A stretch of 64,000 bases of DNA from positions 1 through 64,000 of the forward strand of contig CAWHHI010000013.1 in the NCBI GenBank assembly GCA_963829055.1. Direction: 5' to 3'. The notes under the pieces are model-generated. The model did not search any database, was not told the origin of the DNA, and saw only the letters and a list, made by a program, of their open reading frames with translations. How positions within the stretch are numbered: position 1 is the first letter of the stretch; every line of letters begins with the position of its first letter. Shown one piece after another: positions 1 through 64,000 of this stretch. The stretch comes from an uncultured Gemmatimonadaceae bacterium. Lineage in GTDB: Bacteria; Gemmatimonadota; Gemmatimonadetes; Gemmatimonadales; Gemmatimonadaceae. Made by a program: the position numbers and the translations under genes.

Positions 1-1581
1 GTGCGTCGAGGACACGAGCTCGTCGTGCGCACGGCGCTCGGCGCCGGCGTGGCGCGGCTCCGCCGACTGCTGCTCGTCGAGAATCTGATACTGACGCTCA
101 CCGGGGCCGCATTCGGTGTGCTGATCGCTCTGGGCGGCGTCAGGCTGCTGGTGTCGCTCGCCGCCCGCTATTCCCCTCGCGCGAACGAGATCCGTCTCAA
201 TGCCACGGTCTTCGGCTTCACGCTGTCGCTGTCGGTGGTGATCGCGCTGCTGCTGTCGTTCGTGGCGTCGCTGCCACGCGAAGGGAGCATCGCGGCGCTC
301 ATTTCCGCCGGCGTACACCGCCTAACGGGTGGCGTGAGGAAGCAGCGTCTCCAGCGCGGACTGGTCGTGGCGCAGATCGCGGTGTCCGTGGTGCTGCTGG
401 CGGGCGCGGGACTGCTCACGCGCACGATGATTCAGCTGTCGGAGGTGGACACTGGCCTCAAGGCTGAGGAAGTGCTGGCGGTGGAGGTGCCGCTCCTCAC
501 GCTGAGCGGCGGCCCGAGCAACGGCGATCAGGCCGGTTGGTACCGAAGCATTCTGGAATCCGACGCTGTGGCCAAGGCGAAGTACGAGCGCATGCGGCGC
601 GAGATCCGCGCCCTGCCCGGCGTCAACGAAGTCGGAGTCGGTTCCACGATTCCGCTCCGACGCGCATCGATGAACTTCGAAGTGAAGGCGGAGGGCAAGC
701 CGCTCGCGGTTGGTGAGGCGGTGCTGCGTCCCGAAGGTCGAACGGCCAACCCGGAGTACTTCCGCGCGGCGGGGATTCCGCTGCTCGAGGGACGCGAGTT
801 CTCCAGCACCGATGCACCTCGCTCGGGGTTGGTCGTGATCGTCAACAAGACGCTCGCCGATCGGATCTTTCCTGGCGAGAACCCGATCGGGAAGCGGATC
901 GCGTGGACGGGCGAGCTCCTCAAACTGAGCCCGATCAGCGGCGACTGGCGTACGATCGTCGGTGTCGTCGGCAATACGCAGGACGGTGGGCCGGATGCTG
1001 CGCCGAGACCCGTGGTGTTCATGCCGATGACGCAGATGTTGTCGCTCAGTGGCGTGCTGGTCATCCGCGCGGACAGCAACGTGGCGGGACTGGCGAGCGC
1101 GGCGACGCGCATCGTGCAGCGCATCGCGCCCACGGCACCCATCGAGCAGGTGCTGACCATCGCGCAGATCAAGGACCAGGGCGTGGCGCCGCGCCGTCTG
1201 AACGCGGTGCTCATCTCGTCGTTCGGTATCCTGGCGGTGATCATCGCCGCGGTGGGGATCGCCGGTGTGCTCGCCTTCTCGGTGAGCGCGCGCACGAACG
1301 AGATCGGCATTCGCATGAGCCTCGGCGCCGACCGCGGTCGTGTGCAGCGGATGATCCTGCGGGAAGGTGGCGTCCTGCTGGTGATCGGGCTCGCGTTAGG
1401 TGTCGTCGGCGCGTTCGTGGCCTCGGGCGCGATGCGCGGGCTGCTCTTCGGCGTCGCGCCACACGACCCGACCACGTTCACGGGCGTTGCCCTGCTGATG
1501 GCGGTGATCGGGATCGTCGCGTGCTGGATTCCGGCGCTGCGTGCGGCGCGGATCGATCCGGCGATCACCATGCGCACGTAG
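1..1581 (+). CDS. ADOP-type (MacB/FtsX-like duplicated) ABC transporter permease, 5'-truncated by the window edge
   Basis: FtsX-like motifs RxxELVVRTALGAG, LVVAQIAVSVVLLAGAGLL, VSARTNEIGIRMSLGA and RAARIDPA; close paralog of 46673-49117. Confidence 0.9.
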   Translation: MRRGHELVVRTALGAGVARLRRLLLVENLILTLTGAAFGVLIALGGVRLLVSLAARYSPRANEIRLNATVFGFTLSLSVVIALLLSFVASLPREGSIAALISAGVHRLTGGVRKQRLQRGLVVAQIAVSVVLLAGAGLLTRTMIQLSEVDTGLKAEEVLAVEVPLLTLSGGPSNGDQAGWYRSILESDAVAKAKYERMRREIRALPGVNEVGVGSTIPLRRASMNFEVKAEGKPLAVGEAVLRPEGRTANPEYFRAAGIPLLEGREFSSTDAPRSGLVVIVNKTLADRIFPGENPIGKRIAWTGELLKLSPISGDWRTIVGVVGNTQDGGPDAAPRPVVFMPMTQMLSLSGVLVIRADSNVAGLASAATRIVQRIAPTAPIEQVLTIAQIKDQGVAPRRLNAVLISSFGILAVIIAAVGIAGVLAFSVSARTNEIGIRMSLGADRGRVQRMILREGGVLLVIGLALGVVGAFVASGAMRGLLFGVAPHDPTTFTGVALLMAVIGIVACWIPALRAARIDPAITMRT

Positions 1582-1594
1582 GAGGCTGATTCCC

Positions 1595-2481
1595 ATGGGA
1601 ATGACGTATGTGGTGCACATCCTCGCCGGTACTCTGGGCCTGATTGCCGGCTATGTCGCGCTCTACTCGGCGAAGGGGGCGGCGCTCCACCGCAAGAGTG
1701 GAATGGTGTTCGTGTATGCAATGCTCTTCATGGCCGTTTTCGGAATGACGATCGCCGTCGTAGCGCGACAAGGCGCCGGACATCAACGTCCCCGCAGGAA
1801 TGATCACGTCGTACCTGGTGATCACGGCGCTGACAACAGTGCGACCCCCTGGTGCGGTGTCGCGGGGTTGGCGCTGGTTGGACATCGGCGCAATGCTCGT
1901 CGCGTTGGTAGTGGGTCGTGATCATGCTGGCGTTCGCCACCGAAGCCATCGCCAACGGGGGCAAGAGGAACGGGATGCCGGCGTTTCCATTCATCCTGTT
2001 CGCCACGTTCGGGTTCGTCGGCGTTGCCGGCGATCTCCGCGTGCTACGGTCGGGCGCGCGCCAGGGGGCGTCGCGGATTGCACGCCATCTGTGGCGCATG
2101 TCGATCGCTCTTTTCATAGCGGCGCTGTCGTTTTCCGTTCAGCTGCCGAAGTTCCTCCCGAAGCCGCTGCGTATCCGCGGGCTCCTCATCCTTCCGGTGG
2201 TGGCAGTGCTGGTAACGATGGTCTACTGGCTGTGGCGCATCGGGATCCGGCGGTCCGTCCGGGGCCTCGTTCACGTCACCGCACGGCGCCACGGCCATGA
2301 CATTCCGCAGGGGCTCGCCGTTGCTGCGGATTCCCGGGTTGCTCCCGAGCACATGATCCGCGCAGCCACGGGAACGAATGACCCGTACAACGAGCGCGCG
2401 AATCGCCGGCTTCACGCTCCTCTTCTATATCGCGGTCGGGATCGCTCGAATGATCGTGGCCAGGGGCGCCACGAGCGGTGA
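1595..2481 (+). CDS. Membrane protein, DUF2306-like (frameshifted; 3' end uncertain)
   Basis: VHILAGTLGLIAGYVALYSAKGAALHRKSG and RIARHLWRM motifs spread over ORFs 1541-1921, 1800-2300 and 1918-2481; multiple hydrophobic helices. Confidence 0.6.
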
Positions 2482-3100
2482 GGGGACTGCCGCGAGGCTG
2501 GCGAGCATCGCGACGCACACGGTACAGCTGCGCATCAACGTCGTGCTCACACTGGTCATCTGCCTCACAGCACTGACGCTCGCGGTAGCGCTGTACGTGA
2601 TCACGCGGGATGACGACCAGGAGCTCGCGCTCCTGGCCCTCGCCTGTCGCGCCATCGAGGGCGCGATTCCGGTGATTTCCATACTCGCGACGCTCGGATT
2701 GCTGTCGCTCGCCACAGCTGCGGCAGCGGATGCGCCTAACGCTGCGGCATCGTATCCGCTTGCCGCATTCCTGCTGAACGTGAAAGGATGGCTGCCGCTC
2801 ATTGGGGCGACATTCTTCGCTGTGGGTAGCGCGCTCTTCTCGTGGCTCCTTCTTCGCGGTCGCATCGTCCCCGCCTCCCTGGCCTGGCTCGGCGTCGCCG
2901 CTTCCGTCCTGCTCGTCTTGGGCCTTCCCCTGCAACTGGTGGGAGGGCTCCGTGGCACGGTCACGCAGCTCATGTGGATACCGATGGCCGCGTTCGAAAT
3001 CCCGCTCGGTTTCTGGCTGCTCATCAAGGGTGTCCGTGAGCCCACGGCGCACGTGTCGGTTACCGAGACGAGGCAAACATGGACACAGCGCACGGGATGA
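2378..3100 (+). CDS. DUF4386-like multi-pass membrane protein
   Basis: SARIAGFTLLFYI start, C-terminal FEIPLGFWLLIKG, about 6 TM segments. Confidence 0.75.
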   Translation: MTRTTSARIAGFTLLFYIAVGIARMIVARGATSGEGTAARLASIATHTVQLRINVVLTLVICLTALTLAVALYVITRDDDQELALLALACRAIEGAIPVISILATLGLLSLATAAAADAPNAAASYPLAAFLLNVKGWLPLIGATFFAVGSALFSWLLLRGRIVPASLAWLGVAASVLLVLGLPLQLVGGLRGTVTQLMWIPMAAFEIPLGFWLLIKGVREPTAHVSVTETRQTWTQRTG

Positions 3101-3112
3101 CTCGCGCGCACG

Positions 3113-3385
3113 ATGTACCGAGGCCGAGTGTGGCTCAGCGCGTTGCTCCTCGTCGCTGGCCTGCTCGGCCATCTCCTCGCGGCGCGCGCCATCGGTGGAA
3201 GTCGGATCGCGTACAGCCATCACATTCTGGGTTTTTTCCTCATCGCCGTCGTGACGGGCGTCATCATCGCCGGCCTGGGATGGCGCTTCTGGAAAGGGCG
3301 CCGTGACATCACGCTGCTCGTCATCGGCGCGGTGCAGGCGCTCGCGGGACTCGCGGTATACATGGAGCGGTTTCGCGTCAGCTGA
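3113..3385 (+). CDS. Small membrane protein (3 TM)
   Basis: 90-aa hydrophobic ORF co-oriented in the operon. Confidence 0.6.
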   Translation: MYRGRVWLSALLLVAGLLGHLLAARAIGGSRIAYSHHILGFFLIAVVTGVIIAGLGWRFWKGRRDITLLVIGAVQALAGLAVYMERFRVS

Positions 3386-3528
3386 AGCGCGGCACGTCCG
3401 GGCTTCGGGCGCCTAACGCCCAGTGACCTGGACGCCCTCCTTCTCCTCTCGCTCGGCTCGAGTTTAGCTTGCGTGTCGGACGCGATTCAGCGCCCGCGAC
3501 GGCTCGCATCGAGAGAAATCGAGAGGAG

Positions 3529-5064
3529 ATGATGGCGACACGGCAGGGCATCGACGACACGCAGCGCGCACCCGACAAGATCGGCCCCGACGACCCGCGG
3601 TATCGCGCCGTGGTCGACAAGCGGTTCAACAAGCGGTTCAGCGCGACGCCGGACTACGTGCGACTCGTGAGCTCGACCGAACAGGTCGTGTCGGCCGTCG
3701 AAGACGCGGTGAAGGAAGGGCGACGTCTCGTCGTCACCAGCGGCGGGCACTGCCTCGAGGGGTTCGTCGCGGACCCGGACGTGCGCGTGATCATCAATGT
3801 CTCGCCCATGAAGCGCATTTACTACGATGCCCGACGCGGTGCGATCGCCGTCGAGGCCGGCGCCACAGTGGGCGACGCGTTCCGCGTGCTGTACGACCGG
3901 TGGGGCGTGGTGATCCCCCTCGGCGAGTATCCGGCGATCGGCATGGGTGGGCATGTCGTGGGTGGTGCCTTCGGCTTTCTGTGTCGTCAGCTCGGTCTCG
4001 CGGCGGATTACCTGTACGCCGTCGAGGTGGTCACCGTCGATGCCAGCGGACGGGCGAACAGCGTCGTCGCAACGCGCGACGCGTCGGACCCGAACCGCGA
4101 GCTCTGGTGGGCGCACACCGGCGGTGGCGGTGGAAATTTCGGCGTCGTCACCCGCTACTGGTTCCGCTCGCCTAACGCATCCGGCGGCGACCCCGCTCAG
4201 CTCCTGCCACGCGCGCCCGAGTCGATCACGACGTTCAAGGCGGAATGGAGCTGGAGCGACATCGACGAGCCGACGTTTCTCCGACTCCTCAGGAACCACG
4301 GAACGTGGTGCGAGCGGAACAGCGACGCGGATTCACCGAACGCGTCGCTCTGGACGCTGCTGCAGATTCATCGGAAGCAGTTCGGGAAGATCATCGTCCG
4401 CGGTGTGAGCACGGCGGGAGCCGACGCGGAGCGCCAGGTGGACGACCACCTTGCGGCGTTAGGCGCTGGCATCGGAGCGCCGACGGGTAAGGAGATCACG
4501 CGGATGTCATGGCTCGAGTTCGCCCTGAACCCGCTTCCCGATCTGTTCGCCGGTCCGCCAGGCGGGGTGAGCGCAAAGGTCAAGGACGCGTTGCTCAGGA
4601 GACGCTTCACCGACCGCCAGATCGCCGTCGCGTACGACTACATGACGCGCACCGATCATGACGTCATGGGTGGCATGCTGGGTCTCGCGACGTATGGCGG
4701 CCGGATCAATACGGTGGCGCCCGACGCGACGGCCTCCGCGCAGCGCGGTGCCATTCTCGATATCGCCTGCAATGTCGGGTGGCTGGATCCGCGTGAAGAG
4801 GCGAAGAATCTGGCCTGGGTGCGGGCGTTCTATCGCGACCTGTTCGCGGAGACCGGCGGCGTGCCAGTCCCGGGCGAGGCATACGATGGCGCGTTCATCA
4901 ATCATCCGGACACTGACCTCGCGGACCCGGCACTGAATACGTCGGGCGTGCCCTGGCACACGCTGTATTACCGAGACAACTACCCGCGACTGCAGCGAAT
5001 CAAGGCGCAGTGGGATCCTCGGAATGTGTTCCGGCATCGATTGTCGATTCAGGCACCCGGCTGA
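3529..5064 (+). CDS. FAD-linked oxidoreductase, berberine-bridge-enzyme (BBE/VAO) family
   Basis: SGGHCLEG FAD-His motif, GGGGGNFGVVT, C-terminal YYRDNYPRLQRIKAQWDPRNVF. Confidence 0.9.
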   Translation: MMATRQGIDDTQRAPDKIGPDDPRYRAVVDKRFNKRFSATPDYVRLVSSTEQVVSAVEDAVKEGRRLVVTSGGHCLEGFVADPDVRVIINVSPMKRIYYDARRGAIAVEAGATVGDAFRVLYDRWGVVIPLGEYPAIGMGGHVVGGAFGFLCRQLGLAADYLYAVEVVTVDASGRANSVVATRDASDPNRELWWAHTGGGGGNFGVVTRYWFRSPNASGGDPAQLLPRAPESITTFKAEWSWSDIDEPTFLRLLRNHGTWCERNSDADSPNASLWTLLQIHRKQFGKIIVRGVSTAGADAERQVDDHLAALGAGIGAPTGKEITRMSWLEFALNPLPDLFAGPPGGVSAKVKDALLRRRFTDRQIAVAYDYMTRTDHDVMGGMLGLATYGGRINTVAPDATASAQRGAILDIACNVGWLDPREEAKNLAWVRAFYRDLFAETGGVPVPGEAYDGAFINHPDTDLADPALNTSGVPWHTLYYRDNYPRLQRIKAQWDPRNVFRHRLSIQAPG

Positions 5065-5205
5065 CGCCGGTATTCCCTTCAGCGGGAAGCCGTCTCACGT
5101 TGCTCGCGTTGACGCGCTCCGACGCTGACGCGAAGATTGGCGACACTGTTCGAGGTGGACGTTCGACTTCGTCTCACCCGCTTTTCCTGCCACGCAGCCC
5201 CAGCC

Positions 5206-8200
5206 ATGCGCCATTCCGCTTCGCTGATCGTCGCGATCGTTACTGCCGTCTGTATCCTCGCCGCGTCGTCCGACGCCGTCGCCCAGTCACCGCTTCGCCC
5301 GACCGCGGAGCCCAAGCTCGCGTTCGCTGAACCGGGAATCGCGCCTGACGGCAGCGAGATCGCGTTCGTACATGGCGGCGACATCTGGGTGGTGCCGGCA
5401 CGCGGCGGCGAGGCGCGACTGCTCGTGGCCAACCCGGCGAACGAGTCACGTCCCATCTACTCGCCAGACGGAACTCGGCTCGCGTTCATCTCGAACCGCG
5501 CCGGAAGCCCGGACATCTGGATCCTGACGCTCGCCGACGGATCGCTTCGCCGTCTCACCTTCGACGACGGCGCGGAGCAGCTCGACAGCTGGTCGCGCGA
5601 TGGCAGGTGGGTCTACTACTCGAGCGCTGCGCACGACATCGCCGGCATGAGCGACGTCTACCGCGTCCGCAGCGAAGGCGGCACGCCGATGCCCGTCGCC
5701 GCCGACCGGTACGCGGCCGAGTTCATGGCGGCGCCCGCGCCTAACGGCGACGCCGTCGCCATTGTGGGGCGTGGCTTCGGGCTCTCGCAATGGTGGCGTA
5801 AGGGCCGCTCGCATCTCGACGAGAGCGAGCTCTGGGTCGTCCGTGGCAACGGGTCAGCAGCACCGAAATACGAGCAGCTCACGCAGCGCGGCGCGAAGCA
5901 GCAGTGGCCTATGTGGGGCAGCGGGAGCGGGGACGCAGGCTCGCTCTACTTCGTCTCCGACCGATCCGGCCCGCAAAATCTCTGGGTAAAGCCGGCCCAG
6001 GGCGAGGCGCGAGCGCTCACCGAGTTCGGCAGCGGGCGCGTGATGTGGCCGACGATGACCGCGAACGGAAGCACCATCGCGTTCGAGCGGGATTTCGGCA
6101 TCTGGACGTACGACATTGCGAGCCGGCGCACGCAACAGGTGCCGATCACCGTGCGCGGCTCGGCGGTCGCCGGAGGCACCGAGCATCTCACACTCACCAC
6201 GGGCTTCAGTGACCTCGCCGTCTCGCCCGACGGGAAGAAGCTCGCGTTCATCGCTCGCGGCGAAGTGTTCGCGGCCCCGTCCGCCGACGGCGGCGACGCG
6301 ACCCGCCTAACGACGACATCGGCCGCCGAGGGACAGGTGACGTGGGCGCCGGACAGCCGTCGGCTCGCGTACACGGCCAACCGCGACGGCGCGTGGAACC
6401 TCTATCTCTACGATTTCGCGACGAACAAGGAAACGCCGCTCACGACCGGTCGTGTGCACAGCGTGTCACCGCAGTTCTCACCCGACGGAAAGCAGGTGGC
6501 GTTCCTCCGCGACGCGCGTGAGCTCTGCGTGGTATCGCTCGACACGAAGCAGGTGCGCGTACTCGCGAAAGGCGTGTTCGGACGACCGCCATTCTTCCTC
6601 GATCGTCCGATCGCGTGGTCGCCAGATAGCCGCTGGGTCGCGTATCTCTCGGGCGGGACGAAGCTGTTCATGAACGCGTACGTCGTGCCGACCACGGGCG
6701 GCGACGCGCGTCAGGTGAGCTGGCTCGCGAACACGCGCGCGACGAGCCTGTCGTGGAGCAAGGATGGCGAGTTCCTGCTGCTCGACACGGGAATGCGCAC
6801 GGAACCAGGCTCGCTCGCGCGCGTCGATCTGCTGCCGTTCTCGCCGAAGTTCCGCGAGGACCAGTTCACGGCGATGTTCCGTGACGAGACGCCGGGTCGC
6901 ACGACGCCGCCAGCGCCCACGCCGGCACGTCCGGCCACCGACTCGACGAAGCCCGATTCGTCAACCACGAAGCGCGCCGATCGCGCGGACGCCGTGCGGA
7001 TCGTGTTCGACGGCATCAGGACGCGACTCAGCATGGTTCCGGTCGGCGTCGATGTCGGCGTCCAGGCGCTGAGCGCCGACGGAAAGCAGGTCGTCGTCAC
7101 GTCGAACGTCGCGGGGCAGACGAACCTGTTCGCGTATGCGTTCGACGAGTTCGCGACGGACCCCGCGGTGACCCGACAGATCACGACCACGCCGGGGAAC
7201 AAGAACTCCATCCAGTTCGCGCCCGACGGAAAGAGCGTCTGGTTCCTCGAGCAGGGGCGGATCGTCAATGTCACGCTCGAGAACAGGGCCGTCAGGCAGG
7301 TTGCGGTCCGCGCGGAGGTGGACGTCGACTTCGCGCGCGAGAAGTGGGACGTGTTTCACCAGGCGTGGGAATTCCTGAACGACAATTTCTACGACCCGGA
7401 GTTCCACGGCACCGACTGGGGCGCGGTTCACACCGCGTACGCGCCGTACATCGCCGGCTCCAAGACGCCTGACGAGATGCGGCGCGTGCTGAGTCTGATG
7501 ATCGGCGAGATGAACGGATCGCACATGGGAATCTCCGCGCCGCCGCCGGCCGGTGCGCCAACGGCAGCGACCGGACGCCTTGGCCTCGAGTTCGACCGCG
7601 GCATCTACGAGCAGCGCGGACAGTTGCGCGTGACGACCGTGATACCTAACGCCGCGGCGGCGTTGAGCGAGGGCGTGCGCGTCGGCGACTACGTGCTCGC
7701 CATAGACGGGACGCCGATCGCGCCTAACGTGTCGCTCGACTCGATCCTGCGGCTTCAAGGTCGGCAAACGCGTCGCGCTGCGCGTCTCGGCCGACCCGAA
7801 CGGCGCCAACGCCCGGGAGGTCGCGATCCGGCCACGCAGCGCCGCGTTCGAGAAGCAGATGCTGTATCGCGCGTGGTTCGAAGAGCGGCGCGCACTCGTC
7901 GCGAAGCTCAGTAACGGCCGACTCGGCTACGTGCACATGCTCGACATGGGCAACAACGCGCTGACACAGCTCAACCTCGATCTCGACGCCGAGATGCACG
8001 AGAAGGACGCGGTCGTCTTCGACGTGCGCAACAACAACGGCGGCTTCATGAACGGCCATGCGCTCGACGTGTTGTCGCGGAAGCCGTATGTGGACATGGT
8101 GCGTCGCGGCGTACCGTCGGCTCCCGGACGGCCGGTCCTTGGTCAGCGCTCGCTCGAAAAGCCGACGATTCTCATTACCAACCAGGCCACGCTCTCCGAC

Positions 8201-8506
8201 GGCGAGAATTTCACCGAAGGCTACCGCACGATGAAGCTCGGCACCGTCGTCGGCGAGCCAACGGCGATGTGGGATGTGTACACGGGCGGCGGGACGATGG
8301 TCGACGGGACGGTCGTGCGGCTGCCGTTCATGCGAAACGCGCAGCTCGACAACGCGGCGCTCGAGCGCGCGTCGCGTAAGGTCGACATCAGGGTCGACCG
8401 ACCGATGGGCGAGAGCTACACCGGTCGCGACGCGCAGCTGGAGCGTGCGGTGCAGGAGTTGATGACGCAGATCCGGTCCACGGGGCGGGCATCTTCGCAG
8501 CGCTGA
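5206..8506 (+). CDS. Tricorn-like S41 peptidase with PD40 beta-propellers and PDZ domain (frameshift near 7750)
   Basis: Signal peptide, many SPDG repeats, GELNxSH-like GEMNGSH, GRLGYVHM, DVRNNNGG and catalytic SDGE in ORF 7859-8506. Confidence 0.9.
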
Positions 8507-8546
8507 GACCATTCACCGCTGACGCGCTGCATCTCTCACGGTCGGC

Positions 8547-9116
8547 TCAGAACGGACAGTTCCCCGGGCGAGGCTCATCGATTCTCAGCGCCTCGCCCGG
8601 TGGCGCGAAGTAGGTCACGACGTTCTGCGCTGGCGCTCCCGATTCATTGCGCGCGATGTGTGCGTGATCTCCCACATCGAGAAACCCGTTCGGGGCGGAC
8701 ACGACGATGGGCGTGCACGCCGGGTCGTCCGAGTCGTAGAACGTCATCGTGCCCACAGCAACCTGGATGAAGACGGGCCCCGGATGGCTGTGCCAGCCGC
8801 TGTGACTGCCGACCGGAAAACTGATCGTCTGGACGGCGATGTCGAACGCCGGATTGGCCTTGATCTCGAAGTTCCAGTGGTGCGTCGCGCGCTTCACTTT
8901 GAAGTTGTGATCCGACGGGTCACCGAAGGTCGCGCGACCGAGCAGCGTCGATACCGAGCCGGAGGCCGCAGTGAATGCGGGCGTGACCGTGCTCGGGTCT
9001 TTCGCCTGGGGAGCCATGGTCTTCGCGTCCGCGTTGCAGCCCGCCAGAAGAGCGGTGAGCACGAGACCGCCAGCCGGGTGGAAGCGAAGCAGTGACAACG
9101 GTGACAGCGGTGACAT
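8547..9116 (-). CDS. Cupin-domain lipoprotein
   Basis: Lipobox LLAGC; cupin motif GWHSHPGP...H; GGAGG RBS upstream of ATG 9116. Confidence 0.75.
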   Translation of the reverse strand: MSPLSPLSLLRFHPAGGLVLTALLAGCNADAKTMAPQAKDPSTVTPAFTAASGSVSTLLGRATFGDPSDHNFKVKRATHHWNFEIKANPAFDIAVQTISFPVGSHSGWHSHPGPVFIQVAVGTMTFYDSDDPACTPIVVSAPNGFLDVGDHAHIARNESGAPAQNVVTYFAPPGEALRIDEPRPGNCPF

Positions 9117-9256
9117 GGGAGCCTCCGGAATCGGGTGATGACATCCCGAGCCACGCGCGAGACGACACTGTCTCGCACGCTGGCGGGTTCGTATGTTGGA
9201 GCCGGTCATGCGGCCAGTTGACCGTACCACTCTGACTAACGAGGGGTCGCGCCGAG

Positions 9257-9802
9257 ATGGGACACGGTGCGTGTAGTGAGCTGCCGAGCGACGAGCAGGC
9301 GCCGCTGGACGAGCTCATCGAGTTCGCCTACCATGAGCTCCGCGCGATCGCGCATCGGCGCCTCGCGGTGGGCGGCGGACACAGCACGCTCTCGACCACC
9401 GCACTGGTTCACGAGGCCTACCTCAAGCTCGCCGACCAGTCGCAGTCGAGGTGGCGCGACCGATCGCACTTCTTCGCGGTCGCATCACTGGCGATGCGCC
9501 ACGTGCTGGTCGACTTCGCGAAGGCGCGCGCGACGCTCAAGCGTGGCGGCGAGCGTCACCGCATAACGCTGGATGAGGTCGACATCGCCGTCGACGACCA
9601 GGCTGATGCGCTCCTGCAGCTCAACGACGCGCTGGACCGTCTCGCCGAGGTGGAGCCGCGTCTCGCGAAAGTGGTGGAGTGCCGGTTCTTCGGCGGTCTG
9701 TCGGAAGAGGAAATCGCCAACACGCTCGGCGTCACGGTCCGCACGGTGCGCCGCGATTGGGTGAAGGCGCGCGTGATGCTGCAGCGCGTGCTCGATTCGT
9801 AG
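9257..9802 (+). CDS. ECF sigma factor, ECF43/TIGR02999-like (kinase-associated)
   Basis: YHELRAIA, TLSTTALVHEAYLKL, RFFGGLSEEEIA...TVRRDWVKAR; followed directly by a Ser/Thr kinase. Confidence 0.9.
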   Translation: MGHGACSELPSDEQAPLDELIEFAYHELRAIAHRRLAVGGGHSTLSTTALVHEAYLKLADQSQSRWRDRSHFFAVASLAMRHVLVDFAKARATLKRGGERHRITLDEVDIAVDDQADALLQLNDALDRLAEVEPRLAKVVECRFFGGLSEEEIANTLGVTVRTVRRDWVKARVMLQRVLDS

Positions 9803-9817
9803 CCGTCCGCCTGGAGT

Positions 9818-12707
9818 TTGCGTCCCGTGTCCGGTGCCCAACCGCCCGAGTACTGGTCGCAACTCTCAGCGCGCATCGACGCCCTGCTCGACGCTGGCCC
9901 GGAGCGACGCCGCGAGCTCGTCGCCGAATGGAGTGCCGGCGACCCAGCGGTTCGGGCGGAGCTCGAGCGCCTTCTCGAGGATTGCGAGCGTGAGCCACCG
10001 CTGCTCGATCGACCGGCCGCCGAACGCTTCGCCGAGCTGCTCGAGACCCAGAGTGCGCGATTCCCGGAAGCGCTGGCGGAGCGCTATCACCTAACGCGCG
10101 AGCTGGGTCGTGGCGGGATGGCGACCGTCTATCTCGCCCGCGACATCAAGCACGCGCGCGATGTCGCCGTGAAGGTCATCCATCCGGCGCTGGCGTCGGC
10201 GTCCGGCAGCGATCGGTTCCTGCACGAGATCAGGGTCGTCGCCAGCCTGCATCACCCGCACATCGTGCCGCTGTTCGATTCGGGGAACGTCGACGGCGCG
10301 CTGTACTACGTCATGCCGTACGAGACGGGGCCCTCGCTGCGGCAGCGGCTGTCACGGGACGGCGCGCTCCCGCTGGACGACGCGGTGATCATCCTGCGCG
10401 ACGTGTGCGATGCGCTGGCGCACGCGCACCAGCACGGAATCGTCCATCGCGACATCAAGCCCGACAACGTCCTGCTGTCGGGCCGCCACGCGATGGTCAC
10501 CGACTTCGGCGTCGCCAAGGCGCTCATCGCGGAGGACGAATCGCTTCCGGACGCCGGGAACTCCATCAGCGTCATCGCTGCGAACGCCACTACGACAATG
10601 AGCTCGGTGTTAGGCACGCCCGCCTACATGGCGCCGGAACAGATTGCGGGCGATCCGAATATCGATCACCGCGCGGACATCTACTCGGTCGGGGTGCTGG
10701 GGTACGAGCTCCTCGCGGGGCGACCACCGTTCGTCGGCAACACCCGCGAGGATGTCCTTGCGGGACACCTGACGGCGACGCCCGTGCCGGTGACGCTTCA
10801 CCGCTCAGACGTGCCTGCGCCTCTCGCCGAGTTGGTGATGAAGTGCCTCGAGAAGCACGCGTCCGATCGTTGGCAGCACGCCGAGGAGATCGTCGAGCGG
10901 CTCGAGGATCTGGCCATCGCCCGGCGTCACCCCACGCTACCACGTTCGCTATCGCGACGCGCGCGGTGGTCTGCGGCGATCGCAGGCCTCGTGGGAGTTA
11001 CCGCCGTCGTGCTCATTGCGCGGCAGCGGACGATCGCACCTAACGACACGTGGCGAAACCGGTGGGCGAACGCGCGTGTCGAACGACTCACGGACTTCCC
11101 CGGCTCCGAGGTTGACGCCGCGATCTCGGCCGATGGTCAATCAGTCGCGTTCCTGGCCGATCGGGACAGTGTGTTCGACGCGTTCGTGACGCGTGTGGGT
11201 AGCGGGCAATTCCTCAACCTCACCGGCGGCCGGCTCCCGCAGTTGTTCAACGAAGACGTGCGGAACGTCGGGTTCTCCGGTGACGGCGCACACGTCTGGA
11301 TCCGCGTGGCCGATATCTCATCGCCTGCAAGCGTGTCGCTGGCCCCGACCGGCGGCGGGCCGCTCGAGCCATTTCTGCGAACGGCGGTGATGGCCGTGTG
11401 GTCGCCGGACGGGTCGCGGATCGCGTATCACGAGACCACGCCGGGGGATCCGATCTACGTCGCGGACGCGAACGGTGGGAACGCGCGGCGGATCTTCGTG
11501 GGAGAAGCCGGCGTTCACTGTCATCACCTGAGCTGGTCGCCGGACGGGCGGTATCTGTATTTCAGCCGTGGTGCGCCGCCTAACGACATGGACGTCTGGC
11601 GCGTCCCATCCGGTGGTGGATCCGCCGAGCGCATGACGATGCACCACTCGCGTGTGTCGTACCCCGTATTGCTCGACGACCGGACGCTGCTCTACACGGC
11701 GACGGCGGACGATGGCACCGGCCCGTGGCTGTACTCCATGGACGTGAACGAGCCGCGTACCTGAGCGCGTCAACATGACGGTCGAGCACTACATCTCGAT
11801 TGCGGCTGCCGCCGCGGCTCGCGGGCAGTCCAGGCGGCTGGTGGCGACGGTGTCGAACCCGACGGTCGACCTGTGGACCGTGCCGATCGCGAATGGGATT
11901 GCGGGAGAGGCGTCGGCGAGCCGCGTGCCGCTGCCCACGGCGCGCGCGGCCGCGCCCCGGTTCGGTCCCGACGGCGCACTGTTCTACCTGGCGTCGCGTG
12001 GCGGTGCGGACGCGGTGTGGCGTCTGTCGAGCACCGACACGACCCAGCTATGGAAGGCACCCGAGGGCGCCGTGGCCGGTGCAGTGGCGGTGTCGCCTAA
12101 CGGGAGTCAGGTCTGCTTCCCCGTGCGACGGCGGGGTCGCTCGACCCTGTACTGCGCGTCCGCTCAGGGAACCGGCGCGCGTGCGGTCGCCGAGTCGCTC
12201 GACGTGAAGAGCCCGGCCTCGTGGTCGCCGGACGGCAGATGGATCGCGATTGCCGCGGCCGATGGCGGAGGCAGCCGCCTGTTCAAGATTCCAATCGACG
12301 GCGGACCACCCGTCAGGCTGGTGGACTCGGTATCGTCCAATCCGGTGTGGTCGCCTAACGGCAAGCTCATTCTCTACTCGGGCGTCCCACGTGCCCGGAG
12401 CGTGCCGGTCAAGGCGGTGACCCCCGAGGGACAGCCGTATCCGCTGCCGGCGATCTCGGTCGATCGCGTGGGCGACAGCTACCGATTTCTTCCAGGCGGA
12501 GACGCGATCGTGCTGAAGCTCGGCGGCTTCCGGAGTCAGGATTTCTGGCTGCTCGACGTATCGACGGGCCAGCGGCGCCGACTGACGACACTCAGGCGCG
12601 GCGAGTCGCTTCACCGATTCGACATATCGCCGGACGGGAAGCGGATCGTGTTCGAGCGGGTGCGCGAGAACTCCGATATCGCCATGATTACGCTTCCGCC
12701 ACGCTAG
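9818..12707 (+). CDS. Hanks-type Ser/Thr kinase with TM helix and TolB/PD40 beta-propeller sensor (frameshift near 11760)
   Basis: GRGGMATVY, VAVK, HRDIKPDN, DFG, GTPAYMAPEQ; WSPDG repeats continue in ORF 11775-12707. Confidence 0.9.
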
Positions 12708-12709
12708 GA

Positions 12710-12851
12710 TGTCATTCCGAGCGCGGTCGTCATTCCGAGCGAGCGAGGGGAGGCGAGTCGAGGAATCCTTGGCGTCACGGTAGAGAGCCCTCTACTCCGC
12801 AGGCCGAGGATTCCTCGACTCCGCCGCTCCGCGGCTCCGCTCGGAATGACA
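12710..12851. repeat. REP-like palindrome family A (TGTCATTCCGAGCG..GTCGAGGAATC..GATTCCTCGAC..CTCGGAATGACA)
   Basis: Inverted arms with central GTAGAG-AGCC-CTCTAC hairpin; starts 3 nt after the kinase stop. Confidence 0.9.
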
Positions 12852-13269
12852 CGGCTCCTCGACTGCGCCTCCGTCCCGCTCGATAGCCTAACGCGTGGTG
12901 CATTCGTTAGTGGCGCTATGGCCAGCTCGCTTCGACGCCGCACCGCCATCGTCAGGCGCTAACTATCAAGCAGGCTCATCAGATGTACGCCGACTAACCG
13001 GCGTTCCTGCCGTCATCCTCTTGCGGACGCTCTCGGTCAGATCGATGTTCTCGACGACGCTACGAACCTTCTTCGGCCCGCGCTGACTCGGTAATCCAGG
13101 CGCCTCCACTTCGCCGAAACGTATGGGACGATTGCGCGAGATGGGTTGCGAAAGGCGGAGCGATTACCGCAGCGCATCTGTACGTCTTCGCGTCGACGCG
13201 ATGCGTCACAGCCCGCGGTGCGCACCGACGGCGACCACTCACCAGACTCTCACAGAGGAGTGTGACCAC

Positions 13270-13473
13270 ATGAAGCGACCGGGCGACAAGTCACCTGATC
13301 CGCCGGGCGGCCGGGCCGCGGAGCGCCTGCGCCAGTTCGAGGACGCGCGTCTCCCTCCAGCGGAGCGCGAAGAGCGTGAACGCCGCGAAGAGCGCGCCCA
13401 GGACGCGGAAAAACCCACGCGCACCAACAAGAAGAAAAAAACAAAAAGCGAGCGAAAAGACGGAGAAGGCTGA
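13270..13473 (+). CDS. Small highly charged hypothetical protein (PPGGRAAERLRQFEDAR motif)
   Basis: GAGGAG RBS at 13255-13260; its motif recurs in the N-terminus of the next gene. Confidence 0.7.
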   Translation: MKRPGDKSPDPPGGRAAERLRQFEDARLPPAEREERERREERAQDAEKPTRTNKKKKTKSERKDGEG

Positions 13474-13497
13474 GCATACCCCGGATGCGGAGGGGAC

Positions 13498-16063
13498 ATG
13501 AAAGGACCGTTGGAGGAGGTACCACGAGAAACCGGACGAACACGAACTCGGCCCAAGCCCGAGGGTGGGAAGGCGCTGGCACGACTCGAACTGTTCCTCG
13601 CGGCACGAGGCCTCGGCGAGGCGGCGGAGGAGGTCGTCGCACCCGTGGCTCGCGGGCGCGGACGAAAGCGCGCGACTCGAGCTCGCGGCGGAGCGGCGCC
13701 CAATATCGGCGCTCTCTATGCAGCAACGGCCGAAGCGCTGCATCCCGCGGCCGACGAAGATGCGCCGAGCGAAGTACCACGGACACGGCGGAAACGGGCA
13801 ACAGCAGCGGCGGAACCGGCTGAAACGGCAGCGCCCCCTCCTGCCCCATTCAACCCGGCACTCGGACCAGGGTGGCGCTCGTTAGGCCCGGAGTACATGG
13901 CGAACGGCCAGACGTATGGCTCGAGCCGAGTCGACGTGTCGGGTCGTATCGCGGCGATCGCCATTGACCCACGCAATGCCAATCACATCCTCGTGGGCTC
14001 CGCGGCAGGCGGGATCTGGGAAACGCGTGATCGCGGTGCGTCCTGGTCGCCGCGATCCGACTTCGCGCCGACGCTGACGACGGGCGCGATCGCGTTCGAT
14101 CCGACCGCACCCGCAACCGTCTATTGCGGAACAGGCGAAGGGAATTGGTGGGCGCGGCTCGGGGCGGGCGTGATGCGGTCGACCGACGGCGGCACGACGT
14201 GGACGGTCATCGCGGGTGCTCCTTTCGTCGGGCAGGGGTTCTACGACCTGGTGGTGGACCGCGCCAATCGAATGCACCTGCTGGCCGGCACCACGAACGG
14301 GCTATACGAGTCGGCAAACGGCGGCGTCACGTGGACCGCCCGCCGCAACGCGCGCACGTGGGACCTGTCGATGGCGACCGGCGAGGTTCTCGCCGCCTGC
14401 CCCGATGGCGTTTTTCGCTCGACGAATGGCGGAACGACGTGGGCGGCCGTCACGCTTCCCGGCGCGCCGCCAGGGGGCTTCGACCGCCTCGCGGTCTCGC
14501 ACGCGCCATCGACGCCCGCCGTCGCCTACGCGTTCGGCGCGAGCGGCACAGCGGGTTTCCTCTGGCGTCGTGCCACCGCTGGCGGCGCGTGGACGGCCGT
14601 GACGCCACCCGCCGGACTCTCGACCGGGCAGGCATGGTACGACTGGTTTCTTGGCGTCGCGCCTAACAACGGCAATCGGATCTACGTCGCGGGCATTGAA
14701 GTCTATCGCGGCGAGCTGTCCGGCACGACGTGGACCTGGGTGAACATCAGCAACAAGGGGGCGACAGGCGACTCGATTCACCCCGACCAGCATGCCATCG
14801 CGTTCGATCCCGTCACGCCGGACACGATCTATGTCGGATGCGACGGCGGCTTGTTCCAGTCACCCAATCGCGGGACGAACTGGACGTCGCTCAACCGCGG
14901 ACTGGCGATCACGGAGATCGAGTACCTCGATCACGACATCGGCTCATCGCGCTATCTACTGGCCGGCACGCAGGACAACGGCTCCATCCGCTACACTGGC
15001 TCCGCGGTGTGGGAACACGCGGCCGACGGTGACGGCGGCGATTGCAGCGTCGGGACGGTCGTGCCCACGACCGTGTTCCATTCCTTCTTCGGCATGGGAA
15101 TGGAGCGCAGCACCACGAAGGGGAATTTCGGGTCGTGGGGGTGGATCGGGCCGAACGTTCCCGCAAACTACAATGCGCTCTTCTATCCTCCGCTGGAGAC
15201 ACAAGGCGCGTCGGTCGCACAGGCCGGGCAGAGCGTCTTCATCTCGCGCAACAGCGGCACGGCGTGGACCGAAATCGCCCTGCCGGCCGGATGTACGGGG
15301 AGCGCGATGGAGATGCCGACACCCGACCAGGTACTCGTGGGGTGTACGAACGGCCGCATCTTCCGACTGACGTGGTCGGGCGCGGCATGGTCAGCGGCGG
15401 CGGCACTCACGACGCCGCGGGCGGGAGCGTGGATCAGTGACATCAGTTGCCACGCCTCCAATCCCAACCGGATCTGGGCGACGTCTACATCGTTAGGCGG
15501 CGCGCGGGTGTGGCGATCCGACAACGGCGGGACCACGTGGACCGACACGTCGGCCGGCCTTCCGGCCCTTCCACTCAATAGCGTGGAGGTCGACGCATTG
15601 AACCTCAACCGCATTCGGGTTGCGGCCGATCTCGGCGTCTTCCAATCGCTGGATGCCGGGGCGACATGGGCCACGTACACGAACGGGCTTCCGAACTCGT
15701 TCGTTGGGGACCTCGGTGTTCCACCCGCACGCGCGTGTGTTGCGCGCCGGCATGCGAAACCGCGGCGTCTGGGAGATCCCGGTCGACGGGTGGATGACCA
15801 CGCCGGTCGTGGGTACCCAGTGGACCGGCACCATCCCGGCCAATGCCACGCAGAACTGGTTCACGTTCAACTGGCCGGCGACGTGGCACATGCTGTGGAC
15901 TGTGATGCCCACGACCCCGCAACCCGGGGCGCCGGAACTGACGTTCGACGTCCGCGTCGAGCGGGCGACGGCGGAGTTCGCCACGTACTGGATCCAGGTC
16001 CGCAACCTAACGCCGGTGCCAGTCGCGTTCGAGGGCCGGTACGCCATTCTCAGCAGATACTAA
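13498..16063 (+). CDS. Large BNR/Asp-box beta-propeller protein (VPS10/GH74/YCF48-like fold) with C-terminal Trp-rich domain (frameshift near 15712)
   Basis: At least 8 Asp-box motifs (TRDRGASW, STDGGTTW, SANGGVTW, STNGGTTW, SPNRGTNW, SRNSGTAW, SDNGGTTW, SLDAGATW), IHPDQHAI, GTQDNG; C-terminus lies in ORF 15620-16063. Confidence 0.85.
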
Positions 16064-16072
16064 GGGGGAGCG

Positions 16073-16328
16073 ATGTTTACCGGAGTGCAATTCACGGGAA
16101 CGCTGGGACCTAACGCGTCGAACCGCTGGTTCACGTTCAACTGGCAATCCCGCCTGGCATGTGGTCTGGCACGTCATGCCGATCACTCCGAAGTCGGGCG
16201 CGCCGGAGCTCGACTGGAACGTGTCCGTCGAGCGCGCGAGCCCCACCGGCGTGACATACTGGATCAACGTGACGAACCTGACGAATCAGAGCGTGGACTT
16301 CGAAGGGCGATTCGTCGTACTCAACTGA
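16073..16328 (+). CDS. Small (~84 aa) Trp-rich beta protein, stand-alone copy of the preceding C-terminal domain (one extra base near 16145)
   Basis: Removing one C gives MFTGVQFTGTLGPNASNRWFTFNWNPAWHVVWHVMPITPKSGAPELDWNVSVERASPTGVTYWINVTNLTNQSVDFEGRFVVLN*; GGGGGAG RBS. Confidence 0.8.
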
Positions 16329-16336
16329 GGAGAGCC

Positions 16337-16615
16337 ATGCGCATCATCATTGAAGTGGAGGGCGGCGGCACGAACCAGCCGGAGATTGTGCTGCGCTCCT
16401 CGTCGTCCGGGCAGAGCACGACGGACGGCATCGCCAAGTCACCCGGTGCGCGCGCGGGTGGAGGAATCGACGCCGGCCCAGCGCCAACCGGTGATTCCGG
16501 CGCGCAGACATTGCAGGCAATGGGTAACGTGGTCGGGCTTTCGGCCGCCGGTACCTCGGACGCGGCGGGTGCGCAGTCTGCGGGCGCGGCACCATCATCG
16601 GACGCTGGAGGATGA
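16337..16615 (+). CDS. Small Gly/Ala/Ser-rich hypothetical protein
   Basis: GAGGAG RBS; MRIIIEVEG start then low-complexity sequence with DAGPAP and SAGAAP. Confidence 0.65.
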   Translation: MRIIIEVEGGGTNQPEIVLRSSSSGQSTTDGIAKSPGARAGGGIDAGPAPTGDSGAQTLQAMGNVVGLSAAGTSDAAGAQSAGAAPSSDAGG

Positions 16616-16616
16616 G

Positions 16617-16890
16617 ATGTTCGAGCTAATCCCCTGCATCGTCGGCGCGTTCGTGTCGGCCGTACTCGCGACGCGGATCCGCCTGACGAGTCGCATTGTC
16701 GTCGCGGCGTTGGCGGGTGTGGCCGTAGCGGTTGCCTCGGGCGAGGCAGCTGCGTGGGCGCCGGCGGTGCTGCTCGACTCGATGCTTGCCGCGGCAGCGT
16801 GCGTCGTCGTTCGCGGTGACGCGTCAGCGCATCGCAGCGGCGGGCCTGAACCGCCGGGCCATTGCAGCTGTAGCGCCCAAGGCGTAGTTA
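16617..16890 (+). CDS. Small membrane protein (3' end uncertain)
   Basis: ATG 1 nt after the previous stop; three hydrophobic stretches MFELIPCIVGAFVSAV... Confidence 0.5.
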
Positions 16891-16908
16891 CGGGAGTTCG
16901 AAGGCGGT

Positions 16909-17075
16909 TGTCATTCCGAGCGGGTCGTCATTCCGAGCGGAGCCGCGAAGCGGCGGAGTCGAGGAATCGGTGTCATTCCGAGCGAAGTCGAGGAATCCCG
17001 ATCGTCCCGGCAGAGGGACCTCTCTACCCGCACGGTCGCGATTCCTCGACTCGCTGCCGCTCGCTCGGAATGACA
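16909..17075. repeat. REP-like palindrome family A cluster
   Basis: Three GTCATTCCGAGCG starts and one CTCGGAATGACA end, between convergent genes. Confidence 0.9.
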
Positions 17076-17106
17076 CGGCTGCCAGCATGACCGCTGACGT
17101 ATCGTA

Positions 17107-19408
17107 CTAGCCGTGGGCGCTTCCGGAATCCGTCGTCCTGCCAACCGCGCCCGCGAGCTGTTTCCCGACTGGGAGCTGTCGGATTCGTACCTTCGTCGCC
17201 GCGTAGATCGCGTTGCATAACGCCGCTCCGGATGGCGGAACACCCGGCTCACCGATGCCGCCCGGCAGCGCCTCGCTCTCCACCAGATGCACGTCGACGA
17301 CGTGCGGCGCCGCGCGCATCCGCGTCACCTGATACGTCGGATAGTTCGCCTGCACGACGCGCCCGTCCTTGAAGCTGATCTCGGAGTAGAGCGTGTTGCT
17401 CATGCCCATGATCACCGCGCCTTCCATCTGCGAGCGCGCACGGTCGGGGTTCGCGACGAATCCAGCGTCGACGGCTACGGTTGCCTTTGGAACCGTGACC
17501 GTACCATCAGCGGCAACGTCGACCTCGACGACCATCGCCACATAGCTCAGAAAGCTCCGGTGCATCGCGATGCCGCGGCCGCGACCGTTAGGCAGCGGCG
17601 TGCCCCATCCTGACTTCTGCATCGCGAGCTCGACGACGTGCCGCGCGCGCGCAATGTCGAGCGGATAGTCGTCCCACGTGCCGCCATAGTTGCTGGCCGG
17701 CGCGACGAGTCCGTCCTTCGAGAGGTCGACGGTGCGGTTGGGGCCGAGCAACGCGAGGAGGAAGCGCGCCGGGTCCTTCCCCGCTTCGACGGCCAGCTCG
17801 TCCACGAACGAGCCGATGGCGAACCCGTGGTGAATGGCGTTCACGGAGCGATACCAGCCAATGCGCGTGTACGCCTTGGCCGGGCAGATCTCGACGCTCA
17901 CGTTGGGAATCGCGAATGGGATGTCGCTGGCGCCATTCGTCAGCTCGTCGGGGCCCGAGCCTTCGACGTTAGGCGCGAACGTCGCGTCGATCGCTGGGTG
18001 CGCGACGCGATGACGCCACGCCGTCACGGTTCCGTTCGCGTCCAATCCCGGCTTCGAGTCGGTGCGCCGCCACCGTGTGGTAGTAGCTGTTGCGCAGGTC
18101 GTCTTCCCGGGTCCACTGCACCCGCACGGGGGCTCCCACTTCCTTCGAGAGCCACGCGGCCTCGGCGACGAAGTCCGGCTTGGACTTTCGCCCGAACGCG
18201 CCGCCTAACAACGTCACGTTCACCGTGACGTTCGCGATGTCGATCTTGAGGTAGTCGGCGATCACCTTCCGCGCGTCCTGCGGCGACTGCGTCGGCGCCC
18301 ACGTTTCGAGCTTCCCGTCCGCGAAGCGCGCGATGGCGGCGACGGGCTCCATCTGTGCATGCGACAGATGCGGCATGTAGTACTCGCGCTCGAGCCGCTT
18401 GGGCGCCGCGGCCAGCGCGCGCTCGGCGTCGCCGATCGTGCGCCCAGGCTTCCCGGGCTTGCGCACCGACTCCTCGAGCGTCGCCTTGTAGGCGACGGAG
18501 TCGTAACCCGCGTTCGGACCGTCCTCCCAGACGATCTCGAGCGCCTCGCGCCCCTTGATCGCCGCCCAGGTATTCTTCGCGACGACCGCGATGCCGCCTA
18601 CCGTGTTGTAGCCGGCGGGAATGGGCGGCTCGGGAATGTGGATCACCTTCTCCACACCCGGGATCGCGAGCGCTGCCTTGGCGTCGAACGACTTGACCTT
18701 CCCACCCCACACGGGAGGATGCGCGATCACCGCGGTCTTCATGCCGGGAAGGCGGACGTCCGCGCCGTAGGTCGCCGTGCCCGTGGTCATCGGCACGAGA
18801 TCGATCGACGGCATCTTCTTGCCCTGCCAGCGGCGACTGACCGGACGCTTGACTCGCACTCGAGACTTGTCGGGCATGGGCAACGTCCGCGCGGTCGCGA
18901 CCAGCGCGCCGAAGCCGAGTGTCCGCCGAGTGCGGTCGTGCACGACCTGATGCTGTCGCGCACGCACCGTCTTCACGTCTACTCCCCACTCTTTCGCCGC
19001 CGCATTCTCGAGCAGCGCGCGAACGGTCGCTCCGGCCTCGCGATACTTGGCCAGGAAGAGACGAATGCTCGTCGACCCATCGGTGTTCTGCGAACCGTAC
19101 TTCGTCTCATCGCCGACGGCCTGCGCCACGCGACAGCGCGACCAGTCCGCTTCCATCTCGTCGGCGATGATGAGCGGCATCGTCGTGCGGATGCCCTGCC
19201 CCATCTCGGACCGGTGACAGATGATCGTGACGGTGCCATCCTCGTGCAGCGTGACGTACGCGTGCGGCGAGAACGGGTCGGCCAGCGACGCCGCGAGCGA
19301 CTCGACGTCATCGAGACGGCGGATGCCTAACGGGCCGGCGGCGATCACGAGACCACCCACGCCGAGCATCTGCACGAAGCGGCGACGTTCCATGTCGGGC
19401 TGTGTCAT
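17107..19408 (-). CDS. iorB: Xanthine dehydrogenase family molybdopterin-binding subunit, IorB-like (frameshift near 18045)
   Basis: Tat-like [50 protein letters not shown]. Confidence 0.85.
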
Positions 19409-19860
19409 GACGATTTCTCCGCCGCCGCCTTGATGGCCGAGCGGATGCGGGGGTAGGTACCGCACCGGCAGATGTTCCCGTTCATGGCGTTGTCGATCTG
19501 CTGATCCGTCGGCTTCGGCGTGCTCCCGAGCAACTCGGCGGCCTTCATGATCTGCCCTGACTGGCAGTAGCCGCACTGCGGGACATCGATCTCGCGCCAC
19601 GCGACCTGGAGCCGGTGCTCGCCCTTGGGGTGGAGCCCTTCGATGGTCGTGACGCCCCGCCCTTCCAGATCCGACATCTTCGTCTGGCAGGCGCGAACCG
19701 CGCGGCCTTCGACGTGAACCGTGCACGCGCCGCAGGACCCGACGCCGCAACCGTACTTCGTGCCGGTGAGCTCGAGGTCGTCGCGGAGGTACCAGAGCAG
19801 CGGCATCGCGGGATCGCCGTCGAATGTTCGGCGCGCCCCGTTGACAGTCAGGGAGATCAT
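19405..19860 (-). CDS. iorA: (2Fe-2S)-binding subunit, IorA/CoxS-like
   Basis: [32 protein letters not shown]; overlaps the iorB start. Confidence 0.9.
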
Positions 19861-19977
19861 TGGTTTTTCTCGTGGGTGACGGACAGCGTGTGCTCGCTGA
19901 ACGGCGCGTAGACCAGCCGCGACGTTCGGGGCATGCGGAAATTGCGTCCGAGTCTCTCGCTTCGGAATAGGTATCCC

Positions 19978-20503
19978 ATGGACTTCGACTTGAACGCCGG
20001 AATTGCGATCCTGGAACGCACACCGGCCACCTTCCGGGCGATGCTGGCTGGGCTGCCACCCATGTGGACCGACGCCACCGAGGGGCCGGATACGTGGAGC
20101 CCCTATGTCATCATGGGGCACCTGATCCACGCCGAGCGCACGGACTGGATCACGCGCGCGGAGATCATCCTGGCGCAGGGTCCGAACCGTCGCTTCACGC
20201 CGTACGATCGCTTCGCGCAGTTCCGCGACAGCAAGGGCAAATCGCTCGCCGAGCTCCTCGACGAATTCGAGCGCGTGCGTGCCGAGAACGTTGCGACGCT
20301 CTGGCGATGGAAGCTGACCGATGCGCAGCTCGCGCTGGAGGGCGAACACCCGGCATTCGGGCCGGTCACGCTGCGGCAACTACTGGCCACGTGGGTCGCG
20401 CATGACCTCGGGCACGTGGCCCAGGCTGCTCGCGTCATGGCGAAGCAGTACCGCGAGGCGGTTGGCCCGTGGCGCGCGTACCTGCCCGGTCATGGATCGC
20501 TGA
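19978..20503 (+). CDS. DinB/YfiT family protein
   Basis: [37 protein letters not shown]; likely frameshift just before the stop. Confidence 0.85.
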
Positions 20504-20509
20504 CACTCA

Positions 20510-21209
20510 GTGGCTCGCCACAGCGAGTTGATGCGGCTGCACGTCGAAGCGCTGTTCGTGCACGACGCCGAGCAGCGCATGGTTCGCGTGAACGAACCGA
20601 ATGGCGCGCTTGCTCCGCGGTTCTTCCTCGGCAGAACGTCAGACGGCGTCATGACGCGGGTCCGATACGACGTCGACCAGAGCGTCAGGGAGGAACTGGA
20701 AGCGGCATCGAAGGAAGACGCGCTCGGCACGAGGAGCCCGATTCGCCGATCGATCCAACACCGTTACGAAGCGATTCTCGCGCGCTCGGCACCTGTCGAG
20801 AATGTCTCGACCGGACCCGCGTTCTGTTTTCCGCGGGAGTTGCCTCCGAGTATCGATGTCATGCTCGTCACGGATCGTAACGCACACGTTCTCGAGACGC
20901 TTCTGGCGCCGTGGTTTCCCGATGTGGCGGCGAGCTATCCGCTGTTCGCGCTCACCGTCGATGGAAATGCGGTGAGCGTGTGCGGCAGCGTCCGACGCAC
21001 ACTCGAGGCGGACGAAGCGGGCGTGGAGACGGTCCCGGCGTATCGAGGCCGACGGGTACGCGGCTCTGGTCGTTGCGGCGTGGGCGCGCGCGGTGCGGGA
21101 TCTCGAGCGAGAACCGCTCTACAGCACGTCGTGGCAGAACGAGAGGTCGAGAGCCGTCGCCCGAAAGCTCGGGCTGATCCAATTCGGCAGCGACTTGCAC
21201 ATTGCTTGA
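20510..21209 (+). CDS. GNAT family acetyltransferase (frameshift near 21055)
   Basis: EAGVETVPAYRGR acetyl-CoA motif; alternative frame gives PLYSTSWQNERSRAVARKLGLIQFGSDLHIA*. Confidence 0.75.
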
Positions 21210-21283
21210 CGATGGGCGGCTACTCCGCCTCTCGATGTGCAGTGCCGACGATGCCTAACGAACGGCGCTGCGGACGCCGCGAC

Positions 21284-21658
21284 ATGCCGCCGCTGCTGAC
21301 GCCCGACCAGCGGTATCTCGTCGTCCGCGGGCGCCTGTGGCGCGCCAGCAATCCGGCCCTGAACGAGACCGACCGAGCGCGCCTCACGCGAGAGCTCATG
21401 GCCGCCCGACGCGCGGTCGCGGCAGCGCGCCGAGCGGACGATCCGGTGCAACTTCGCGCAGCCCGCGCGGCGGTCCAGGCGGCGAAAGTCACACTCGGAG
21501 AACGCGGGCCGGTCTGGTGGACCGACGGGGCTCCGGACTACAATCGTCACCTCGTGAAGAACTCGCCCTACGCGCAGTGGTATGCGGCACGGGATGCAGG
21601 CGAGCCGTTGGACGGGACAGCGTTGCTCAACGAACAGGATGAGGTGAATGAGTCATGA
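21284..21658 (+). CDS. Conserved-looking hypothetical protein
   Basis: TPDQRYLVVRGRLWR...AKVTLGERGPVWWTDGAPDYNR; start uncertain (21251 or 21284). Confidence 0.7.
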   Translation: MPPLLTPDQRYLVVRGRLWRASNPALNETDRARLTRELMAARRAVAAARRADDPVQLRAARAAVQAAKVTLGERGPVWWTDGAPDYNRHLVKNSPYAQWYAARDAGEPLDGTALLNEQDEVNES

Positions 21659-23415
21659 CCGATCGCCGCACGCGTAGAGAGTTCATGGGTCTGACGGCCG
21701 CTGGCGCTGCAGGAATGCTCACACCGGCTTGGCTCGCTGATCCGCGCACCGCTCCAGCGATCGCTGCTGCGGCCATGACCGGTACTGCGCAGGGCGCGCC
21801 GAGTACGGATCCCGACCTCATCGTGTTCAACGCGAAGGTCTACACGATGGATCCCGCGGCGCCGCGCGCGGAGGCGTTCGCGACGAGCGGCGGACGGTTC
21901 ATCGCCGTCGGAAGCACCGCCGCCATCAAGGGACTCGCTGGCAAGCGCACGCAGACGTTCGACGCGAAGCAGATGACGATCGTGCCGGGCTTCATCGACT
22001 GCCACAATCACGCGGGCGGGACCACGCTGCTCTACGAGGTGCTCGTCGGCAATCCGTTCGAGGTCGAGTTCGTCACCATCGCGAGCATCATCGAGAAGCT
22101 GCGCGCGAAGGCGCGGCAGACGCCGCCCGGCACGTGGGTCGAGGGATACTTCCACGACGACACGAAGCTCAAGGACAAGCGGCTGCTCAACGTCCGCGAC
22201 CTCGATCAGGTGTCGACGGAGCATCCCGTCGTCGTGCAGTCATCGCGGCGGGCACACGTCGTTCTACAACAGCAAGGCGTTCGAGCTGGCGAAGGTCACG
22301 AAGGACACGCCGAATCCGCCGGGCGGCACGTTCGATCGCGACGCGAACGGCGAGCTGAACGGCCGCGTGACCGATCGCGCGCGCAGCGTCTTCAACGGCG
22401 TCGGGCAGCGGCCGACGTTCACGCCCGAGCAGCGCGCGCAGCGCGAACGCGACGGGATCGCGCACATCTCGAAGCAGTTCGCGCGCTACGGCCTGACGAG
22501 CGTGCACCACGAGGGCGGCGATCTGACCGCGATGCAGGAAGTCCGCGCGCGCGGCGATCTCCACCATCGCGTGAGCTACGAAGCGAGCGGGCGCGTGCTC
22601 GACTCGATGATCGCGAGCGGCATCATGATCGGGCTTCGGCGACGAGTGGATCAAGTTCGGCGCGACGTCGGAGCACACCGTCGACGGCTCGTTCTCCGAG
22701 CGGACGATGGCGTTGAGCATCCCGTACCCGGGCGTGCAGCCGCCGTACAAGGGCAACATCACGGAGACGCAGGACGAGCTCAACGCGTGGGTCGAGACGC
22801 GTGCATCGCGCCGGCATTCAGGTGAACTGCCACGCGAACGGCGACGTCGCGATCGACATGTATCTCACGGCGTTCGAGCGCGCGCAGAAGGCTGCGCCGC
22901 GCGCCGACGCGCGCCCCAAGATCACGCACTGCACGCTGATCAACGACGACCTCGTCCGCCGCATGAAGGCGTTCGGCGCCGTGCCGGCGATGTTCACGAC
23001 GTACGCGTACTACAACACGGACAAGTTCCCGTTCTACGGCGAGGAGCTGATGAAGCGCAGCATGGCGTTCCGGACGCTGCTCGACGCGGGCATCCACGCG
23101 GCGGCCGGCTCGGACTTCAGCCCCGGGCCGTTCGCGCCGCTCATGGGCATTCAGGGCATGGTGACGCGCACCGGGTGGGACGGCACGACGTGGGGCGCCA
23201 ATCAGCGCATCAGCGTCGACGAGGCGATCCGGGTCAACACGATCAACGGCGCGTACGCCTCGCGCGAGGAGTCGCTCAAGGGGTCGATCACGCCGGGCAA
23301 GCTGGCGGACTTCGTCGTGCTCGCGGACGATCCGCACACGGTGAGCCAGGACAAGATCAAGGACATTCAGATCGTCCGCACGGTCGTCGGCGGTACGACG
23401 GTCCATCAGGCGTGA
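21655..23415 (+). CDS. Amidohydrolase 3 (YtcJ-like) with Tat signal (several frameshifts)
   Basis: TRREF Tat motif, PGFIDCHNH, HANGD, GSD, GSITPGKLADFVVL. Confidence 0.85.
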
Positions 23416-23422
23416 CGCAGGC

Positions 23423-24136
23423 GTGACGCTCGACCTGTGGGGCCGGATCTACCTCGACCACTGGCGAGGCGATCCGCACCCACACGAGCTGATTCGCGAC
23501 GACGGCAAGACGCACACGATTCCGTCCGCGGCCGACTACTTCGTTGCGCCGCGAAGCGCGGGCGAGCAGGCCGCGCTCGAGACGCTCACCGGTCGCGTGC
23601 TCGACCTCGGATGCGGCGTCGGCAGCTACACGCGATACCTCGAGGAGCGCGGGCTCTCGGTGACGGCGGTCGACGCCTCGGAAGGCGCGATCACGGTGTG
23701 CCAGGAACGAGGCTGCAAGGACGCCCGCGTTGCCGACATGGACGGTCTGCCATCGGACCTCCGCCCGTTCGACGCGATCATTTGCATGGGCAACACGCTC
23801 GGCATCGGCCGTGGCCCGGGATCGCTGCCGGAGCGACTCGCGACGCTGCGGCACCTAACGACGCCGACCGGGCGCCTCCTCGCGGTGACGCGCGATGCGC
23901 TCGCGACAGAGGATCCCGATCATCTCCAGTACCACGCACGCAATCGAGCGGCGGGCCGGCCGGCGGGTCTGACCCGCGCTCGCCTCCGGTATCGCGGAGA
24001 CCTCGGTGATTGGTGGGAGCTGTGGATGCCGACGGAGCCCGAGCTACAGACTGCGGCGCAGAACGCGGGCTGGGCCGTGCAGTGCATAAGCGCAGAAGGT
24101 AGCAGTTGGCTATACGAATTCACTCCGACTGGCTAG
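23423..24136 (+). CDS. Class I SAM-dependent methyltransferase
   Basis: VLDLGCGVG, VDAS, FDAIICMGN. Confidence 0.85.
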   Translation: MTLDLWGRIYLDHWRGDPHPHELIRDDGKTHTIPSAADYFVAPRSAGEQAALETLTGRVLDLGCGVGSYTRYLEERGLSVTAVDASEGAITVCQERGCKDARVADMDGLPSDLRPFDAIICMGNTLGIGRGPGSLPERLATLRHLTTPTGRLLAVTRDALATEDPDHLQYHARNRAAGRPAGLTRARLRYRGDLGDWWELWMPTEPELQTAAQNAGWAVQCISAEGSSWLYEFTPTG

Positions 24137-24280
24137 TCCACACCGGGCATTCCGAGCGGAGGCCATTGCAAAGGTGCAATGCACGAGCTCGCCTAAGCTG
24201 ACGCGGCGCCGAGCGGCCTAACGTATCCACGTCAGTCCCGCGGCTACTTTTCTCATCGGGGCGAATCCGAGAGATGGGAC

Positions 24281-25183
24281 GTGGCAGTATCTGCAGTTTC
24301 GGTGGAAGCAACGCCCAGGCGGGCGTTCAGGGTCGTGTTTGGTGTGGACTTCAGTGGCGCACGACTCGCCGGCCGCACGACGTGGATCGCGCGGCTCGAT
24401 CCGGTGGGCGATGCCGGGACTTCGAGCGCGCCGCCGGCGTTCGCGTTAGGCACGCTCGACCGGCTGGACCGACTCGCCGGAACCGCCGAGCGGGGTGGCG
24501 CGCTCGCGCATCTCGTGAGGCTGGTGGCCGAGTCGACGGACGCGCTGTGGGCGCTCGACTTTCCGTTCGGCTTACCGGTAGAGCTCTTCCCGGCCCGCTC
24601 GGGCTGGCCGCGCCAACTCGCGCTCGTGCGTGAGTACCGGGCCAACGACTACGGACTCGGCCTCGAGTGTGTTCGTCGCGCGCTCGCCCTGGGTCAGAAG
24701 ATGCACATCCGGCGGCAGACGGATGTCGACGCGCGCGCGCCGTTCGACCCGTATCACTACCGGATCATCTACCAGACGATGCACGGGATGCACGCGGTGC
24801 TGCGTCCGTTGCGGCGCGACCGCGCGACGGCGGTGCTGCCGTTTCAGTATGACCGGCTGGAGTCGGCGGCTCGCGTGCTCGTCGAAGCGTGCCCGGCGTC
24901 GACGCTCAAGCGGCTCGGGTTGCCGCATCAGAATTACAAGCAGCCGGCGGGCGGGCCGCTCACGCGGAAGCGACTGCTGACTCGGCGCGCGATCGTCGCG
25001 GGAGTCGCGGGGCTGGTACGCGTGAGCGATCGTGACCGACGCGTGATGATGCGCGACCCGGGCGGCGACGCGATCGATGCGGTACTCGCGGCGCTGGGCG
25101 CGGCGCAGGCGTTCGCGTCGGTAGATCACTCGAGCATCGCGCGGCACGCCCGGTACCCGCGCGAGGGGCACCTGTACTTCTGA
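24281..25183 (+). CDS. DUF429-like predicted RNase H-fold nuclease
   Basis: GVDFSGA, LDFPFG, RRQTD, VEACPAS, DAIDAVLAA. Confidence 0.65.
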   Translation: MAVSAVSVEATPRRAFRVVFGVDFSGARLAGRTTWIARLDPVGDAGTSSAPPAFALGTLDRLDRLAGTAERGGALAHLVRLVAESTDALWALDFPFGLPVELFPARSGWPRQLALVREYRANDYGLGLECVRRALALGQKMHIRRQTDVDARAPFDPYHYRIIYQTMHGMHAVLRPLRRDRATAVLPFQYDRLESAARVLVEACPASTLKRLGLPHQNYKQPAGGPLTRKRLLTRRAIVAGVAGLVRVSDRDRRVMMRDPGGDAIDAVLAALGAAQAFASVDHSSIARHARYPREGHLYF

Positions 25184-25184
25184 T

Positions 25185-25309
25185 TGTCATTCCGAGCGGA
25201 GGCCGCAGGCGCGTAGTCGAGGAATCGCGATCGTCCCGATAGAGGGCCCCTCTACCTGTATGAGCGCGATTCCTCGACTCGCCGCTTCGCGGCTCCGCTC
25301 GGAATGACA
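25185..25309. repeat. REP-like palindrome family A
   Basis: Fills almost the whole gap between two convergent stop codons. Confidence 0.9.
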
Positions 25310-25312
25310 GTC

Positions 25313-25798
25313 CTAGCGTTCTCTCGTCTGTCGCAGCATCAGCGCGAGGTTGCTGAGTCGCGCCCAGAGCTCACGCTCCAACGGGTCATCCGTATTTCGC
25401 ACCGCGTGCTCGTCGCCGTGCATCAAGCCGCCGAGCTGGCGCTTGCGGTACGTGCCGGAGAACACGACGCGCGACGTTCGGCCGGATCCCGTGATCGCCG
25501 CGCGGAACACCACGTCCGCCTCGTTGCGCTGACGGAAGGATTCTGTTTCCGGGTTCGTGCCTGACGTGAGCGATTCGCGGACCTCGTACCCCTGATCGCG
25601 GAACGCCGCGATCGTCCGCCGAACCGCCTCGGTCTGTGAGGTCGGGAGATCGACCGCGATCTCGTGCTCCGGATCGCGGCCGCGGAGCAGCGCGCAGCTC
25701 GACAACAGCAGCACCATGGCGACGGCCGCGGCCGTGCGGCCAGATCGCTGGCGAGAACCGGCTCGCGGTGCGGCGGTTCGTTCGAGTACGGGTGGCAT
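25313..25798 (-). CDS. Hypothetical lipoprotein
   Basis: VLLLSSC lipobox after a hydrophobic stretch. Confidence 0.6.
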   Translation of the reverse strand: MPPVLERTAAPRAGSRQRSGRTAAAVAMVLLLSSCALLRGRDPEHEIAVDLPTSQTEAVRRTIAAFRDQGYEVRESLTSGTNPETESFRQRNEADVVFRAAITGSGRTSRVVFSGTYRKRQLGGLMHGDEHAVRNTDDPLERELWARLSNLALMLRQTRER

Positions 25799-25883
25799 CG
25801 ATCTCTACGGGAACGCATTGTTCGTGCGACCGAACATCTCGAACGTACGAATGCCCGGATGCTTGGGCGGCGGAGCACGGACA

Positions 25884-26582
25884 GTGAGCAAGACGGCAAG
25901 CGTAGGCATCGTTGGCGGACTCGGGCCACAGTCGACGATCGACTACTATCGTCGCATTCTCGAGGTGTGGCAGCACGCTGACCCCTCTACCGCTCCGTCG
26001 ATCGTCATCGACAGCCTCGATGTGCAGCGACTGCTGCGCCTCGTCGCCACCGACCGTGCGGCGCTGATCGAATACCTCATGGAGTCGCTGCATCGGCTCG
26101 CGGGTGCCGGCGTAACGTTCGCCGCGATGACCGCCAACACGCCGCACCTCGTGTTCGACGACGTCGCGGCGCGGTCACCGGTGCCGCTCGTGAGCATCGT
26201 GGAGGTGTGCGCGGAGGCCGCTCGCGGTCGCGGGCTGCGTCGACTGGCGCTCCTCGGCACGAAGTTCACGATGCAGGGCCCTTTTTACCCCGAGGTGTTC
26301 GAGCGCCTGGGCATGGTCGTCGTCCAACCGAGCGAGACGGATCAGCTGTGGGTTCACGATCGGTACGTAGGCCAGCTACTGAAGGGCGAGTTCCGCGACG
26401 ACACTCGGCTCGAGTTCACCTCGCTGATTGCGCGTCTCCGAGAGGAGGAGCGCATCGACGGCGTCATTCTCGGCGGCACGGAGCTGCCGCTCCTGCTTCG
26501 GTCGCCGGTCATTGCCGACGTCCCGGTGCTCGATACAACGGAGTTGCACGTGGCGGCGATCGTCGACCGCCTGCGGCGTTAG
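25884..26582 (+). CDS. Aspartate/glutamate racemase family protein (both catalytic Cys replaced)
   Basis: GIVGGLGPQSTIDYY, TANTPH, LLGTKFTM, ILGGTELP. Confidence 0.85.
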   Translation: MSKTASVGIVGGLGPQSTIDYYRRILEVWQHADPSTAPSIVIDSLDVQRLLRLVATDRAALIEYLMESLHRLAGAGVTFAAMTANTPHLVFDDVAARSPVPLVSIVEVCAEAARGRGLRRLALLGTKFTMQGPFYPEVFERLGMVVVQPSETDQLWVHDRYVGQLLKGEFRDDTRLEFTSLIARLREEERIDGVILGGTELPLLLRSPVIADVPVLDTTELHVAAIVDRLRR

Positions 26583-26614
26583 GCATCACGTCCTTCGGAC
26601 GCGGAGATAGAGAC

Positions 26615-27001
26615 ATGTGGCGAAACATGCTGAGAGTAGCGGCGACGCTCGCGGTACTTCACGGCGTACTGACGTTCGTCGTCGCGTTCACCGTCTTTCC
26701 AGGCAAGCGCGTCGACGTCATGGCGTTCGCCCAGCACGGGTTCACGTTCGTGTTCATCGCGTGCCTGAACGTCGCCACGTGGCAGTCACCGCGTCGTTCG
26801 CGCACCCTCGGCTATGTCGCCCACGCGTGCAACGTGGCGTTCCTCGGGTTCAACCTCGCGTTCAGTGTGGTCAACCCGGAGCCACCCACGATCGTGGCGG
26901 CGGTCGTCCTGCTTCTTCTGACGGTGGCCGCCGTTGGGGTAGACACCTCGCTCCGCCGGAACGAGATGAGGCTGGCCTCGATGGGCGTCGCGGCGGCATG
27001 A
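26615..27001 (+). CDS. Small membrane protein (4 TM)
   Basis: GGAG RBS; hydrophobic ORF MWRNMLRVAATLAVLHG... Confidence 0.6.
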   Translation: MWRNMLRVAATLAVLHGVLTFVVAFTVFPGKRVDVMAFAQHGFTFVFIACLNVATWQSPRRSRTLGYVAHACNVAFLGFNLAFSVVNPEPPTIVAAVVLLLLTVAAVGVDTSLRRNEMRLASMGVAAA

Positions 27002-27020
27002 GACGGCACCGAGCCAACAT

Positions 27021-27461
27021 GTGTGCGAAGCGGTGACGTCGAGGGCTCGCGAGACGGGCGCGCGAGGCGTGATCGCGGCCGTCACCATCGGAATTGGCCT
27101 CATCGTTCACTGGCACGGAGCCCCGCTCGGGCAAACCGCGCGCGACGTAGCGGGAGACGCGCTGTGGGCGGCGATGATGTTCTGGCTCGTCTCGATCGTC
27201 GCGCCGGGCGTGCGCTGGCGGTGCGCGGCAGTCATCGCGCTCGGCATCTGCTTCGCGGTCGAGGTGAGCCAGCGCTACCACACGCCGTCGCTCGACGCGC
27301 TCCGTGGCACGACCATAGGACACCTCGTGCTCGGGAGCGGATTCGACCCCCGTGACTTCGCGGCATACACGGCGGGAGTGCTCGCTGCGATGCTGCTGGA
27401 CCGCGGTCTCGAGCGCCGCGGCGAGCAGCGGTCGCGCGCCGTGGCGCAGGACAGAGCCTAA
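27021..27461 (+). CDS. DUF2809-like membrane protein
   Basis: GDALWAAM, VEVSQRYH, LRGTTIGHLVLGSGFDPRDF. Confidence 0.75.
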   Translation: MCEAVTSRARETGARGVIAAVTIGIGLIVHWHGAPLGQTARDVAGDALWAAMMFWLVSIVAPGVRWRCAAVIALGICFAVEVSQRYHTPSLDALRGTTIGHLVLGSGFDPRDFAAYTAGVLAAMLLDRGLERRGEQRSRAVAQDRA

Positions 27462-27615
27462 CGGTCGCCGACCAGCCGGCGCATCGCCTGACGCCATCGT
27501 CGACGACGCGATTTCCGGGTGGGGCTCCGCGGCGGAAGAAATGCCCGTCGAAACGGCTGCAGCGCTCGGGCTTTTCTTCCACCTCACTTGACGCACACGG
27601 ACGCTCCCGTCCCGG

Positions 27616-28182
27616 TCACGCTGTCGGCGCGTAGGCGAGGACGACGTTGCCGTTCGCAAACGAGCGGACACTCGTGCGTCTGAGCGTCAGCGGCCCGTTC
27701 ACGCCGTCGAACATCGTCCGCCCGCCTCCAACCGCGATCGGATTCACGACGACGAAGAACTCGTCGATCAGCCCTGCCTGCGCGAGCTGAGCCACGATGC
27801 TGCCGCTGCCGAGGATCGTCATGTCGCTCCCTGGCGCGTTCTTGAGGGCTCGTACTTCGGAAGCGAGATCGCCCTTGAGCAGCGTGGTATTCTGCCACGA
27901 CGCCTCCTTCAGCGTGCGCGAGAACACGATCTTCTGCAGCTCGTTCATGTGCCGGGCGAGGTCCGGGGTATTCTGCAGCGCGGCGGGTGTCGGCCAGTAG
28001 CTCGCCATCATCTGATACGTGACCCGGCCGAACACCAACGTGCCGCCAGAGCTGGCGTTCCCGGCGACGAACTCGTTCCACTCGGTGTCATCGTTAGGCC
28101 GGTGCGCCCAGCTCATGTCGCCCTTGGCGTCCGTGAAGCGGCCGTCGAGTGATATCTGGTTGAATACGGTCAGTTTTCGCAT
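27616..28182 (-). CDS. Dihydrofolate reductase/RibD-C family protein
   Basis: ISLDG, FGRVTYQ, VFSRTL, GLIDE...VNPIAVGGG. Confidence 0.9.
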   Translation of the reverse strand: MRKLTVFNQISLDGRFTDAKGDMSWAHRPNDDTEWNEFVAGNASSGGTLVFGRVTYQMMASYWPTPAALQNTPDLARHMNELQKIVFSRTLKEASWQNTTLLKGDLASEVRALKNAPGSDMTILGSGSIVAQLAQAGLIDEFFVVVNPIAVGGGRTMFDGVNGPLTLRRTSVRSFANGNVVLAYAPTA

Positions 28183-28284
28183 GGTCGGTTGTCCGTTTGG
28201 TTGGTTTTGGCAGCTGCTTGCTGCTGGACAGCAAATCCAAGAATTGTCACCGCGATCGGTACGTCGCAGGTGATCGCGGATCGG

Positions 28285-28558
28285 GCGCAATTCCAACAGC
28301 GACGCAGAATTCGCAGGCGCGTGTGCGCGCAACGCAGAAGGACGCAGAAAACGGCACCATTCGTTCGGGCAGAGTCCATCTCGTCGACGACCGTGAAGAC
28401 AGGGGAACGGCCTCGGGCGGGCCAACGCGTCCCGGGGTCGTTCCACGATCTCTCAAAGGCCTGGCGCGAACCGCCGTGTCCCAGCGGCCGTTTTCTGCGT
28501 CCTTCTGCGTTGCGGCCGCGGAGCGGGCCGCCTGCGTCGATTCTGCGTCGCTGTTGGA
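28285..28558. mobile_element. MITE-like element family C with ~65-70 bp terminal inverted repeats
   Basis: TCCAACAGCGACGCAGAAT..AACGCAGAAGGACGCAGAAAAC at 28292-28352, inverted at 28490-28558; second copy at 62503-62852. Confidence 0.65.
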
Positions 28559-29841
28559 CGCCTCGATGAGATCAGCAGTCGAGGGTCCATGAGCCTGGCC
28601 TCGCAACTCAGGAGGCGTTTCTCGAGGAACCGACGCTCCGTCGCGTTTCGTGCGAGGCCGAGGGCCGCCTGGAAGCTCGCGCGCGCCGCGTCTCTGTTGC
28701 CGCGACGCAATTGCATCTCCCCCACCGCCGCTGGATAGAACGGGTAGCTCGCCAGCCGATCGCGGTCGTCGATCGCATACAGCGCGTCGAGCCCCTGCTC
28801 TGCCCCATCGCGCTCGGCGATCGCGATCGCGCGATTGAGCGCCACCACCGGTGACGGCGCGAGGTCCATGAGCCTGTCGTACAGCGACACGATCGCCGCC
28901 CAGTCCGTGTCTTCGACGCGTCGTGCACTCGCATGGACGGCTGCGATGGCCGCCTCGACGTGATACGGCGTCAGCGTTAGGCCCGTGGCCGACTGCTCCA
29001 GCAGCGAGAGACCATCGGCAATCAGTCGGGCGTCCCACGCCGAACGATCCTGGTCGAGGAGCGGACTCAGGTCCCCGCCCGAATCGAGACGCGCCGGTAG
29101 TCGCGCCGCGTGCAGGCGCATCAACGCCGCGAGTGCGTTCGTGGTCGGCGTCGCCGCTGGCGGATGCTCGCGCAGCAGGTCCGCCAGCCGCATTGCTTCC
29201 GCGCACAGCTCCGCGCGAACCACGGACTTCGACGATGCGCCGTGATAGCCCTCGTTGAATAGCAGGTACAGCGCTTGTCGCACCGCCGAAAGGCGCGATT
29301 CGAATTCGCTGTCCGCGAGGTCGAACAACCGCGTGGAGCCCGCGAGCACCTGCTTCCCGCGCGATACACGCTTCTCGATCGCCGCTCGGCCCGTCAGGAA
29401 TGCGCTCGCGATCTCGTTCGCGCTGAAGCCGCACAGGATGTTGAGGATGAGTGCGACCTGCGTATCCTCCGACAGTCGCGGATGACAGCACGAGAACATC
29501 ATCCGCAGCTGTTCGTCGCGAATCGTGTGCGCGGCGAACGCCTCGTCCACGAGTGGAACGATCGTCCATTCGCTCTCGAGCAGTCGCCCGAGCTCCGGCG
29601 CGAACGTGCGAGCCGTGCGCTCGCGCCTCACGACGTCGAGCGCACGATTCTTCGCCGTCGCCATCAGCCACGCTGTCGGATTCTCCGGGACACCGCGCTC
29701 GTTCCACACCTCGAGCGCGCGGGAGAACGCGTCCTGCACGACGTCTTCCGCGAGTGGCAGGTTGTGCACGCCGAAGATGCGCGTGACCGCGGCAACCAGG
29801 CGGCCCGACTCGCGACGGAACAGCTGATCGTGCAGGTCCAT
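28453..29841 (-). CDS. ECF42-type sigma factor with C-terminal TPR-like extension
   Basis: AEDVVQDA, GVPENPTAWL, LRMMFSCCHP, YLLFNEGY, SPVVALNRAIA. Confidence 0.9.
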   Translation of the reverse strand: MDLHDQLFRRESGRLVAAVTRIFGVHNLPLAEDVVQDAFSRALEVWNERGVPENPTAWLMATAKNRALDVVRRERTARTFAPELGRLLESEWTIVPLVDEAFAAHTIRDEQLRMMFSCCHPRLSEDTQVALILNILCGFSANEIASAFLTGRAAIEKRVSRGKQVLAGSTRLFDLADSEFESRLSAVRQALYLLFNEGYHGASSKSVVRAELCAEAMRLADLLREHPPAATPTTNALAALMRLHAARLPARLDSGGDLSPLLDQDRSAWDARLIADGLSLLEQSATGLTLTPYHVEAAIAAVHASARRVEDTDWAAIVSLYDRLMDLAPSPVVALNRAIAIAERDGAEQGLDALYAIDDRDRLASYPFYPAAVGEMQLRRGNRDAARASFQAALGLARNATERRFLEKRLLSCEARLMDPRLLISSRRPTATQNRRRRPAPRPQRRRTQKTAAGTRRFAPGL

Positions 29842-29845
29842 CCGA

Positions 29846-30202
29846 CTACGCGGGCCTCTGGCCAACGGGCCGCACTTCGACGGAGCCTTCGCCATAGAGC
29901 ATCGGGCAACCGCCCGCGAGCTCGACCGCCTCGGCCATGTCCTTCGCCTCGACCACGATGAAGCCAGCGACCATGTCCTTCACTTCCACATACGGCCCGT
30001 CTGTGACCGTCCTGCGCGGTCCACGAATGACTGTGCCCTTTGCGTCGAGCGGCTGGCCGGGATTCTTCAGGTGGCCATTCGCTTCCAGTCCGCGAATCCA
30101 GTCCAGCCATACCTTCATGCTCTGCGCGGCCTGCTCGGGCGTCCCCATGACCTCGCGCTGCTCCGCACCGCTGACCCGAAACAGGTAGACGAACTCACTC
30201 AT
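29846..30202 (-). CDS. YciI/DGPF family protein
   Basis: VTDGPYVEVKDMVAGF...VEVRP. Confidence 0.9.
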   Translation of the reverse strand: MSEFVYLFRVSGAEQREVMGTPEQAAQSMKVWLDWIRGLEANGHLKNPGQPLDAKGTVIRGPRRTVTDGPYVEVKDMVAGFIVVEAKDMAEAVELAGGCPMLYGEGSVEVRPVGQRPA

Positions 30203-30287
30203 GGTCGTGCTCCTCGTAGGTATCTGATGTATCGGGTTCCGGCGGCCCCACTCGGCCGTGCGCCGCCATCGTCCTGCTCGGCTATTC

Positions 30288-30314
30288 GACGTGCGAGCGA
30301 GTCATCATCGGACA
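30288..30314 (-). promoter_or_regulatory. ECF42-type promoter TGTCCG-N17-CGTC
   Basis: Minus-strand match upstream of DGPF 30202; same 17-nt spacing as three other sites. Confidence 0.6.
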
Positions 30315-30356
30315 TTCGAATTTTTGGACATCGAATTTTCGGACATCGAATTTTTC
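30310..30356. repeat. Three ~15-bp tandem direct repeats GGACAT(T)CGAATTTT
   Basis: Read directly in the divergent intergenic region. Confidence 0.85.
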
Positions 30357-30432
30357 CGCGAGCTCGGATCTTCTGCTCCGGGGAACCGGTCCCCTAGGTT
30401 TCCGGGCGACTTTCCAAGCTGATCCAGAGCGA

Positions 30433-30459
30433 TGTAGAGAACGCGCGGCCGGCTCCGAC
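30433..30459 (+). promoter_or_regulatory. ECF42-type promoter TGTAGA-N17-CGAC
   Basis: Upstream of DGPF 30510. Confidence 0.55.
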
Positions 30460-30509
30460 TTCTCTACGAAAGCGCCACTACGGCGCGCAACCCGAGAGGA
30501 GAACGAACC

Positions 30510-30909
30510 ATGAGGTACATGCTGATGATGAACGCGCCGCGCGGCAACCGGCGACTACCAGATCAACAGCTGGTCGCCCGACGACCTCAAGGCCCACATC
30601 GGCGTTCATGCACCGCTCAACAAGGAGCTCGACGAATGCCGGCGAGCTCGTGGGCGCCGAGGGGCTCGCCGCGCCGGGCGAGGCGAAGCTCGTGCGCGCC
30701 GGCAAGAACGGCGGTCCGCCGGTCACCGACGGGCCTTCCCCGAATCGAAGGAATTCCTCGCCGGCTACTGGATCGTCGACGTCGACACGCCGGAGCGCGC
30801 GTACGAGATCGCCGCGAAAGCGTCGTCGGCGCCCGGACCCGGTGGCGCGCCGCTCGATCATGCCGATCGAAGTGCGTCAGGTGATGAGCGCACCGCCGCC
30901 GACATGTGA
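30510..30909 (+). CDS. YciI/DGPF family protein (multiple frameshifts)
   Basis: MRYMLMM, GELVGAEGL, VTDGP, SKEFLAGYWIVDV and IEVRQVM across frames. Confidence 0.8.
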
Positions 30910-32231
30910 CGACGCGCGACACGAGCGGACTCCGACGACGCTCACCATCGGGCACCTGCTGCGCGACCTCGCGCCGCAGGTGCTCGGCGCCGTCGCCCGT
31001 CGCCACGGTGACTTCGCTGCGGCGGAAGATGCCGTGCAGGAAGCGCTGATCGCGGCGGCGGCGCAGTGGCCGCACGACGGCATTCCCGACAATCCACGCG
31101 GCTGGCTCTATCAGGTCGCCATTCGGCGTCTGACGGATCACGTGCGCAGCGAGATCGCGCGCCGCCGTCGCGAGGACGTCGTGGCGACCGAATCGTCGGC
31201 GATCGAGACCGTCGTGCCACGGTCTTCGGCGAGATCGGCGCCGAGGAGGACGACACGCTCATGCTGCTCTTCATGTGCTGTCATCCGGCGCTGACGCCGC
31301 CGTCGGCGATCGCGCTCACGCTGCGCGCCGTCGGCGGCCTGACGACGGCGGAGATCGCGAACGCGTTCCTCGTCCCCGAAGCGACGATGGCGCAGCGCAT
31401 CAGCCGCGCGAAGCAGAGCATCAAGACGTCGAAGGTCGCGTTCCGGCTGCCTAACGACGCCGAGCGCGCCGAGCGACTGAGCGCGGTGCTGCACGTGCTG
31501 TATCTGATCTTCAGCGAGGGGTACACGAGCAGCGTCGGACCGGATCTGCAGCGCACCGATCTCGTCGAACGAGGCGATCCGGCTGACGCGCACTGCTGCA
31601 CGCGATTGCTGCCGAACGACGGCGAGGTCACCGGACTGCTCGCGCTCATGCTGCTCACCGACGCGCGGCGCGCGGCGCGCACGGGCCCGAACGGCGAGCT
31701 GATTCCGCTCGACGAGCAGGATCGCTCGCTCTGGGATCAGCGAGCTGATCGCCGAGGGAGTCGCGCTCGTCTCGCGCGCGTTGTCGCGGGGCGCGATCGG
31801 CCCGTATCAGCTGCAGGCGGCGATCGCGGCGCGTGCACGACGAGGCCGCGCGCGCCGAGGACACGGACTGGCCGCAGATCCTCGCGCTGTACGGGCTGCT
31901 CGAGCGCATGTCGGACAATCCGATGGTGACGCTCAACCGCGCGATCGCGGCGGCGATGGTGCACGGTCCGGCGGTGGGGCTCGAGCTACTTGCAGCCAGC
32001 TCGATGCCGACGCGCGCATCGCGGGACACTATCGTCTCGACGCGGTGCGCGGCCATCTCTACGAGATGGCCGGCGATCCCGAGCGCGCGATCGGCACACT
32101 ACCGCGCCGCGGCGGAGCGCACGACGAGCATCCCGGAGCGGAACTACCTCACCACCAAGGCCGCTCGGCTCGCGGCCGAGCAGCGCAAGGTGGGTGCGAA
32201 AGCCGATACGGCCGTAAAGCCTAACGTGTAA
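30906..32231 (+). CDS. ECF42-type sigma factor (multiple frameshifts)
   Basis: AAEDAVQEAL, DDTLMLLFMCCHPAL, VLYLIFSEGY, DTDWPQILALY, MVTLNRAIA. Confidence 0.85.
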
Positions 32232-32260
32232 CTGGAGCGCCAGCTACGATGACCGTCGAG

Positions 32261-32343
32261 AAGATCCCTCGCTGTCGCTCGGGATGACACGCCGTTTCTC
32301 CGCCGTCCGCCTCCTCCTCCTCCTTCCTCCTTCCTCCTTCCTC
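32261..32343. repeat. Half REP family B (AGATCCCTCGCTGTCGCTCGGGATGACA) plus C/T-rich tandem tract
   Basis: Matches the right arm at 33401-33428; followed by CCTCCTT-type repeats. Confidence 0.8.
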
Positions 32344-32352
32344 GGACCTCCG

Positions 32353-32832
32353 TCAGCGCGTCTTCGCGAGCAACCGATCGAGCGCCTCGTAGCTCTGATT
32401 GAGGCCGCCCTCCATTCCGGAGTTGAGCATTCCGTCGCGCTCTTCCGTGGTGTGGAATAGCGAGGTGGTGACCACTCTCGTCCGTCCGTTGCCAATGTCC
32501 TCGAGCTCCGTGGATTCGACGATCACGTACCCCGGCATGCCGTCCCACTCGAACGTGCGGACGATGCGTTCCTGCGGCGTGACTTCGCGATAGCGGCCCT
32601 CGAAGCCGTGTGTGCCATCGGGCGCGTGCTCGACGTACCGCCAGTGGCCGCCGCGCTCGACCTCCATCCGCTCGATGACGAGCGTGTTGCCGCGCCCCCA
32701 CCACTCGGCAACGAGCTTGGGGTCGGTGAACGCACGCCAGACTCGGTCGACGGAGGCATCGAACACGCGCTCGACGCGGATCTGGCGATCGGACGGCTTG
32801 GTGATCTTGGACCGTGCGGATGTGGTGGTCAT
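32353..32832 (-). CDS. SRPBCC/AHSA1-like START-domain protein
   Basis: ERVFDASVDRVWRAFTDP, GGHWRY, GMEGGLNQSYEALD. Confidence 0.9.
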   Translation of the reverse strand: MTTTSARSKITKPSDRQIRVERVFDASVDRVWRAFTDPKLVAEWWGRGNTLVIERMEVERGGHWRYVEHAPDGTHGFEGRYREVTPQERIVRTFEWDGMPGYVIVESTELEDIGNGRTRVVTTSLFHTTEERDGMLNSGMEGGLNQSYEALDRLLAKTR

Positions 32833-33167
32833 CTGTCATCTCCTTTGGTGCGCTCGAGAAATTCCCCGAGGCTGTCGAGGCGGGCGTCGAGCATCTTCTG
32901 GTACTTTCCGATCCAGGCGGCTTCGTCCGCCAATCGGCGTGGTCCCAGCCGGCACATGCGCACGCGCCCGATCTTCTCCGTCCTAACGAGGCCGGCATCC
33001 TCGAGGAGCCGTACATGCTTCTTCATTCCGGTGAGCGTCATCTCGAACGTTTGCGCGAGCTCGGTGATCGAGGCCTCTCGACGCCCGAGTCGTTCGAGGA
33101 TCCCGCGTCGGGTCGAGTCGGCGACGGCGGCGAACGTGGCGTCCAGGTTTCGCTGATACTGAACCAT
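32829..33167 (-). CDS. ArsR/SmtB family transcriptional regulator
   Basis: FAAVADSTRRGIL...KKHVRLLEDAGLV..KIGR; overlaps the SRPBCC start. Confidence 0.9.
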   Translation of the reverse strand: MVQYQRNLDATFAAVADSTRRGILERLGRREASITELAQTFEMTLTGMKKHVRLLEDAGLVRTEKIGRVRMCRLGPRRLADEAAWIGKYQKMLDARLDSLGEFLERTKGDDR

Positions 33168-33179
33168 GTGGTTCAGTAT
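33156..33179. promoter_or_regulatory. Perfect 11-2-11 palindrome over the ArsR start codon (probable autoregulatory operator)
   Basis: ATACTGAACCA-TG-TGGTTCAGTAT. Confidence 0.75.
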
Positions 33180-33294
33180 ATGTGAGCGCTCGGTTGGGCG
33201 CAATGGGTTCGTTCGACGGGCGAGGGACTGCTTCGACAACACTCTCAGACGAAAGATGAAAACGGATTCGTCTGATCTGACGGATTGACTCCTT

Positions 33295-33530
33295 TGTCAT
33301 CCCGGGGAGCGCCAGCAGGTTGTCATCCCGAGGAGCGCCAGCGACGAGGGAGTCTTCTGTGATGTCATCGTAGTCAGACTGGCCACCATGACGTTCGAGA
33401 AGATCCCTCGCTGTCGCTCGGGATGACAAACGCTGGCGCTCGGGATGATACCGTCGTTTCCTCCGCCCTCCGCCCTCCGCCCTCCGCCTTCCGCCATCCG
33501 CCTCCGCCATCCGCCTTCCGCCTTCCTCAA
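33295..33530. repeat. REP family B (TGTCATCCCGAG..GAGGGA..TCCCTCG..CTCGGGATGACA) plus heptamer tandem tract (CCGCCCT/CCGCCTT)
   Basis: Inverted arms 33295-33450; tandem tract 33460-33530. Confidence 0.85.
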
Positions 33531-33545
33531 GCCTCCGTGGCTCCT

Positions 33546-34595
33546 CTACCGGAAAGGCCCCTCGACCTGCCCGCGAATCTCGCCCGCCGGAAACGCCGAC
33601 GTATGCAGGTCGATGTACACCTTGCCCGGCGCGAGCAGCTTGACGAGTGAGTCGAGCGAGATCGCCGGCCGACCACCCTGCGGGCGAATGTCCGCCGCGC
33701 CAAACGATCCGTTCAGCGCACCGAAGCTCGTGGCCTGTGCACCGATGGGAAGATCCACCAACGTGCCAGCGACGTCCGTCGTGTCGCCCGGGCCGTGCAA
33801 ATGCGCCTCGACCGCCGGGCCTGAAAGGGCCGACCACGTGATCGTGTAGTTGATCCTGTCACCGGTACGGAAGAAGAACGCGACGCCTGCACCGGCCGTC
33901 GGAACCGGATTCGGCTTCACGAGATCGCTCAGCATGAGCGCGGCGTGGTCGAAGTTCGCCGGCGACCGGGTGCTGATGGCGGCGGTGTCACTCGCTGTCA
34001 CGCCATCCTTCGTCAGCGTCGCGGTGATGATCGCCGATGGCAATGCAGGGAACGCGAAGATCGCCGTAACGACGCCCGTGTTCGAGACGATCACGCTTCC
34101 CGGATTGCTCGACGTGAACGTGAAACCCGTTAGGCCATTCAACGGATTGCCACGGGCATCGAGGCCCGTCGTCACGAGCTGCGCGGTGGAGCCGAGCGTG
34201 ACAACGGGGACAGGGCTCGTGACGACGACGGACGCGAGCGCGCGACGCACCAGGACGGTGGCCGTCCCCTGGACGGACCCGGCGCTCGCGGTGATCGTCG
34301 CGACGCCGTCCTCGACGGCGGTGATCGTCGCGGTGCTGCCCGTTCCCACGACGGTTGCGACGGCGGGGTCATCGGACGTCCACGTCAGCGACGGCGAGGG
34401 CACGACCGACTGGTTGGCATCCTTCACCACCGCGGTCACTGTTCGCGTATCGCCGGCGGACGTCATGACGGCATCGGGCGACAGCGTGAGTCCGACAGAA
34501 GCGACGACCGTGTTCGGGTACGCCGGACCATCGTTGTCATAGCCACACCCAGCCAGACCTACACTCGCGCACAGTACGACATATGAAAACCGCAT
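33546..34595 (-). CDS. Lipoprotein with two Ig-like (Big_2) domains and a C-terminal CHRD domain
   Basis: LAGC lipobox; WTSDDPAVATV and FTSSNPGSVIVS; CHRD motifs AHLHGP and YIDLHTSAFPAGEIRGQ. Confidence 0.85.
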   Translation of the reverse strand: MRFSYVVLCASVGLAGCGYDNDGPAYPNTVVASVGLTLSPDAVMTSAGDTRTVTAVVKDANQSVVPSPSLTWTSDDPAVATVVGTGSTATITAVEDGVATITASAGSVQGTATVLVRRALASVVVTSPVPVVTLGSTAQLVTTGLDARGNPLNGLTGFTFTSSNPGSVIVSNTGVVTAIFAFPALPSAIITATLTKDGVTASDTAAISTRSPANFDHAALMLSDLVKPNPVPTAGAGVAFFFRTGDRINYTITWSALSGPAVEAHLHGPGDTTDVAGTLVDLPIGAQATSFGALNGSFGAADIRPQGGRPAISLDSLVKLLAPGKVYIDLHTSAFPAGEIRGQVEGPFR

Positions 34596-35007
34596 CGATC
34601 CTCCTGAAGGTCCGCATTCGGAGCTCGACGCGACGTGCTATCGACCCATCTTCAGTCGACCGCACGCCGGCGAGCCATTGCCTTCAGAAACGTCCCGGCG
34701 CGAACTATCCGGACATGCGGTGTCGCCGTTAGGTGCCGCTACGTATTACCGGTCTGACGGTGCGAACGTCAGCTTCGGCATAGAACGTGTCGTTCCACGC
34801 CATGCCCGGCGTCCGCGACTCTCGGGCTGGAAGTCAGGGTATGCTGACTGTCGACAGCGCCGGGTGGGCTGTACCCTTTACGCGGACCGTAGGCCGCCCA
34901 ATCGGCCAGACGGGACGATAACGCCCGTGCGTCCCGCTCACCAACCGCCGCCGTCCGTCGGCGCGCGGACGCGGTCTCACGCTACAGGCGTTAGGTGCAA
35001 TCCGAAT

Positions 35008-35302
35008 ATGCCGAGACGAAGAACGTACGACAGCCAATTTTCGTATCCATGGAGCGTTCGTGCTGCAATCGCGCGCGCTGTTCGTGCTGCGCGGAATGGT
35101 GACTGCCGGTGCTGTGAGTATCGGACAACACGTCACGCAGCCGGAGGGATTGGACGCGATCGTCGCGGGTGTCGAGGGTCGCCTCTCGGATCCCGCGGGT
35201 GGCGCGTCGCAGACGGCGCTCACGTTCCGTTACAGTGGCCCGGCGCAACTCGCGCGCTGGCAGACGCTGGCCCGAGAGGGCGTCGAGCTGACACTCTCCT
35301 AG
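35008..35302 (+). CDS. Possible small hypothetical protein (probable frameshift near 35060)
   Basis: ORF 35060-35302 looks protein-like; start uncertain. Confidence 0.35.
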
Positions 35303-35486
35303 TCATTCCGAGCGGGTGATGTCATTCCGAGCGAGCGCGAGCGCAGTCGAGGAATCGAGATCCTGCACGATAGAGAGCCCTCTACGCGGTACGATCGCGA
35401 TTCCTCGACTGCGGCCTGCGGCCTCGCTCGGAATGACAACAGATTCCCTCGACTCCGCCGCTTTCGCGGCTCCGCTCGGAATGACA
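35302..35486. repeat. REP-like palindrome family A cluster
   Basis: Two left and two right arms with central TAGAGAGCCCTCTAC. Confidence 0.9.
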
Positions 35487-35733
35487 ACCCTCCGCTCGAG
35501 CCACCAACGTCAGCCACGCACCGGGCCGCCTCCATACGCCACGTGACGTATGAGGTTGCCGTACACTCGACGACAAGCCAACCGGCCCGCACGTTAGGCA
35601 TCATCGAAGCCGAGCTCGCGGCCAAGGTACAGGCCGGTACCATGCTCGCCGACTGGCCAATCAACCACGCGACGTATTGGCGTCGGGCGGCTGACCGTAC
35701 GCTCTGACCCGCCAGCCGTTAGGTTAGGCGGCG

Positions 35734-36561
35734 ATGCCGCCCCGTCACCTCGAAGTCTCCACCGCCAACACCGCGTTCCAGCGCATCGACGTGCTGCGTC
35801 GAAACCGGAACAAGCGGCATCGCTATGGCGAGTTCGTGGTCGAGGGCGTGAGAGCGATCAATGGCGCACTGGCCGCTGGCTGGACGGTCCGCTCCTTCGC
35901 CTACCCGCGTGACCGTCAGCTGTCGCGCTGGGCGACCGACATTCTCGCGACGTCAACGGCAGAGTCGCACCTGGCTGTTGCCCCTGCCCTGTTCGACACG
36001 ATCAGCGAGAAGGAAGACTCGTCCGAGCTGCTGGCGGTCGTCGCCATGCGTCCCGACTCCGTCGAACGAATTCCCACGGGCCCAGGGATGGCCGTCGTGG
36101 TCGTCGATCGTCCCGGCAGCCCCGGCAATCTCGGAACGCTGATCCGCTCGTGCGACGCGTTCGGCGTGGCCGGCGTGATCGTGACGGGCCACGGCGTCGA
36201 CCTCTACGAGCCGGCCACGATCCGCGCGAGTGTCGGCTCCTTCTTCTCCGTCCCGTGCATCGCGCTCGAGTCGCATCGAGAGGTGGCCGAGTGGGTTGGC
36301 GAGCTTCGCGGATCGTACAGCGGACTCACGGTTGTCGGGACGAGTGCGCGGGCGTCATCCGAGCTCCGGGATTTTCACTGGGGAACGGAGGTCGTCCTGC
36401 TCGTCGGCAACGAGACGAACGGGCTCAGTCATGCCTACCGCGAGATGTGCGACGACATCGTGCGCATCCATATGCGAGGGACGGCGACGTCGCTGAACGC
36501 GGCGGTCGCGACGTCCATCGTGCTTTACGAGCTGGACACCCATCGAAGACGGCTCGACTGA
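35734..36561 (+). CDS. TrmH/SpoU family RNA 2'-O-methyltransferase
   Basis: PGNLGTLIRS, VGNETNGLS, TSLNAAVATSIVLYE. Confidence 0.9.
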   Translation: MPPRHLEVSTANTAFQRIDVLRRNRNKRHRYGEFVVEGVRAINGALAAGWTVRSFAYPRDRQLSRWATDILATSTAESHLAVAPALFDTISEKEDSSELLAVVAMRPDSVERIPTGPGMAVVVVDRPGSPGNLGTLIRSCDAFGVAGVIVTGHGVDLYEPATIRASVGSFFSVPCIALESHREVAEWVGELRGSYSGLTVVGTSARASSELRDFHWGTEVVLLVGNETNGLSHAYREMCDDIVRIHMRGTATSLNAAVATSIVLYELDTHRRRLD

Positions 36562-36614
36562 CGACGCCCGTCAGCGCTGTCCGTTGTCGCGTGCGTTCGA
36601 CGTAGAATGAAGTC

Positions 36615-37419
36615 ATGAAGACCCATGACGCAGTTGCGCGAGAGACAGTTGCGCGGGCGACGTACATCGGCGGCCCGACGATCCTCCTCGAGGTCGACGG
36701 GCTCCGTCTGCTCACCGACCCGACGTTCGACCCCGCCGGCTCCGAGTACACGACGCCGGTCTACACGCTTCGCAAGACACAGAGCCCCGCGATTCCGGCC
36801 GAGAACCTCGGGCGCGTGGACGTGGTGCTGCTGAGCCACGACCATCACTTCGACAATCTCGATCGTGCGGGCCGCACCGTCCTCGCGCACGCGCAGCGCG
36901 TGATCACGACGCCCGTCGGAGCTGAGCGCCTCGGGTCACCGGCGGTCGGGGTAATGCCATGGCAGACGATCGAGATCCCGACGCCTAACGAACGGACGCT
37001 GCTCGTGACGGGCACGCCAGCCCGACACGGGCCGCCTGACGGAGACCGCGGGCCGGTCACCGGTTTCGTGGTCAGGCTCGCCGATCGTCCAGATGACGCG
37101 ATCTACATCTCGGGTGACACGGTGTGGTACGACGGGGTGGCGGATGTCGCGCGACGATTTCGCGTGCGCGTGGCCGTGCTGTTCATGGGCGCGGCTCGCG
37201 TACGCGAAGTCGGTCCGGCGCATTCTGACGTTCGCCGCGGGCGAGGGCCCAACGGCCGCCCGTGCGTTTCCCGACGCCGCCATCGTGCCGCTTCACTACG
37301 AGGGATGGGAGCACTTTTCCGAAGGCCGCCCGCTCATCGAGCGCGCGTTCGCCGAGGCTGGGTTGGCATTGCGTGTTCGCTGGCTCGAGCCTGGCGTCCC
37401 GACCGACCTCCGACCCTGA
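36615..37419 (+). CDS. MBL-fold metallo-hydrolase (frameshift near 37225)
   Basis: LTDPTF, SHDHHFDNLD, PARHG, SGDT, VPLHYEGWEHF. Confidence 0.85.
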
Positions 37420-37451
37420 GAGTGCGGCGGACCGCGGAAATTTCACGCGGT

Positions 37452-37478
37452 TGTCGATATCCGATCCGGTCGTTCGAC
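37452..37478 (+). promoter_or_regulatory. ECF42-type promoter TGTCGA-N17-CGAC
   Basis: Consensus match upstream of DGPF 37547. Confidence 0.75.
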
Positions 37479-37546
37479 GTAATCATAGAAGCGGCTCGGT
37501 GTGCGAGCCGCCGAGCAAGCCCCAAACCCGCGATGAGGATCCGACA

Positions 37547-37973
37547 ATGCGATTCATGGTGATGATCAAAGCCGACGCCGAGTCCGAAGCCGGCGTCATG
37601 CCCAGCCAGCAATTGCTCACCGAGATGGGGAAGTACAACGAAGAGCTCGTCAGGGCGGGCGTCATGCTCGCCGGCGAGGGACTTCACCCGAGCTCCAAGG
37701 GCGCGCGCGTCAGGTTCTCCGGGTCCAAGCGCACGGTCGTCGATGGCCCGTTCCCCGAGACGAAGGAGCTCGTCGCCGGATTCTGGCTCATTCAGGTGAA
37801 GTCGAAGGAAGAGGCGATCGAGTGGGTGAAGCGCATGCCCGAACCCGACCGGAGCGGAGTCAGAGATCGAGATCCGCCAGGTCTTCGAGGCCGAGGACTT
37901 CGGGGCGGAGTTCACGCCGGAGCTGCGCGAGCAGGAGGAGCGTCTTCGGGCTGAGGTCGCCGCCCGCGGCTAG
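37547..37973 (+). CDS. YciI/DGPF family protein (frameshift near 37845)
   Basis: MRFMVMIKA, LAGEGLHPSSKG, VVDGPFPETKELVAGFW. Confidence 0.9.
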
Positions 37974-38156
37974 CAGGTCGCGTTGGCAGGCGAGCAGGCC
38001 GTTTGCAGAATTGGCAAGGAACGCGATGGCGAAGCGCCATGCTTCTGGCAATGAGGCCAGAATCGCCTGCCACCAGCATTCGAATTCCAGCACCAGTCGG
38101 CGGCCCTCACGACGCGGGACTTGCACCGGACGCTGCGCGTGGTGTGATTGGGAGCC

Positions 38157-39484
38157 GTGACGGCTTCCGACACCCACCGCACCATCGACGCGGTCTGGCG
38201 CATCGAGTCGGCGAAGCTGATTGCCGGACTCACCCGTATCGTGCACGACGTCGGGCTGGCCGAGGATCTCGCGCAGGACGCGCTGGTCGCGGCACTCGAG
38301 CAGTGGCCTACGTCGGGCGTGCCCGGATAACCCGGGCGCCTGGCTCATGGCCATTGCCAAGCGCCGAGCGATCGACGTGTTACGACGAGGCCCGATGCTC
38401 GATCGCAAGCACGCGGAGATCGGCCACGAGCTCGAGTCGAAGCAGGAGAGCCCCGAGCCGGAGCTCGCCGAGGCGCTCGACGATGAGGTCGGCGACGACC
38501 TGCTGCGCCTCGTCTTCATCGCGTGCCACCCCGTGCTCTCGACCGAAGCGCGCGTCGCGCTCACGCTGCGCCTGCTCGGCGGACTGACGACGGACGAGAT
38601 CGCGCGCGCGTTCCTCGTCCCGGAGTCGACGATCGCGCAGCGCATCGTGCGCGCGAAGCGGACGCTCTCGGACAAGCAAGGTGCCGTTCGAGGTGCCACG
38701 CGGCGCCGAGCTCGCCGCGCGCGTCTCGTCGGTCCTCGAGGTCATCTATCTGATCTTCAACGAGGGCTATTCCGCCACGTCGGGCGACGACTGGGTGCGC
38801 CCGGAGCTCTGTCAGGACGCGCTGCGGCTCGGCCGCATCGTGGCCGAGCTCGCGCCGAACGAGCCGGAGGTGCACGGCCTCGTGGCGCTGATGGAGATCC
38901 AGGCGTCGCGGCTGCGCGCGCGCGTCGGGCCCGACGGGCGAGCCGATCGTACTGCTCGACCAGAATCGCGCGAAGTGGGACCGCGTGCTCATCCAGCGCG
39001 GGCTCGCCGCACTCGAGCGCGCCGAGTCGTTCGGCGGTGCGCTCGGGCCGTTCGCGCTGCAGGCGGCGATCGCCGCGTGTCACGCGCGCGCACGAACGGC
39101 CGGCCGAGACGGACTGGCCGCGCATCGCGTCGCTGTATCAGGCGCTGGCGCAGGTGACGCCGTCGCCGATCGTGGAGTTGAATCGCGCGGTGGCGCTGTC
39201 GATGGCGTTCGGTCCGGCGGCCGGCCTCGCGCTCGTCGACACGCTGACGTCGGAGCCGTCGCTGGCGAAGTATCACCTGCTGCCGAGCGTGCGCGGCGAT
39301 TTCCTGCGGAAGCTGGGTCGATTCGAGGAGGCGCGCGTCGAGCTGGAACGGGCGGCGTCGCTCACGCGAAATGCACGCGAGCGGGAGCTGCTGCTGGAGC
39401 GGGCGCGCGGTTGCGCGGAGAGCGCGAAGGCGGCTGCCGGCGCGAGCGACACGCCTCGCGATGATGCCGTGGCCGCCGACCTAA
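38157..39484 (+). CDS. ECF42-type sigma factor (multiple frameshifts; 3' end approximate)
   Basis: LAEDLAQDAL, DDLLRLVFIACHP, YLIFNEGY, TDWPRIASLY, PIVELNRAVA. Confidence 0.85.
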
Positions 39485-39503
39485 CGTCCACGCCGAGGAG
39501 GCA

Positions 39504-39889
39504 ATGGCGCGGAAGGCGGCGTGGATACGTCTCGATACTGCTGCTGGTCAACACCGGCGGGCTCGGCGTCTACAACGGCGTGACGGAGCTGTCGGACGCG
39601 CAGACGCCGCTTCAGCAAGTCGGTGACGGTCGGCGTGCTGGTCTACGGCGTCCTCGGTCTCGCGGCCGCGGCCGCGCTGGTCGCGCGGCGGCCGGCCGCG
39701 GTGTGGCTGTCGGCCGGGTGGGCGGTCGTCGTGACGTACGTCGCGTCGACGGCGGCGCTGGCGTACGCCGGCGATGACGCGACGATCGGCGGGGCCATCG
39801 CCGGCGGCATCGGGGCGGGGCTGCTCGGCATCTTCGTGGTGTGGTGCGCGCGCGTCAGTACGCGAGCACCGTGCGCTGATACAGGCTGA
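39504..39889 (+). CDS. Small membrane protein (frameshifted)
   Basis: GAGGAGG RBS; four hydrophobic segments across frames. Confidence 0.55.
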
Positions 39890-40090
39890 CAGGATTGAAC
39901 GACGAACTGCGGGAACTGCGGGAACTGCGGGAACTGCAACTCGACAGGATTAGGCAGGATTGGCAGGAATGCAGGATGCTGCCGATCGCATCGTCGATGG
40001 CTCGGCAGCTCCTGCATTCCTGTCAATCCTGCCAATCCGTCGTCGTCTTTGTTGTTGTCTTTGTTGTTGTCTTTGTTGTTTGCGGTTCCC
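39886..40090. repeat. Composite short-repeat tract: (GAACTGCGG)x3, inverted CAGGATTGG/CCAATCCTG arms, (GTCTTTGTTGTT)x3
   Basis: Read directly. Confidence 0.8.
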
Positions 40091-40219
40091 CTGACGTTTC
40101 CTGTCCATTGGCTACATCTCAACAGGAGCCCGACTGGCCTGTACATTGTGCCCGGCAAGAGCGAGCAGCGAGCAGCCATCCTGTCGCGACGTACTCGGAC
40201 CGTGGGAAGGAGCGTCGGA

Positions 40220-41054
40220 ATGTTCAGGACACGTAGGGTCGTCGTCACCGTGTGTTCCCTCGTCGCGGCCTGTGCGGCGCCGGCGTTAGGCCAATCCGTG
40301 CAGTACCGGTCGCCCGCGGGCGTCGAGTATCGGTCGCAGGTCGACACCGGACCGATCGCGCGTGCCCAGGCGGCGCTCACGGCCGATCCGAAGAACGTGC
40401 AGCGCTTCATCGATCTCGGTGTCGCGCAGTCGGGCGCGCGGCAGTTCCGCGAGGCGATCCAGACGTTCACGAGCGGGCTGGCCATCGCGCCTGACAACGC
40501 GATGCTCTACCGGTGGCGCGGGCATCGGCATCTCTCGGTGCGCGAGTTCGACCAGGCGACAGGCCGATCTCACGCACGGCTACAAACTCGACAGCACGAA
40601 CTACGGCATCCTGTATCACCTGGGGATCGTCCGCTACATTCGCGGCGATTTCGCCGGCGCGGCGGCCGCGTTCACGCGCGCGCAGCCGCGCGCGCCGGAC
40701 GCCGGCGAGCTCGCCGGGTCGACCGACTGGTTGTGGATGTCGCTCATGCGCGCGGGGCGCAAAGCAGAGGCGAAGGCGATGCTCGCGCGTCGCCCCGATT
40801 CGCTCGCGGTCGACAACGCGTACGCGCGACGGCTCAAGCTGTATCGCGGCGAGATCGGCCCCGACGCGGTGTTCACACCGGCGGATACGGCGGACGTGCA
40901 GATCGCGACGCTCGCGTATGGTCTCGGCAACTGGTACCTCGTGCACGGCGACACGGCGAAGGCGCGCGCGAACTTCGAGCGATCGGTGAAGTCGGGCGGC
41001 TGGCCGGGCTTTGGATTCATCGTGTCCGAAGTCGAGCTGCGTCGGGTGAAGTAG
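40220..41054 (+). CDS. Exported TPR-repeat protein (frameshift near 40560)
   Basis: Signal peptide; TPR helices FREAIQTFTSGL, LYHLGIVRY, AYGLGNWY. Confidence 0.8.
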
Positions 41055-41206
41055 TGTCATTCCGAGCAGGTTGTCATCCCGAGCGAGCGCAGCGGGGACT
41101 GCTTCGGCGTGAGGCATCCGTTGCTCTCGCCGGCTACGAGTGCCCTCTACCGCGCGGAACGAGGATTCCTCGACTCCGCGCCTTCGGCGCTCCGCTCGGA
41201 ATGACA
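41055..41206. repeat. Hybrid REP family A/B palindrome
   Basis: Starts immediately after the TPR stop; ends in CTCGGAATGACA overlapping the next ATG. Confidence 0.85.
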
Positions 41207-41652
41207 GCACTTCGATACGCGTACTCGGGCAGCGACGAAGTCCCACGTCCTCGACAGCGTCGCGCCCGACGTGTTCGACCACGGGATCGATCCGCGCTGG
41301 CGCGCCGAGTTCTTCGCGGACCCGCGCCATCATCTCGCGGTCGCCCTCGACGATGACCTCGTCGTCGGCATGGCGTCCGGCGTGCACTACGTCCACCCCG
41401 ACAAGGCGCCCGAGCTCTGGATCAACGAAGTCGGCGTGTCGGCGACGCACCAGGGCCAAGGCATCGGACGGCGTCTCCTCGCGCGCTCTGCTCGAGCATG
41501 GCGAGTCGCTCGGATGCGATGAAGCGTGGGTCCTGACGAGTCCCAACAACGCGCCGGCCGTGCGCATGTATACGGCCGCGGGTGGCGTCGTCGGAGACGA
41601 ACCAACCGTGATGTTCACATTCCCCCTTCGCCAACGCGAGCGTGACGGCTGA
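41201..41652 (+). CDS. GNAT family acetyltransferase (frameshifted)
   Basis: VAPDVFD, HYVHPDK..LWINEVGVSATHQGQGIG, EAWVLT..N..AVRMY. Confidence 0.8.
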
Positions 41653-43318
41653 GGCGCGGGCCGAAGCGGATGTCATCGTCGTCGGAGCGGGACTCGCGGG
41701 ACTCGTCGCCGCCGCGGAGAGTCGCGGACGCCGGCCGCCGCGTCATCATCGTCGAGCAGGAACCCGAGCAGTCGCTCGGCGGGCAGGCGTTCTGGTCGCT
41801 CGGCGGACTCTTTCTCGTGAACTCGCCGGAGCAGCGCCGCCTCCGCATTCGCGACTCGTACGAGCTCGCGCTGCAGGACTGGATGGGCTCCGCGGGGTTC
41901 GACCGCGACGAAGACACGTGGCCGCGTCGATGGGCCGAGGCGTATGTCGACTGGGCGCGGGCGAGAAGCGTGCGTGGCTTCGCGCGCAAGGCATTCGCTT
42001 CTTCCCTGTCGTCGGCTGGGCGGAGCGCGGCGGATATCTCGCGACGGATCACGGCAATTCGGTCCCGCGCTTTCACGTCACGTGGGGTACAGGACCCGGA
42101 GTCCTCGAGCCGTTCGTGCGCCGCGTTAGGAACGCCGAGGCCCGTGGCCTCGTTGCGTTCCGCTTTCGTCATCGCGTCAGCGAGCTGACACTTTCCGGTG
42201 GCACGGTGACCGGCGTGCGCGGAGAAGTCCTCGAGTCGAGCACCGCGGAGCGCGGCGAGGGCAGCTCCCGCGTGGCCGTCGGCGAGCCTTCGAGATGAAG
42301 TCGGACGCGGTGATCGTCACGTCGGGCGGCATCGGCGGCAACCACGACCTCGTGCGTCGCAATTGGCCCGCACGACTCGGCGATCCGCCCGAAGCACATG
42401 CTCTCGGGAGTGCCCGAGCACGTGGACGGTCGCATGCTTGGGCATCGCCGAGCGTGCGGGAGGCCACGTGATCAACGCCGACCGGATGTGGCACTACGTG
42501 GAGGGAGTCGAGAACTGGAATCCGATCTGGAGCCGCCACGGGATTCGCATTCTGCCCGGGCCATCGTCGGTCTGGCTCGACGCGCGCGGCAATCGCCTCC
42601 CCGGCCCGCTCTTCCCGGGCTTCGACACACTCGGCACGCTCGCTCATCTGAGGCGCACGGGCCACGACCATTCGTGGTTCGTGCTCACACAGCGGATCAT
42701 CGCGAAGGAATTCGCGCTGTCGGGCTCCGAGCAGAATCCTGACCTGACGAGTCGCAGTTGGCGACAGGTGATTGGCCGCGCGCGCGGCGGGAACGCGCCG
42801 GCGCCGGTCGAGGCGTTCAAGCAGCATGGCGCGGACTTCATCGTCGAGCGAACGCTCCCCGAGCCTCGTCCGACGGATGAATGCGCTCGTCGGCGAGCCG
42901 CTGCTCGATGCGGCACGAGGTCGAGCGCGTGATCGTCGCGCGCGATCGCGAGATGACGAACGAGTACACGAAGGACGCGCAGGTCATGGCGATCCGCAGC
43001 GCGCGCCGCTACCTCGGCGACCGGCTCATTCGCACGGCGGTCGCCGCATCGCATTCTCGATCCCGACGCCGGGCCGCTCATTGCCGTTAGGCTGCACGTG
43101 CTCACGCGAAAATCGCTCGGCGGTCTGGAGACGGATCTCTCCGCGCGCGTGCTGACGGCATAGCGGCGAGCCACTCGCGGGCCTGTACGCGGCAGGCGAG
43201 GTGGCGGGCTTCGGCGGCGGCGGCATGCACGGCTACCGTGCGCTCGAGGGGACGTTCCTCGGCGGCTGTCTGCTTCTCGGGCCGAATCGCAGGGCGGCAA
43301 GCGGTCGCTCCTAGCTGA
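41642..43318 (+). CDS. FAD-binding dehydrogenase (KsdD-like/fumarate reductase flavoprotein superfamily; many frameshifts)
   Basis: VIVVGAGLAGL, GGQAFWSLGG, RFHVTWGTGPG, RKSLGGLETD, GLYAAGEVAGFGGGGMHGYRALEGTFLGGC. Confidence 0.85.
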
Positions 43319-43362
43319 GAGCCGCTCGCTGCTCAACTGCATTCAGAGCATCTGGCAAGGCT

Positions 43363-43526
43363 TGGCCAGTACCAAGCTTGTCAGCGTACTACTCAGTACG
43401 AGGTATCAGGCATCAGGTCCCGTATCCGCCGGCTTGGGAGTCGCAGGGCTGCTCGCTGACGACTGGGTGGTGTCACCCTGATGCCTGAAACCTCCTCCTA
43501 AGAACTGAAGTGCTCAGTACTGGCCA
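43363..43526. repeat. Structured ~165-bp repeat family D, copy 1
   Basis: TGGCCAGT...ACTGGCCA ends; 40-bp core 43399-43438 identical (inverted) to 56097-56136. Confidence 0.85.
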
Positions 43527-43663
43527 GGACGCTACGCGATGTCGCCGTAACCACCGTTCCCGTTCGCCGTTCCCGCGGCCTTCCGGCCGCCGCCCCTTCC
43601 TACGACCTCGATCGCGGTGGAGTATCAAGGACCGATTGCCCTTGGCTCTTTCGCGGAGGTCGT

Positions 43664-46436
43664 ATGCGGATTTGGTACCCGGCACGCCTCGCAGCTTTCC
43701 GTCCTCACCGTCGCGACCGCGACCACTGCCGTGCACGCGCAGGTCGGCACGATCCGCGGTAGCGTCGTCGATTCGACCGGCGCGCCCATTGCGGGCGCGC
43801 TGCTCGCGGTCGATCGCACGGCCGTTCGCGCTCAGGCGACTTCCGCCGGCAACTACGCTCTCCTCGGCGTCCCGGCCGGTGCGCGAACCATCCGCGCGCA
43901 GATCATCGGCTACACGCCGGTGACGATCGAGGTGACCGTCAAGGCAGAACGAGACCGTCACGCAGGACATCACGCTCATTCGCTCCACCGTGCAGCTCGC
44001 GGCGGTCGACGTTGTCGTCGGCTCGCGCGCGTCGCACAAGGCGGCCGACGAGATCGCGGTACCCGTCGACATCATTCCGGCGGAGGTGATCTCGCAGCAG
44101 GGGACGTCAGAGCTGTCGTCGATTCTTCAGAACGTCTCGCCGTCCGTGAACTTCCCGCGTCAGAGCGTCACCGACGCCGACGATATCGTGCGGCCGTTCA
44201 CGATGCGCGGGCTCTCGCCGGATCATACGCTCGTGCTCGTGAACGGCGTCCGTCGTCACCGCAGCGCGCTGGTGCACACGTTCGCGTTCGGCGAGCCCGC
44301 TGGCGCGACCGGGCGTCGATCTCAACGCGATGCCGGCCAGCGCCATCGGGCGCATGGAAGTGCTGCGCGACGGCGCGTCCGCGCAGTACGGCTCCGAGGC
44401 GATCGCCGGCGTGCTCAACCTCGTCATCAAGGAGGGCGAGTTCTCGCCGTTCGTGAACGCCGACTTCGGTCGCTACATGCTCAATGACTTTCCCGACGAT
44501 GGCGAGACGTTCAACGTCAACGGGGGCTGGGGACTCAAGCTCGGACGCGGCTCGTTAGGCCTGTTCGCGGAGTACGGAATCGCCAGCCGACGAATCGCGC
44601 GTGGCCCGAGGCCGCCGACCAGATCGTGGAGGGCGACGCCGACGAGGTCGACGCCAACGGCAACATCATCAAGAAGAACAACGCCGTCGGCCAGCCGAAC
44701 CACCATCTGGGTGACGGGCTCGCGAATGACGCTGCTCTCGTTCGCCAACCTGCGCTTGCCGATCAACGCCGCCGGCACGAGTGAGCTGTACGGGTTCGGC
44801 GGCTACACGCACCGCATTGGCACCGGCAACGGCTTCTATCGCCAGGGGCTCTCCGACCGGAACTGGCCAACGATCTACCCGCAGGGCTTCCTGCCGGAGT
44901 TCAAGCCGACGGTCGTGGATTGGTCTGCGGCCGGCGGCGTACGCGGAGTGGCGGGTGGATGGAACTACGACGGTTCGGTCTCGTACGGGCACAACTTGTT
45001 CGACTATCAGCTGCGCAACACGCTGAACGCATCGCTCGGCCCATGTCTGGACGTGCCGTGCGCGCCGGGGCTCGACGGCATCCTCGGCAACGCCGACGAC
45101 CCGGGCATTCCCAACAGCACGCACTTCTTCGCCGGCGGGCTTCGCGCCGGAGAGTTGGGGTTGAACGTGACGCTGGCGAAACCGATTCAGATCGGCCTGC
45201 CTAACGCGCTCAACGTCGCGGTGGGCGCAGCGTTCCGCGACGAGACGTTCACGCTGGTGCCGGGCGAGACAGGCTCGTGGATTCAGGGCGGCCATGTGAA
45301 CCAGTACGGCGACCCGGCCCCGCCGGGCTCGCAGGTGTTCAGCGGGTTCCTGCCCACCACGGCCGCCGACGAATCCCGCACCAACACCGGCGCCTACGTC
45401 GATCTCGAGACCGATCTCACGAAGCAGCTGCTCGTGAACGCGGCGGCGCGCTTCGAGGACTACAGCGACTTCGGGTCGAAGGTGAGCACGAAGCTCGCGC
45501 TCCGTTTCCAGCCCGCGACGCAGCTCGTGCTGCGCGGCGCGTTCAGCACCGGATTCCGCGCGCCCTCACTGGCCCAGAGCTTCTACGGGAGCCGGATCAC
45601 GAACTTCCGGCTCGATCCGGTCACCGGCAAACAGGCTCCGTTCGAGGTCGGCATCTTCCCGGTGCAGAGCGACGTCGCAGTGACGTTAGGCGCCAAGCCG
45701 CTCAAGGCGGAGACGTCGATCAACTACAGTGCGGGATTCGCGTGGAGCCCCACGGACCAGTTCAACCTCACGGTCGACGGCTACCTCATCGACCTGAACG
45801 ATCGCATCCTGCTCACGAGCTCCATTGGCGGCGACAGCGTGGAGGCGATCCTCGCGTCGAAGGGACTCTTTCTCACGTCCGCGCAGTACTTCACGAACAT
45901 CATCGACACGCGCACGAAGGGCGTCGACCTCACCGCGTACTATCGTACGATCATCGGCTCGACGAGCGCCCTGACGCTCTCGACGGGCATGAACTTCACG
46001 ACGAACGCGCATCGCCGACCAGCGTCCGTTGCCGCCGGAGCTCGAGGGAACAGGCGCGGAGCTCGTGGACAAGTTCGCGATGATCCAGATCGAGAAGGAG
46101 CGCCCGGACTGGCGAGGCACGTTGACGGCGGACTACTCGCGCGGCCAGAACAACGCGCTGATCCGGACATCGTACTACGGCAAGTTCCACTCGGCCCCCG
46201 GGCTCTGCGACACGTGCGACCAGGAGTTCGGCGGGAAGACGCTGGTGGACGTCGAGGTCGGCCACCGGTTCAGCGGCGTGCGCTGGTCGCTGGGCGCGCG
46301 TAACCTGTTCGACACGTTCCCGGACAAGAACACGCTCGACAACGGCTACGGGATCTTCCCGTGGGCGGGCGCGTCACCGTTCGGCTATAATGGCCGGTTC
46401 GTGTACACGCGGGCGGAGATCGTCATCGGGCGGTAG
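43664..46436 (+). CDS. TonB-dependent receptor with N-terminal carboxypeptidase-regulatory-like domain (many frameshifts)
   Basis: VVVGSR, MRGLSPDHTLVLVNG, EVLRDGASAQYGSEAIAGVLN, RFEDYSDFG, STGFRAPSL, C-terminal FGYNGRFVY. Confidence 0.9.
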
Positions 46437-46446
46437 AGATTCCAGG

Positions 46447-46552
46447 GTCATCCCGAGGAGCAATCGCGACGAGGGACCTATTGTGAGGCAATTGTGGCTA
46501 GGCCGGCCACGAGGACATTACACAAGGTCCCTCGCTGACGCTCGGGATGACA
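46447..46552. repeat. REP family B palindrome
   Basis: GTCATCCCGAG..GAGGGACCT..AGGTCCCTCG..CTCGGGATGACA. Confidence 0.85.
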
Positions 46553-46596
46553 CGCTACTGGAAATCGCAACTTTGTTGAAAGAGAAGCAGTCGCGC

Positions 46597-46623
46597 TGTC
46601 GATTTCGCATCCGTTGCTTCGAC
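46597..46623 (+). promoter_or_regulatory. ECF42-type promoter TGTCGA-N17-CGAC upstream of an ADOP permease
   Basis: Same TGTCGAT..TTCGACGTA pattern and spacing as 37452-37481. Confidence 0.7.
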
Positions 46624-46672
46624 GTACAGGTGAGAGCAGTCAGGTAGACCAGGACACCGACGGACCCCACCA

Positions 46673-49117
46673 ATGCTCATCTCCAACATCCGCTACGCCT
46701 TCCGCACCCTGGCCCGCGCCCCCGGCTTCACCCTGGCCGTGGTCCTCACCCTCGGGCTCGGCATTGGCGCCAACACCGCGATTTTCAGCGTCGTCCGCGG
46801 CGTTCTGCTCAAGCCACTGCCCAACAAGGACGGGGACCGACTGGTCTACCTGCGCCAGTCCATCAAGGGGCCCGGCGGCGAGGACATCAACTTCTCCGTC
46901 CCCGAGATCAACGACCTTCGGACCGGTGCGAAGAGCCTGGGCGCCATCGCGGAGTACTCCTCGATCATCTACACGCTCGACAAGGGCCAGGACGCCGTGC
47001 GGATGAACGTCGCGCTCGTGAGCGGCAACTATTTCAAGGTCATGGGACTGTCGGCGATCGCCGGCCGCCTGCTGAACGAGGGCGACGATGGCGTGAACGT
47101 GCCGCCGGTCATGGTGCTCACGGAGGACTACTGGATGAAGGCGTTCGGCGGCGACCGGTCGATCATCGGCAAGCCGGTCCGCTTCGGCGGCAAGTCCGTG
47201 ATGGTCGTGGGCGTCGTGCAGTCGGCGCCGAACTTCCCGCGCCCGATGGACGCGCTGCTCAACCTCGTCATGAGCGAGCACCACACGAGCGCACTCATGG
47301 TGCAGGGTCGTACGCATCGCATGACACAGGTCATCGGGCGACTCGCGCCGGGCGCGACGATCGAACAGGTCAAGTCCGAAGTCGCCACCGTGCGCGCTCG
47401 CGTGCAGAAGGAATTCGTCGAGTCGTACGACCCGGGCTCCGAATATCGCGTGACCGTGATTCCCTTCCACGAGGTCCTCGGTGAGAAGGCGCGCCTCACG
47501 CTGTGGCTCCTCATGGGCGCGGCCGCGTTCGTGATGATCATCTCGTGCGCGAACGTCGCGAACCTGACGCTCATGCGCTCGGTGCGCCGCGAGCACGAGC
47601 TCGTGGTCCGCGCGGCGCTCGGCGCCGGAGCAGGTCGGCTGCGTGGCCTGCTGCTGGTCGAGAACCTGGTGCTGGCCTTCATGGGCGCCACGTTAGGCCT
47701 GGTCCTGGCCGTCGGCGGCGTCAAGCTCCTCACCTCGCTCGCGGCGCGCTATTCGACACGTGCCAACGAGATCAAGCTCGACGGCGTCGTCCTCGGATTC
47801 ACCGCGTTGTTGGCGGTCGTCGTTGCGGTCCTCCTCTCCTACGCTCCGAAGCTCGCGAAGGAAGGTTCACTCGCGGCGTGGGTCGCGGCCGGCGTGAACC
47901 GCATGAGCGCGGGCGTGAAACGGCAGCGGCTTCAGCGCGGACTCGTCGTCGCGCAGATCGCCGTATCGGTCATCCTGTTGACGGGTGCGGGACTCCTCAC
48001 ACGCACGATGCTGCAGCTCTCCGAGGTGAAGACCGGACTCAACACCGAGCAGATCCTCACGATGGAAGTGCCGTTCGACTACGGCTCGCGGAAGGACGCG
48101 GACGCGAAGGCACTGTTCGACCGCATGCGTCGCGAGGTCGCGGCCATTCCTGGCGTGAGCGAGGTCGGAGTCGGGTCGACGATGCCGCTGCGTTCCGCGG
48201 ACGTGCAGCTCGAGGTGAAGGCCGAAGGGCGTCCGCTCGCATCAGGCGAAGCGATGCCGCGCGCGGAGTTCCGCACGGTGGGTCCCGCATTCTTCCGTGC
48301 GGCGGGCGTTCCGCTCGTCAAAGGGCGTGAGTTCTCCGAGACGGATCGGAAGGAGTCGGGGATGGTCGTGATCCTGAACAAGACGCTCGCGGATCAGCTC
48401 TTCCCCGACCGCGATCCGATCGGTCAGCGTGTGGCCTGGACGGGCGATGTACTGCGGTTCATCGGCGTGAGCGATGAGTGGCGCACGGTCGTCGGTGTCG
48501 TCGGCAACACGAAGGACGGTGGGCTCGACGCCGAGCCGCGTGGCATCGTCTTTCAGCCGCTCGAGCAGGAGCAGCTGTTCGGCGGCGGCCTCGTGATCCG
48601 CGCGCAGCGTGACCCGGCCTCGCTCATCCCGGCGGCAACGCGTCTCGTCCGGAGCATCGTACCTAACGACCCGATCGAGAACGTGCTCACGATCCCGCAG
48701 ATCAAGGATCAGAGCGTCGCGCCGAGGCGGCTGAACGCGGTGCTGGTGTCGTCGTTCGGCATGCTGGCGGTGATCATCGCGGCGGTCGGCATTGCCGGCG
48801 TGCTCGCATTCTCGGTCAGCGCACGCACGAACGAGATCGGTATCCGCATGAGCCTCGGCGCCGACAGCGCGCGCGTCCAGCGGATGGTACTGGCGGAGGG
48901 CGGGATCCTTCTGGTGTATGGCCTGTTGCTCGGCGTCGTCGGCGCGCTCATCGGCACGCGACTCATGCGCGGCCTGCTGTTCGGTGTGACGCCTAACGAT
49001 CCGCTCACGCTCGTGGGTGTGGCGGCGATGATGGTCGTGGTCGGTATCGCGGCGTGCTGGCTGCCGGCGCTGCGCGCGGCGAGGATCGATCCGGCGGTCG
49101 CGATCAGAAGGCAGTAG
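46673..49117 (+). CDS. ADOP-type ABC transporter permease
   Basis: Intact 814 aa; TLGLGIGANTAIFSVV, ISCANVANL, duplicated MacB/FtsX halves. Confidence 0.95.
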   Translation: MLISNIRYAFRTLARAPGFTLAVVLTLGLGIGANTAIFSVVRGVLLKPLPNKDGDRLVYLRQSIKGPGGEDINFSVPEINDLRTGAKSLGAIAEYSSIIYTLDKGQDAVRMNVALVSGNYFKVMGLSAIAGRLLNEGDDGVNVPPVMVLTEDYWMKAFGGDRSIIGKPVRFGGKSVMVVGVVQSAPNFPRPMDALLNLVMSEHHTSALMVQGRTHRMTQVIGRLAPGATIEQVKSEVATVRARVQKEFVESYDPGSEYRVTVIPFHEVLGEKARLTLWLLMGAAAFVMIISCANVANLTLMRSVRREHELVVRAALGAGAGRLRGLLLVENLVLAFMGATLGLVLAVGGVKLLTSLAARYSTRANEIKLDGVVLGFTALLAVVVAVLLSYAPKLAKEGSLAAWVAAGVNRMSAGVKRQRLQRGLVVAQIAVSVILLTGAGLLTRTMLQLSEVKTGLNTEQILTMEVPFDYGSRKDADAKALFDRMRREVAAIPGVSEVGVGSTMPLRSADVQLEVKAEGRPLASGEAMPRAEFRTVGPAFFRAAGVPLVKGREFSETDRKESGMVVILNKTLADQLFPDRDPIGQRVAWTGDVLRFIGVSDEWRTVVGVVGNTKDGGLDAEPRGIVFQPLEQEQLFGGGLVIRAQRDPASLIPAATRLVRSIVPNDPIENVLTIPQIKDQSVAPRRLNAVLVSSFGMLAVIIAAVGIAGVLAFSVSARTNEIGIRMSLGADSARVQRMVLAEGGILLVYGLLLGVVGALIGTRLMRGLLFGVTPNDPLTLVGVAAMMVVVGIAACWLPALRAARIDPAVAIRRQ

Positions 49118-49228
49118 GAAGAAACACCTTCAGCTGTCGGGCATTGGCAAAGCAACAGCGACAACAACGACGACAGCACTTGCAGCGGGCCGCGTTCTCC
49201 CTGTGAGACGCGGCTCGCTGCGTACCGC

Positions 49229-49726
49229 CTAGCTGTTGGGACCGACCAGGTCTCCCTGAGCGGCCGCGCACCACTGGCTGTTGACGAGCGTTGCGAGCCC
49301 GAGCACGTCCGTCGGAGCGCCGGGGACCGGAGGCGGGAACGTCAAGGCGGGAAGCTGCCCGCTCGAGATGAGCACGTTCAGCTCGCTGAGGAGTGCGCCG
49401 GAGAGGCCGCAGGCCGCGTCGAAGTTCCGAGGTGTCTGGTCGAGCGATTTCGCAATGGTTTCCATCTTCGCGTCGAGCGATCTCGTCTGACCGCAATTCA
49501 CACTCGACCCGGCGGCGTCGAGTGATTCGTTGATCCACTCTTCCAGGCCGTGGAGCGCGGGAAGCGGACTCACAGTCGTGCCGATGTCGATCGCGCAGCT
49601 CGCGCCGGTCTTGGCGAACGACACGGTCGGAATGTTGGCCGATGGTGACGTCGGCTCGGTCCGCTCACAGGCTGCCGTGAACAGTGCGGCGGCTCCTGCG
49701 ACGGCAATCAGTCGTGCTCGGTTCAT
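49229..49726 (-). CDS. Hypothetical lipoprotein with four further Cys
   Basis: GGAGGAG RBS, FTAAC lipobox. Confidence 0.7.
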   Translation of the reverse strand: MNRARLIAVAGAAALFTAACERTEPTSPSANIPTVSFAKTGASCAIDIGTTVSPLPALHGLEEWINESLDAAGSSVNCGQTRSLDAKMETIAKSLDQTPRNFDAACGLSGALLSELNVLISSGQLPALTFPPPVPGAPTDVLGLATLVNSQWCAAAQGDLVGPNS

Positions 49727-49903
49727 GTGCTCCTCCAACTTCAGGGTGTCTCGATTGCTTCGGATCAAGAGCACGCAATCTGACCGTGCTCACCACGAGC
49801 TTCAAGCTGAGCCACACAGATGGTAGCGCCTAACGTGCTGTGAGCGCGTGATGCCTCCTTCACATCGAGGTACAGCTACGATGACGCTGTCGCGCGGCTC
49901 GAC

Positions 49904-51682
49904 CTAGGCGAAGAAGTCCGCCAGCTCGCGGTACGGTATGCCGAGTCGCTGCGCCATCGTGCGGTCGGCAGCTGAGCGGCCGACGACGACGCTCTCAGCG
50001 AGTGCGACCTGCTCGCGGAGCGCGAACTCCAGCAGCAATCCCGGCAGCGGCTTGCGACACCAGCAGATCGGCGGACCCGCATCGTGCGGGCAACACGCGA
50101 TCGTGATGTCGACTTCGAGCGCCCTGCGCGTGCGCTCGAAGTGATCACGTACGCTGTCGAGTGTCGCCTTGCCTCGCGCGATGTCCGGACGCCATGCGTG
50201 CGCGAACAACACCCAGCCATCCGCCAGGGACTGCGGGAGTATGCGCTGGCGGTCGGCGGCGCCGGCGTCGCCGATCAGGTCATCGTAGTCGAGCACGATC
50301 GCGCGCTTCGTCGCATGAGTCGTCGGCTGGCGCGCGAATCCGATCTCCTCGACGCGCGTGAAGCCTTCATCCGCCACGGGCGGCTCGACGGTCCGTTCGT
50401 AGCGGAACTGAGCCTCGGGCCCGAAGTACCGAGGGTCGGTCTTTCCACGCTCGCGGATCTCCTCCGGGCTCGGCAACGAACCATGGACGTCGACGAGTCG
50501 CGTGATGGCGTTGATCTGCGCATCGGCAACGGTCGTGGCCACCCAGACACAGCGAACCGGAACGCCGTACAGCCAGGCAGCTTCAATGACCTCGTTGCGT
50601 GACTTGCGCGACGGGTACGTGTTGTCGAGGACCCAGCGTCTGCGACCACCCGCGAGTCCGGCGTCGAGCTCACGCACGAGATCCGACAGCGAGCCGCCGC
50701 GCTCGTCTCGATTGAGACGCCCGTAGCCGGATGCCTCGAGCGCTCGTGCCGTCGTGCTCTTGCCTGCTCCAGGCATACCCATGACCAGCACGACCTCGCC
50801 CGCCGCGTCGTCAGGCGGTCGCCGCTCTGAGCGCGGCACGCGAAGGAGACGCCCCGAAAAACGATCATCCAGCTGCCGGCGGTCGTCGTCCGAGAGCCTA
50901 ACGCGCAATACCCTCGCGATCGACTGGGCGGTTTCGACGCGCGTCGCCCCAGGAATCGGCGTGACGAGTGGGCTCAGGTCCATGAGCCACGCGAGCGCCA
51001 CTTCCGCCGGCGTGGCGTCGTGGCGGGACGCAACCTCGGCCAGCACCGCGTCGCGTGCGAGCCGATTCACGCGTTCTCCGCCTAACGGCCGATACGCGAT
51101 GAGACGAATGCCGTGATCCCGGCAGTACTCCGCTACGCCGTTGCGGAGGTTCTCGTCGTCGAGCGGGGACAGGCTCACCTGTACCGACGCGATCTCGGCG
51201 ATCCGCCGCGCCGCCTCGATCTGACCGACGGTCACGTTGCAGAGGCCAATGCGACGGATCTTCCCTTCCGCCTGAAGCGCGGCCAGCGCCCGCACGCTCG
51301 TCTCGAGCGAGGTGCGTGGGTCGACGGCATGGAGCTGGTAGAGGTCGATCGCATCCACCTCGAGCGCCCGCCGGCTCGCCTCGCACGCGGCGCGAAGAGA
51401 CTTGGCCTTTCCGTCCGCGACCCACTGGCCGCCGGGTCGGCGCAGACCGCCCTTGGTCGCAACCTCGATTCTCGTCCGATCCCCAGACCACCCGCGAAGC
51501 GCCTCGGCGATCAACCGCTCGTTGTGGCCGGTCTCGGTGTCGTCATGACAGTACGCGTCCGAGGTGTCGAGCAGCGTCGCGCCGGCGTCCAGGGCAGCAC
51601 GGATCACCTCGATGGACCGCGCGTCATCGCGGTCCGCCGAGGTGGACAGGCGCATACAGCCGAGGCCGACTTGTACTGTCAT
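49904..51682 (-). CDS. Aldo/keto reductase fused to a P-loop kinase (PNKP/AAA_33-like) and a HAD-IIIA/GmhB-like domain
   Basis: GLGCMRLS, DTSDAY, TKGG, DLYQLH, PIPGAT; GMPGAGKST, LDNT; LDYDD, CCPH..CWCRKP. Confidence 0.85.
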   Translation of the reverse strand: MTVQVGLGCMRLSTSADRDDARSIEVIRAALDAGATLLDTSDAYCHDDTETGHNERLIAEALRGWSGDRTRIEVATKGGLRRPGGQWVADGKAKSLRAACEASRRALEVDAIDLYQLHAVDPRTSLETSVRALAALQAEGKIRRIGLCNVTVGQIEAARRIAEIASVQVSLSPLDDENLRNGVAEYCRDHGIRLIAYRPLGGERVNRLARDAVLAEVASRHDATPAEVALAWLMDLSPLVTPIPGATRVETAQSIARVLRVRLSDDDRRQLDDRFSGRLLRVPRSERRPPDDAAGEVVLVMGMPGAGKSTTARALEASGYGRLNRDERGGSLSDLVRELDAGLAGGRRRWVLDNTYPSRKSRNEVIEAAWLYGVPVRCVWVATTVADAQINAITRLVDVHGSLPSPEEIRERGKTDPRYFGPEAQFRYERTVEPPVADEGFTRVEEIGFARQPTTHATKRAIVLDYDDLIGDAGAADRQRILPQSLADGWVLFAHAWRPDIARGKATLDSVRDHFERTRRALEVDITIACCPHDAGPPICWCRKPLPGLLLEFALREQVALAESVVVGRSAADRTMAQRLGIPYRELADFFA

Positions 51683-51998
51683 CCCGAGGAGCGGCAGCGA
51701 CGAGGGACCTTCTTTGATCTCATCGTAGCCTGTTTCCGGCTGGCTTTCTGCGACTCCGGCACTACGGAACGCAGAGCGCTCTGAACGCTCAGAAGACCCA
51801 GAAAAAGAAAATTGAACAATCGGAATTGCCGTTTCTGCGTGATCTGAGCGATCTGAGCCTTCTGCGTTCCGTAGTCCGGAGCGGCGTGCGGCGACTTCGG
51901 GCCGCCCGGGAATAGGCTACGAGCATCACGAAGATCCTCGCTGCGCTCGGATGACAGCTGGACGCTCGGGTGACAGCTGCTGACGCTCGGGATGACAA
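51677..51998. repeat. ~320-bp nested palindrome (REP family B arms enclosing two further inverted pairs)
   Basis: TCGTAGCCTGTTTCCGG/CCGGGAATAGGCTACGA and CTACGGAACGCAGA/TCTGCGTTCCGTAG pairs around an A-rich loop. Confidence 0.85.
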
Positions 51999-52017
51999 CT
52001 CCTGCAAACCATCTCGA

Positions 52018-52036
52018 CCTTTAGCCCGTCTAAAGG
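52018..52036. promoter_or_regulatory. Inverted repeat CCTTTAG-N5-CTAAAGG overlapping the PadR RBS (probable PadR operator)
   Basis: Read directly, 3 nt before the ATG. Confidence 0.55.
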
Positions 52037-52039
52037 AGC

Positions 52040-52396
52040 ATGACCGACGCCGACACGCCGTCACGCTCCGAGGTACTCCAGGGCACCCTGGAGATGCTCA
52101 CCCTCAAAGCCCTCACGCTCCAGCCCATGCACGGCTGGGGCATCTCCATCCGGCTCCGCCAGATCTCCGGCGACGTCTTCGACGTCAACCAGGGGTCGCT
52201 CTACCCGGCGCTCCAGCGGATGCTGCGCCGCGGCTGGATCCGCGCCTACTACGCCGACAGCGAGAACAACCGCAAGGCGCGCTACTACGAGATCACCCGG
52301 GAAGGCCAGCGCCAGCTCGCGGTGCAGATGGCCGAGTGGGAGCAGTCGTCGCGGGCGGTGAATCGCGTGCTGCGGTTCGCGACGCAGGGAGCGTAG
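52040..52396 (+). CDS. PadR family regulator (acidobacterial, ADOP-associated type)
   Basis: LQGTLEMLTLK, HGWGI, NQGSLYPALQR, SENNRKARYY. Confidence 0.95.
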   Translation: MTDADTPSRSEVLQGTLEMLTLKALTLQPMHGWGISIRLRQISGDVFDVNQGSLYPALQRMLRRGWIRAYYADSENNRKARYYEITREGQRQLAVQMAEWEQSSRAVNRVLRFATQGA

Positions 52397-52400
52397 ACGC

Positions 52401-55106
52401 GTGGCCTGGTACCATGAGATCCTGACGGCGTTCGACGCACTCACGCGACGCGGACGCGCGAAGAGCGTCGCATGGACGATGAGATGCAATTTCACCTGGA
52501 CATGGAGGCTCGTCGACTGATGAGCGAACACGGCATGTCGGAAGACGAGGCGCGTCAGGCAGCGAAGCGCGCGTTCGGCGGCGTCGAGCGTCACAAGGAC
52601 GCCGTGCGCGACGAGCGCGGAACGTCGTGGCTCGAAGAACTGGCGCAGGATGCGCGCTTCGGACTGCGCACGCTGAGCCGTCGACCCGGCTTCACCACCG
52701 TCGCGTCGCTCACGCTCGCGCTCGGAATCGGCGCGAGCACCGCGCTCTTCGGTGTCGTGAAGGCCGTGCTTCTCACGCCACTACCGTATAGTCGTCCCGA
52801 AGGCATCGCCGTGCTCTGGAGCGCCTGGAAGGGGTTCGACCAGACGTGGCTCTCCTACGACGAGTACGAGGGGTGGAAGTCCGACATTCCGGCATTCGCG
52901 AACGTCGGGATCTTCAGCGACGGCGCCGTGAACCTCACGGAGAACGGCGAGTCCGACCGACTGCGCGCCGGGTTCATCGACCGCGACATCCTCCCGATTC
53001 TCGGCGTGACGCCGGCGTTAGGTCGCGGATTCACGGCCGAGGAGGATATTCCGAACGGGCCTAACGTCGTGATCATCGGGAACGACGTCTGGCAGCGACG
53101 GTTCGGGGCGGATCCGTCAGTGGTCGGCCGATCCATTCAGATCAACGGGCAGGCGAGCGCTCGTCGTGGGCGTGATGCCGGCGGGGTTCAGGCTTCCGCT
53201 CGACTTCGGCGCCGACGGGGCGACGCAGGTCTGGATCCCGTTAGGCACGGACGCCGCGAACAACGGGGCCGTGCCCGGACCGGCCTTCGCCAAGGGCGGT
53301 TCGAGTCACGGCTACTACGGCCTCGCGCGACTGCGGGCCGGCGCGACCATCGAGCAGGCGAACAAGCAGCTCGCCGATCGCGTCGCACGCCTCGTCGCGG
53401 AGGGTGACTATCCGAAGGAGCAGGAATTCCGCGCGTTCGCCGTCGGCGTCGAGGAACAGGTTGCCGGGCGGCTCAAGCCGGTGCTGCTCGTGGTGTTCGC
53501 GGCGGTCGGGTTCGTGCTGCTCATCGCCTGTGCCAACGTCGCGGGGCTGCTGCTCGTGCGCGGCGAGCAGCGACGACGCGAAATGGCGCTGCGGGTCGCG
53601 CTCGGAGCCGGCAGCCGGCGGATCTCGCGGCAACTGCTCACCGAGACGGTCGTCCTTGCCGGGCTGGGTGGAACGCTAGGCGTGCTGTTGGCGGCCGGCG
53701 GCGTCTGGCTCCTCCGGAACACGGCGCCGGCGTCGTTGCCGCGCGTCGCCGAGACGCGACTCGATCCGGTCGTGCTGGGATTCGCGTTAGGTATCGCGGT
53801 CATCGCGGCGCTGATCGCCGGGCTCCTGCCGGCGCTGCAGGCGACGTCCGTCACGCCGCAGACCGAGCTGAGAGAAGGCGGACGCTCGGCCACCGCCGGA
53901 CCCGGCCGACTCCGTTGGCGTCAGACGCTCGTGGCGGCCGAGGTCGCGCTCGCGGTGGTGCTCGTGATGGGCGCTGGGCTGATGATCCGCAGCGTGTCGA
54001 ACCTGTTCGCGATCGACGCGGGCATTCGTCCCGAAGGCGTGTTGACGATGCGTCTGTCGACGCCGGCCGCGTGGTATCCGGATTCGTTGCGCGTCGGCGC
54101 ATTCCACGACGAGCTGCGACGGCGCGTCGCGGCGTTGCCGGGCGTGAAGGCGGTGGGCCTCGTGCGGATTCTGCCGCTCGCGACGGAGGCTGGGCGATTG
54201 GGGGTTGCAGGTCGAGGGCTACACGCCGCCGCCTAACCAGGGGACGCCGGCCGACTGGCAGGTCGTGACACCCGGCTACTTCGAGGCGATGGGCATCCAC
54301 CTCGTGCAGGGTCGCTTCTTCGACGAGCGCGACCGCATGGACGCGCCACTCGCGATGATCATCAACCGCCGATTCGTGGAGCTGTATCTCCAGGGCCGTC
54401 CGCCACTCGGCGCGCAGGTCGCGCATTGGCGGCGGCAACGCGACCGGGCCGAAGTACACGGTCGTGGGCGTCGTGGACAACGTGAAGCACAACGGCCTGA
54501 CGCGCGAGGTGAAAGCCCAGTTCTACGCGCCGCAGCCGCAGTTCGCGACGAATCCGGGCAACACCAGTCGCACCATGACGCTCGTCGTCAGAGGCAACGT
54601 CGACCCGAAGCAGCTCATCAACCCGGTGCGGTCCGTCGTGAAGGAGCTCGACCCGCGACTTCCGATCTCGGACGTGCGCTCGATGAACGAGGTCGTGGAG
54701 CAACGCGATCGCTGCACCTCGCTTCGCGATGCAGCTCCTCGGCCTGTTCGGGGTGCTCGCGCTCGTGCTGTCGGCGATCGGGATCTTCGGGATCGTGTCG
54801 CAGGTCGTTGCGTCACGCACCCAGGAGTTCGGCATTCGCGCCGCGCTGGGCGCGACGCCGAGGAATCTGCTGATACTGAGCCTCGGCAGCGGCGTGCGTC
54901 AGGCGGGCGCGGGCCTCGTCGTTGGCGTCGCGGCGGCGCTCGTGCTCACGCGCACGATGACGTCGATGCTGCAGGGCGTGACGGCGACGGATCCGGTGAC
55001 GTTCGTGACGGTGGTGGTGGTGACCGCGGTGGTGGCGGTCGGCGCGAGCATGATCCCGGCGCGCCGCGCAGCGAAGACCGACCTGGCAAAAGTAATGACA
55101 GGCTGA
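52401..55106 (+). CDS. ADOP-type ABC transporter permease with N-terminal prefix domain (several frameshifts)
   Basis: DDEMQFHLDME, TLALGIGASTALF, IACANVAGL, RTQEFGIRAALGA. Confidence 0.9.
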
Positions 55107-55468
55107 ACCGGCACTCGGCGCTGCCGAACGATGGCGAGAGTCGGAGTCTGTCAGTCGGTTGTCATTCCGCGCGAAGCCGGCGTCTACGGGGACTGAGACC
55201 TGATGACTCCTACTGACGTGACTGGCACGCTTGGTACTGGGAGTGCCGCCGCCGGATGCCGTGCGGTGCGCATGGCATCAACCCTCGCGACAGTCCTCGA
55301 CCACCTCCCACCGAAATGCGTGATGTGGTCGTGCGAGCCGGGCAGGTTCTGGCAGAAGATGCAGGTGGTCTGCAAGGGGACCGTCCGGCGAGTCAATTGG
55401 CACTACATTTCCGTCCACCAAATTTCCCGGTTTTCGCGGGCGACTCAACCCTCACCGGAGATTCCCAG

Positions 55469-55954
55469 TTGCCTAACGCCTACAACCCCGCCGCCACCGC
55501 GGTCACCGCGGACGCGTTGCTCGACCACTGGCAGGGCCACCGCCGCCTGACGCGGCGCATGATCGAAGCGTTCCCCGATGACAAGCTGTTCACGTATTCG
55601 CTCGGCGGAATGCGCACGTTCGGCGAGCTCGCGCTCGAGATGCTCACGATGGGCGCGCCGATGGTGCGTGGGACGGTGACGAACAAGTGGGATTCGTCGA
55701 TGGACCGCTCGCCACGTGCGCGCGCCGAGCTGCTGAAGCAGTGGGACGAGGCGACGGAGCAGATCAACGCGCTGTGGAAGCAGATTCCGCCCGAGCGCTT
55801 TCACGAGACGATCAAGGCGTTCGGTCAGTATGAAGGCCGCGTGTCGGATCTACTGCTCTACGTCATCGACAACGAGATTCATCATCGCGGGCAGGGGTAC
55901 GTATACCTTCGAACCCTCGGGATCGACCCGCCACCGTTTTACGAGCGGCAATAG
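55469..55954 (+). CDS. DinB family protein
   Basis: GGAG RBS with TTG start; HWQGHRRLTRR, GGMRTF, YVIDNEIHHRGQGYVYLR. Confidence 0.9.
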   Translation: MPNAYNPAATAVTADALLDHWQGHRRLTRRMIEAFPDDKLFTYSLGGMRTFGELALEMLTMGAPMVRGTVTNKWDSSMDRSPRARAELLKQWDEATEQINALWKQIPPERFHETIKAFGQYEGRVSDLLLYVIDNEIHHRGQGYVYLRTLGIDPPPFYERQ

Positions 55955-56009
55955 AGCTCGACTGGCGTTGGTCTTGTTGGACCGGAATGCCAAGCATCGC
56001 TTCAGAGCT

Positions 56010-56172
56010 TGGCCAGTGACTCAGCACGCCAGCCTTCAGTAGGAGGTGTCAGGCATCAGTCTCCGAGCCCAGTCGGCAGTCCGCGCCCAAGCGCGACCCA
56101 AGCCGGCGGATACGGGACCTGATGCCTGATACCTCGCTGCTGAGCAGTCGCTGACGCACTTGGTACTGGCCA
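56010..56172. repeat. Structured repeat family D, copy 2 (inverted relative to copy 1); degenerate third copy near 55140-55245
   Basis: Shares the 40-bp core and TGGCCAGT ends with 43363-43526. Confidence 0.85.
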
Positions 56173-56213
56173 TGCCGCCGCCAGAGATCCTGACGCGTTT
56201 GCGCCGTTCTGGA

Positions 56214-58645
56214 TCAGCCGTCAGCTCGCAGCGCAATCACTGGATCGATCCGCGTAGTCGATCGTGCCGGGATGATGGTCGCGATCGCCGCGATCCCGAG
56301 CAGCAGCACAGCCACGACGGCCAGCGTTAGGCCGTCGGTTGGGCTGACCTCGTAGAGCATCGCTACGAGGAGTCGGTTGCCGAGTGCCGCACCGACCAAT
56401 CCGAGCGACGGCCCCAGAGGCCGCGATGACGAGGCCGCGACGCATGACCATGCCTTGCAGGTTCTGCGACGTCGCGCCGAGCGCCATGCGGATCCCGAGC
56501 TCCCGCGTGCGCTGACGCACCATCGTCGTCATCACGCCAAGTAACCCAACCGCGGCCAGCGCGACCGCCGCAATCGCGAACACCGCCAGCAGGATCGCGT
56601 TGAGGCGCGGCAGCGCGCGCGGCCCCTCGAGCAGCGTCTCGAACGGCGCGGCACTCGCCACCGCTACGCGCGGATCGACCTCGCGTACGGCTCGGCGAAT
56701 CGCCGGGATGAGATCGGCCGGACGGCCGGCCGCGCGAATCACGAGCGTCGTTGGCGCAACGGGATACGCCGTTTGGCGAAGCGGGAAGTAGAGCGTCCTG
56801 CGCGGGTCCCGAAGATCCCGGTAGCGCGTCTCCGGGACGACGCCCACGATCGTGATCAGGCTGTCGCCCTCACCGGACTTGAGACGCTTGCCGATCGGAT
56901 CCGCGTTAGGCCAGTAGTATCGCGCCGCCGACTCGCTGATGAGCGCGACGCGCGGCGCACCCTCGCGATCCGCGTCCGTGAAGCTCCGCCCGCGCAAGAC
57001 CCGAATGCCGAACGTCGAGAAATAGTCGGGCGTCACCGGCTCGAAGATCAACGTGGGATTCTTCGCCGCCTCGTCAGCTGTCTGCCCCTCGGCCGCGATC
57101 TGCCCGAACACTCCGCCGACGGCAACGAACGGGGGCGTGAGCACCGGGGTCACCGCGCGCACGCCCGGAACGGCGGCGAGACGCGGAACCAGCACGTTGA
57201 CCAGGGCGAGCTGCCGCAGGGTTGTCCGAGAAGACCTCGCCGGGAGTTGCCAGCTCGGCAATCAGGAGATTCGCTGGGTTCATCGCGAGCTCGACGCGCT
57301 CGAGCTTCAAGAAGCTGCGCGTGATGATACCCGCGGCGGACAGCACGAGCAGCGCGAGCGCGACCTGTCCAACGACGAGCGCCTCGGTCCCGAGACGGAA
57401 CCGCCGGCTCGCGGTTGCCTGACGCGAGCCCGAGCGCAGCACGTCCTGCAACTCGACGCGCGACGTCACGAGCGCCGGCGCCAACGCGAACAACAGCGTC
57501 ACGACACCCGCGATCACGATGGCCCCACCGACGACGGTGGCGTTGAGGTGAATCTCGCCGATCCGCGGCGTGCCAACGGGCGCAAAGTGGACGAACGCGC
57601 GCACGGCTCCAATCGCGAATACGACGCCCACGGCCGCGCCAACGACCCCGAGCAGCGCGCTCTCGGTGACGAGTTGGCCGACGATCCGTGCCCGCCCTGC
57701 CCCGAGCGCCGACCGCACCGCGATTTCCCTCGTGCGGGCGAGCCCGCGGACGAGCAGCAGGTTGGCGACGTTGATGCACGTGATCAGCAACAACAATCCA
57801 GCGGCTGCCGCGAACGCGATCACCGCCGGCTTCACGTCGCCGACGATGGCGTTCGTCAGCGAGTGAACGACCCCGACGACATCGCGGTGCCAGCGCGGCG
57901 CACCGGGACGCGCGAAGTAGCTCGTCAGCTCGGCGCGCGCGGCAACGGCTGACGCGTTAGGCCTGAGCCGCCCAATGACATTGAGCTCCGCGTAGACGCG
58001 CTGACTATCGAGCGAAGGCGAGTTCGGAATGACCGGCGCCCAGAAGTCGACCCCCGTCGGGTAGTCCATGCCTTCGGGCATCACGCCGACGATCGACTGT
58101 GCCGCGCCCGTCCAGTGCAGCACGAGCCGCCGTCCAAGGACGCCCGGATCGCCGCCGAAGTACCGCTGCCACGCGCCATAGCTCAGCACCGCCACCGGCG
58201 CCGCGCCTTTGACATCGTCCTCGGGTCGGAGCGCTCGGCCGAGCACCGGCTTCACGCCGAGTAGGTCGAAGTAGCCTCCGGTGACAAGTGACCGGTGGAG
58301 ACGATACACGTTGCCACCGTCACGGATGGGCACGAGCTGCGCGCCACCGTAGGCGAAGAACTCGATGCGCTCCAGCGATTGCGTGCGCGCCGCGAACGCA
58401 TGGGCATCGTCGAGCAGGAGCGGAAAGTTGTCGAAGCGGCCATCCCGCGTGGCGCCCCACAGCACCACTACACGATCCTGGTCCCGGATCGGCAGCGGGC
58501 GCAGCAGAAACGCTTCGGCCACTGTGAACACGGCCGTCGACAGGCCGATCCCTAACGCGAGTGTGAGAATCGCGGTGGCCGAGAAGCCGGGGGTCCGACG
58601 AAGGCTCCGGACGCCGAGGCGTGCGTTCTGCAGGACGCTCATCAT
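56214..58645 (-). CDS. ADOP-type ABC transporter permease (frameshifts near 57220 and 56400)
   Basis: TLALGIGLSTAVF, ITCINVANL, RTRELGIRMALGA, IDPVIALR. Confidence 0.9.
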
Positions 58646-59501
58646 TGACTCTTCTCCGCGACACTCTGTGAACCGAGCTGTTTCGCGAGATCGTCTACAC
58701 GGGCCAGCAAGCGTGGTTCACCTAATTTCTCCGCGACCGCGGGAAACGATGGGGTCGCACCGGTCCAGCGGAGCTCGCTCGACGTCGGTGAACAGTGGCG
58801 CGTCCGTCCGCAGGGTCGCGAGCGTCTTGAAGAGCAGCGCGATCTCGCGATTCGGTCCGAGTACGTCAGGCGGAAACGCCTCGATGGTCCCGTAGCGATT
58901 GACGAGGCTCGCCGCCGTCTTCGTCCCGATGCCAGCGATGCCAGGATAGCCGTCCGCCGTGTCGCCGACGAGCGCGAGATAATCCGGGATGTGCTCCGGG
59001 GCGACGCCGTACTTGGTCTTGATGACGTCCGCGTTGCGCACCTGGCCGCTGCGTCGGTCCACCTGCACGACGCGGTCGCCGACGACGCACTGCGCGAGAT
59101 CCTTGTCTGGCGTCCGAGATGCTCACCTTCTCGACGCGCGGGTCGAGCGCCGCGAGGTGCGCGGCGGACGCGAGGCCGTCGTCCGCCTCGAGCTCGACCA
59201 TGGGCCAGACAGCGACGCCCATGGATGCGAGCATCTCCTCGAGTGGATGGAACTGCGCGTGCAGTGCGGGCTCGATCCCCTCGCCCGTCTTGTAGCCGTC
59301 GTAGAGTGCGTTACGGAACGACTCGATCACGTGATCGGTGGCCACGCCAATGTGGGTCGCGCCCCCCTCGAGCATCTGGACGACCGTGCGCAGCACGCCC
59401 AGCGCCGCGCCTAACGGCGGGTCGACCGCCTGTTTCGCGCGACGGAGTCCGTAGAAGTGGCGGAACAGTTCATAGGTCCCATCGATCAGGTGGACGATCA
59501 T
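58642..59501 (-). CDS. Stand-alone 5'-3' exonuclease / flap endonuclease (PolI N-terminal-like; frameshifted)
   Basis: HLIDGTYELFR, SFRN..Y.GYK, EADD, DYLALVGDTADGYPGIAGIGTKTA (H3TH). Confidence 0.9.
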
Positions 59502-60852
59502 TCAGCCTCGGGCGAGCAGCGCATCGATGTGCTCTCTGGTCTTCGGGTAGACGTCGGTTCGTGCGCCTGCGTCGATCAATGCCCTGATGACCGCGGGGTA
59601 GTCGACGCCGTCCACGGGTCCGTTGTAGGCATACCACAAGGTGCCTGTCAGCACGGTGCCTCCGTAACTGTTCAGCGTCTCCAATTGTGCGCCGCGCGCC
59701 AACAGGAGATTGACAATATCCATGTGTCCGTGGGCGGCCGCAAAGTGGAGCGCGGTCGCGTCCACATCCCTCGACGCCGGGTTGACGCCCTTCTCGAGCA
59801 TGAGCTTGACGACGTCGGCGCGGCCGAACGTGGCAGCCTTCGTCATCGCGTACTCCAGATGCACCTGCGGATCCCGGGGCAGCCTCGGCCAACGAACCGT
59901 GGTCAACGGCGCGTCCGGCTTCAGGTGGCCGTCGTCACCGACCAGCGACGCGACGATATCGAGCCGACCTAACGCGGCGGCCGAGATGATGTTGTCGACG
60001 CGCGCACCGCGTCGGACGAGTGCTTCCGCTGCGTCCGGGTAGTGGAACGCGATCGCCGTCATCACCGGCGAGCCGTTGTCTTCCACGCCGTTGACCGCGG
60101 CGCCATGGTCCACGAGCACGTCGACGAGCGCGACCTGCACACCGGCGAGCTTCGGGTGCACGCTCGAGACGAGCATGTCCATCGTCGTGGCGTCGCCACC
60201 GTACATGTGCGCGAGGGCGTCGGCTTCTGCTCCCGCATCGAGCAGCGCACGCGCAATCTCCACGGCGTTCGTCGGCGTTTTCTGTCGATAGCCTTCGTGC
60301 CCGTTCGCGGCGGTGTAGTGGAGTAGCGTCGCGCGATGGTCTCGTGCAGACCGTGCGCGGACCAGCGCTGGATTTGCGCGCAGCATCGAGGTCAGCGCGG
60401 TGAGGTCGCCGGTGACGACCGCGTCGGCGGCCGCTTCGAACTCGGAGTCCGGCGAGCTCGCGGCTGCGAGCGCCTCGACGTGCTGCGCGAACTTCGGCCA
60501 GCTCGCAAAGTCGTGCAATCGCGCGAGAAAGAGTTGCGCGTCGCTGAGCGTACAGGACGCTCCGGCACCGTCGTCCGTCAACAAGCGGCTGGCCCGCGCG
60601 TCGCGTATGATGTCTTCGACTTCGCGTTCGACCTGCGACCAGCGGAGGTGCCTCACATGGACGGCGGCGTCGGCACTCGATTCGTCGCCGTCGTGGAGGG
60701 CCGCGAGTGCCTCGAGCCACTGCCTGGCCCAGGTACGTACCGCGGCTTCGCCTGACGTGCACGCCTTGGCGAGACTCTTCGCGCGGTTGCGGTACTGCTC
60801 AATGTTCGGACGCGGCGGGAAGCGGGATCGCGTCGGTGCCACGGGGTTCCAT
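59502..60852 (-). CDS. Ankyrin-repeat protein with N-terminal LPARPNIEQ..AK / AQ..LAR..F.SW domain (one extra base near 60815)
   Basis: AAGGAG RBS then ATG 60852 MEPRGTDAIPLPA(R)PNIEQYRNRAK; ankyrin motifs TLLHYTA, TALHFAAAHGHMDIVNLLL. Confidence 0.85.
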
Positions 60853-60975
60853 ACGAATCTCCTTTCACGAGATCGCCTGGAGTCCGCACGCGTCAGGCAG
60901 AAAGAAGGTTCGTACCTTCGGATTTGGACTGACGGGTGGGCATGGCCCTTTCCGCGGACTGGATGCGCCCCTGGC
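60853..60975 (-). ncRNA. Candidate structured 5' leader RNA
   Basis: Nested stems AGTCCGC/GCGGACT, CGTCAG/CTGACG, GAAGGT/ACCTTC, plus an ATCTC/GAGAT hairpin over the RBS. Confidence 0.55.
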
Positions 60976-61068
60976 GCTGCGCTCACGTTATGTCGGAACC
61001 CGCGTTGAGGCAACCGGAATTGCTCGGCTCGTTGACGCGAACGGGTGGGGTGCTGCATTGTGATCGGA

Positions 61069-61238
61069 TGTCATTCCGAGCGAAGGTCGAATTCCGAGGG
61101 AGGCCGCAGGCCGCAGTCGAGGAATCGTGATCGTCCCGATAGAGGGGCCTCTCTACCGAGATGATCGCGATTCCTCGACTCGCGTGCGCTCGTCGGAATG
61201 ACAGCGCTGCGCCGTTTCGCGGCTGCGCTCGGCGTGAC
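61069..61238. repeat. REP family A palindrome plus a degenerate extra right arm inside the chitinase 5' end
   Basis: TGTCATTCCGAGCG..GATTCCTCGAC..TCGGAATGACA, then CTGCGCCGTTTCGCGGCTGCGCTCGGCGTGAC. Confidence 0.85.
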
Positions 61239-62427
61239 CGCGCTTCTCGCCGCGTGCAGCCATGCGCCCCGCCCCGCCGCCGTGCCCGAGGTCGCGCCAC
61301 CGCGCATCGTCGGGTACCTGGCGTCGTGGGGCGTTCGCTCCAAGGGGACGAAGATCGCCGATCTGCCCGGGAACGAGCTGACGCACATCATCTACGCGTT
61401 CGCGCGCGTGACCGAGGACGGGCGCCTGGCGTTAGGCGACCCGTGCCTCGACATCGGACAGTGCGACTCCACCGCCGCGCCACCGGCGAAAGACGGCGGC
61501 AACTTCGCCGAGCTCCGGCGTCTCAAGGACCGCTATCCGCGCCTCAAGCTGCTCGTCGCGGCCGGCGGCTGGTCGGGCTCCGGGCGGTTCTCCGACGTCG
61601 CACTCACTCCGGAATCGCGCCAGAAGTTCGCGCAGTCGGCTGTCGATGTGATCATCCGTCGATCGCCGGGCCTGTTCGACGGCATCGACATCGACTGGGA
61701 GTATCCCGTTCGCGGCGGCCTCGCGACCAACGTTACGCGCCCGGAGGACCGGCAGAACTGTACGCTGCTGCTTCAGGCGTTGCGGCAGGAGTTGGACGCG
61801 CAGGGCAAGCGAGACGGCCGTCAGTACCTGTTGACCATCGCAACCATTGCCGGCCCCGGCGTGTTCACGCAACTCGAGCTCGGGCCCGTCGCCGCGGCGG
61901 TCGACTGGTTCAACGTCATGACGTACGACTTCCACTCCGGCTCGAAGATCGCGCACTTCAACGCGCCGCTCTACACGGCCACAGGCGATCCCACACCTGG
62001 CTACACAGTCGACTCGACCATGCGTCGCTACATTGCCGGCGGCGTGAGCCCGTCGAAGCTCGTGGTCGGCGTTCCATTCTACGGCCGTGTATACGGCGGC
62101 ATCGGCGCGGCGAACGACGGGTTGTTCCAGCCAGTGACGGGGCCGGTGCCGAACGAGTGGAAGACCGGCACGGACTACAAGGCGATCGTTCGGCGCGACC
62201 CGGAGTCACTCGGCTTCCGCCGCGTTATGCACCCAGAGGCGCGCGTGCCGTTCCTCTACAACGCGACGACGGGTACGTGGATCACGTACGACGACGCGGA
62301 GTCGGTGGCCGAGAAGGCGGCTTACGTGCGCACGCACGGGCTTGGCGGCGTGATGGCGTGGGAGATCGGCGGCGACGACGGAACGCTGCTGCGAACGATG
62401 TACGAGGAGCTGCGGGCGAAACCGTAG
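61198..62427 (+). CDS. GH18 chitinase-like lipoprotein
   Basis: LAAC lipobox, THIIYAFA, AAGGW, catalytic FDGIDIDWEYP, NVMTYDF, GVPFYGR, GGVMAWE. Confidence 0.95.
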   Translation: MTALRRFAAALGVTALLAACSHAPRPAAVPEVAPPRIVGYLASWGVRSKGTKIADLPGNELTHIIYAFARVTEDGRLALGDPCLDIGQCDSTAAPPAKDGGNFAELRRLKDRYPRLKLLVAAGGWSGSGRFSDVALTPESRQKFAQSAVDVIIRRSPGLFDGIDIDWEYPVRGGLATNVTRPEDRQNCTLLLQALRQELDAQGKRDGRQYLLTIATIAGPGVFTQLELGPVAAAVDWFNVMTYDFHSGSKIAHFNAPLYTATGDPTPGYTVDSTMRRYIAGGVSPSKLVVGVPFYGRVYGGIGAANDGLFQPVTGPVPNEWKTGTDYKAIVRRDPESLGFRRVMHPEARVPFLYNATTGTWITYDDAESVAEKAAYVRTHGLGGVMAWEIGGDDGTLLRTMYEELRAKP

Positions 62428-62456
62428 TGTCATCCCGAGCGTCAGCGAGGGATCTG
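62428..62456. repeat. Half REP family B
   Basis: TGTCATCCCGAGCGTCAGCGAGGGATCT immediately after the chitinase stop. Confidence 0.8.
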
Positions 62457-62502
62457 CTGTGAAGGTCCTGTCGCCCGTCCGGCGCCGTGGACTGAGTCGA
62501 AC

Positions 62503-62852
62503 GCGCAATTCCAACAGCGACGCAGAATTCGCAGGCGCGCTGGGAGCGCGCAACGCAGAAGGACGCAGAAAACTGCAACACCCCTAACGGGACAAGCTCC
62601 GTTCCGCCAAGGCCGTGAAGAAAGGGGGACTGCCTCGGGACGCATTGGCCACGCCCGAGGCCGTGTGTCATCCCGAGCGCCAGCGAGGGACCTTCTCGAA
62701 CGTCATCGTGGCACTTCTCGCCACGAGTACTTCACAGAAGGTCCCTCGTCGCTGCCGCTCCTCGGGATGACAGCATTGCAGTTTTCTGCGTCCCTCTGCG
62801 CTGCGGCCGCGGAGCGGCCGCCTGCGAATTCTGCGTCGCTGTTGGACCGCGC
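62503..62852. mobile_element. MITE-like element family C, copy 2, containing a nested REP family B (62666-62772)
   Basis: TIRs match 28285-28558; internal CCGTGAAGA.AGGGG..C.GCCTCGGG also shared. Confidence 0.65.
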
Positions 62853-62872
62853 GATATTGCCGGCTGGAAGCG

Positions 62873-63715
62873 TTAGGCATGACTTCGGACACCAGCGACG
62901 GCCGCTAAGGCACCCGGATCCAGCGCGACGGCCGTCATCACCGGCAGCGCGAAGTCGAGCAATCCCCGAGCACTCAACAGGTAGCTCGAGGCATTCCCGA
63001 CGAGCCCACCATCATTGCCGGTGGCCCGCAGATACGCATCGACAACGTCCGCGAAGAATCGCTCCGACCAGTTCGCGTGCACGCCGGCACTCGCTGTGTC
63101 GAACTCCTCCACCTCCCGCCACACGCGCTCGCCGTTCTCGAGCCATGGCACCTTGAACCGCGCCACGCGCTTGCCCGGAAAGTCCCCGATGTGCTCCGCG
63201 TAATGGAGGAACGTCACCGTGTCGTGATCGGAGCCGAGCATCAGGATCTTGCCGTCGAGCGCGACGAAGCGCTCGAGCAACGAGCCGCGGCCGAATGCGT
63301 AGTTCCACGGCTGATGTGACATCAGATAGTCGGCATGCGTGCCCCAGACGACGAACCGCACCACGTGTGGGTTCACGCGCGACCCCGGGTACGTGCGCAG
63401 CAGCTCCACCAACGCACCGTTGTCGCGACTCGAGCGCGCCGTGTACGGGTCGAACGGCGGCAGCTTCTCCTCGAGCTCCGCCTCCTGCTCCGGCGTCAGC
63501 TCCCCGCGGCCGATCTCGTCGACGTACGCGGGACAGCTCGCATACATGATGAGCGCACCGTCCTCGCTCACGACATCCTTGATGGCGAGATGAACCTCAT
63601 CCGGTCCGCCCGCCACCTCGCCAATGGCGCGCAACGATGCGTGGACCATCACCACGTCGCCGCGCGTGAGGCCGAGTGCGCGAAGGTCGGCGGCGAGTTG
63701 CTGTCGGGAATGCAT
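62873..63715 (-). CDS. Aminoglycoside N(3)-acetyltransferase family protein (Antibiotic_NAT)
   Basis: DLRALGLTRGDVVMVHASLRAIG, LPPFDP.TARS, GKILMLG....TVTFLHYAEH. Confidence 0.9.
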   Translation of the reverse strand: MHSRQQLAADLRALGLTRGDVVMVHASLRAIGEVAGGPDEVHLAIKDVVSEDGALIMYASCPAYVDEIGRGELTPEQEAELEEKLPPFDPYTARSSRDNGALVELLRTYPGSRVNPHVVRFVVWGTHADYLMSHQPWNYAFGRGSLLERFVALDGKILMLGSDHDTVTFLHYAEHIGDFPGKRVARFKVPWLENGERVWREVEEFDTASAGVHANWSERFFADVVDAYLRATGNDGGLVGNASSYLLSARGLLDFALPVMTAVALDPGALAAVAGVRSHA

Positions 63716-63893
63716 GCTATCGCGTCGTCCAGTGACCGGGTGAGGCGAGGCCCGCAACGTATGTGGCCGCGCAGAGCTCGAGCGACGCGATTGCCGCCTC
63801 GAGCGGCTCGCCTGCGCGATTGCGCAGACCAGGCGCTGGCGCGCATGATTCCCGCACGCTGACCCGCAGATCCGATCTCCTCCCACGATTTCA

Positions 63894-64000
63894 ATGCCCT
63901 GCTCTCGATCGCACCACTCGTCTCGCGTCGTCGCGCCAGCACGACGCTCATCGCCGCGCTCGCGCTCACCGCCTGCGCGCATCCATCGCAAACCGGCTCG
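63894..64000 (+). CDS. Possible 5' end of a lipoprotein running off the window
   Basis: One frame reads RRRASTTLIAALALTAC (signal peptide plus lipobox); needs a frameshift after ATG 63894. Confidence 0.35.
   Translation, partial: MPCSRSHHSSRVVAPARRSSPRSRSPPARIHRKPA

Follow-up and report, generated by a model that had tools for sequence, protein, structure and literature searches.

An over-represented DNA word in some Gemmatimonadaceae lineages as a possible uptake-type self tag

Close inverted pairs in terminators are typical of the DUS of the Neisseriaceae and the USS of the Pasteurellaceae. Passages of Findlay and Redfield 2009 (PMC2817400) list the properties common to uptake sequences, and such properties are likewise found in passages of Mora et al. 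2020 (PMC7811141). A role in uptake has now been put forward for HIP1 as well, the other hyper-abundant word (PMC13756078).

We analysed a window of 64,000 nucleotides, the whole stretch of DNA considered, from the genome of a member of the Gemmatimonadaceae; the host is a soil bacterium. Exact matching on both strands gave 67 copies of CCTAACG, 38 on the + and 29 on the - strand, exactly as counted in the original prediction, whose independent-base expectation of about 7 also proved sound at a window GC of 0.668. The mean over 100 dinucleotide-preserving shuffles was 2.95 and the largest value 7, none reaching 67. The 8-mer GCCTAACG accounts for 48 of the 67 copies. All copies are given below with coordinates and strand, copies of GCCTAACG being marked 8-mer and the others 7-mer. 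Gene coordinates are those of our own gene predictions, "kept" gives the genus-mates retaining the word, and "study genome only" marks a word present in the study genome (G000) and absent from the aligned orthologues.

321..327, +, 8-mer: CGC CTA ACG (R-L-T), sense, gene 1-1578(+)
1394..1400, -, 7-mer: GCG TTA GGT (A-L-G), gene 1-1578(+)
2735..2741, +, 8-mer: CCT AAC GCT (P-N-A), gene 2378-3097(+)
3412..3418, +, 8-mer: outside predicted genes
4171..4177, +, 8-mer: CCT AAC GCA (P-N-A), gene 3469-5061(+), kept 1/3 aligned
4457..4463, -, 8-mer: in gene, GCG TTA GGC (A-L-G), kept 3/3 aligned
5740..5746, +, 8-mer: CCT AAC GGC (P-N-G), tricorn-type protease gene, kept 4/4; orthologues without the word P-S/T/D-G
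6306..6312, +, 8-mer: CGC CTA ACG (R-L-T), study genome only; orthologues ATC ACG (I-T)
7645..7651, +, 7-mer: CCT AAC GCC (P-N-A), study genome only; orthologues CCC/CCG AAC/AAT, synonymous
7723..7729, +, 8-mer: CCT AAC GTG (P-N-V), kept 4/4; orthologues without the word CGT/CGC GAC ATG (R-D-M)
10090..10096, +, 7-mer: CAC CTA ACG (H-L-T), kinase gene 9827-11761(+), study genome only
11039..11045, +, 7-mer: CCT AAC GAC (P-N-D), kept 3/4
11579..11585, +, 8-mer: CCT AAC GAC (P-N-D), kept 4/4
12096..12102, +, 8-mer: CCT AAC GGG (P-N-G), study genome only; orthologues CCG GAC/GAT (P-D)
12354..12360, +, 8-mer: CCT AAC GGC (P-N-G), kept 3/4
12887..12893, +, 8-mer: outside predicted genes
13880..13886, -, 8-mer: outside predicted genes
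15491..15497, -, 8-mer: TCG TTA GGC (S-L-G), gene 13897-16110(+)
16006..16012, +, 7-mer: CCT AAC GCC (P-N-A)
16109..16115, +, 7-mer: at end of gene 13897-16110(+)
17586..17592, -, 8-mer: CCT AAC GGT (P-N-G), sense, gene 17110-18045(-)
17967..17973, -, 8-mer: CCT AAC GTC (P-N-V), frame of 17110-18045(-)
19326..19332, +, 8-mer: gene(-), CCG TTA GGC (P-L-G); position 19328 is C instead of T in contigs X1 and X2 (two metagenome runs)
21254..21260, +, 8-mer: CCT AAC GAA (P-N-E)
23854..23860, +, 7-mer: CAC CTA ACG (H-L-T)
24217..24223, +, 8-mer: outside predicted genes
24444..24450, -, 8-mer: in gene, GCG TTA GGC (A-L-G)
26577..26583, -, 8-mer: TAG (26580-26582), stop of racemase gene 25716-26582(+)
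27457..27463, +, 8-mer: TAA (27459-27461), stop of gene 27021-27461(+)
28092..28098, -, 8-mer: CCT AAC GAT (P-N-D), sense, gene(-)
28975..28981, -, 8-mer: GGC CTA ACG (G-L-T), sense, gene(-)
31450..31456, +, 8-mer: CCT AAC GAC (P-N-D)
32220..32226, +, 8-mer: outside predicted genes
32982..32988, +, 7-mer: gene(-), CTC GTT AGG (L-V-R)
34128..34134, -, 8-mer: GGC CTA ACG (G-L-T)
34727..34733, -, 7-mer: outside predicted genes
34989..34995, -, 7-mer: outside predicted genes
35592..35598, -, 8-mer: outside predicted genes
35717..35723, -, 7-mer: outside predicted genes
36984..36990, +, 8-mer: outside predicted genes
39480..39486, +, 7-mer: GAC CTA ACG (D-L-T)
40284..40290, -, 8-mer: outside predicted genes
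42124..42130, -, 7-mer: in gene, GCG TTA GGA (A-L-G)
43085..43091, -, 8-mer: outside predicted genes
44553..44559, -, 8-mer: TCG TTA GGC (S-L-G), TonB receptor gene
45200..45206, +, 8-mer: CCT AAC GCG (P-N-A)
45684..45690, -, 8-mer: in gene, ACG TTA GGC (T-L-G)
47691..47697, -, 8-mer: ACG TTA GGC (T-L-G), permease gene 46673-49114(+)
48662..48668, +, 7-mer: CCT AAC GAC (P-N-D)
48992..48998, +, 8-mer: CCT AAC GAT (P-N-D) within GVTPNDP
49829..49835, +, 8-mer: outside predicted genes
50897..50903, +, 8-mer: gene(-), CGC GTT AGG (R-V-R)
51081..51087, +, 8-mer: gene(-), CCG TTA GGC (P-L-G)
53016..53022, -, 7-mer: outside predicted genes
53060..53066, +, 8-mer: outside predicted genes
53239..53245, -, 8-mer: in gene, CCG TTA GGC (P-L-G)
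53785..53791, -, 7-mer: in gene, GCG TTA GGT (A-L-G)
55472..55478, +, 8-mer: CCT AAC GCC (P-N-A)
56325..56331, -, 8-mer: outside predicted genes
56904..56910, -, 8-mer: outside predicted genes
57955..57961, -, 8-mer: CCT AAC GCG (P-N-A), sense, gene(-)
58551..58557, +, 7-mer: gene(-), GCG TTA GGG (A-L-G)
59410..59416, +, 8-mer: outside predicted genes
59968..59974, +, 7-mer: gene(-), GCG TTA GGT (A-L-G)
61430..61436, -, 8-mer: GCG TTA GGC (A-L-G), GH18 gene
62583..62589, +, 7-mer: outside predicted genes
62871..62877, -, 8-mer: outside predicted genes

Several further claims made from the letters alone could be confirmed on these copies: the word occupies every frame (all four non-stop reading frames are in use), it forms the two stop codons at 26577 and 27457, and the permease paralogs differ at it, with GVAPHDP at 1450-1470 lacking the word and GVTPNDP at 48983-49003 carrying it.

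The whole genome holds 6391 copies of CCTAACG in 7.78 Mb (0.82 per kb), with no conserved flanks around them. Against Markov nulls of order 1-3, GCCTAACG ranks first in over-representation among 8-mers, with 5004 copies versus 102-257 expected. The word was said to force rare codons, and its excess survived a synonymous-codon shuffle that preserved protein sequence and per-gene codon usage, predicted genes containing 4042 copies versus a mean of 331 after shuffling (10 shuffles). The word is also abundant in short-read assemblies of related genomes and in independent metagenome contigs and is therefore not an artefact. The excess thus has a cause at the DNA level, beyond protein sequence and codon usage. 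Proline-asparagine before a codon starting with G is written CCTAAC in 1188 of 1938 cases, versus only 16-81 of 298-617 before other letters, and TTA-GG is used after xCG in 1564 of 4318 leucine-glycine sites and almost nowhere else. The encoded peptides are themselves enriched over reversed peptides (PN[VADEG] 1.65-fold, [SPTA]LG 1.27-fold).

Comparison with relatives indicates how the word arises. In rpoB, word sites fall within 9 alignment columns (9 sites in G014, 3 in the study genome, 2 in G004), and none was seen in the 11 other genomes compared. Seven of these columns hold a fully conserved A/P-L-G, L-T or P-N-V, for which word-free genomes use CTC, CTG or CCG; the remaining two show the replacements V-K/S to V-R and P-D/E/S to P-N. 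Orthologue comparison likewise revealed replacement of R-D-M by P-N-V at 7723 and of S/T/D by N at 5740. The word thus arises by point substitution within genes and spacers that already existed, drawing on rare codons, and is retained despite codon preference, sometimes despite the ancestral amino acids. Among genus-mates, 26 of 54 site-by-genome comparisons kept the word, versus 12-20% of all aligned 7-mers, and in 20 comparisons the copy was present only in the relative; the word is preserved across species at a higher rate than other 7-mers, yet it is turning over.

Among 401 Gemmatimonadaceae genomes the distribution was patchy. Entire genera carry the word at high density, reaching 1.3 per kb, and many have next to none, word-poor relatives carrying about 5-50 copies per genome. 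The genus g59 is divided into 6 rich and 8 poor genomes, and the word is switched on or off between close relatives. The one-letter variant GCCAAACG is enriched solely in G010 (925 copies versus at most 320 in the 40 other genomes). Foreign DNA within the same assembly lacks the word, the depletion looked for in acquired DNA. The proposed lineage-specific, DNA-level signal is therefore genome-wide and restricted to some lineages of the family.

Copies are balanced between strands (3154 + versus 3237 -). Positive-skew windows hold 526/570 copies and negative-skew windows 839/814, and predicted genes contain 1956 sense versus 2086 antisense copies. Comparison with GC skew and gene strand thus revealed no replication or transcription polarity, in line with the suggested likeness to DUS, USS or HIP1. 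Pair correlation rose from 0.28 (under 100 bp) through 0.49 (100-200 bp) and 0.77 (200-300 bp) to 1 at larger distances, corresponding to an exclusion zone of 200-300 bp between neighbours; a sample of G014 showed the same pattern. The shortest gap in the window is 44 bases (copies 53016 and 53060). Opposed pairs closer than 30 bp are rare, with 7 counted.

Uptake, methylation and architecture had all been offered as roles. Methylation is disfavoured: the DNA methyltransferase families PF00145, PF01555 and PF02384, like Vsr (PF03852), were searched for and not found, and a single D12-class methyltransferase occurs in word-rich and word-poor genomes alike. An architectural role may exist. Uptake fits best, and we tentatively propose that [G]CCTAACG is a DNA-uptake-type self tag accumulating through biased horizontal transmission, a possibility that we rate a little short of even. 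A component taking part in intercellular DNA exchange would favour fragments bearing the word, most likely a receptor of the type IV pilus/ComEA/ComEC transformation route, less likely a post-entry step sparing incoming DNA. Alleles closer to the word would be transmitted more often and would accumulate by molecular drive until the cost to proteins offsets the drive. One copy per fragment would suffice, giving even spacing, and lineages losing the reader would shed the word fast because copies would be mildly harmful.

The genome encodes every part of that route, with ComEC, DprA, a pilin cluster with pilM/N, the PilQ secretin and a ComEA-like HHH domain. ComEC was present in 40 of 41 genomes and pilins in 41 of 41, rich and poor alike, and these genes are therefore not discriminating. 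The suggested co-occurrence with a methyltransferase or a ComP/pilin-like receptor failed to appear, no tested candidate tracking the word. A ComP_DUS homologue was not found in any of the 8 word-rich genomes searched; of two orphan pilins tested, neither of which tracked the word, one was confined to the genus and the other graded with relatedness; classic methyltransferases, Vsr, a ComP homologue, RecC and integron integrase were each either not found or did not track the word. Further points against an uptake tag are the rarity of close inverted pairs, the on/off split within g59, the recurrence of the same word across many genera with a single clear variant, and its identity to the conserved end of integron attC sites, which such a tag leaves unaccounted for.

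We found nothing in the literature on competence in Gemmatimonadota, and no prior description of the word, including in the parts consulted of two k-mer survey papers, in agreement with the original failure to recognise it. To our knowledge no on/off split within a genus has been reported for DUS or USS, unlike that within g59. In the shared uptake-sequence properties given in the passages cited above, the word matches DUS and USS, and GCCTAACG follows the same pattern as the self-recognition tags used by Neisseria and Haemophilus in DNA uptake.

The window holds 67 copies of CCTAACG (CGTTAGG when read from the other strand), 38 of them on the + and 29 on the - strand, which bears out the count and the coordinates of the original prediction. 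By comparison, 100 dinucleotide-preserving shuffles of the window gave a mean of 2.95 copies and a maximum of 7. The octamer GCCTAACG, that is, the word with a G at position -1, accounts for 48 of the 67 copies. Two local observations made at the same time were also correct: copies of the word supply stop codons, TAG at 26580-26582 and TAA at 27459-27461, each ending a gene, and two permease paralogues differ at the word, reading GVAPHDP (1450-1470) without it and GVTPNDP (48983-49003) with it. The window makes up the initial 64 kb of contig C13 of its source genome. This genome (G000; 7,784,024 bases in 20 contigs, 66.7% G+C), which is placed in the Gemmatimonadaceae by its nearest relatives in public records, carries 6391 copies in total, 3154 + and 3237 -. 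This corresponds to 0.82 per kb, and the density lies between 0.64 and 1.09 per kb on all 20 contigs. The word is hyper-abundant genome-wide: the octamer occurs 5004 times (both strands), whereas Markov models of order 1, 2 and 3 predict 131, 102 and 257 occurrences, and word-poor relatives have about 5-50 copies per genome. GCCTAACG ranks first among octamers under all three orders, which were used because maximal-order z-scores are uninformative when the sub-words are almost wholly the word itself; 6391 of the 8933 CTAA tetramers of the genome sit in the heptamer. Around the copies, only the G at -1 is biased (78%) and farther positions show codon periodicity alone. The word is therefore neither a REP nor a MITE, both of which were ruled out by the lack of conserved sequence beyond the core and this G. 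Another repeat family (core GG.TGTCATTCCGAGCGGAG) numbers about 685 copies genome-wide. It is intergenic and REP- or MITE-like, with direct and inverted copies clustered at distances of 100-150 bp, and in the window it is found at 12711-12850, 16910-17075, 25186-25308, 35302-35485, 41056-41205 and 61070, places where metagenome contigs show depths in the hundreds to thousands.

An artefact of sequencing, base-calling or polishing could be suspected, as single-base indels relative to other data and several split genes in the window suggest an error-prone long-read assembly of 20 contigs. We give this reading practically no credence. Six genus-mates assembled in 260-1170 contigs carry the octamer at 0.35-0.68 per kb, so that the word is not limited to this assembly, and it is also present on MEGAHIT-named contigs of relatives. 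Logan contigs from four runs of four studies match window positions 10000-19999, and among the best-supported 40 of 285 differences a single one falls inside a copy (19328, T>C). At least half of the words sampled from the window were present in 14 metagenome runs. Furthermore, 5000 copies could not come from any single neighbour word, and foreign segments within the same assembly are free of it. The short-read genus-mates, the independent contigs and these internal control segments together refute the artefact. The split genes of the window lie at 7859-7914, 17972-18045 and 22713-22801 and encode a tricorn-type protease, a molybdopterin-binding dehydrogenase subunit and an amidohydrolase; they are likely long-read indel errors rather than real pseudogenes. 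Within positions 10000-19999, contigs of other runs lack a base at some places; single-base differences were seen at 11750, 13266, 15715, 16807 and 18044, the last of these at the dehydrogenase split.

The original prediction had proposed to look for depletion of the word in recently acquired DNA. Three word-free segments of 31-50 kb were found at contig ends.

Word-free contig-end segments of the source genome (G+C 0.66-0.73)
C6:5440-55038, word-free segment
C6:591808-623330, word-free segment
C11:0-44055, word-free segment

In C6:5440-55038 and C11:0-44055, single-copy housekeeping genes recur as duplicates of 47-59% identity, namely those for AroC, DAHP synthase, FtsK, TrpB, peptidase M17 and FolD. 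The completeness of the genome is 86% and its CheckM-type contamination 3.95%. The contig-end segments are probably chimeric joins, binned foreign DNA or large acquisitions. More word-free stretches occur inside contigs (C4:804932-820718, C3:422925-445047 and other gaps of 8-16 kb). Their G+C is lower (0.62-0.64), their genes are of ordinary metabolism, and they may be islands of recent acquisition.

Alignments of the tricorn-type protease gene, of window genes and of rpoB agree that copies arose by mutation in place and not by insertion. In the protease gene, the copies replace ordinary sequence of the orthologues by substitution, in most of the following sites with a change of amino acid.

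Word sites in the tricorn-type protease gene compared with word-free orthologues
5740, P-N-G in the source genome, P-S/T/D-G in word-free orthologues
6306, L-T in the source genome, I-T in word-free orthologues
7645, P-N-A in the source genome, word-free orthologues differing synonymously only
7723, CCT AAC GTG (P-N-V) in the source genome, CGT/CGC GAC ATG (R-D-M) in word-free orthologues

Synteny between the protease loci was not found beyond the gene itself. Conservation in orthologues, which the original prediction had put forward as a check, was observed: over four orthologous window stretches of 73-81% identity, the word was kept in 26 of 54 site-by-genome comparisons, which are not independent as the genomes are kin, compared with 12-20% of identical ones among all aligned 7-mers. 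In 20 comparisons, at seven positions, the word was present only in the relative. The rpoB gene has nine copies in G014, a genome of another genus, three in the source genome, two in its relative G004 and none in 11 other genomes, and three sites are common to G000 and G014. Seven of the nine motif columns fall on fully conserved A/P-L-G, L-T or P-N-V, for which the other genomes use CTC, CTG and CCG, while the remaining two correspond to replacements in G014, V-K/S to V-R and P-D/E/S to P-N.

The cost of the word to coding sequence was followed on home-made gene calls, which span 72% of the genome and are broken up by indels, so that counts outside genes are upper bounds and stop-codon counts are rough. 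Predicted genes contain 1956 sense and 2086 antisense copies. Ten within-gene synonymous shuffles gave means of 231 and 99, respectively, and a whole-codon shuffle gave 114 and 60; the excess thus survives codon shuffling. Depletion of one-letter neighbours is unreadable from the synonymous shuffle, as this null moves the rare codons of the word to places outside it. The word had been described as appearing in every frame, and all four stop-free frames are indeed used (1178, 767, 1561 and 516 copies), with a reading-frame bias, the stop frames holding 10 and 4 copies. Before a codon starting with G, P-N is encoded by CCT-AAC in 1188 of 1938 cases, against 81 of 487, 26 of 617 and 16 of 298 before A, C and T. 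Likewise, of 4318 L-G pairs that follow a codon ending in CG, 1564 are encoded by TTA-GG, a choice almost never made in other contexts. The peptides themselves are enriched over their reversed forms, 1.65x for PN[VADEG] and 1.27x for [SPTA]LG. As a rough figure on these fragmented calls, 248 of 757 TAA and 206 of 1577 TAG stop codons lie within the word. Judged by local codon periodicity, the word stands at 1.1-1.2x in non-coding-like DNA and at 0.91-0.95x in coding-like DNA.

The unpolarised iteration noticed in the window extends to the genome. Windows of 50 kb with a GC skew above 0.01 contain 526 + and 570 - copies, those below -0.01 contain 839 and 814, and orientation is related neither to GC skew (Spearman rho -0.17) nor to gene orientation (rho = -0.03). 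All four orientation pairs of neighbouring copies are equally frequent. Close pairs of every kind are depleted, terminator-type inverted pairs included, with only 7 opposed pairs less than 30 bp apart in the whole genome. From 0.28 at distances below 100 bp, the pair correlation rises to 0.49 at 100-200 bp, to 0.77 at 200-300 bp and to about 0.9 up to 500 bp, after which it reaches 1; no periodicity was seen among copy distances up to 4 kb. The same mutual avoidance was found in a 99-kb sample of G014, where the coefficient of variation of the gaps is 0.80; the genome-wide value for G000, 1.05, is inflated by the foreign segments. This exclusion zone argues for a benefit per region, such as fragment uptake, or for a footprint, and against site-by-site repair.

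The distribution of the word among relatives is patchy. In a set of 41, the rich genomes are all seven of the genus plus G014 (1.25 per kb); eight are intermediate and the remainder have 2-65 copies. A survey of the family covered 401 genomes in 77 genera, and by densities read from its table rather than counted by script, roughly 28 of the 77 genera include at least one genome with at least 0.1 octamers per kb. Genera in which all or almost all genomes are rich include g9 (7/7, 1.15-1.34 per kb), g65 (12/12), g72 (13/13, with G209 at 1.28 per kb) and g58 (10/11); in g65 and g72, as in g16, the density is graded. Genus g59 is split, with six genomes at 0.87-0.97 per kb and eight below 0.02 per kb, and g3, g11, g12, g39 and g40 (14-15 genomes each) have next to no copies. 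In a quick rpoB tree of 14 rows, after 7 of 21 initial rows had been dropped as wrong-frame open frames, G000, G004, G014 and the word-poor G008, G012 and G017 formed one clade with a support of 96. The branching within this clade is unresolved and it includes poor genomes, therefore the tree does not show the rich lineages to be sisters. The tables include unpublished genomes (G013, also a row of the rpoB alignment, G055, G056, G154, G268, G286, G313 and G426), and no conclusion rests on these alone. Such on/off switching speaks for a reader that can be dispensed with and for copies that do mild harm when the drive has ceased.

Other genera use the same word, and in G014 it has the same weak flanks. 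Only one clear variant was seen. The 3.7-Mb genome G010 has a second enriched word one letter off, GCCAAACG, which it carries 925 times; none of the 40 other genomes exceeds 320 copies, a background level. In G036, GCCTGACG occurs 15 times in a 20-kb sample (L107-L108; 2 expected), and in G007, CGTAACTGA occurs 13 times in 100 kb (L114-L118; 0.5 expected). These two may be other iterated words or dialects, seen in small samples. Scans of 78 kb from word-free relatives and of the 100 kb of G007 showed no other hyper-abundant word, but these samples are too small to exclude one. In a 200-kb sample of G010 (L095-L104), CCTAACG itself was strand-biased, with 6 copies on the + and 25 on the - strand of a contig whose genes are 84% on the + strand.

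Co-occurrence with a methyltransferase or with a ComP- or pilin-like receptor, both suggested by the original prediction, was not observed for the families searched. The families PF00145 (C5), PF03852 (Vsr), PF01555 (N6_N4) and PF02384 (N6) were not found in G000, at its 86% completeness. One D12-class enzyme is encoded there, and its family was detected in all 21 g59 genomes searched, four of them known to be rich and seven known to be poor. It is apparently a conserved orphan of the family and does not discriminate rich from poor genomes, and methylation and VSP-type repair were judged unlikely on these grounds. The G000 gene of this Dam-like enzyme (C8:134909-135647) is a weak match, apparently split by a frameshift. 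As for competence, G000 encodes ComEC, DprA, the PilQ secretin and a ComEA-like domain, as well as five pilin-like genes, with a cluster of two pilA, three minor pilins, pilM and pilN. Its pilins are encoded at C12:399334-402854, C11:105384-105806 and C3:516829-517212. ComEC occurs in 40 of 41 relatives and pilins, by their N-terminal domain, in 41 of 41, rich and poor alike; these are therefore necessary but not discriminating parts. A match to ComP_DUS was obtained in none of eight rich genomes and rose above the cut-off only in the word-poor G016. Two orphan pilins were considered as readers and set aside. Orthologues of the one on C11 are confined to the genus and do not track the word. 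The one on C3 is most similar to its counterparts in G021, G020, G014 and G010 (61-78%), all of which show some enrichment, against 57-59% in the word-poor G007, G008 and G012; it does not track the word either, and the similarity gradient may be mere kinship.

A link to integrons was suggested by the letters of the word. Integron attC sites are imperfect palindromes of 60-140 bp that form one-way arrays beside intI, with the core sequences R'' (RYYYAAC) and R' (GTTRRRY), which we take to include GCCTAAC / GTTAGGC, the very letters of the word. An integron was found in the source genome.

Integron region of the source genome
C20:199870-208958, whole region
C20:200710-207188, + strand, array of about six or seven attC-like sites
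C20:208041-208958, - strand, integron integrase, just above the family cut-off

The attC sites of this array begin GCCTAACG, the starts reading [G/A]CCTAACGC, and cassette arrays of G025, G027 and G029 have sites with the same beginning. In these word-poor genomes of the sister family f2 (L066-L071; G027:C95:1-30000, G025:C3, G027:C43, G027:C80 and G029:C113), where the hits to the word are the attC sites themselves, the arrays have one-way attC sites every 500-650 bp that begin GCCTAACGGATCGCGCTTAAGCTGCGGCGC. We nevertheless consider it highly improbable that the word is tied to the activity of an integron or another tyrosine recombinase as the R''/R' core of attC. Over their whole length, the array-bearing f2 genomes are poor in the word. 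Of 41 genomes, 24 have an integrase that scores above the cut-off, rich and poor ones alike, and the rich G014, G002 and G004 fall below it, so that its presence is not linked to word density and its role as the driver is largely refuted. Most copies lack attC-like flanks or an inverted partner: only the handful at C20:200710-207188 has the palindrome and array context, and the rest of the genome has no conserved flanks. Finally, the copies arose by substitution within conserved genes. If the tag is an attC core, its reader could be related to, or compete with, core-binding proteins.

Two further explanations place the word entirely inside the cell. It may be a chromosomal word comparable to cyanobacterial HIP1, maintained by selection, or else through biased repair or gene conversion, with a lineage-specific DNA-binding, recombination or modification protein as its reader and no role in uptake. 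Hyper-abundance, the occurrence in genes and spacers alike and the conserved orphan D12 methyltransferase are in keeping with this, and so is the conservation of sites between species, reported for HIP1 in excerpts of PMC5861425. We regard it as unlikely, although the strongest of the alternatives. The word is not palindromic (CCTAACG against its reverse complement CGTTAGG), the other methyltransferase and Vsr families were not found at 86% completeness, the D12 enzyme is not the switch, and an exclusion zone of 200-300 bp is not expected from site-by-site conversion. In addition, HIP1 itself is now linked to transformation (excerpts of PMC13756078). Less probable still is a binding site of a nucleoid-organising protein, or a Chi-like attenuator by which a nuclease entering from both ends of linear DNA would recognise self, either one with selection for roughly one site per kb. 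Even spacing with its zone of about 200-300 bp, equal use of both orientations and absence from foreign DNA would fit such a site. However, replication polarity is absent, unlike in Chi, KOPS and AIMS, and RecC (PF04257) was not found in G000, at 86% completeness. Enrichment of at least 100-fold and repeated amino-acid replacements far exceed what is known of Chi, and a switch-off within a genus is not expected of core chromosome architecture.

The known uptake sequences belong to two proteobacterial families associated with animal hosts. Our comparative data lead us to favour, tentatively, a tag of the DNA-uptake type for the word, ahead of a HIP1-like internal function, a nucleoid or Chi-like site, a recombinase site and, last, an artefact. 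It is preferred over its rivals because HIP1, a hyper-abundant octamer of cyanobacteria (GCGATCGC) that is conserved between species, varies by lineage and was long without a known function (excerpts of PMC5861425 and PMC4390886), is now itself proposed as an uptake signal (excerpts of PMC13756078). According to excerpts of PMC2817400 and PMC7811141, uptake sequences have in common that they are abundant, lie in both orientations at even spacing, arise by substitution, show a frame bias, enrich the peptides they encode and are missing from foreign DNA. The signature of the word agrees with the properties listed in these excerpts and fails on terminator dyads and on a ComP homologue. With slightly more reserve, we suggest that sequence-specific DNA uptake with the tag [G]CCTAACG may operate in the Gemmatimonadaceae, being switched on and off within genera and using a receptor unrelated to ComP; apart from the proposal for HIP1, it would be the first case outside the Proteobacteria. 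Our literature searches on uptake sequences, competence or natural transformation in Gemmatimonadota or Gemmatimonas returned nothing relevant, and our broader searches turned up only studies of Neisseriaceae, Pasteurellaceae, cyanobacteria and Chi. Excerpts of k-mer surveys, including PMC4390886, mention neither the word nor the group.

Gemmatimonadaceae are a major family of uncultured soil bacteria, and uptake sequences shape gene exchange in the families where they are known; uptake through this word would point to selective exchange of own-kind DNA in soil as well. The contrast within g59, six rich genomes and eight poor ones, makes the question of the reader directly testable. Even if uptake is not involved, the word reflects an undescribed strong force on genome evolution, which rewrites thousands of codons and hundreds of stops and also changes amino acids in conserved proteins. 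In these genomes it could, moreover, serve as a simple marker for binning, for detecting chimeric contigs and for estimating the age of foreign DNA.

Among known systems, Chi, KOPS and AIMS are, like the word, over-represented short words and are read by DNA-processing machines, but they are strand-polarised with replication and only few-fold enriched, whereas the word is unpolarised and at least 100-fold enriched over word-poor relatives. Integron attC sites share the letters GCCTAAC / GTTAGGC, yet the genome-wide copies have no attC flanks and do not co-vary with intI. HIP1 is palindromic, is read by two orphan methyltransferases and has a periodicity of 10-90 kb, whereas the word is non-palindromic and a matching methyltransferase was not found in G000; by the HIP1 papers cited above, the two resemble each other in being hyper-abundant, conserved between species, present in genes and spacers and variable by lineage. 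The closest comparison is with the USS of Pasteurellaceae and the DUS of Neisseriaceae. The word differs from them in belonging to the phylum Gemmatimonadota, in having 7-8 letters only without a flanking signal, in the near absence of terminator dyads, in the lack of a detected ComP homologue in the eight rich genomes, and in a patchy distribution with on/off splits within genera. As far as the excerpts on USS and DUS go, it has in common with them that it is short, non-palindromic and present about once per kb, equally in both orientations and more evenly spaced than random. It also shares with them the occurrence in genes and spacers, the origin by substitution, a frame bias linked to codon cost, the enrichment of the encoded peptides, the absence from foreign DNA and, possibly, the existence of lineage variants.

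Follow-up and report, generated by a model that had tools for sequence, protein, structure and literature searches.

A gene cassette coupling swappable signal-less cargo proteins with a standalone copy of their C-terminal domain and a low-complexity motif peptide

In the window, the 64,000-nucleotide stretch of contig CAWHHI010000013.1 from an uncultured Gemmatimonadaceae bacterium analyzed here, a large Asp-box propeller gene lies between small genes that appear to repeat its two ends, which raises the question of what kind of unit these genes form and what holds it together. A sequence-only reading had described the five genes as a module centered on the propeller, possibly a self-contained assembly of an 84-aa subunit. 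The five genes are co-oriented and tightly spaced, each preceded by a purine-rich leader resembling a ribosome-binding site (Table 1). Comparison across genomes does not uphold a fixed unit: gene 1 accompanies propellers only, the slot of gene 5 changes its occupant and other cargos can take the place of the propeller. The core of the cassette is a cargo with the 84-aa domain, a standalone copy of this domain and gene 4, not the propeller. The fold of the propeller is one already known, and the mechanism discussed below is a proposal.

The locus and its surroundings

Table 1. Features of the cassette and of the flanking DNA (positions in the window).
Feature	Position	Strand	Description
REP-type repeat cluster, upstream	~12710-12870	.	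genome-wide, not cassette-specific
Gene 1	13270..13473	+	67-aa charged peptide; conserved helix motif at 13300-13353
Gene 2 (cargo)	13498..16063	+	854 aa with the frameshift read through as X
Gene 2 architecture			helices at the N-terminus, then a GH74-like double seven-bladed Asp-box propeller and, at the C-terminus, the 84-aa domain
Helix 1 of gene 2, with the motif PxGGKALxRL	13558..13611	+	segment repeated by gene 1
Trp-rich domain as fused to the cargo, six-strand jelly roll (predicted fold)	15806..16060	+	
Gene 3	16073..16328	+	84-aa standalone domain copy (read through with X)
Gene 4	16337..16615	+	92-aa low-complexity disordered peptide; N-terminal MRIxIE strand
Gene 4 [DSN]AGxAP motifs	16466-16486 and 16574-16594	+	
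Gene 5	16617..16887	+	~89-aa small membrane protein of a family without a name
REP-type repeat cluster, downstream	~16909-17075	.	genome-wide, not cassette-specific

Genes 2, 3 and 5 each contain one extra base in the assembly, at 15715, ~16148 and 16807, respectively. Since these bases are missing from short-read contigs of near-identical strains (from three of four DNA runs at 15715, from all four at 16148 and from both runs covering 16807), the three single-base frameshifts are likely assembly errors; P0021 is a near-identical, intact 854-aa version of gene 2. True pseudogenes and programmed frameshifts were rejected in view of the same contigs and of the upstream kinase gene, which is split in the same way when compared with a 969-aa relative. 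Genes 1, 3, 4 and 5 are named by no Pfam, NCBIfam, PHROG or PADLOC family. Soil RNA contigs from four runs together span parts of all five genes; DNA carry-over is possible, and they were not counted as evidence.

The REP clusters noted earlier are indeed present on both sides of the module, but they say nothing special about it, because the genome (G000) contains 290 of them, one per 27 kb; for the same reason they were rejected as the boundaries of a mobile element. All read-level joints that span the cassette have sides shorter than 32 letters and fall in repeats. In one relative (L102) the upstream kinase is followed by an unrelated gene, and no empty site could be cleanly established. The three-part kit is patchily distributed and likely horizontally transferred. 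A phage origin was rejected, there being no relative in viral contigs (one pattern searched) and no PHROG hit; the BFVD likewise gave no match with E <= 0.001.

Variable cargo and constant partners

The cargo slot is occupied by a GH74-like propeller, a subtilase, a protein glutaminase, an astacin or others, and the domain was seen fused to S8, M64, astacin, M12/M7-like, trypsin, glutaminase, HTH and propeller proteins, so that the expectation that other enzymes would carry the same C-terminal domain was borne out by subtilase, glutaminase, astacin and further protease fusions. The families of such cargos are normally secreted. The propeller model of gene 2 matches GH74 structures (PDB 6p2k, 6p2n, 2cn2) with Z 30.8, rmsd 3.9 and 600 aligned residues (Foldseek E 4e-31). 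The double seven-bladed Asp-box propeller is common to gene 2 and the GH74 xyloglucanases, but identity is only 17-21%, gene 2 has no signal peptide, and the invariants of its family (QxWYDW, IHPDxH, GTQDNG and HxxDxDGG) differ from those of GH74. In GH74 enzymes the Asp of the N-terminal ARxDxGG motif is catalytic; it aligns to Ala169 of gene 2, and Ala is found there in 40 of 40 family members. A xyloglucanase role was rejected, as this first catalytic Asp is absent. The lack of an evident signal, first read from the window propeller, extends to all 86 full-length propellers in a crude hydropathy and twin-arginine scan.

Gene 1, which had been read as a repeat of the N-terminal motif of the large protein, matches the first helix of gene 2 (predicted at residues 24-36) in a profile-profile comparison (hhalign probability 96%, E 2.8e-9, 27 columns), and 8/40 propeller N-termini score at least 10 bits against it versus 1/800 shuffles. 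It was detected in 59 of the 68 propeller loci with at least 1.1 kb upstream, four of these hits being on the opposite strand, and none of 15 records covering non-propeller or secreted-form loci gave a match; gene 1 thus tracks the propeller cargo only. Such a trans-acting copy of the first helix might serve as a propeptide-like cap or a competitor for this cargo alone.

Gene 3 is 54% identical, across both pieces, to the C-terminal domain of gene 2, which agrees with its description as a repeat of that domain. The genes do co-occur in other genomes: among the best 80 of 190 GTDB matches, a sample biased to the propeller type and covering many phyla, two adjacent domain copies are present in 80/80 loci and gene 4, with its strand and motif, in 75/80, versus 1/850 control positions. 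Exactly two copies were counted in 49 of 50 genomes drawn from these best 80 of 190 matches. In the tree 79/80 standalone copies have a further standalone copy as their nearest neighbor, across phyla, and this grouping holds for three of four non-propeller cargos; standalone copies are on average 59% identical to their own neighbor and 64% to other standalones. Position 33, which lies within the predicted interface, is Tyr in 72/76 standalone and Thr in 75/77 fused copies. Standalone and fused copies are two specialized subfamilies. A second Cys occurs in 36/86 domains with the first Cys versus 1/129 without it, counts that are not phylogenetically independent and that include 28/77 signal-less fused copies; to judge from these sequences, the pair suggests a disulfide and an oxidizing destination.

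Gene 4 is the most constant partner, a point overlooked by the sequence-only reading. The AGPAP string is present in 37 of 72 gene-4 proteins versus 0.86 in shuffles; at least two motifs were found in 58/81 of these proteins and fewer than two recognizable ones in 23/81. Gene-4-like ORFs also accompany subtilase (L075, L113, L114), glutaminase (L080, L081), astacin (L088) and NAL1-N-like protease cargos (L090, L091, L101, the peptide of L101 being below the score threshold); in the last three loci no standalone copy adjoins the cargo. In 14 of 17 single-domain proteins with a Sec/Tat-like signal the gene-4 motif is located 4-17 residues before the domain, versus 1/169 other domain-bearing proteins, the 17 having been picked by eye once the motif was noticed and representing about four or five lineages, with 14 in the tree. 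No gene-4-like ORF was found in the five loci of single-gene signal-bearing forms (L089, L095-L098). Because the motif occurs in cis on these relatives, gene 4 is likely a binding partner of the domain. The cis linker can shrink to 4-6 residues, a length as compatible with a fold back onto the protein's own trimer as with cross-linking.

The fifth slot is held by one of four interchangeable membrane-protein families. The family of the window gene (E 2e-7 for the window copy) was found in 26/80 and none of the four families in 15/80 of the best 80 of 190 loci, and there is no constant export gene. As a cap the domain is likewise found on fibre-like and on coiled-coil proteins, and two propellers (P0217 and P0251) bear it at both ends. 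P0020, in which both domains stand in tandem, seems to stem from reading through genes 2 and 3 and was left out of the natural fusions; weak genome matches in G364 and G517 were judged on inspection to be due to chance.

Predicted assembly of the domain and the readings it permits

The domain is predicted to fold as an all-beta jelly roll of six strands (pLDDT 97). Every fold match is at or near background, the best overall being to GOLD domains (Z 8.3); Foldseek gave no PDB match at E <= 0.001, and no solved relatives were found by sequence. Three copies of the homologue P0015 are predicted to associate with a score of 0.94 (best control 0.00), with runs agreeing in 100% of contacts and pLDDT of at least 95; the mark for self-association was reached by 20/30 proteins solved as pairs and 1/23 single chains, counts that are only rough here. 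The predicted contacts run head-to-tail through two different faces, with residues 1, 31 and 83 on both faces among the contacts listed, from which the copy 1-copy 2 pair is left out. Residues shared by both faces would fit a closed three-fold ring, and the model reads at least as well as a closed trimer. Conservation of the interface was dropped as support for a trimer, since predicted interface residues and the rest both score 0.66, with no enrichment. The case that would have undone the earlier idea, a domain belonging to a characterized monomeric module, is disfavored by these results: no characterized family matched and self-association is predicted.

The explanation that we favor, tentatively and at a little under an even chance, is a three-part kit of swappable signal-less cargo, standalone domain in trimers and gene-4 linker that yields an enzyme-carrying complex. 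The cargo, ending in the 84-residue jelly-roll domain, would co-assemble through it with the standalone copy into the predicted trimers, in which free subunits may fill places that a 70-kDa propeller cannot. The gene-4 peptide would bind the domain via its two AGxAP motifs and, as a two-motif linker, cross-link trimers into the complex. Its final location would be outside the cytoplasm, with lysis or the variable small membrane proteins as candidate routes. Other uses of the domain speak against this explanation, namely its fusion to HTH in six or more cases and a sister system (L122, L123) in which it has a different partner.

A bolder form, unlikely as a whole, is minimal self-assembling packaging: trivalent jelly-roll trimers and the two-motif disordered linker would build a lattice, condensate or fibre into which any enzyme tagged with the 84-aa domain could be loaded and leave the cell without signal peptides, single-gene exported versions would polymerize via the cis motif, and the sister family of L122 and L123 would make the kits a superfamily.

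We give perhaps one chance in a handful or slightly better to a domain that is a PPC-like or lectin-like binder of substrate or surface, with gene 4 as a trans propeptide or chaperone plugging the site until release and not a cross-linker. The motif of signal-bearing forms sits at the place of a propeptide, and gene 1 would likewise act as a pro-element provided in trans. The fold matches include small beta-sandwich accessory domains C-terminal on subtilases and metallopeptidases (PDB 9ues, 3afg, 3jqw, 1nqd; Z 6.3-7.9), among them the Tk-SP jelly roll (Z 7.9, rmsd 2.5, 75 aligned) and the collagen-binding domains of collagenase (Z 6.3-6.4), but identity is only 11-13%, these Z values are near background, and the PPC profile had no hit among 72 domain-bearing proteins (best five families each) or P0015. 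H-type lectins are trimerizing six-stranded beta-sandwiches that bind Gal/GalNAc at subunit interfaces. The domain may resemble them and fibre tips in its predicted six-strand sandwich and three-copy assembly and in its place at the end of fibre-like proteins, and among named Atlas clusters the H-type lectins come nearest (0.82-0.83, a lead only). Matches to discoidin I (2w94, Z 5.6), R-pyocin fibre tips (Z 6.0-6.1) and the C-terminal domain of P. aeruginosa neuraminidase (3h6j, Z 5.3), where a propeller is joined to such a domain as in gene 2, are all at background level, and neither the window domain nor P0015 matched PF09458. This reading accounts neither for the dedicated standalone subfamily kept one-to-one with cargo nor for gene 4's two motifs and the strand conserved at its N-terminus; PPC domains are not known to come with a standalone partner gene or a motif peptide.

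Polymerization of gene 3 into a filament, tube or shell that cargo joins through its own copy, the gene-4 motif or strand acting as donor, was the model of the sequence-only reading, and it now appears rather improbable. Its subunit is predicted to self-associate, in a model of three copies. Head-to-tail contacts through two faces would suit a polymer, Ena1 endospore-appendage subunits are among the weak fold matches (Z 5.4), and the cargo-free signal-bearing single-gene forms with the cis motif resemble pilin precursors; against this stand the residues on both faces, suggestive of a closed ring among the contacts listed, the capping of fibre-like proteins, a position at which one expects a closed trimer, and the single standalone gene per genome with no assembly gene among its neighbors.

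A cytoplasmic conflict or signaling system on the EAD principle, with homotypic contacts recruiting a peptidase or other effector inside the cell, would suit the absence of evident signals on cassette proteins, the HTH fusions and the sporadic distribution, but it is a poor candidate, given cargos from normally secreted families, Sec/Tat-like signals on relatives, a Cys pair suggesting a disulfide, no NTPase or other core component recurring among neighbors (clustering, best 80 of 190 loci) and no PADLOC hit for 10 proteins (E 0.01, 2023 library).

Known systems and implications

According to Kaur et al. 2020 (PMC7159879), the EADs (effector-associated domains) of ternary conflict systems are small, non-enzymatic, mostly alpha-helical domains that occur twice in adjacent genes, with homotypic coupling proposed and one copy on an NTPase-system core (VMAP, iSTAND, Ubl, GAP1). 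The cassette is similar in its fusion to variable enzymes with a second copy encoded next door, and differs in its all-beta domain, in a second copy that is a bare 84-aa protein and not on a core component, and in having two old subfamilies, a dedicated motif peptide and relatives with export signals; its adjacent copies are not closest relatives, the opposite of the EAD rule.

A published description of the cassette or its motif strings was not found in open-access PMC and bioRxiv; subscription papers and supplements (e.g., the source data of PMC7159879) could list the domain.

Cellulosomes are a second point of comparison. In the cohesin-dockerin system interchangeable hydrolases share a terminal module and a non-catalytic scaffold has repeated binding elements. 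The cargos of the cassette likewise share a terminal module, and gene 4 would be the scaffold with repeated elements. No sequence or fold relationship was found, however, and the scaffold would be a disordered peptide of 75-160 aa with linear motifs, in a system without signal peptides, with mostly peptidase cargos and one cargo per genome.

Subtilases, astacins, M64 peptidases, protein glutaminases and Asp-box propellers that lack signal peptides are encoded by many bacteria. The cassette offers a common tag, a subunit in free form and a candidate ligand peptide, each of which can be made in E. coli. If the binding is true, protein and peptide would constitute a new docking pair and a natural enzyme scaffold of small size, unrelated to cohesin-dockerin, and one motif would serve exported proteins in cis and signal-less operons in trans. 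Since the cassette occurs in cultured strains, with hosts in Kribbella, Streptomyces, Agromyces, Larkinella and Hymenobacter, genetics is feasible.

Composition and spread of the cassette

The cassette, built around a cargo protein ending in an 84-aa domain, a standalone copy of that domain and the gene-4 peptide, is an undescribed cargo-tag-peptide system, widespread but rare. In GTDB, 190 stretches matched, and the best 80 of these span at least 12 phylum labels. The cassette was found neither in 60 relatives nor in 300 genomes of the phylum to which the window belongs, and the pattern points to sporadic horizontal transfer. Random genome samples yielded 5/400 in the genus of G075 and 3/300 and 2/300 in two other phyla; these matches include two judged to be chance and two of a sister family, and the counts are lower bounds, with 13–18 candidates scored per genome.

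Coordinates of the window genes and of the loci discussed
Feature	Record	Coordinates	Strand	Description
Gene 1	window	13270–13473	+	67-aa peptide
Gene 2	window	13498–16063	+	cargo, Asp-box propeller and C-terminal domain
Gene 3	window	16073–16328	+	standalone domain
Gene 4	window	16337–16615	+	92-aa disordered peptide with motifs
Gene 5	window	16617–16887	+	small membrane protein
HTH fusion	L044	9436–10143		HTH fused to the domain
Astacin cassette	L088 (G111)	93–2119		permuted gene order
Single-gene form	L089	1273–1758		Tat-type
Sister system	L122 (G1076)	5989–8810		688-aa protein without a domain copy
Sister system	L123 (G1089)	3265–5616		M64 peptidase cargo
Kinase	window	9818–12707		Ser/Thr kinase with PD40 propeller
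Oxidoreductase pair	window	17107–20379	−	xanthine-dehydrogenase/isoquinoline-oxidoreductase type

Among these best 80 loci the domain copies are adjacent in pairs at all 80, and exactly two copies are present in 49 of 50 of the genomes, the exception carrying an extra HTH fusion. Gene 4, recognised by the strand at its N-terminus together with one or more motifs, lies downstream at 75/80 loci versus 1/850 control positions; it consists of 46% Ala/Gly/Pro/Ser plus acidic residues, with nearly no aromatics, and its first and last motifs are a median of 37 residues apart. The cargo comprises 76 propeller matches, one propeller tail alone, one subtilase and two protein glutaminases. Gene 1 occurs at 59 of the 68 propeller loci with sufficient upstream DNA, sometimes on the opposite strand, whereas 15 non-propeller or secreted-form records yielded no copy. 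The gene-5 family is present at 26/80 loci and its slot is held elsewhere by three other membrane families, with none of these at 15 loci. The co-occurrence expected of a self-contained five-gene module around the propeller was found, but not a fixed set: the cargo is swapped, gene 1 is restricted to propellers and gene 5 is replaceable. At L004–L083 the gene-5 slot adjoins gene 4 or gene 1, and its occupants include small membrane proteins of three unnamed families, found at 26, 20 and 11 of the 80 loci, as well as TauE/SafE proteins at 10 loci, two of these distant; each is a candidate helper of export or lysis.

Profile searching across 1.84 billion representatives yielded 307 matches, 150 of them listed. 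Among 68 longer proteins from these 150 and four locus ORFs, scanned for families, the domain terminates subtilases, protein glutaminases, M64, astacin, M12/M7-like and trypsin peptidases, so that other enzymes do share it, as the sequence-only reading had thought worth checking. It also ends HTH proteins, other propellers, one coiled-coil protein and fibre-like proteins. A gene-4-like ORF is present at 9/11 non-propeller cargo loci, the remaining two being L100, at a contig end, and L123, with a different partner. At L088, an astacin cassette, the cargo comes first, then the motif peptide and the standalone domain, and last a YscW/YbaY-like protein that lacks a signal. The HTH_23/HTH_29 fusions (one at L044, directly downstream of a complete cassette, and P0154, P0155, P0158, P0167, P0256 and P0308) are possibly assembly-sensing regulators. 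The fibre-like proteins (P0250, P0253, P0258, P0272, P0279, P0287) have ADxLDG-type repeats and, in most, signal peptides; the AGxAP motif is absent.

In gene 2 the cargo is predicted to be a double propeller of GH74-like type (pLDDT 86.5, Z 30.8), lacking the first GH74 Asp and carrying invariant His/Asp clusters. These clusters suggest a ligand or chemistry other than that of GH74, and the propeller is a putative enzyme. Helices 24–36 and 70–81, modelled with moderate-to-high confidence amid disordered linkers, may dock onto it.

The gene-4 motif and the predicted domain assembly

Our best reading, a tentative one, is that standalone and cargo-fused domains would join in mixed trimers, which gene 4 would bind and probably cross-link. 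Some profile matches are proteins of 140–180 aa in which a Sec- or Tat-like signal and a short extension precede a single domain. With a weight matrix trained on gene-4 motifs alone (at least 6 bits, within the 35 residues preceding the domain), the motif was detected in 14/17 signal-bearing single-domain proteins, chosen by eye and representing about four or five lineages, versus 1/169 other domain-bearing proteins; 13 of the 17 exceed their own shuffles (p ≤ 0.05). No gene-4-like ORF was found at five loci of signal-bearing single genes; the sixth, L099, ends inside the gene and shows a single isolated match to the motif, in an ORF on the opposite strand. The motif is therefore in cis for domains that carry an export signal and in trans for those that lack one. 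An 85-column tree of weak resolution places signal-bearing forms at more than one position. The Tat-type form at L089, in a genome of the G075 genus, adjoins a SARP-like regulator gene, and the Sec-type, Cys-paired forms L095–L099 come from metagenome contigs (one cluster member is named Candidatus Eremiobacteraceae); all lack cargo and gene 4.

That the motif binds the domain in some way is likely, and is the likeliest single inference. It is common to mixed trimers, to a filament or shell, and to gene 4 acting in trans as the propeptide of a binding module, an unlikely alternative.

The standalone domain P0015, modelled from an alignment of 86, is a predicted six-strand sandwich (pLDDT 97), whose top fold matches, GOLD domains (Z 8.3) and the Tk-SP C-terminal jelly roll (Z 7.9), are near search background. 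Three copies gave a predicted score of 0.94 (best control 0.00) in fully agreeing runs with pLDDT of at least 95; that mark was reached by 20/30 proteins solved as pairs and 1/23 single chains, a rough guide for three copies with a custom alignment. In the model loop 33–47 packs against strand 49–57 of a neighbour, and because residues 1, 31 and 83 belong to both faces the model is read as a closed trimer with N-termini close to the axis, an open chain being the alternative. Conservation at the predicted interface is no higher than elsewhere. The standalone and the fused copies fall into two distinct subfamilies (79/80 nearest neighbours; exception L088) and differ at predicted interface position 33. 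The earlier interpretation finds partial support, with the domain tag indeed shared by other enzymes, and is refocused; the filament or shell that it proposed now appears quite improbable.

Location and known systems

Signals are not evident in any cassette gene, as first observed for genes 1–4; a crude scan found none in 86 full-length propellers, and enzyme cargos with inspected starts have no signal-like N-terminus. The cargo families are normally secreted. A second Cys occurs in 36/86 domains with the first Cys versus 1/129 without it. Secreted cargo families, signal-bearing relatives and the Cys pair hint at an outward location, HTH fusions and the absence of a constant transporter at an inward one; the site of action is probably extracytoplasmic or post-lysis.

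Cellulosomes are only a functional analogy. Pfam, NCBIfam, PADLOC and PHROGs gave no name above cut-offs for genes 1, 3, 4 and 5, all Atlas neighbours at 0.97 are hypothetical proteins, and a search of open-access PMC and bioRxiv literature found no description of the cassette. A cytoplasmic system like those with effector-associated domains (EADs) is very unlikely: the cassette has a small domain in duplicate, as in the EAD principle (PMC7159879; PMC8195603), but lacks three of the four EAD-defining features tested.

A sister system is built on the same plan. At L123 a distant jelly-roll relative occurs as a standalone tandem (a single marginal DUF6033 match), together with a 75-aa partner that begins MKLSIISD and an M64 peptidase that lacks a signal and has a 63%-identical copy at its end; L122 has a distant standalone relative and a partner of the same family (48% identity). 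No Pfam name was obtained for either partner or for the L122 proteins.

Reading frames and flanks of the window

The five genes lie on one strand with short spacers, and the duplications described from sequence hold: gene 2 has its C-terminal domain matched by gene 3 and its first helix by gene 1 (hhalign 96%). The REP clusters noted around the module are present but ordinary, with 290 in the genome. In the assembled sequence genes 2, 3 and 5 each contain one frameshift. Among short-read runs of near-identical strains, the contigs lack the extra base at 15715 in 3/4 runs, that at 16148 in 4/4 and that at 16807 in both runs covering the site; RNA-run contigs concur at the second and third sites, and the protein set holds P0021, a near-twin of gene 2 that is intact at 854 aa. 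The frameshifts are therefore most likely assembly errors. Fourteen DNA runs, sampled from rhizosphere, soil and freshwater sediment, each contain at least half of the cassette's sampled words. The upstream kinase, two ORFs here and a single 969-aa gene in the relative G001, is probably split by a further indel error, and the downstream oxidoreductase pair, identified by ORF inspection, is apparently frameshifted too.
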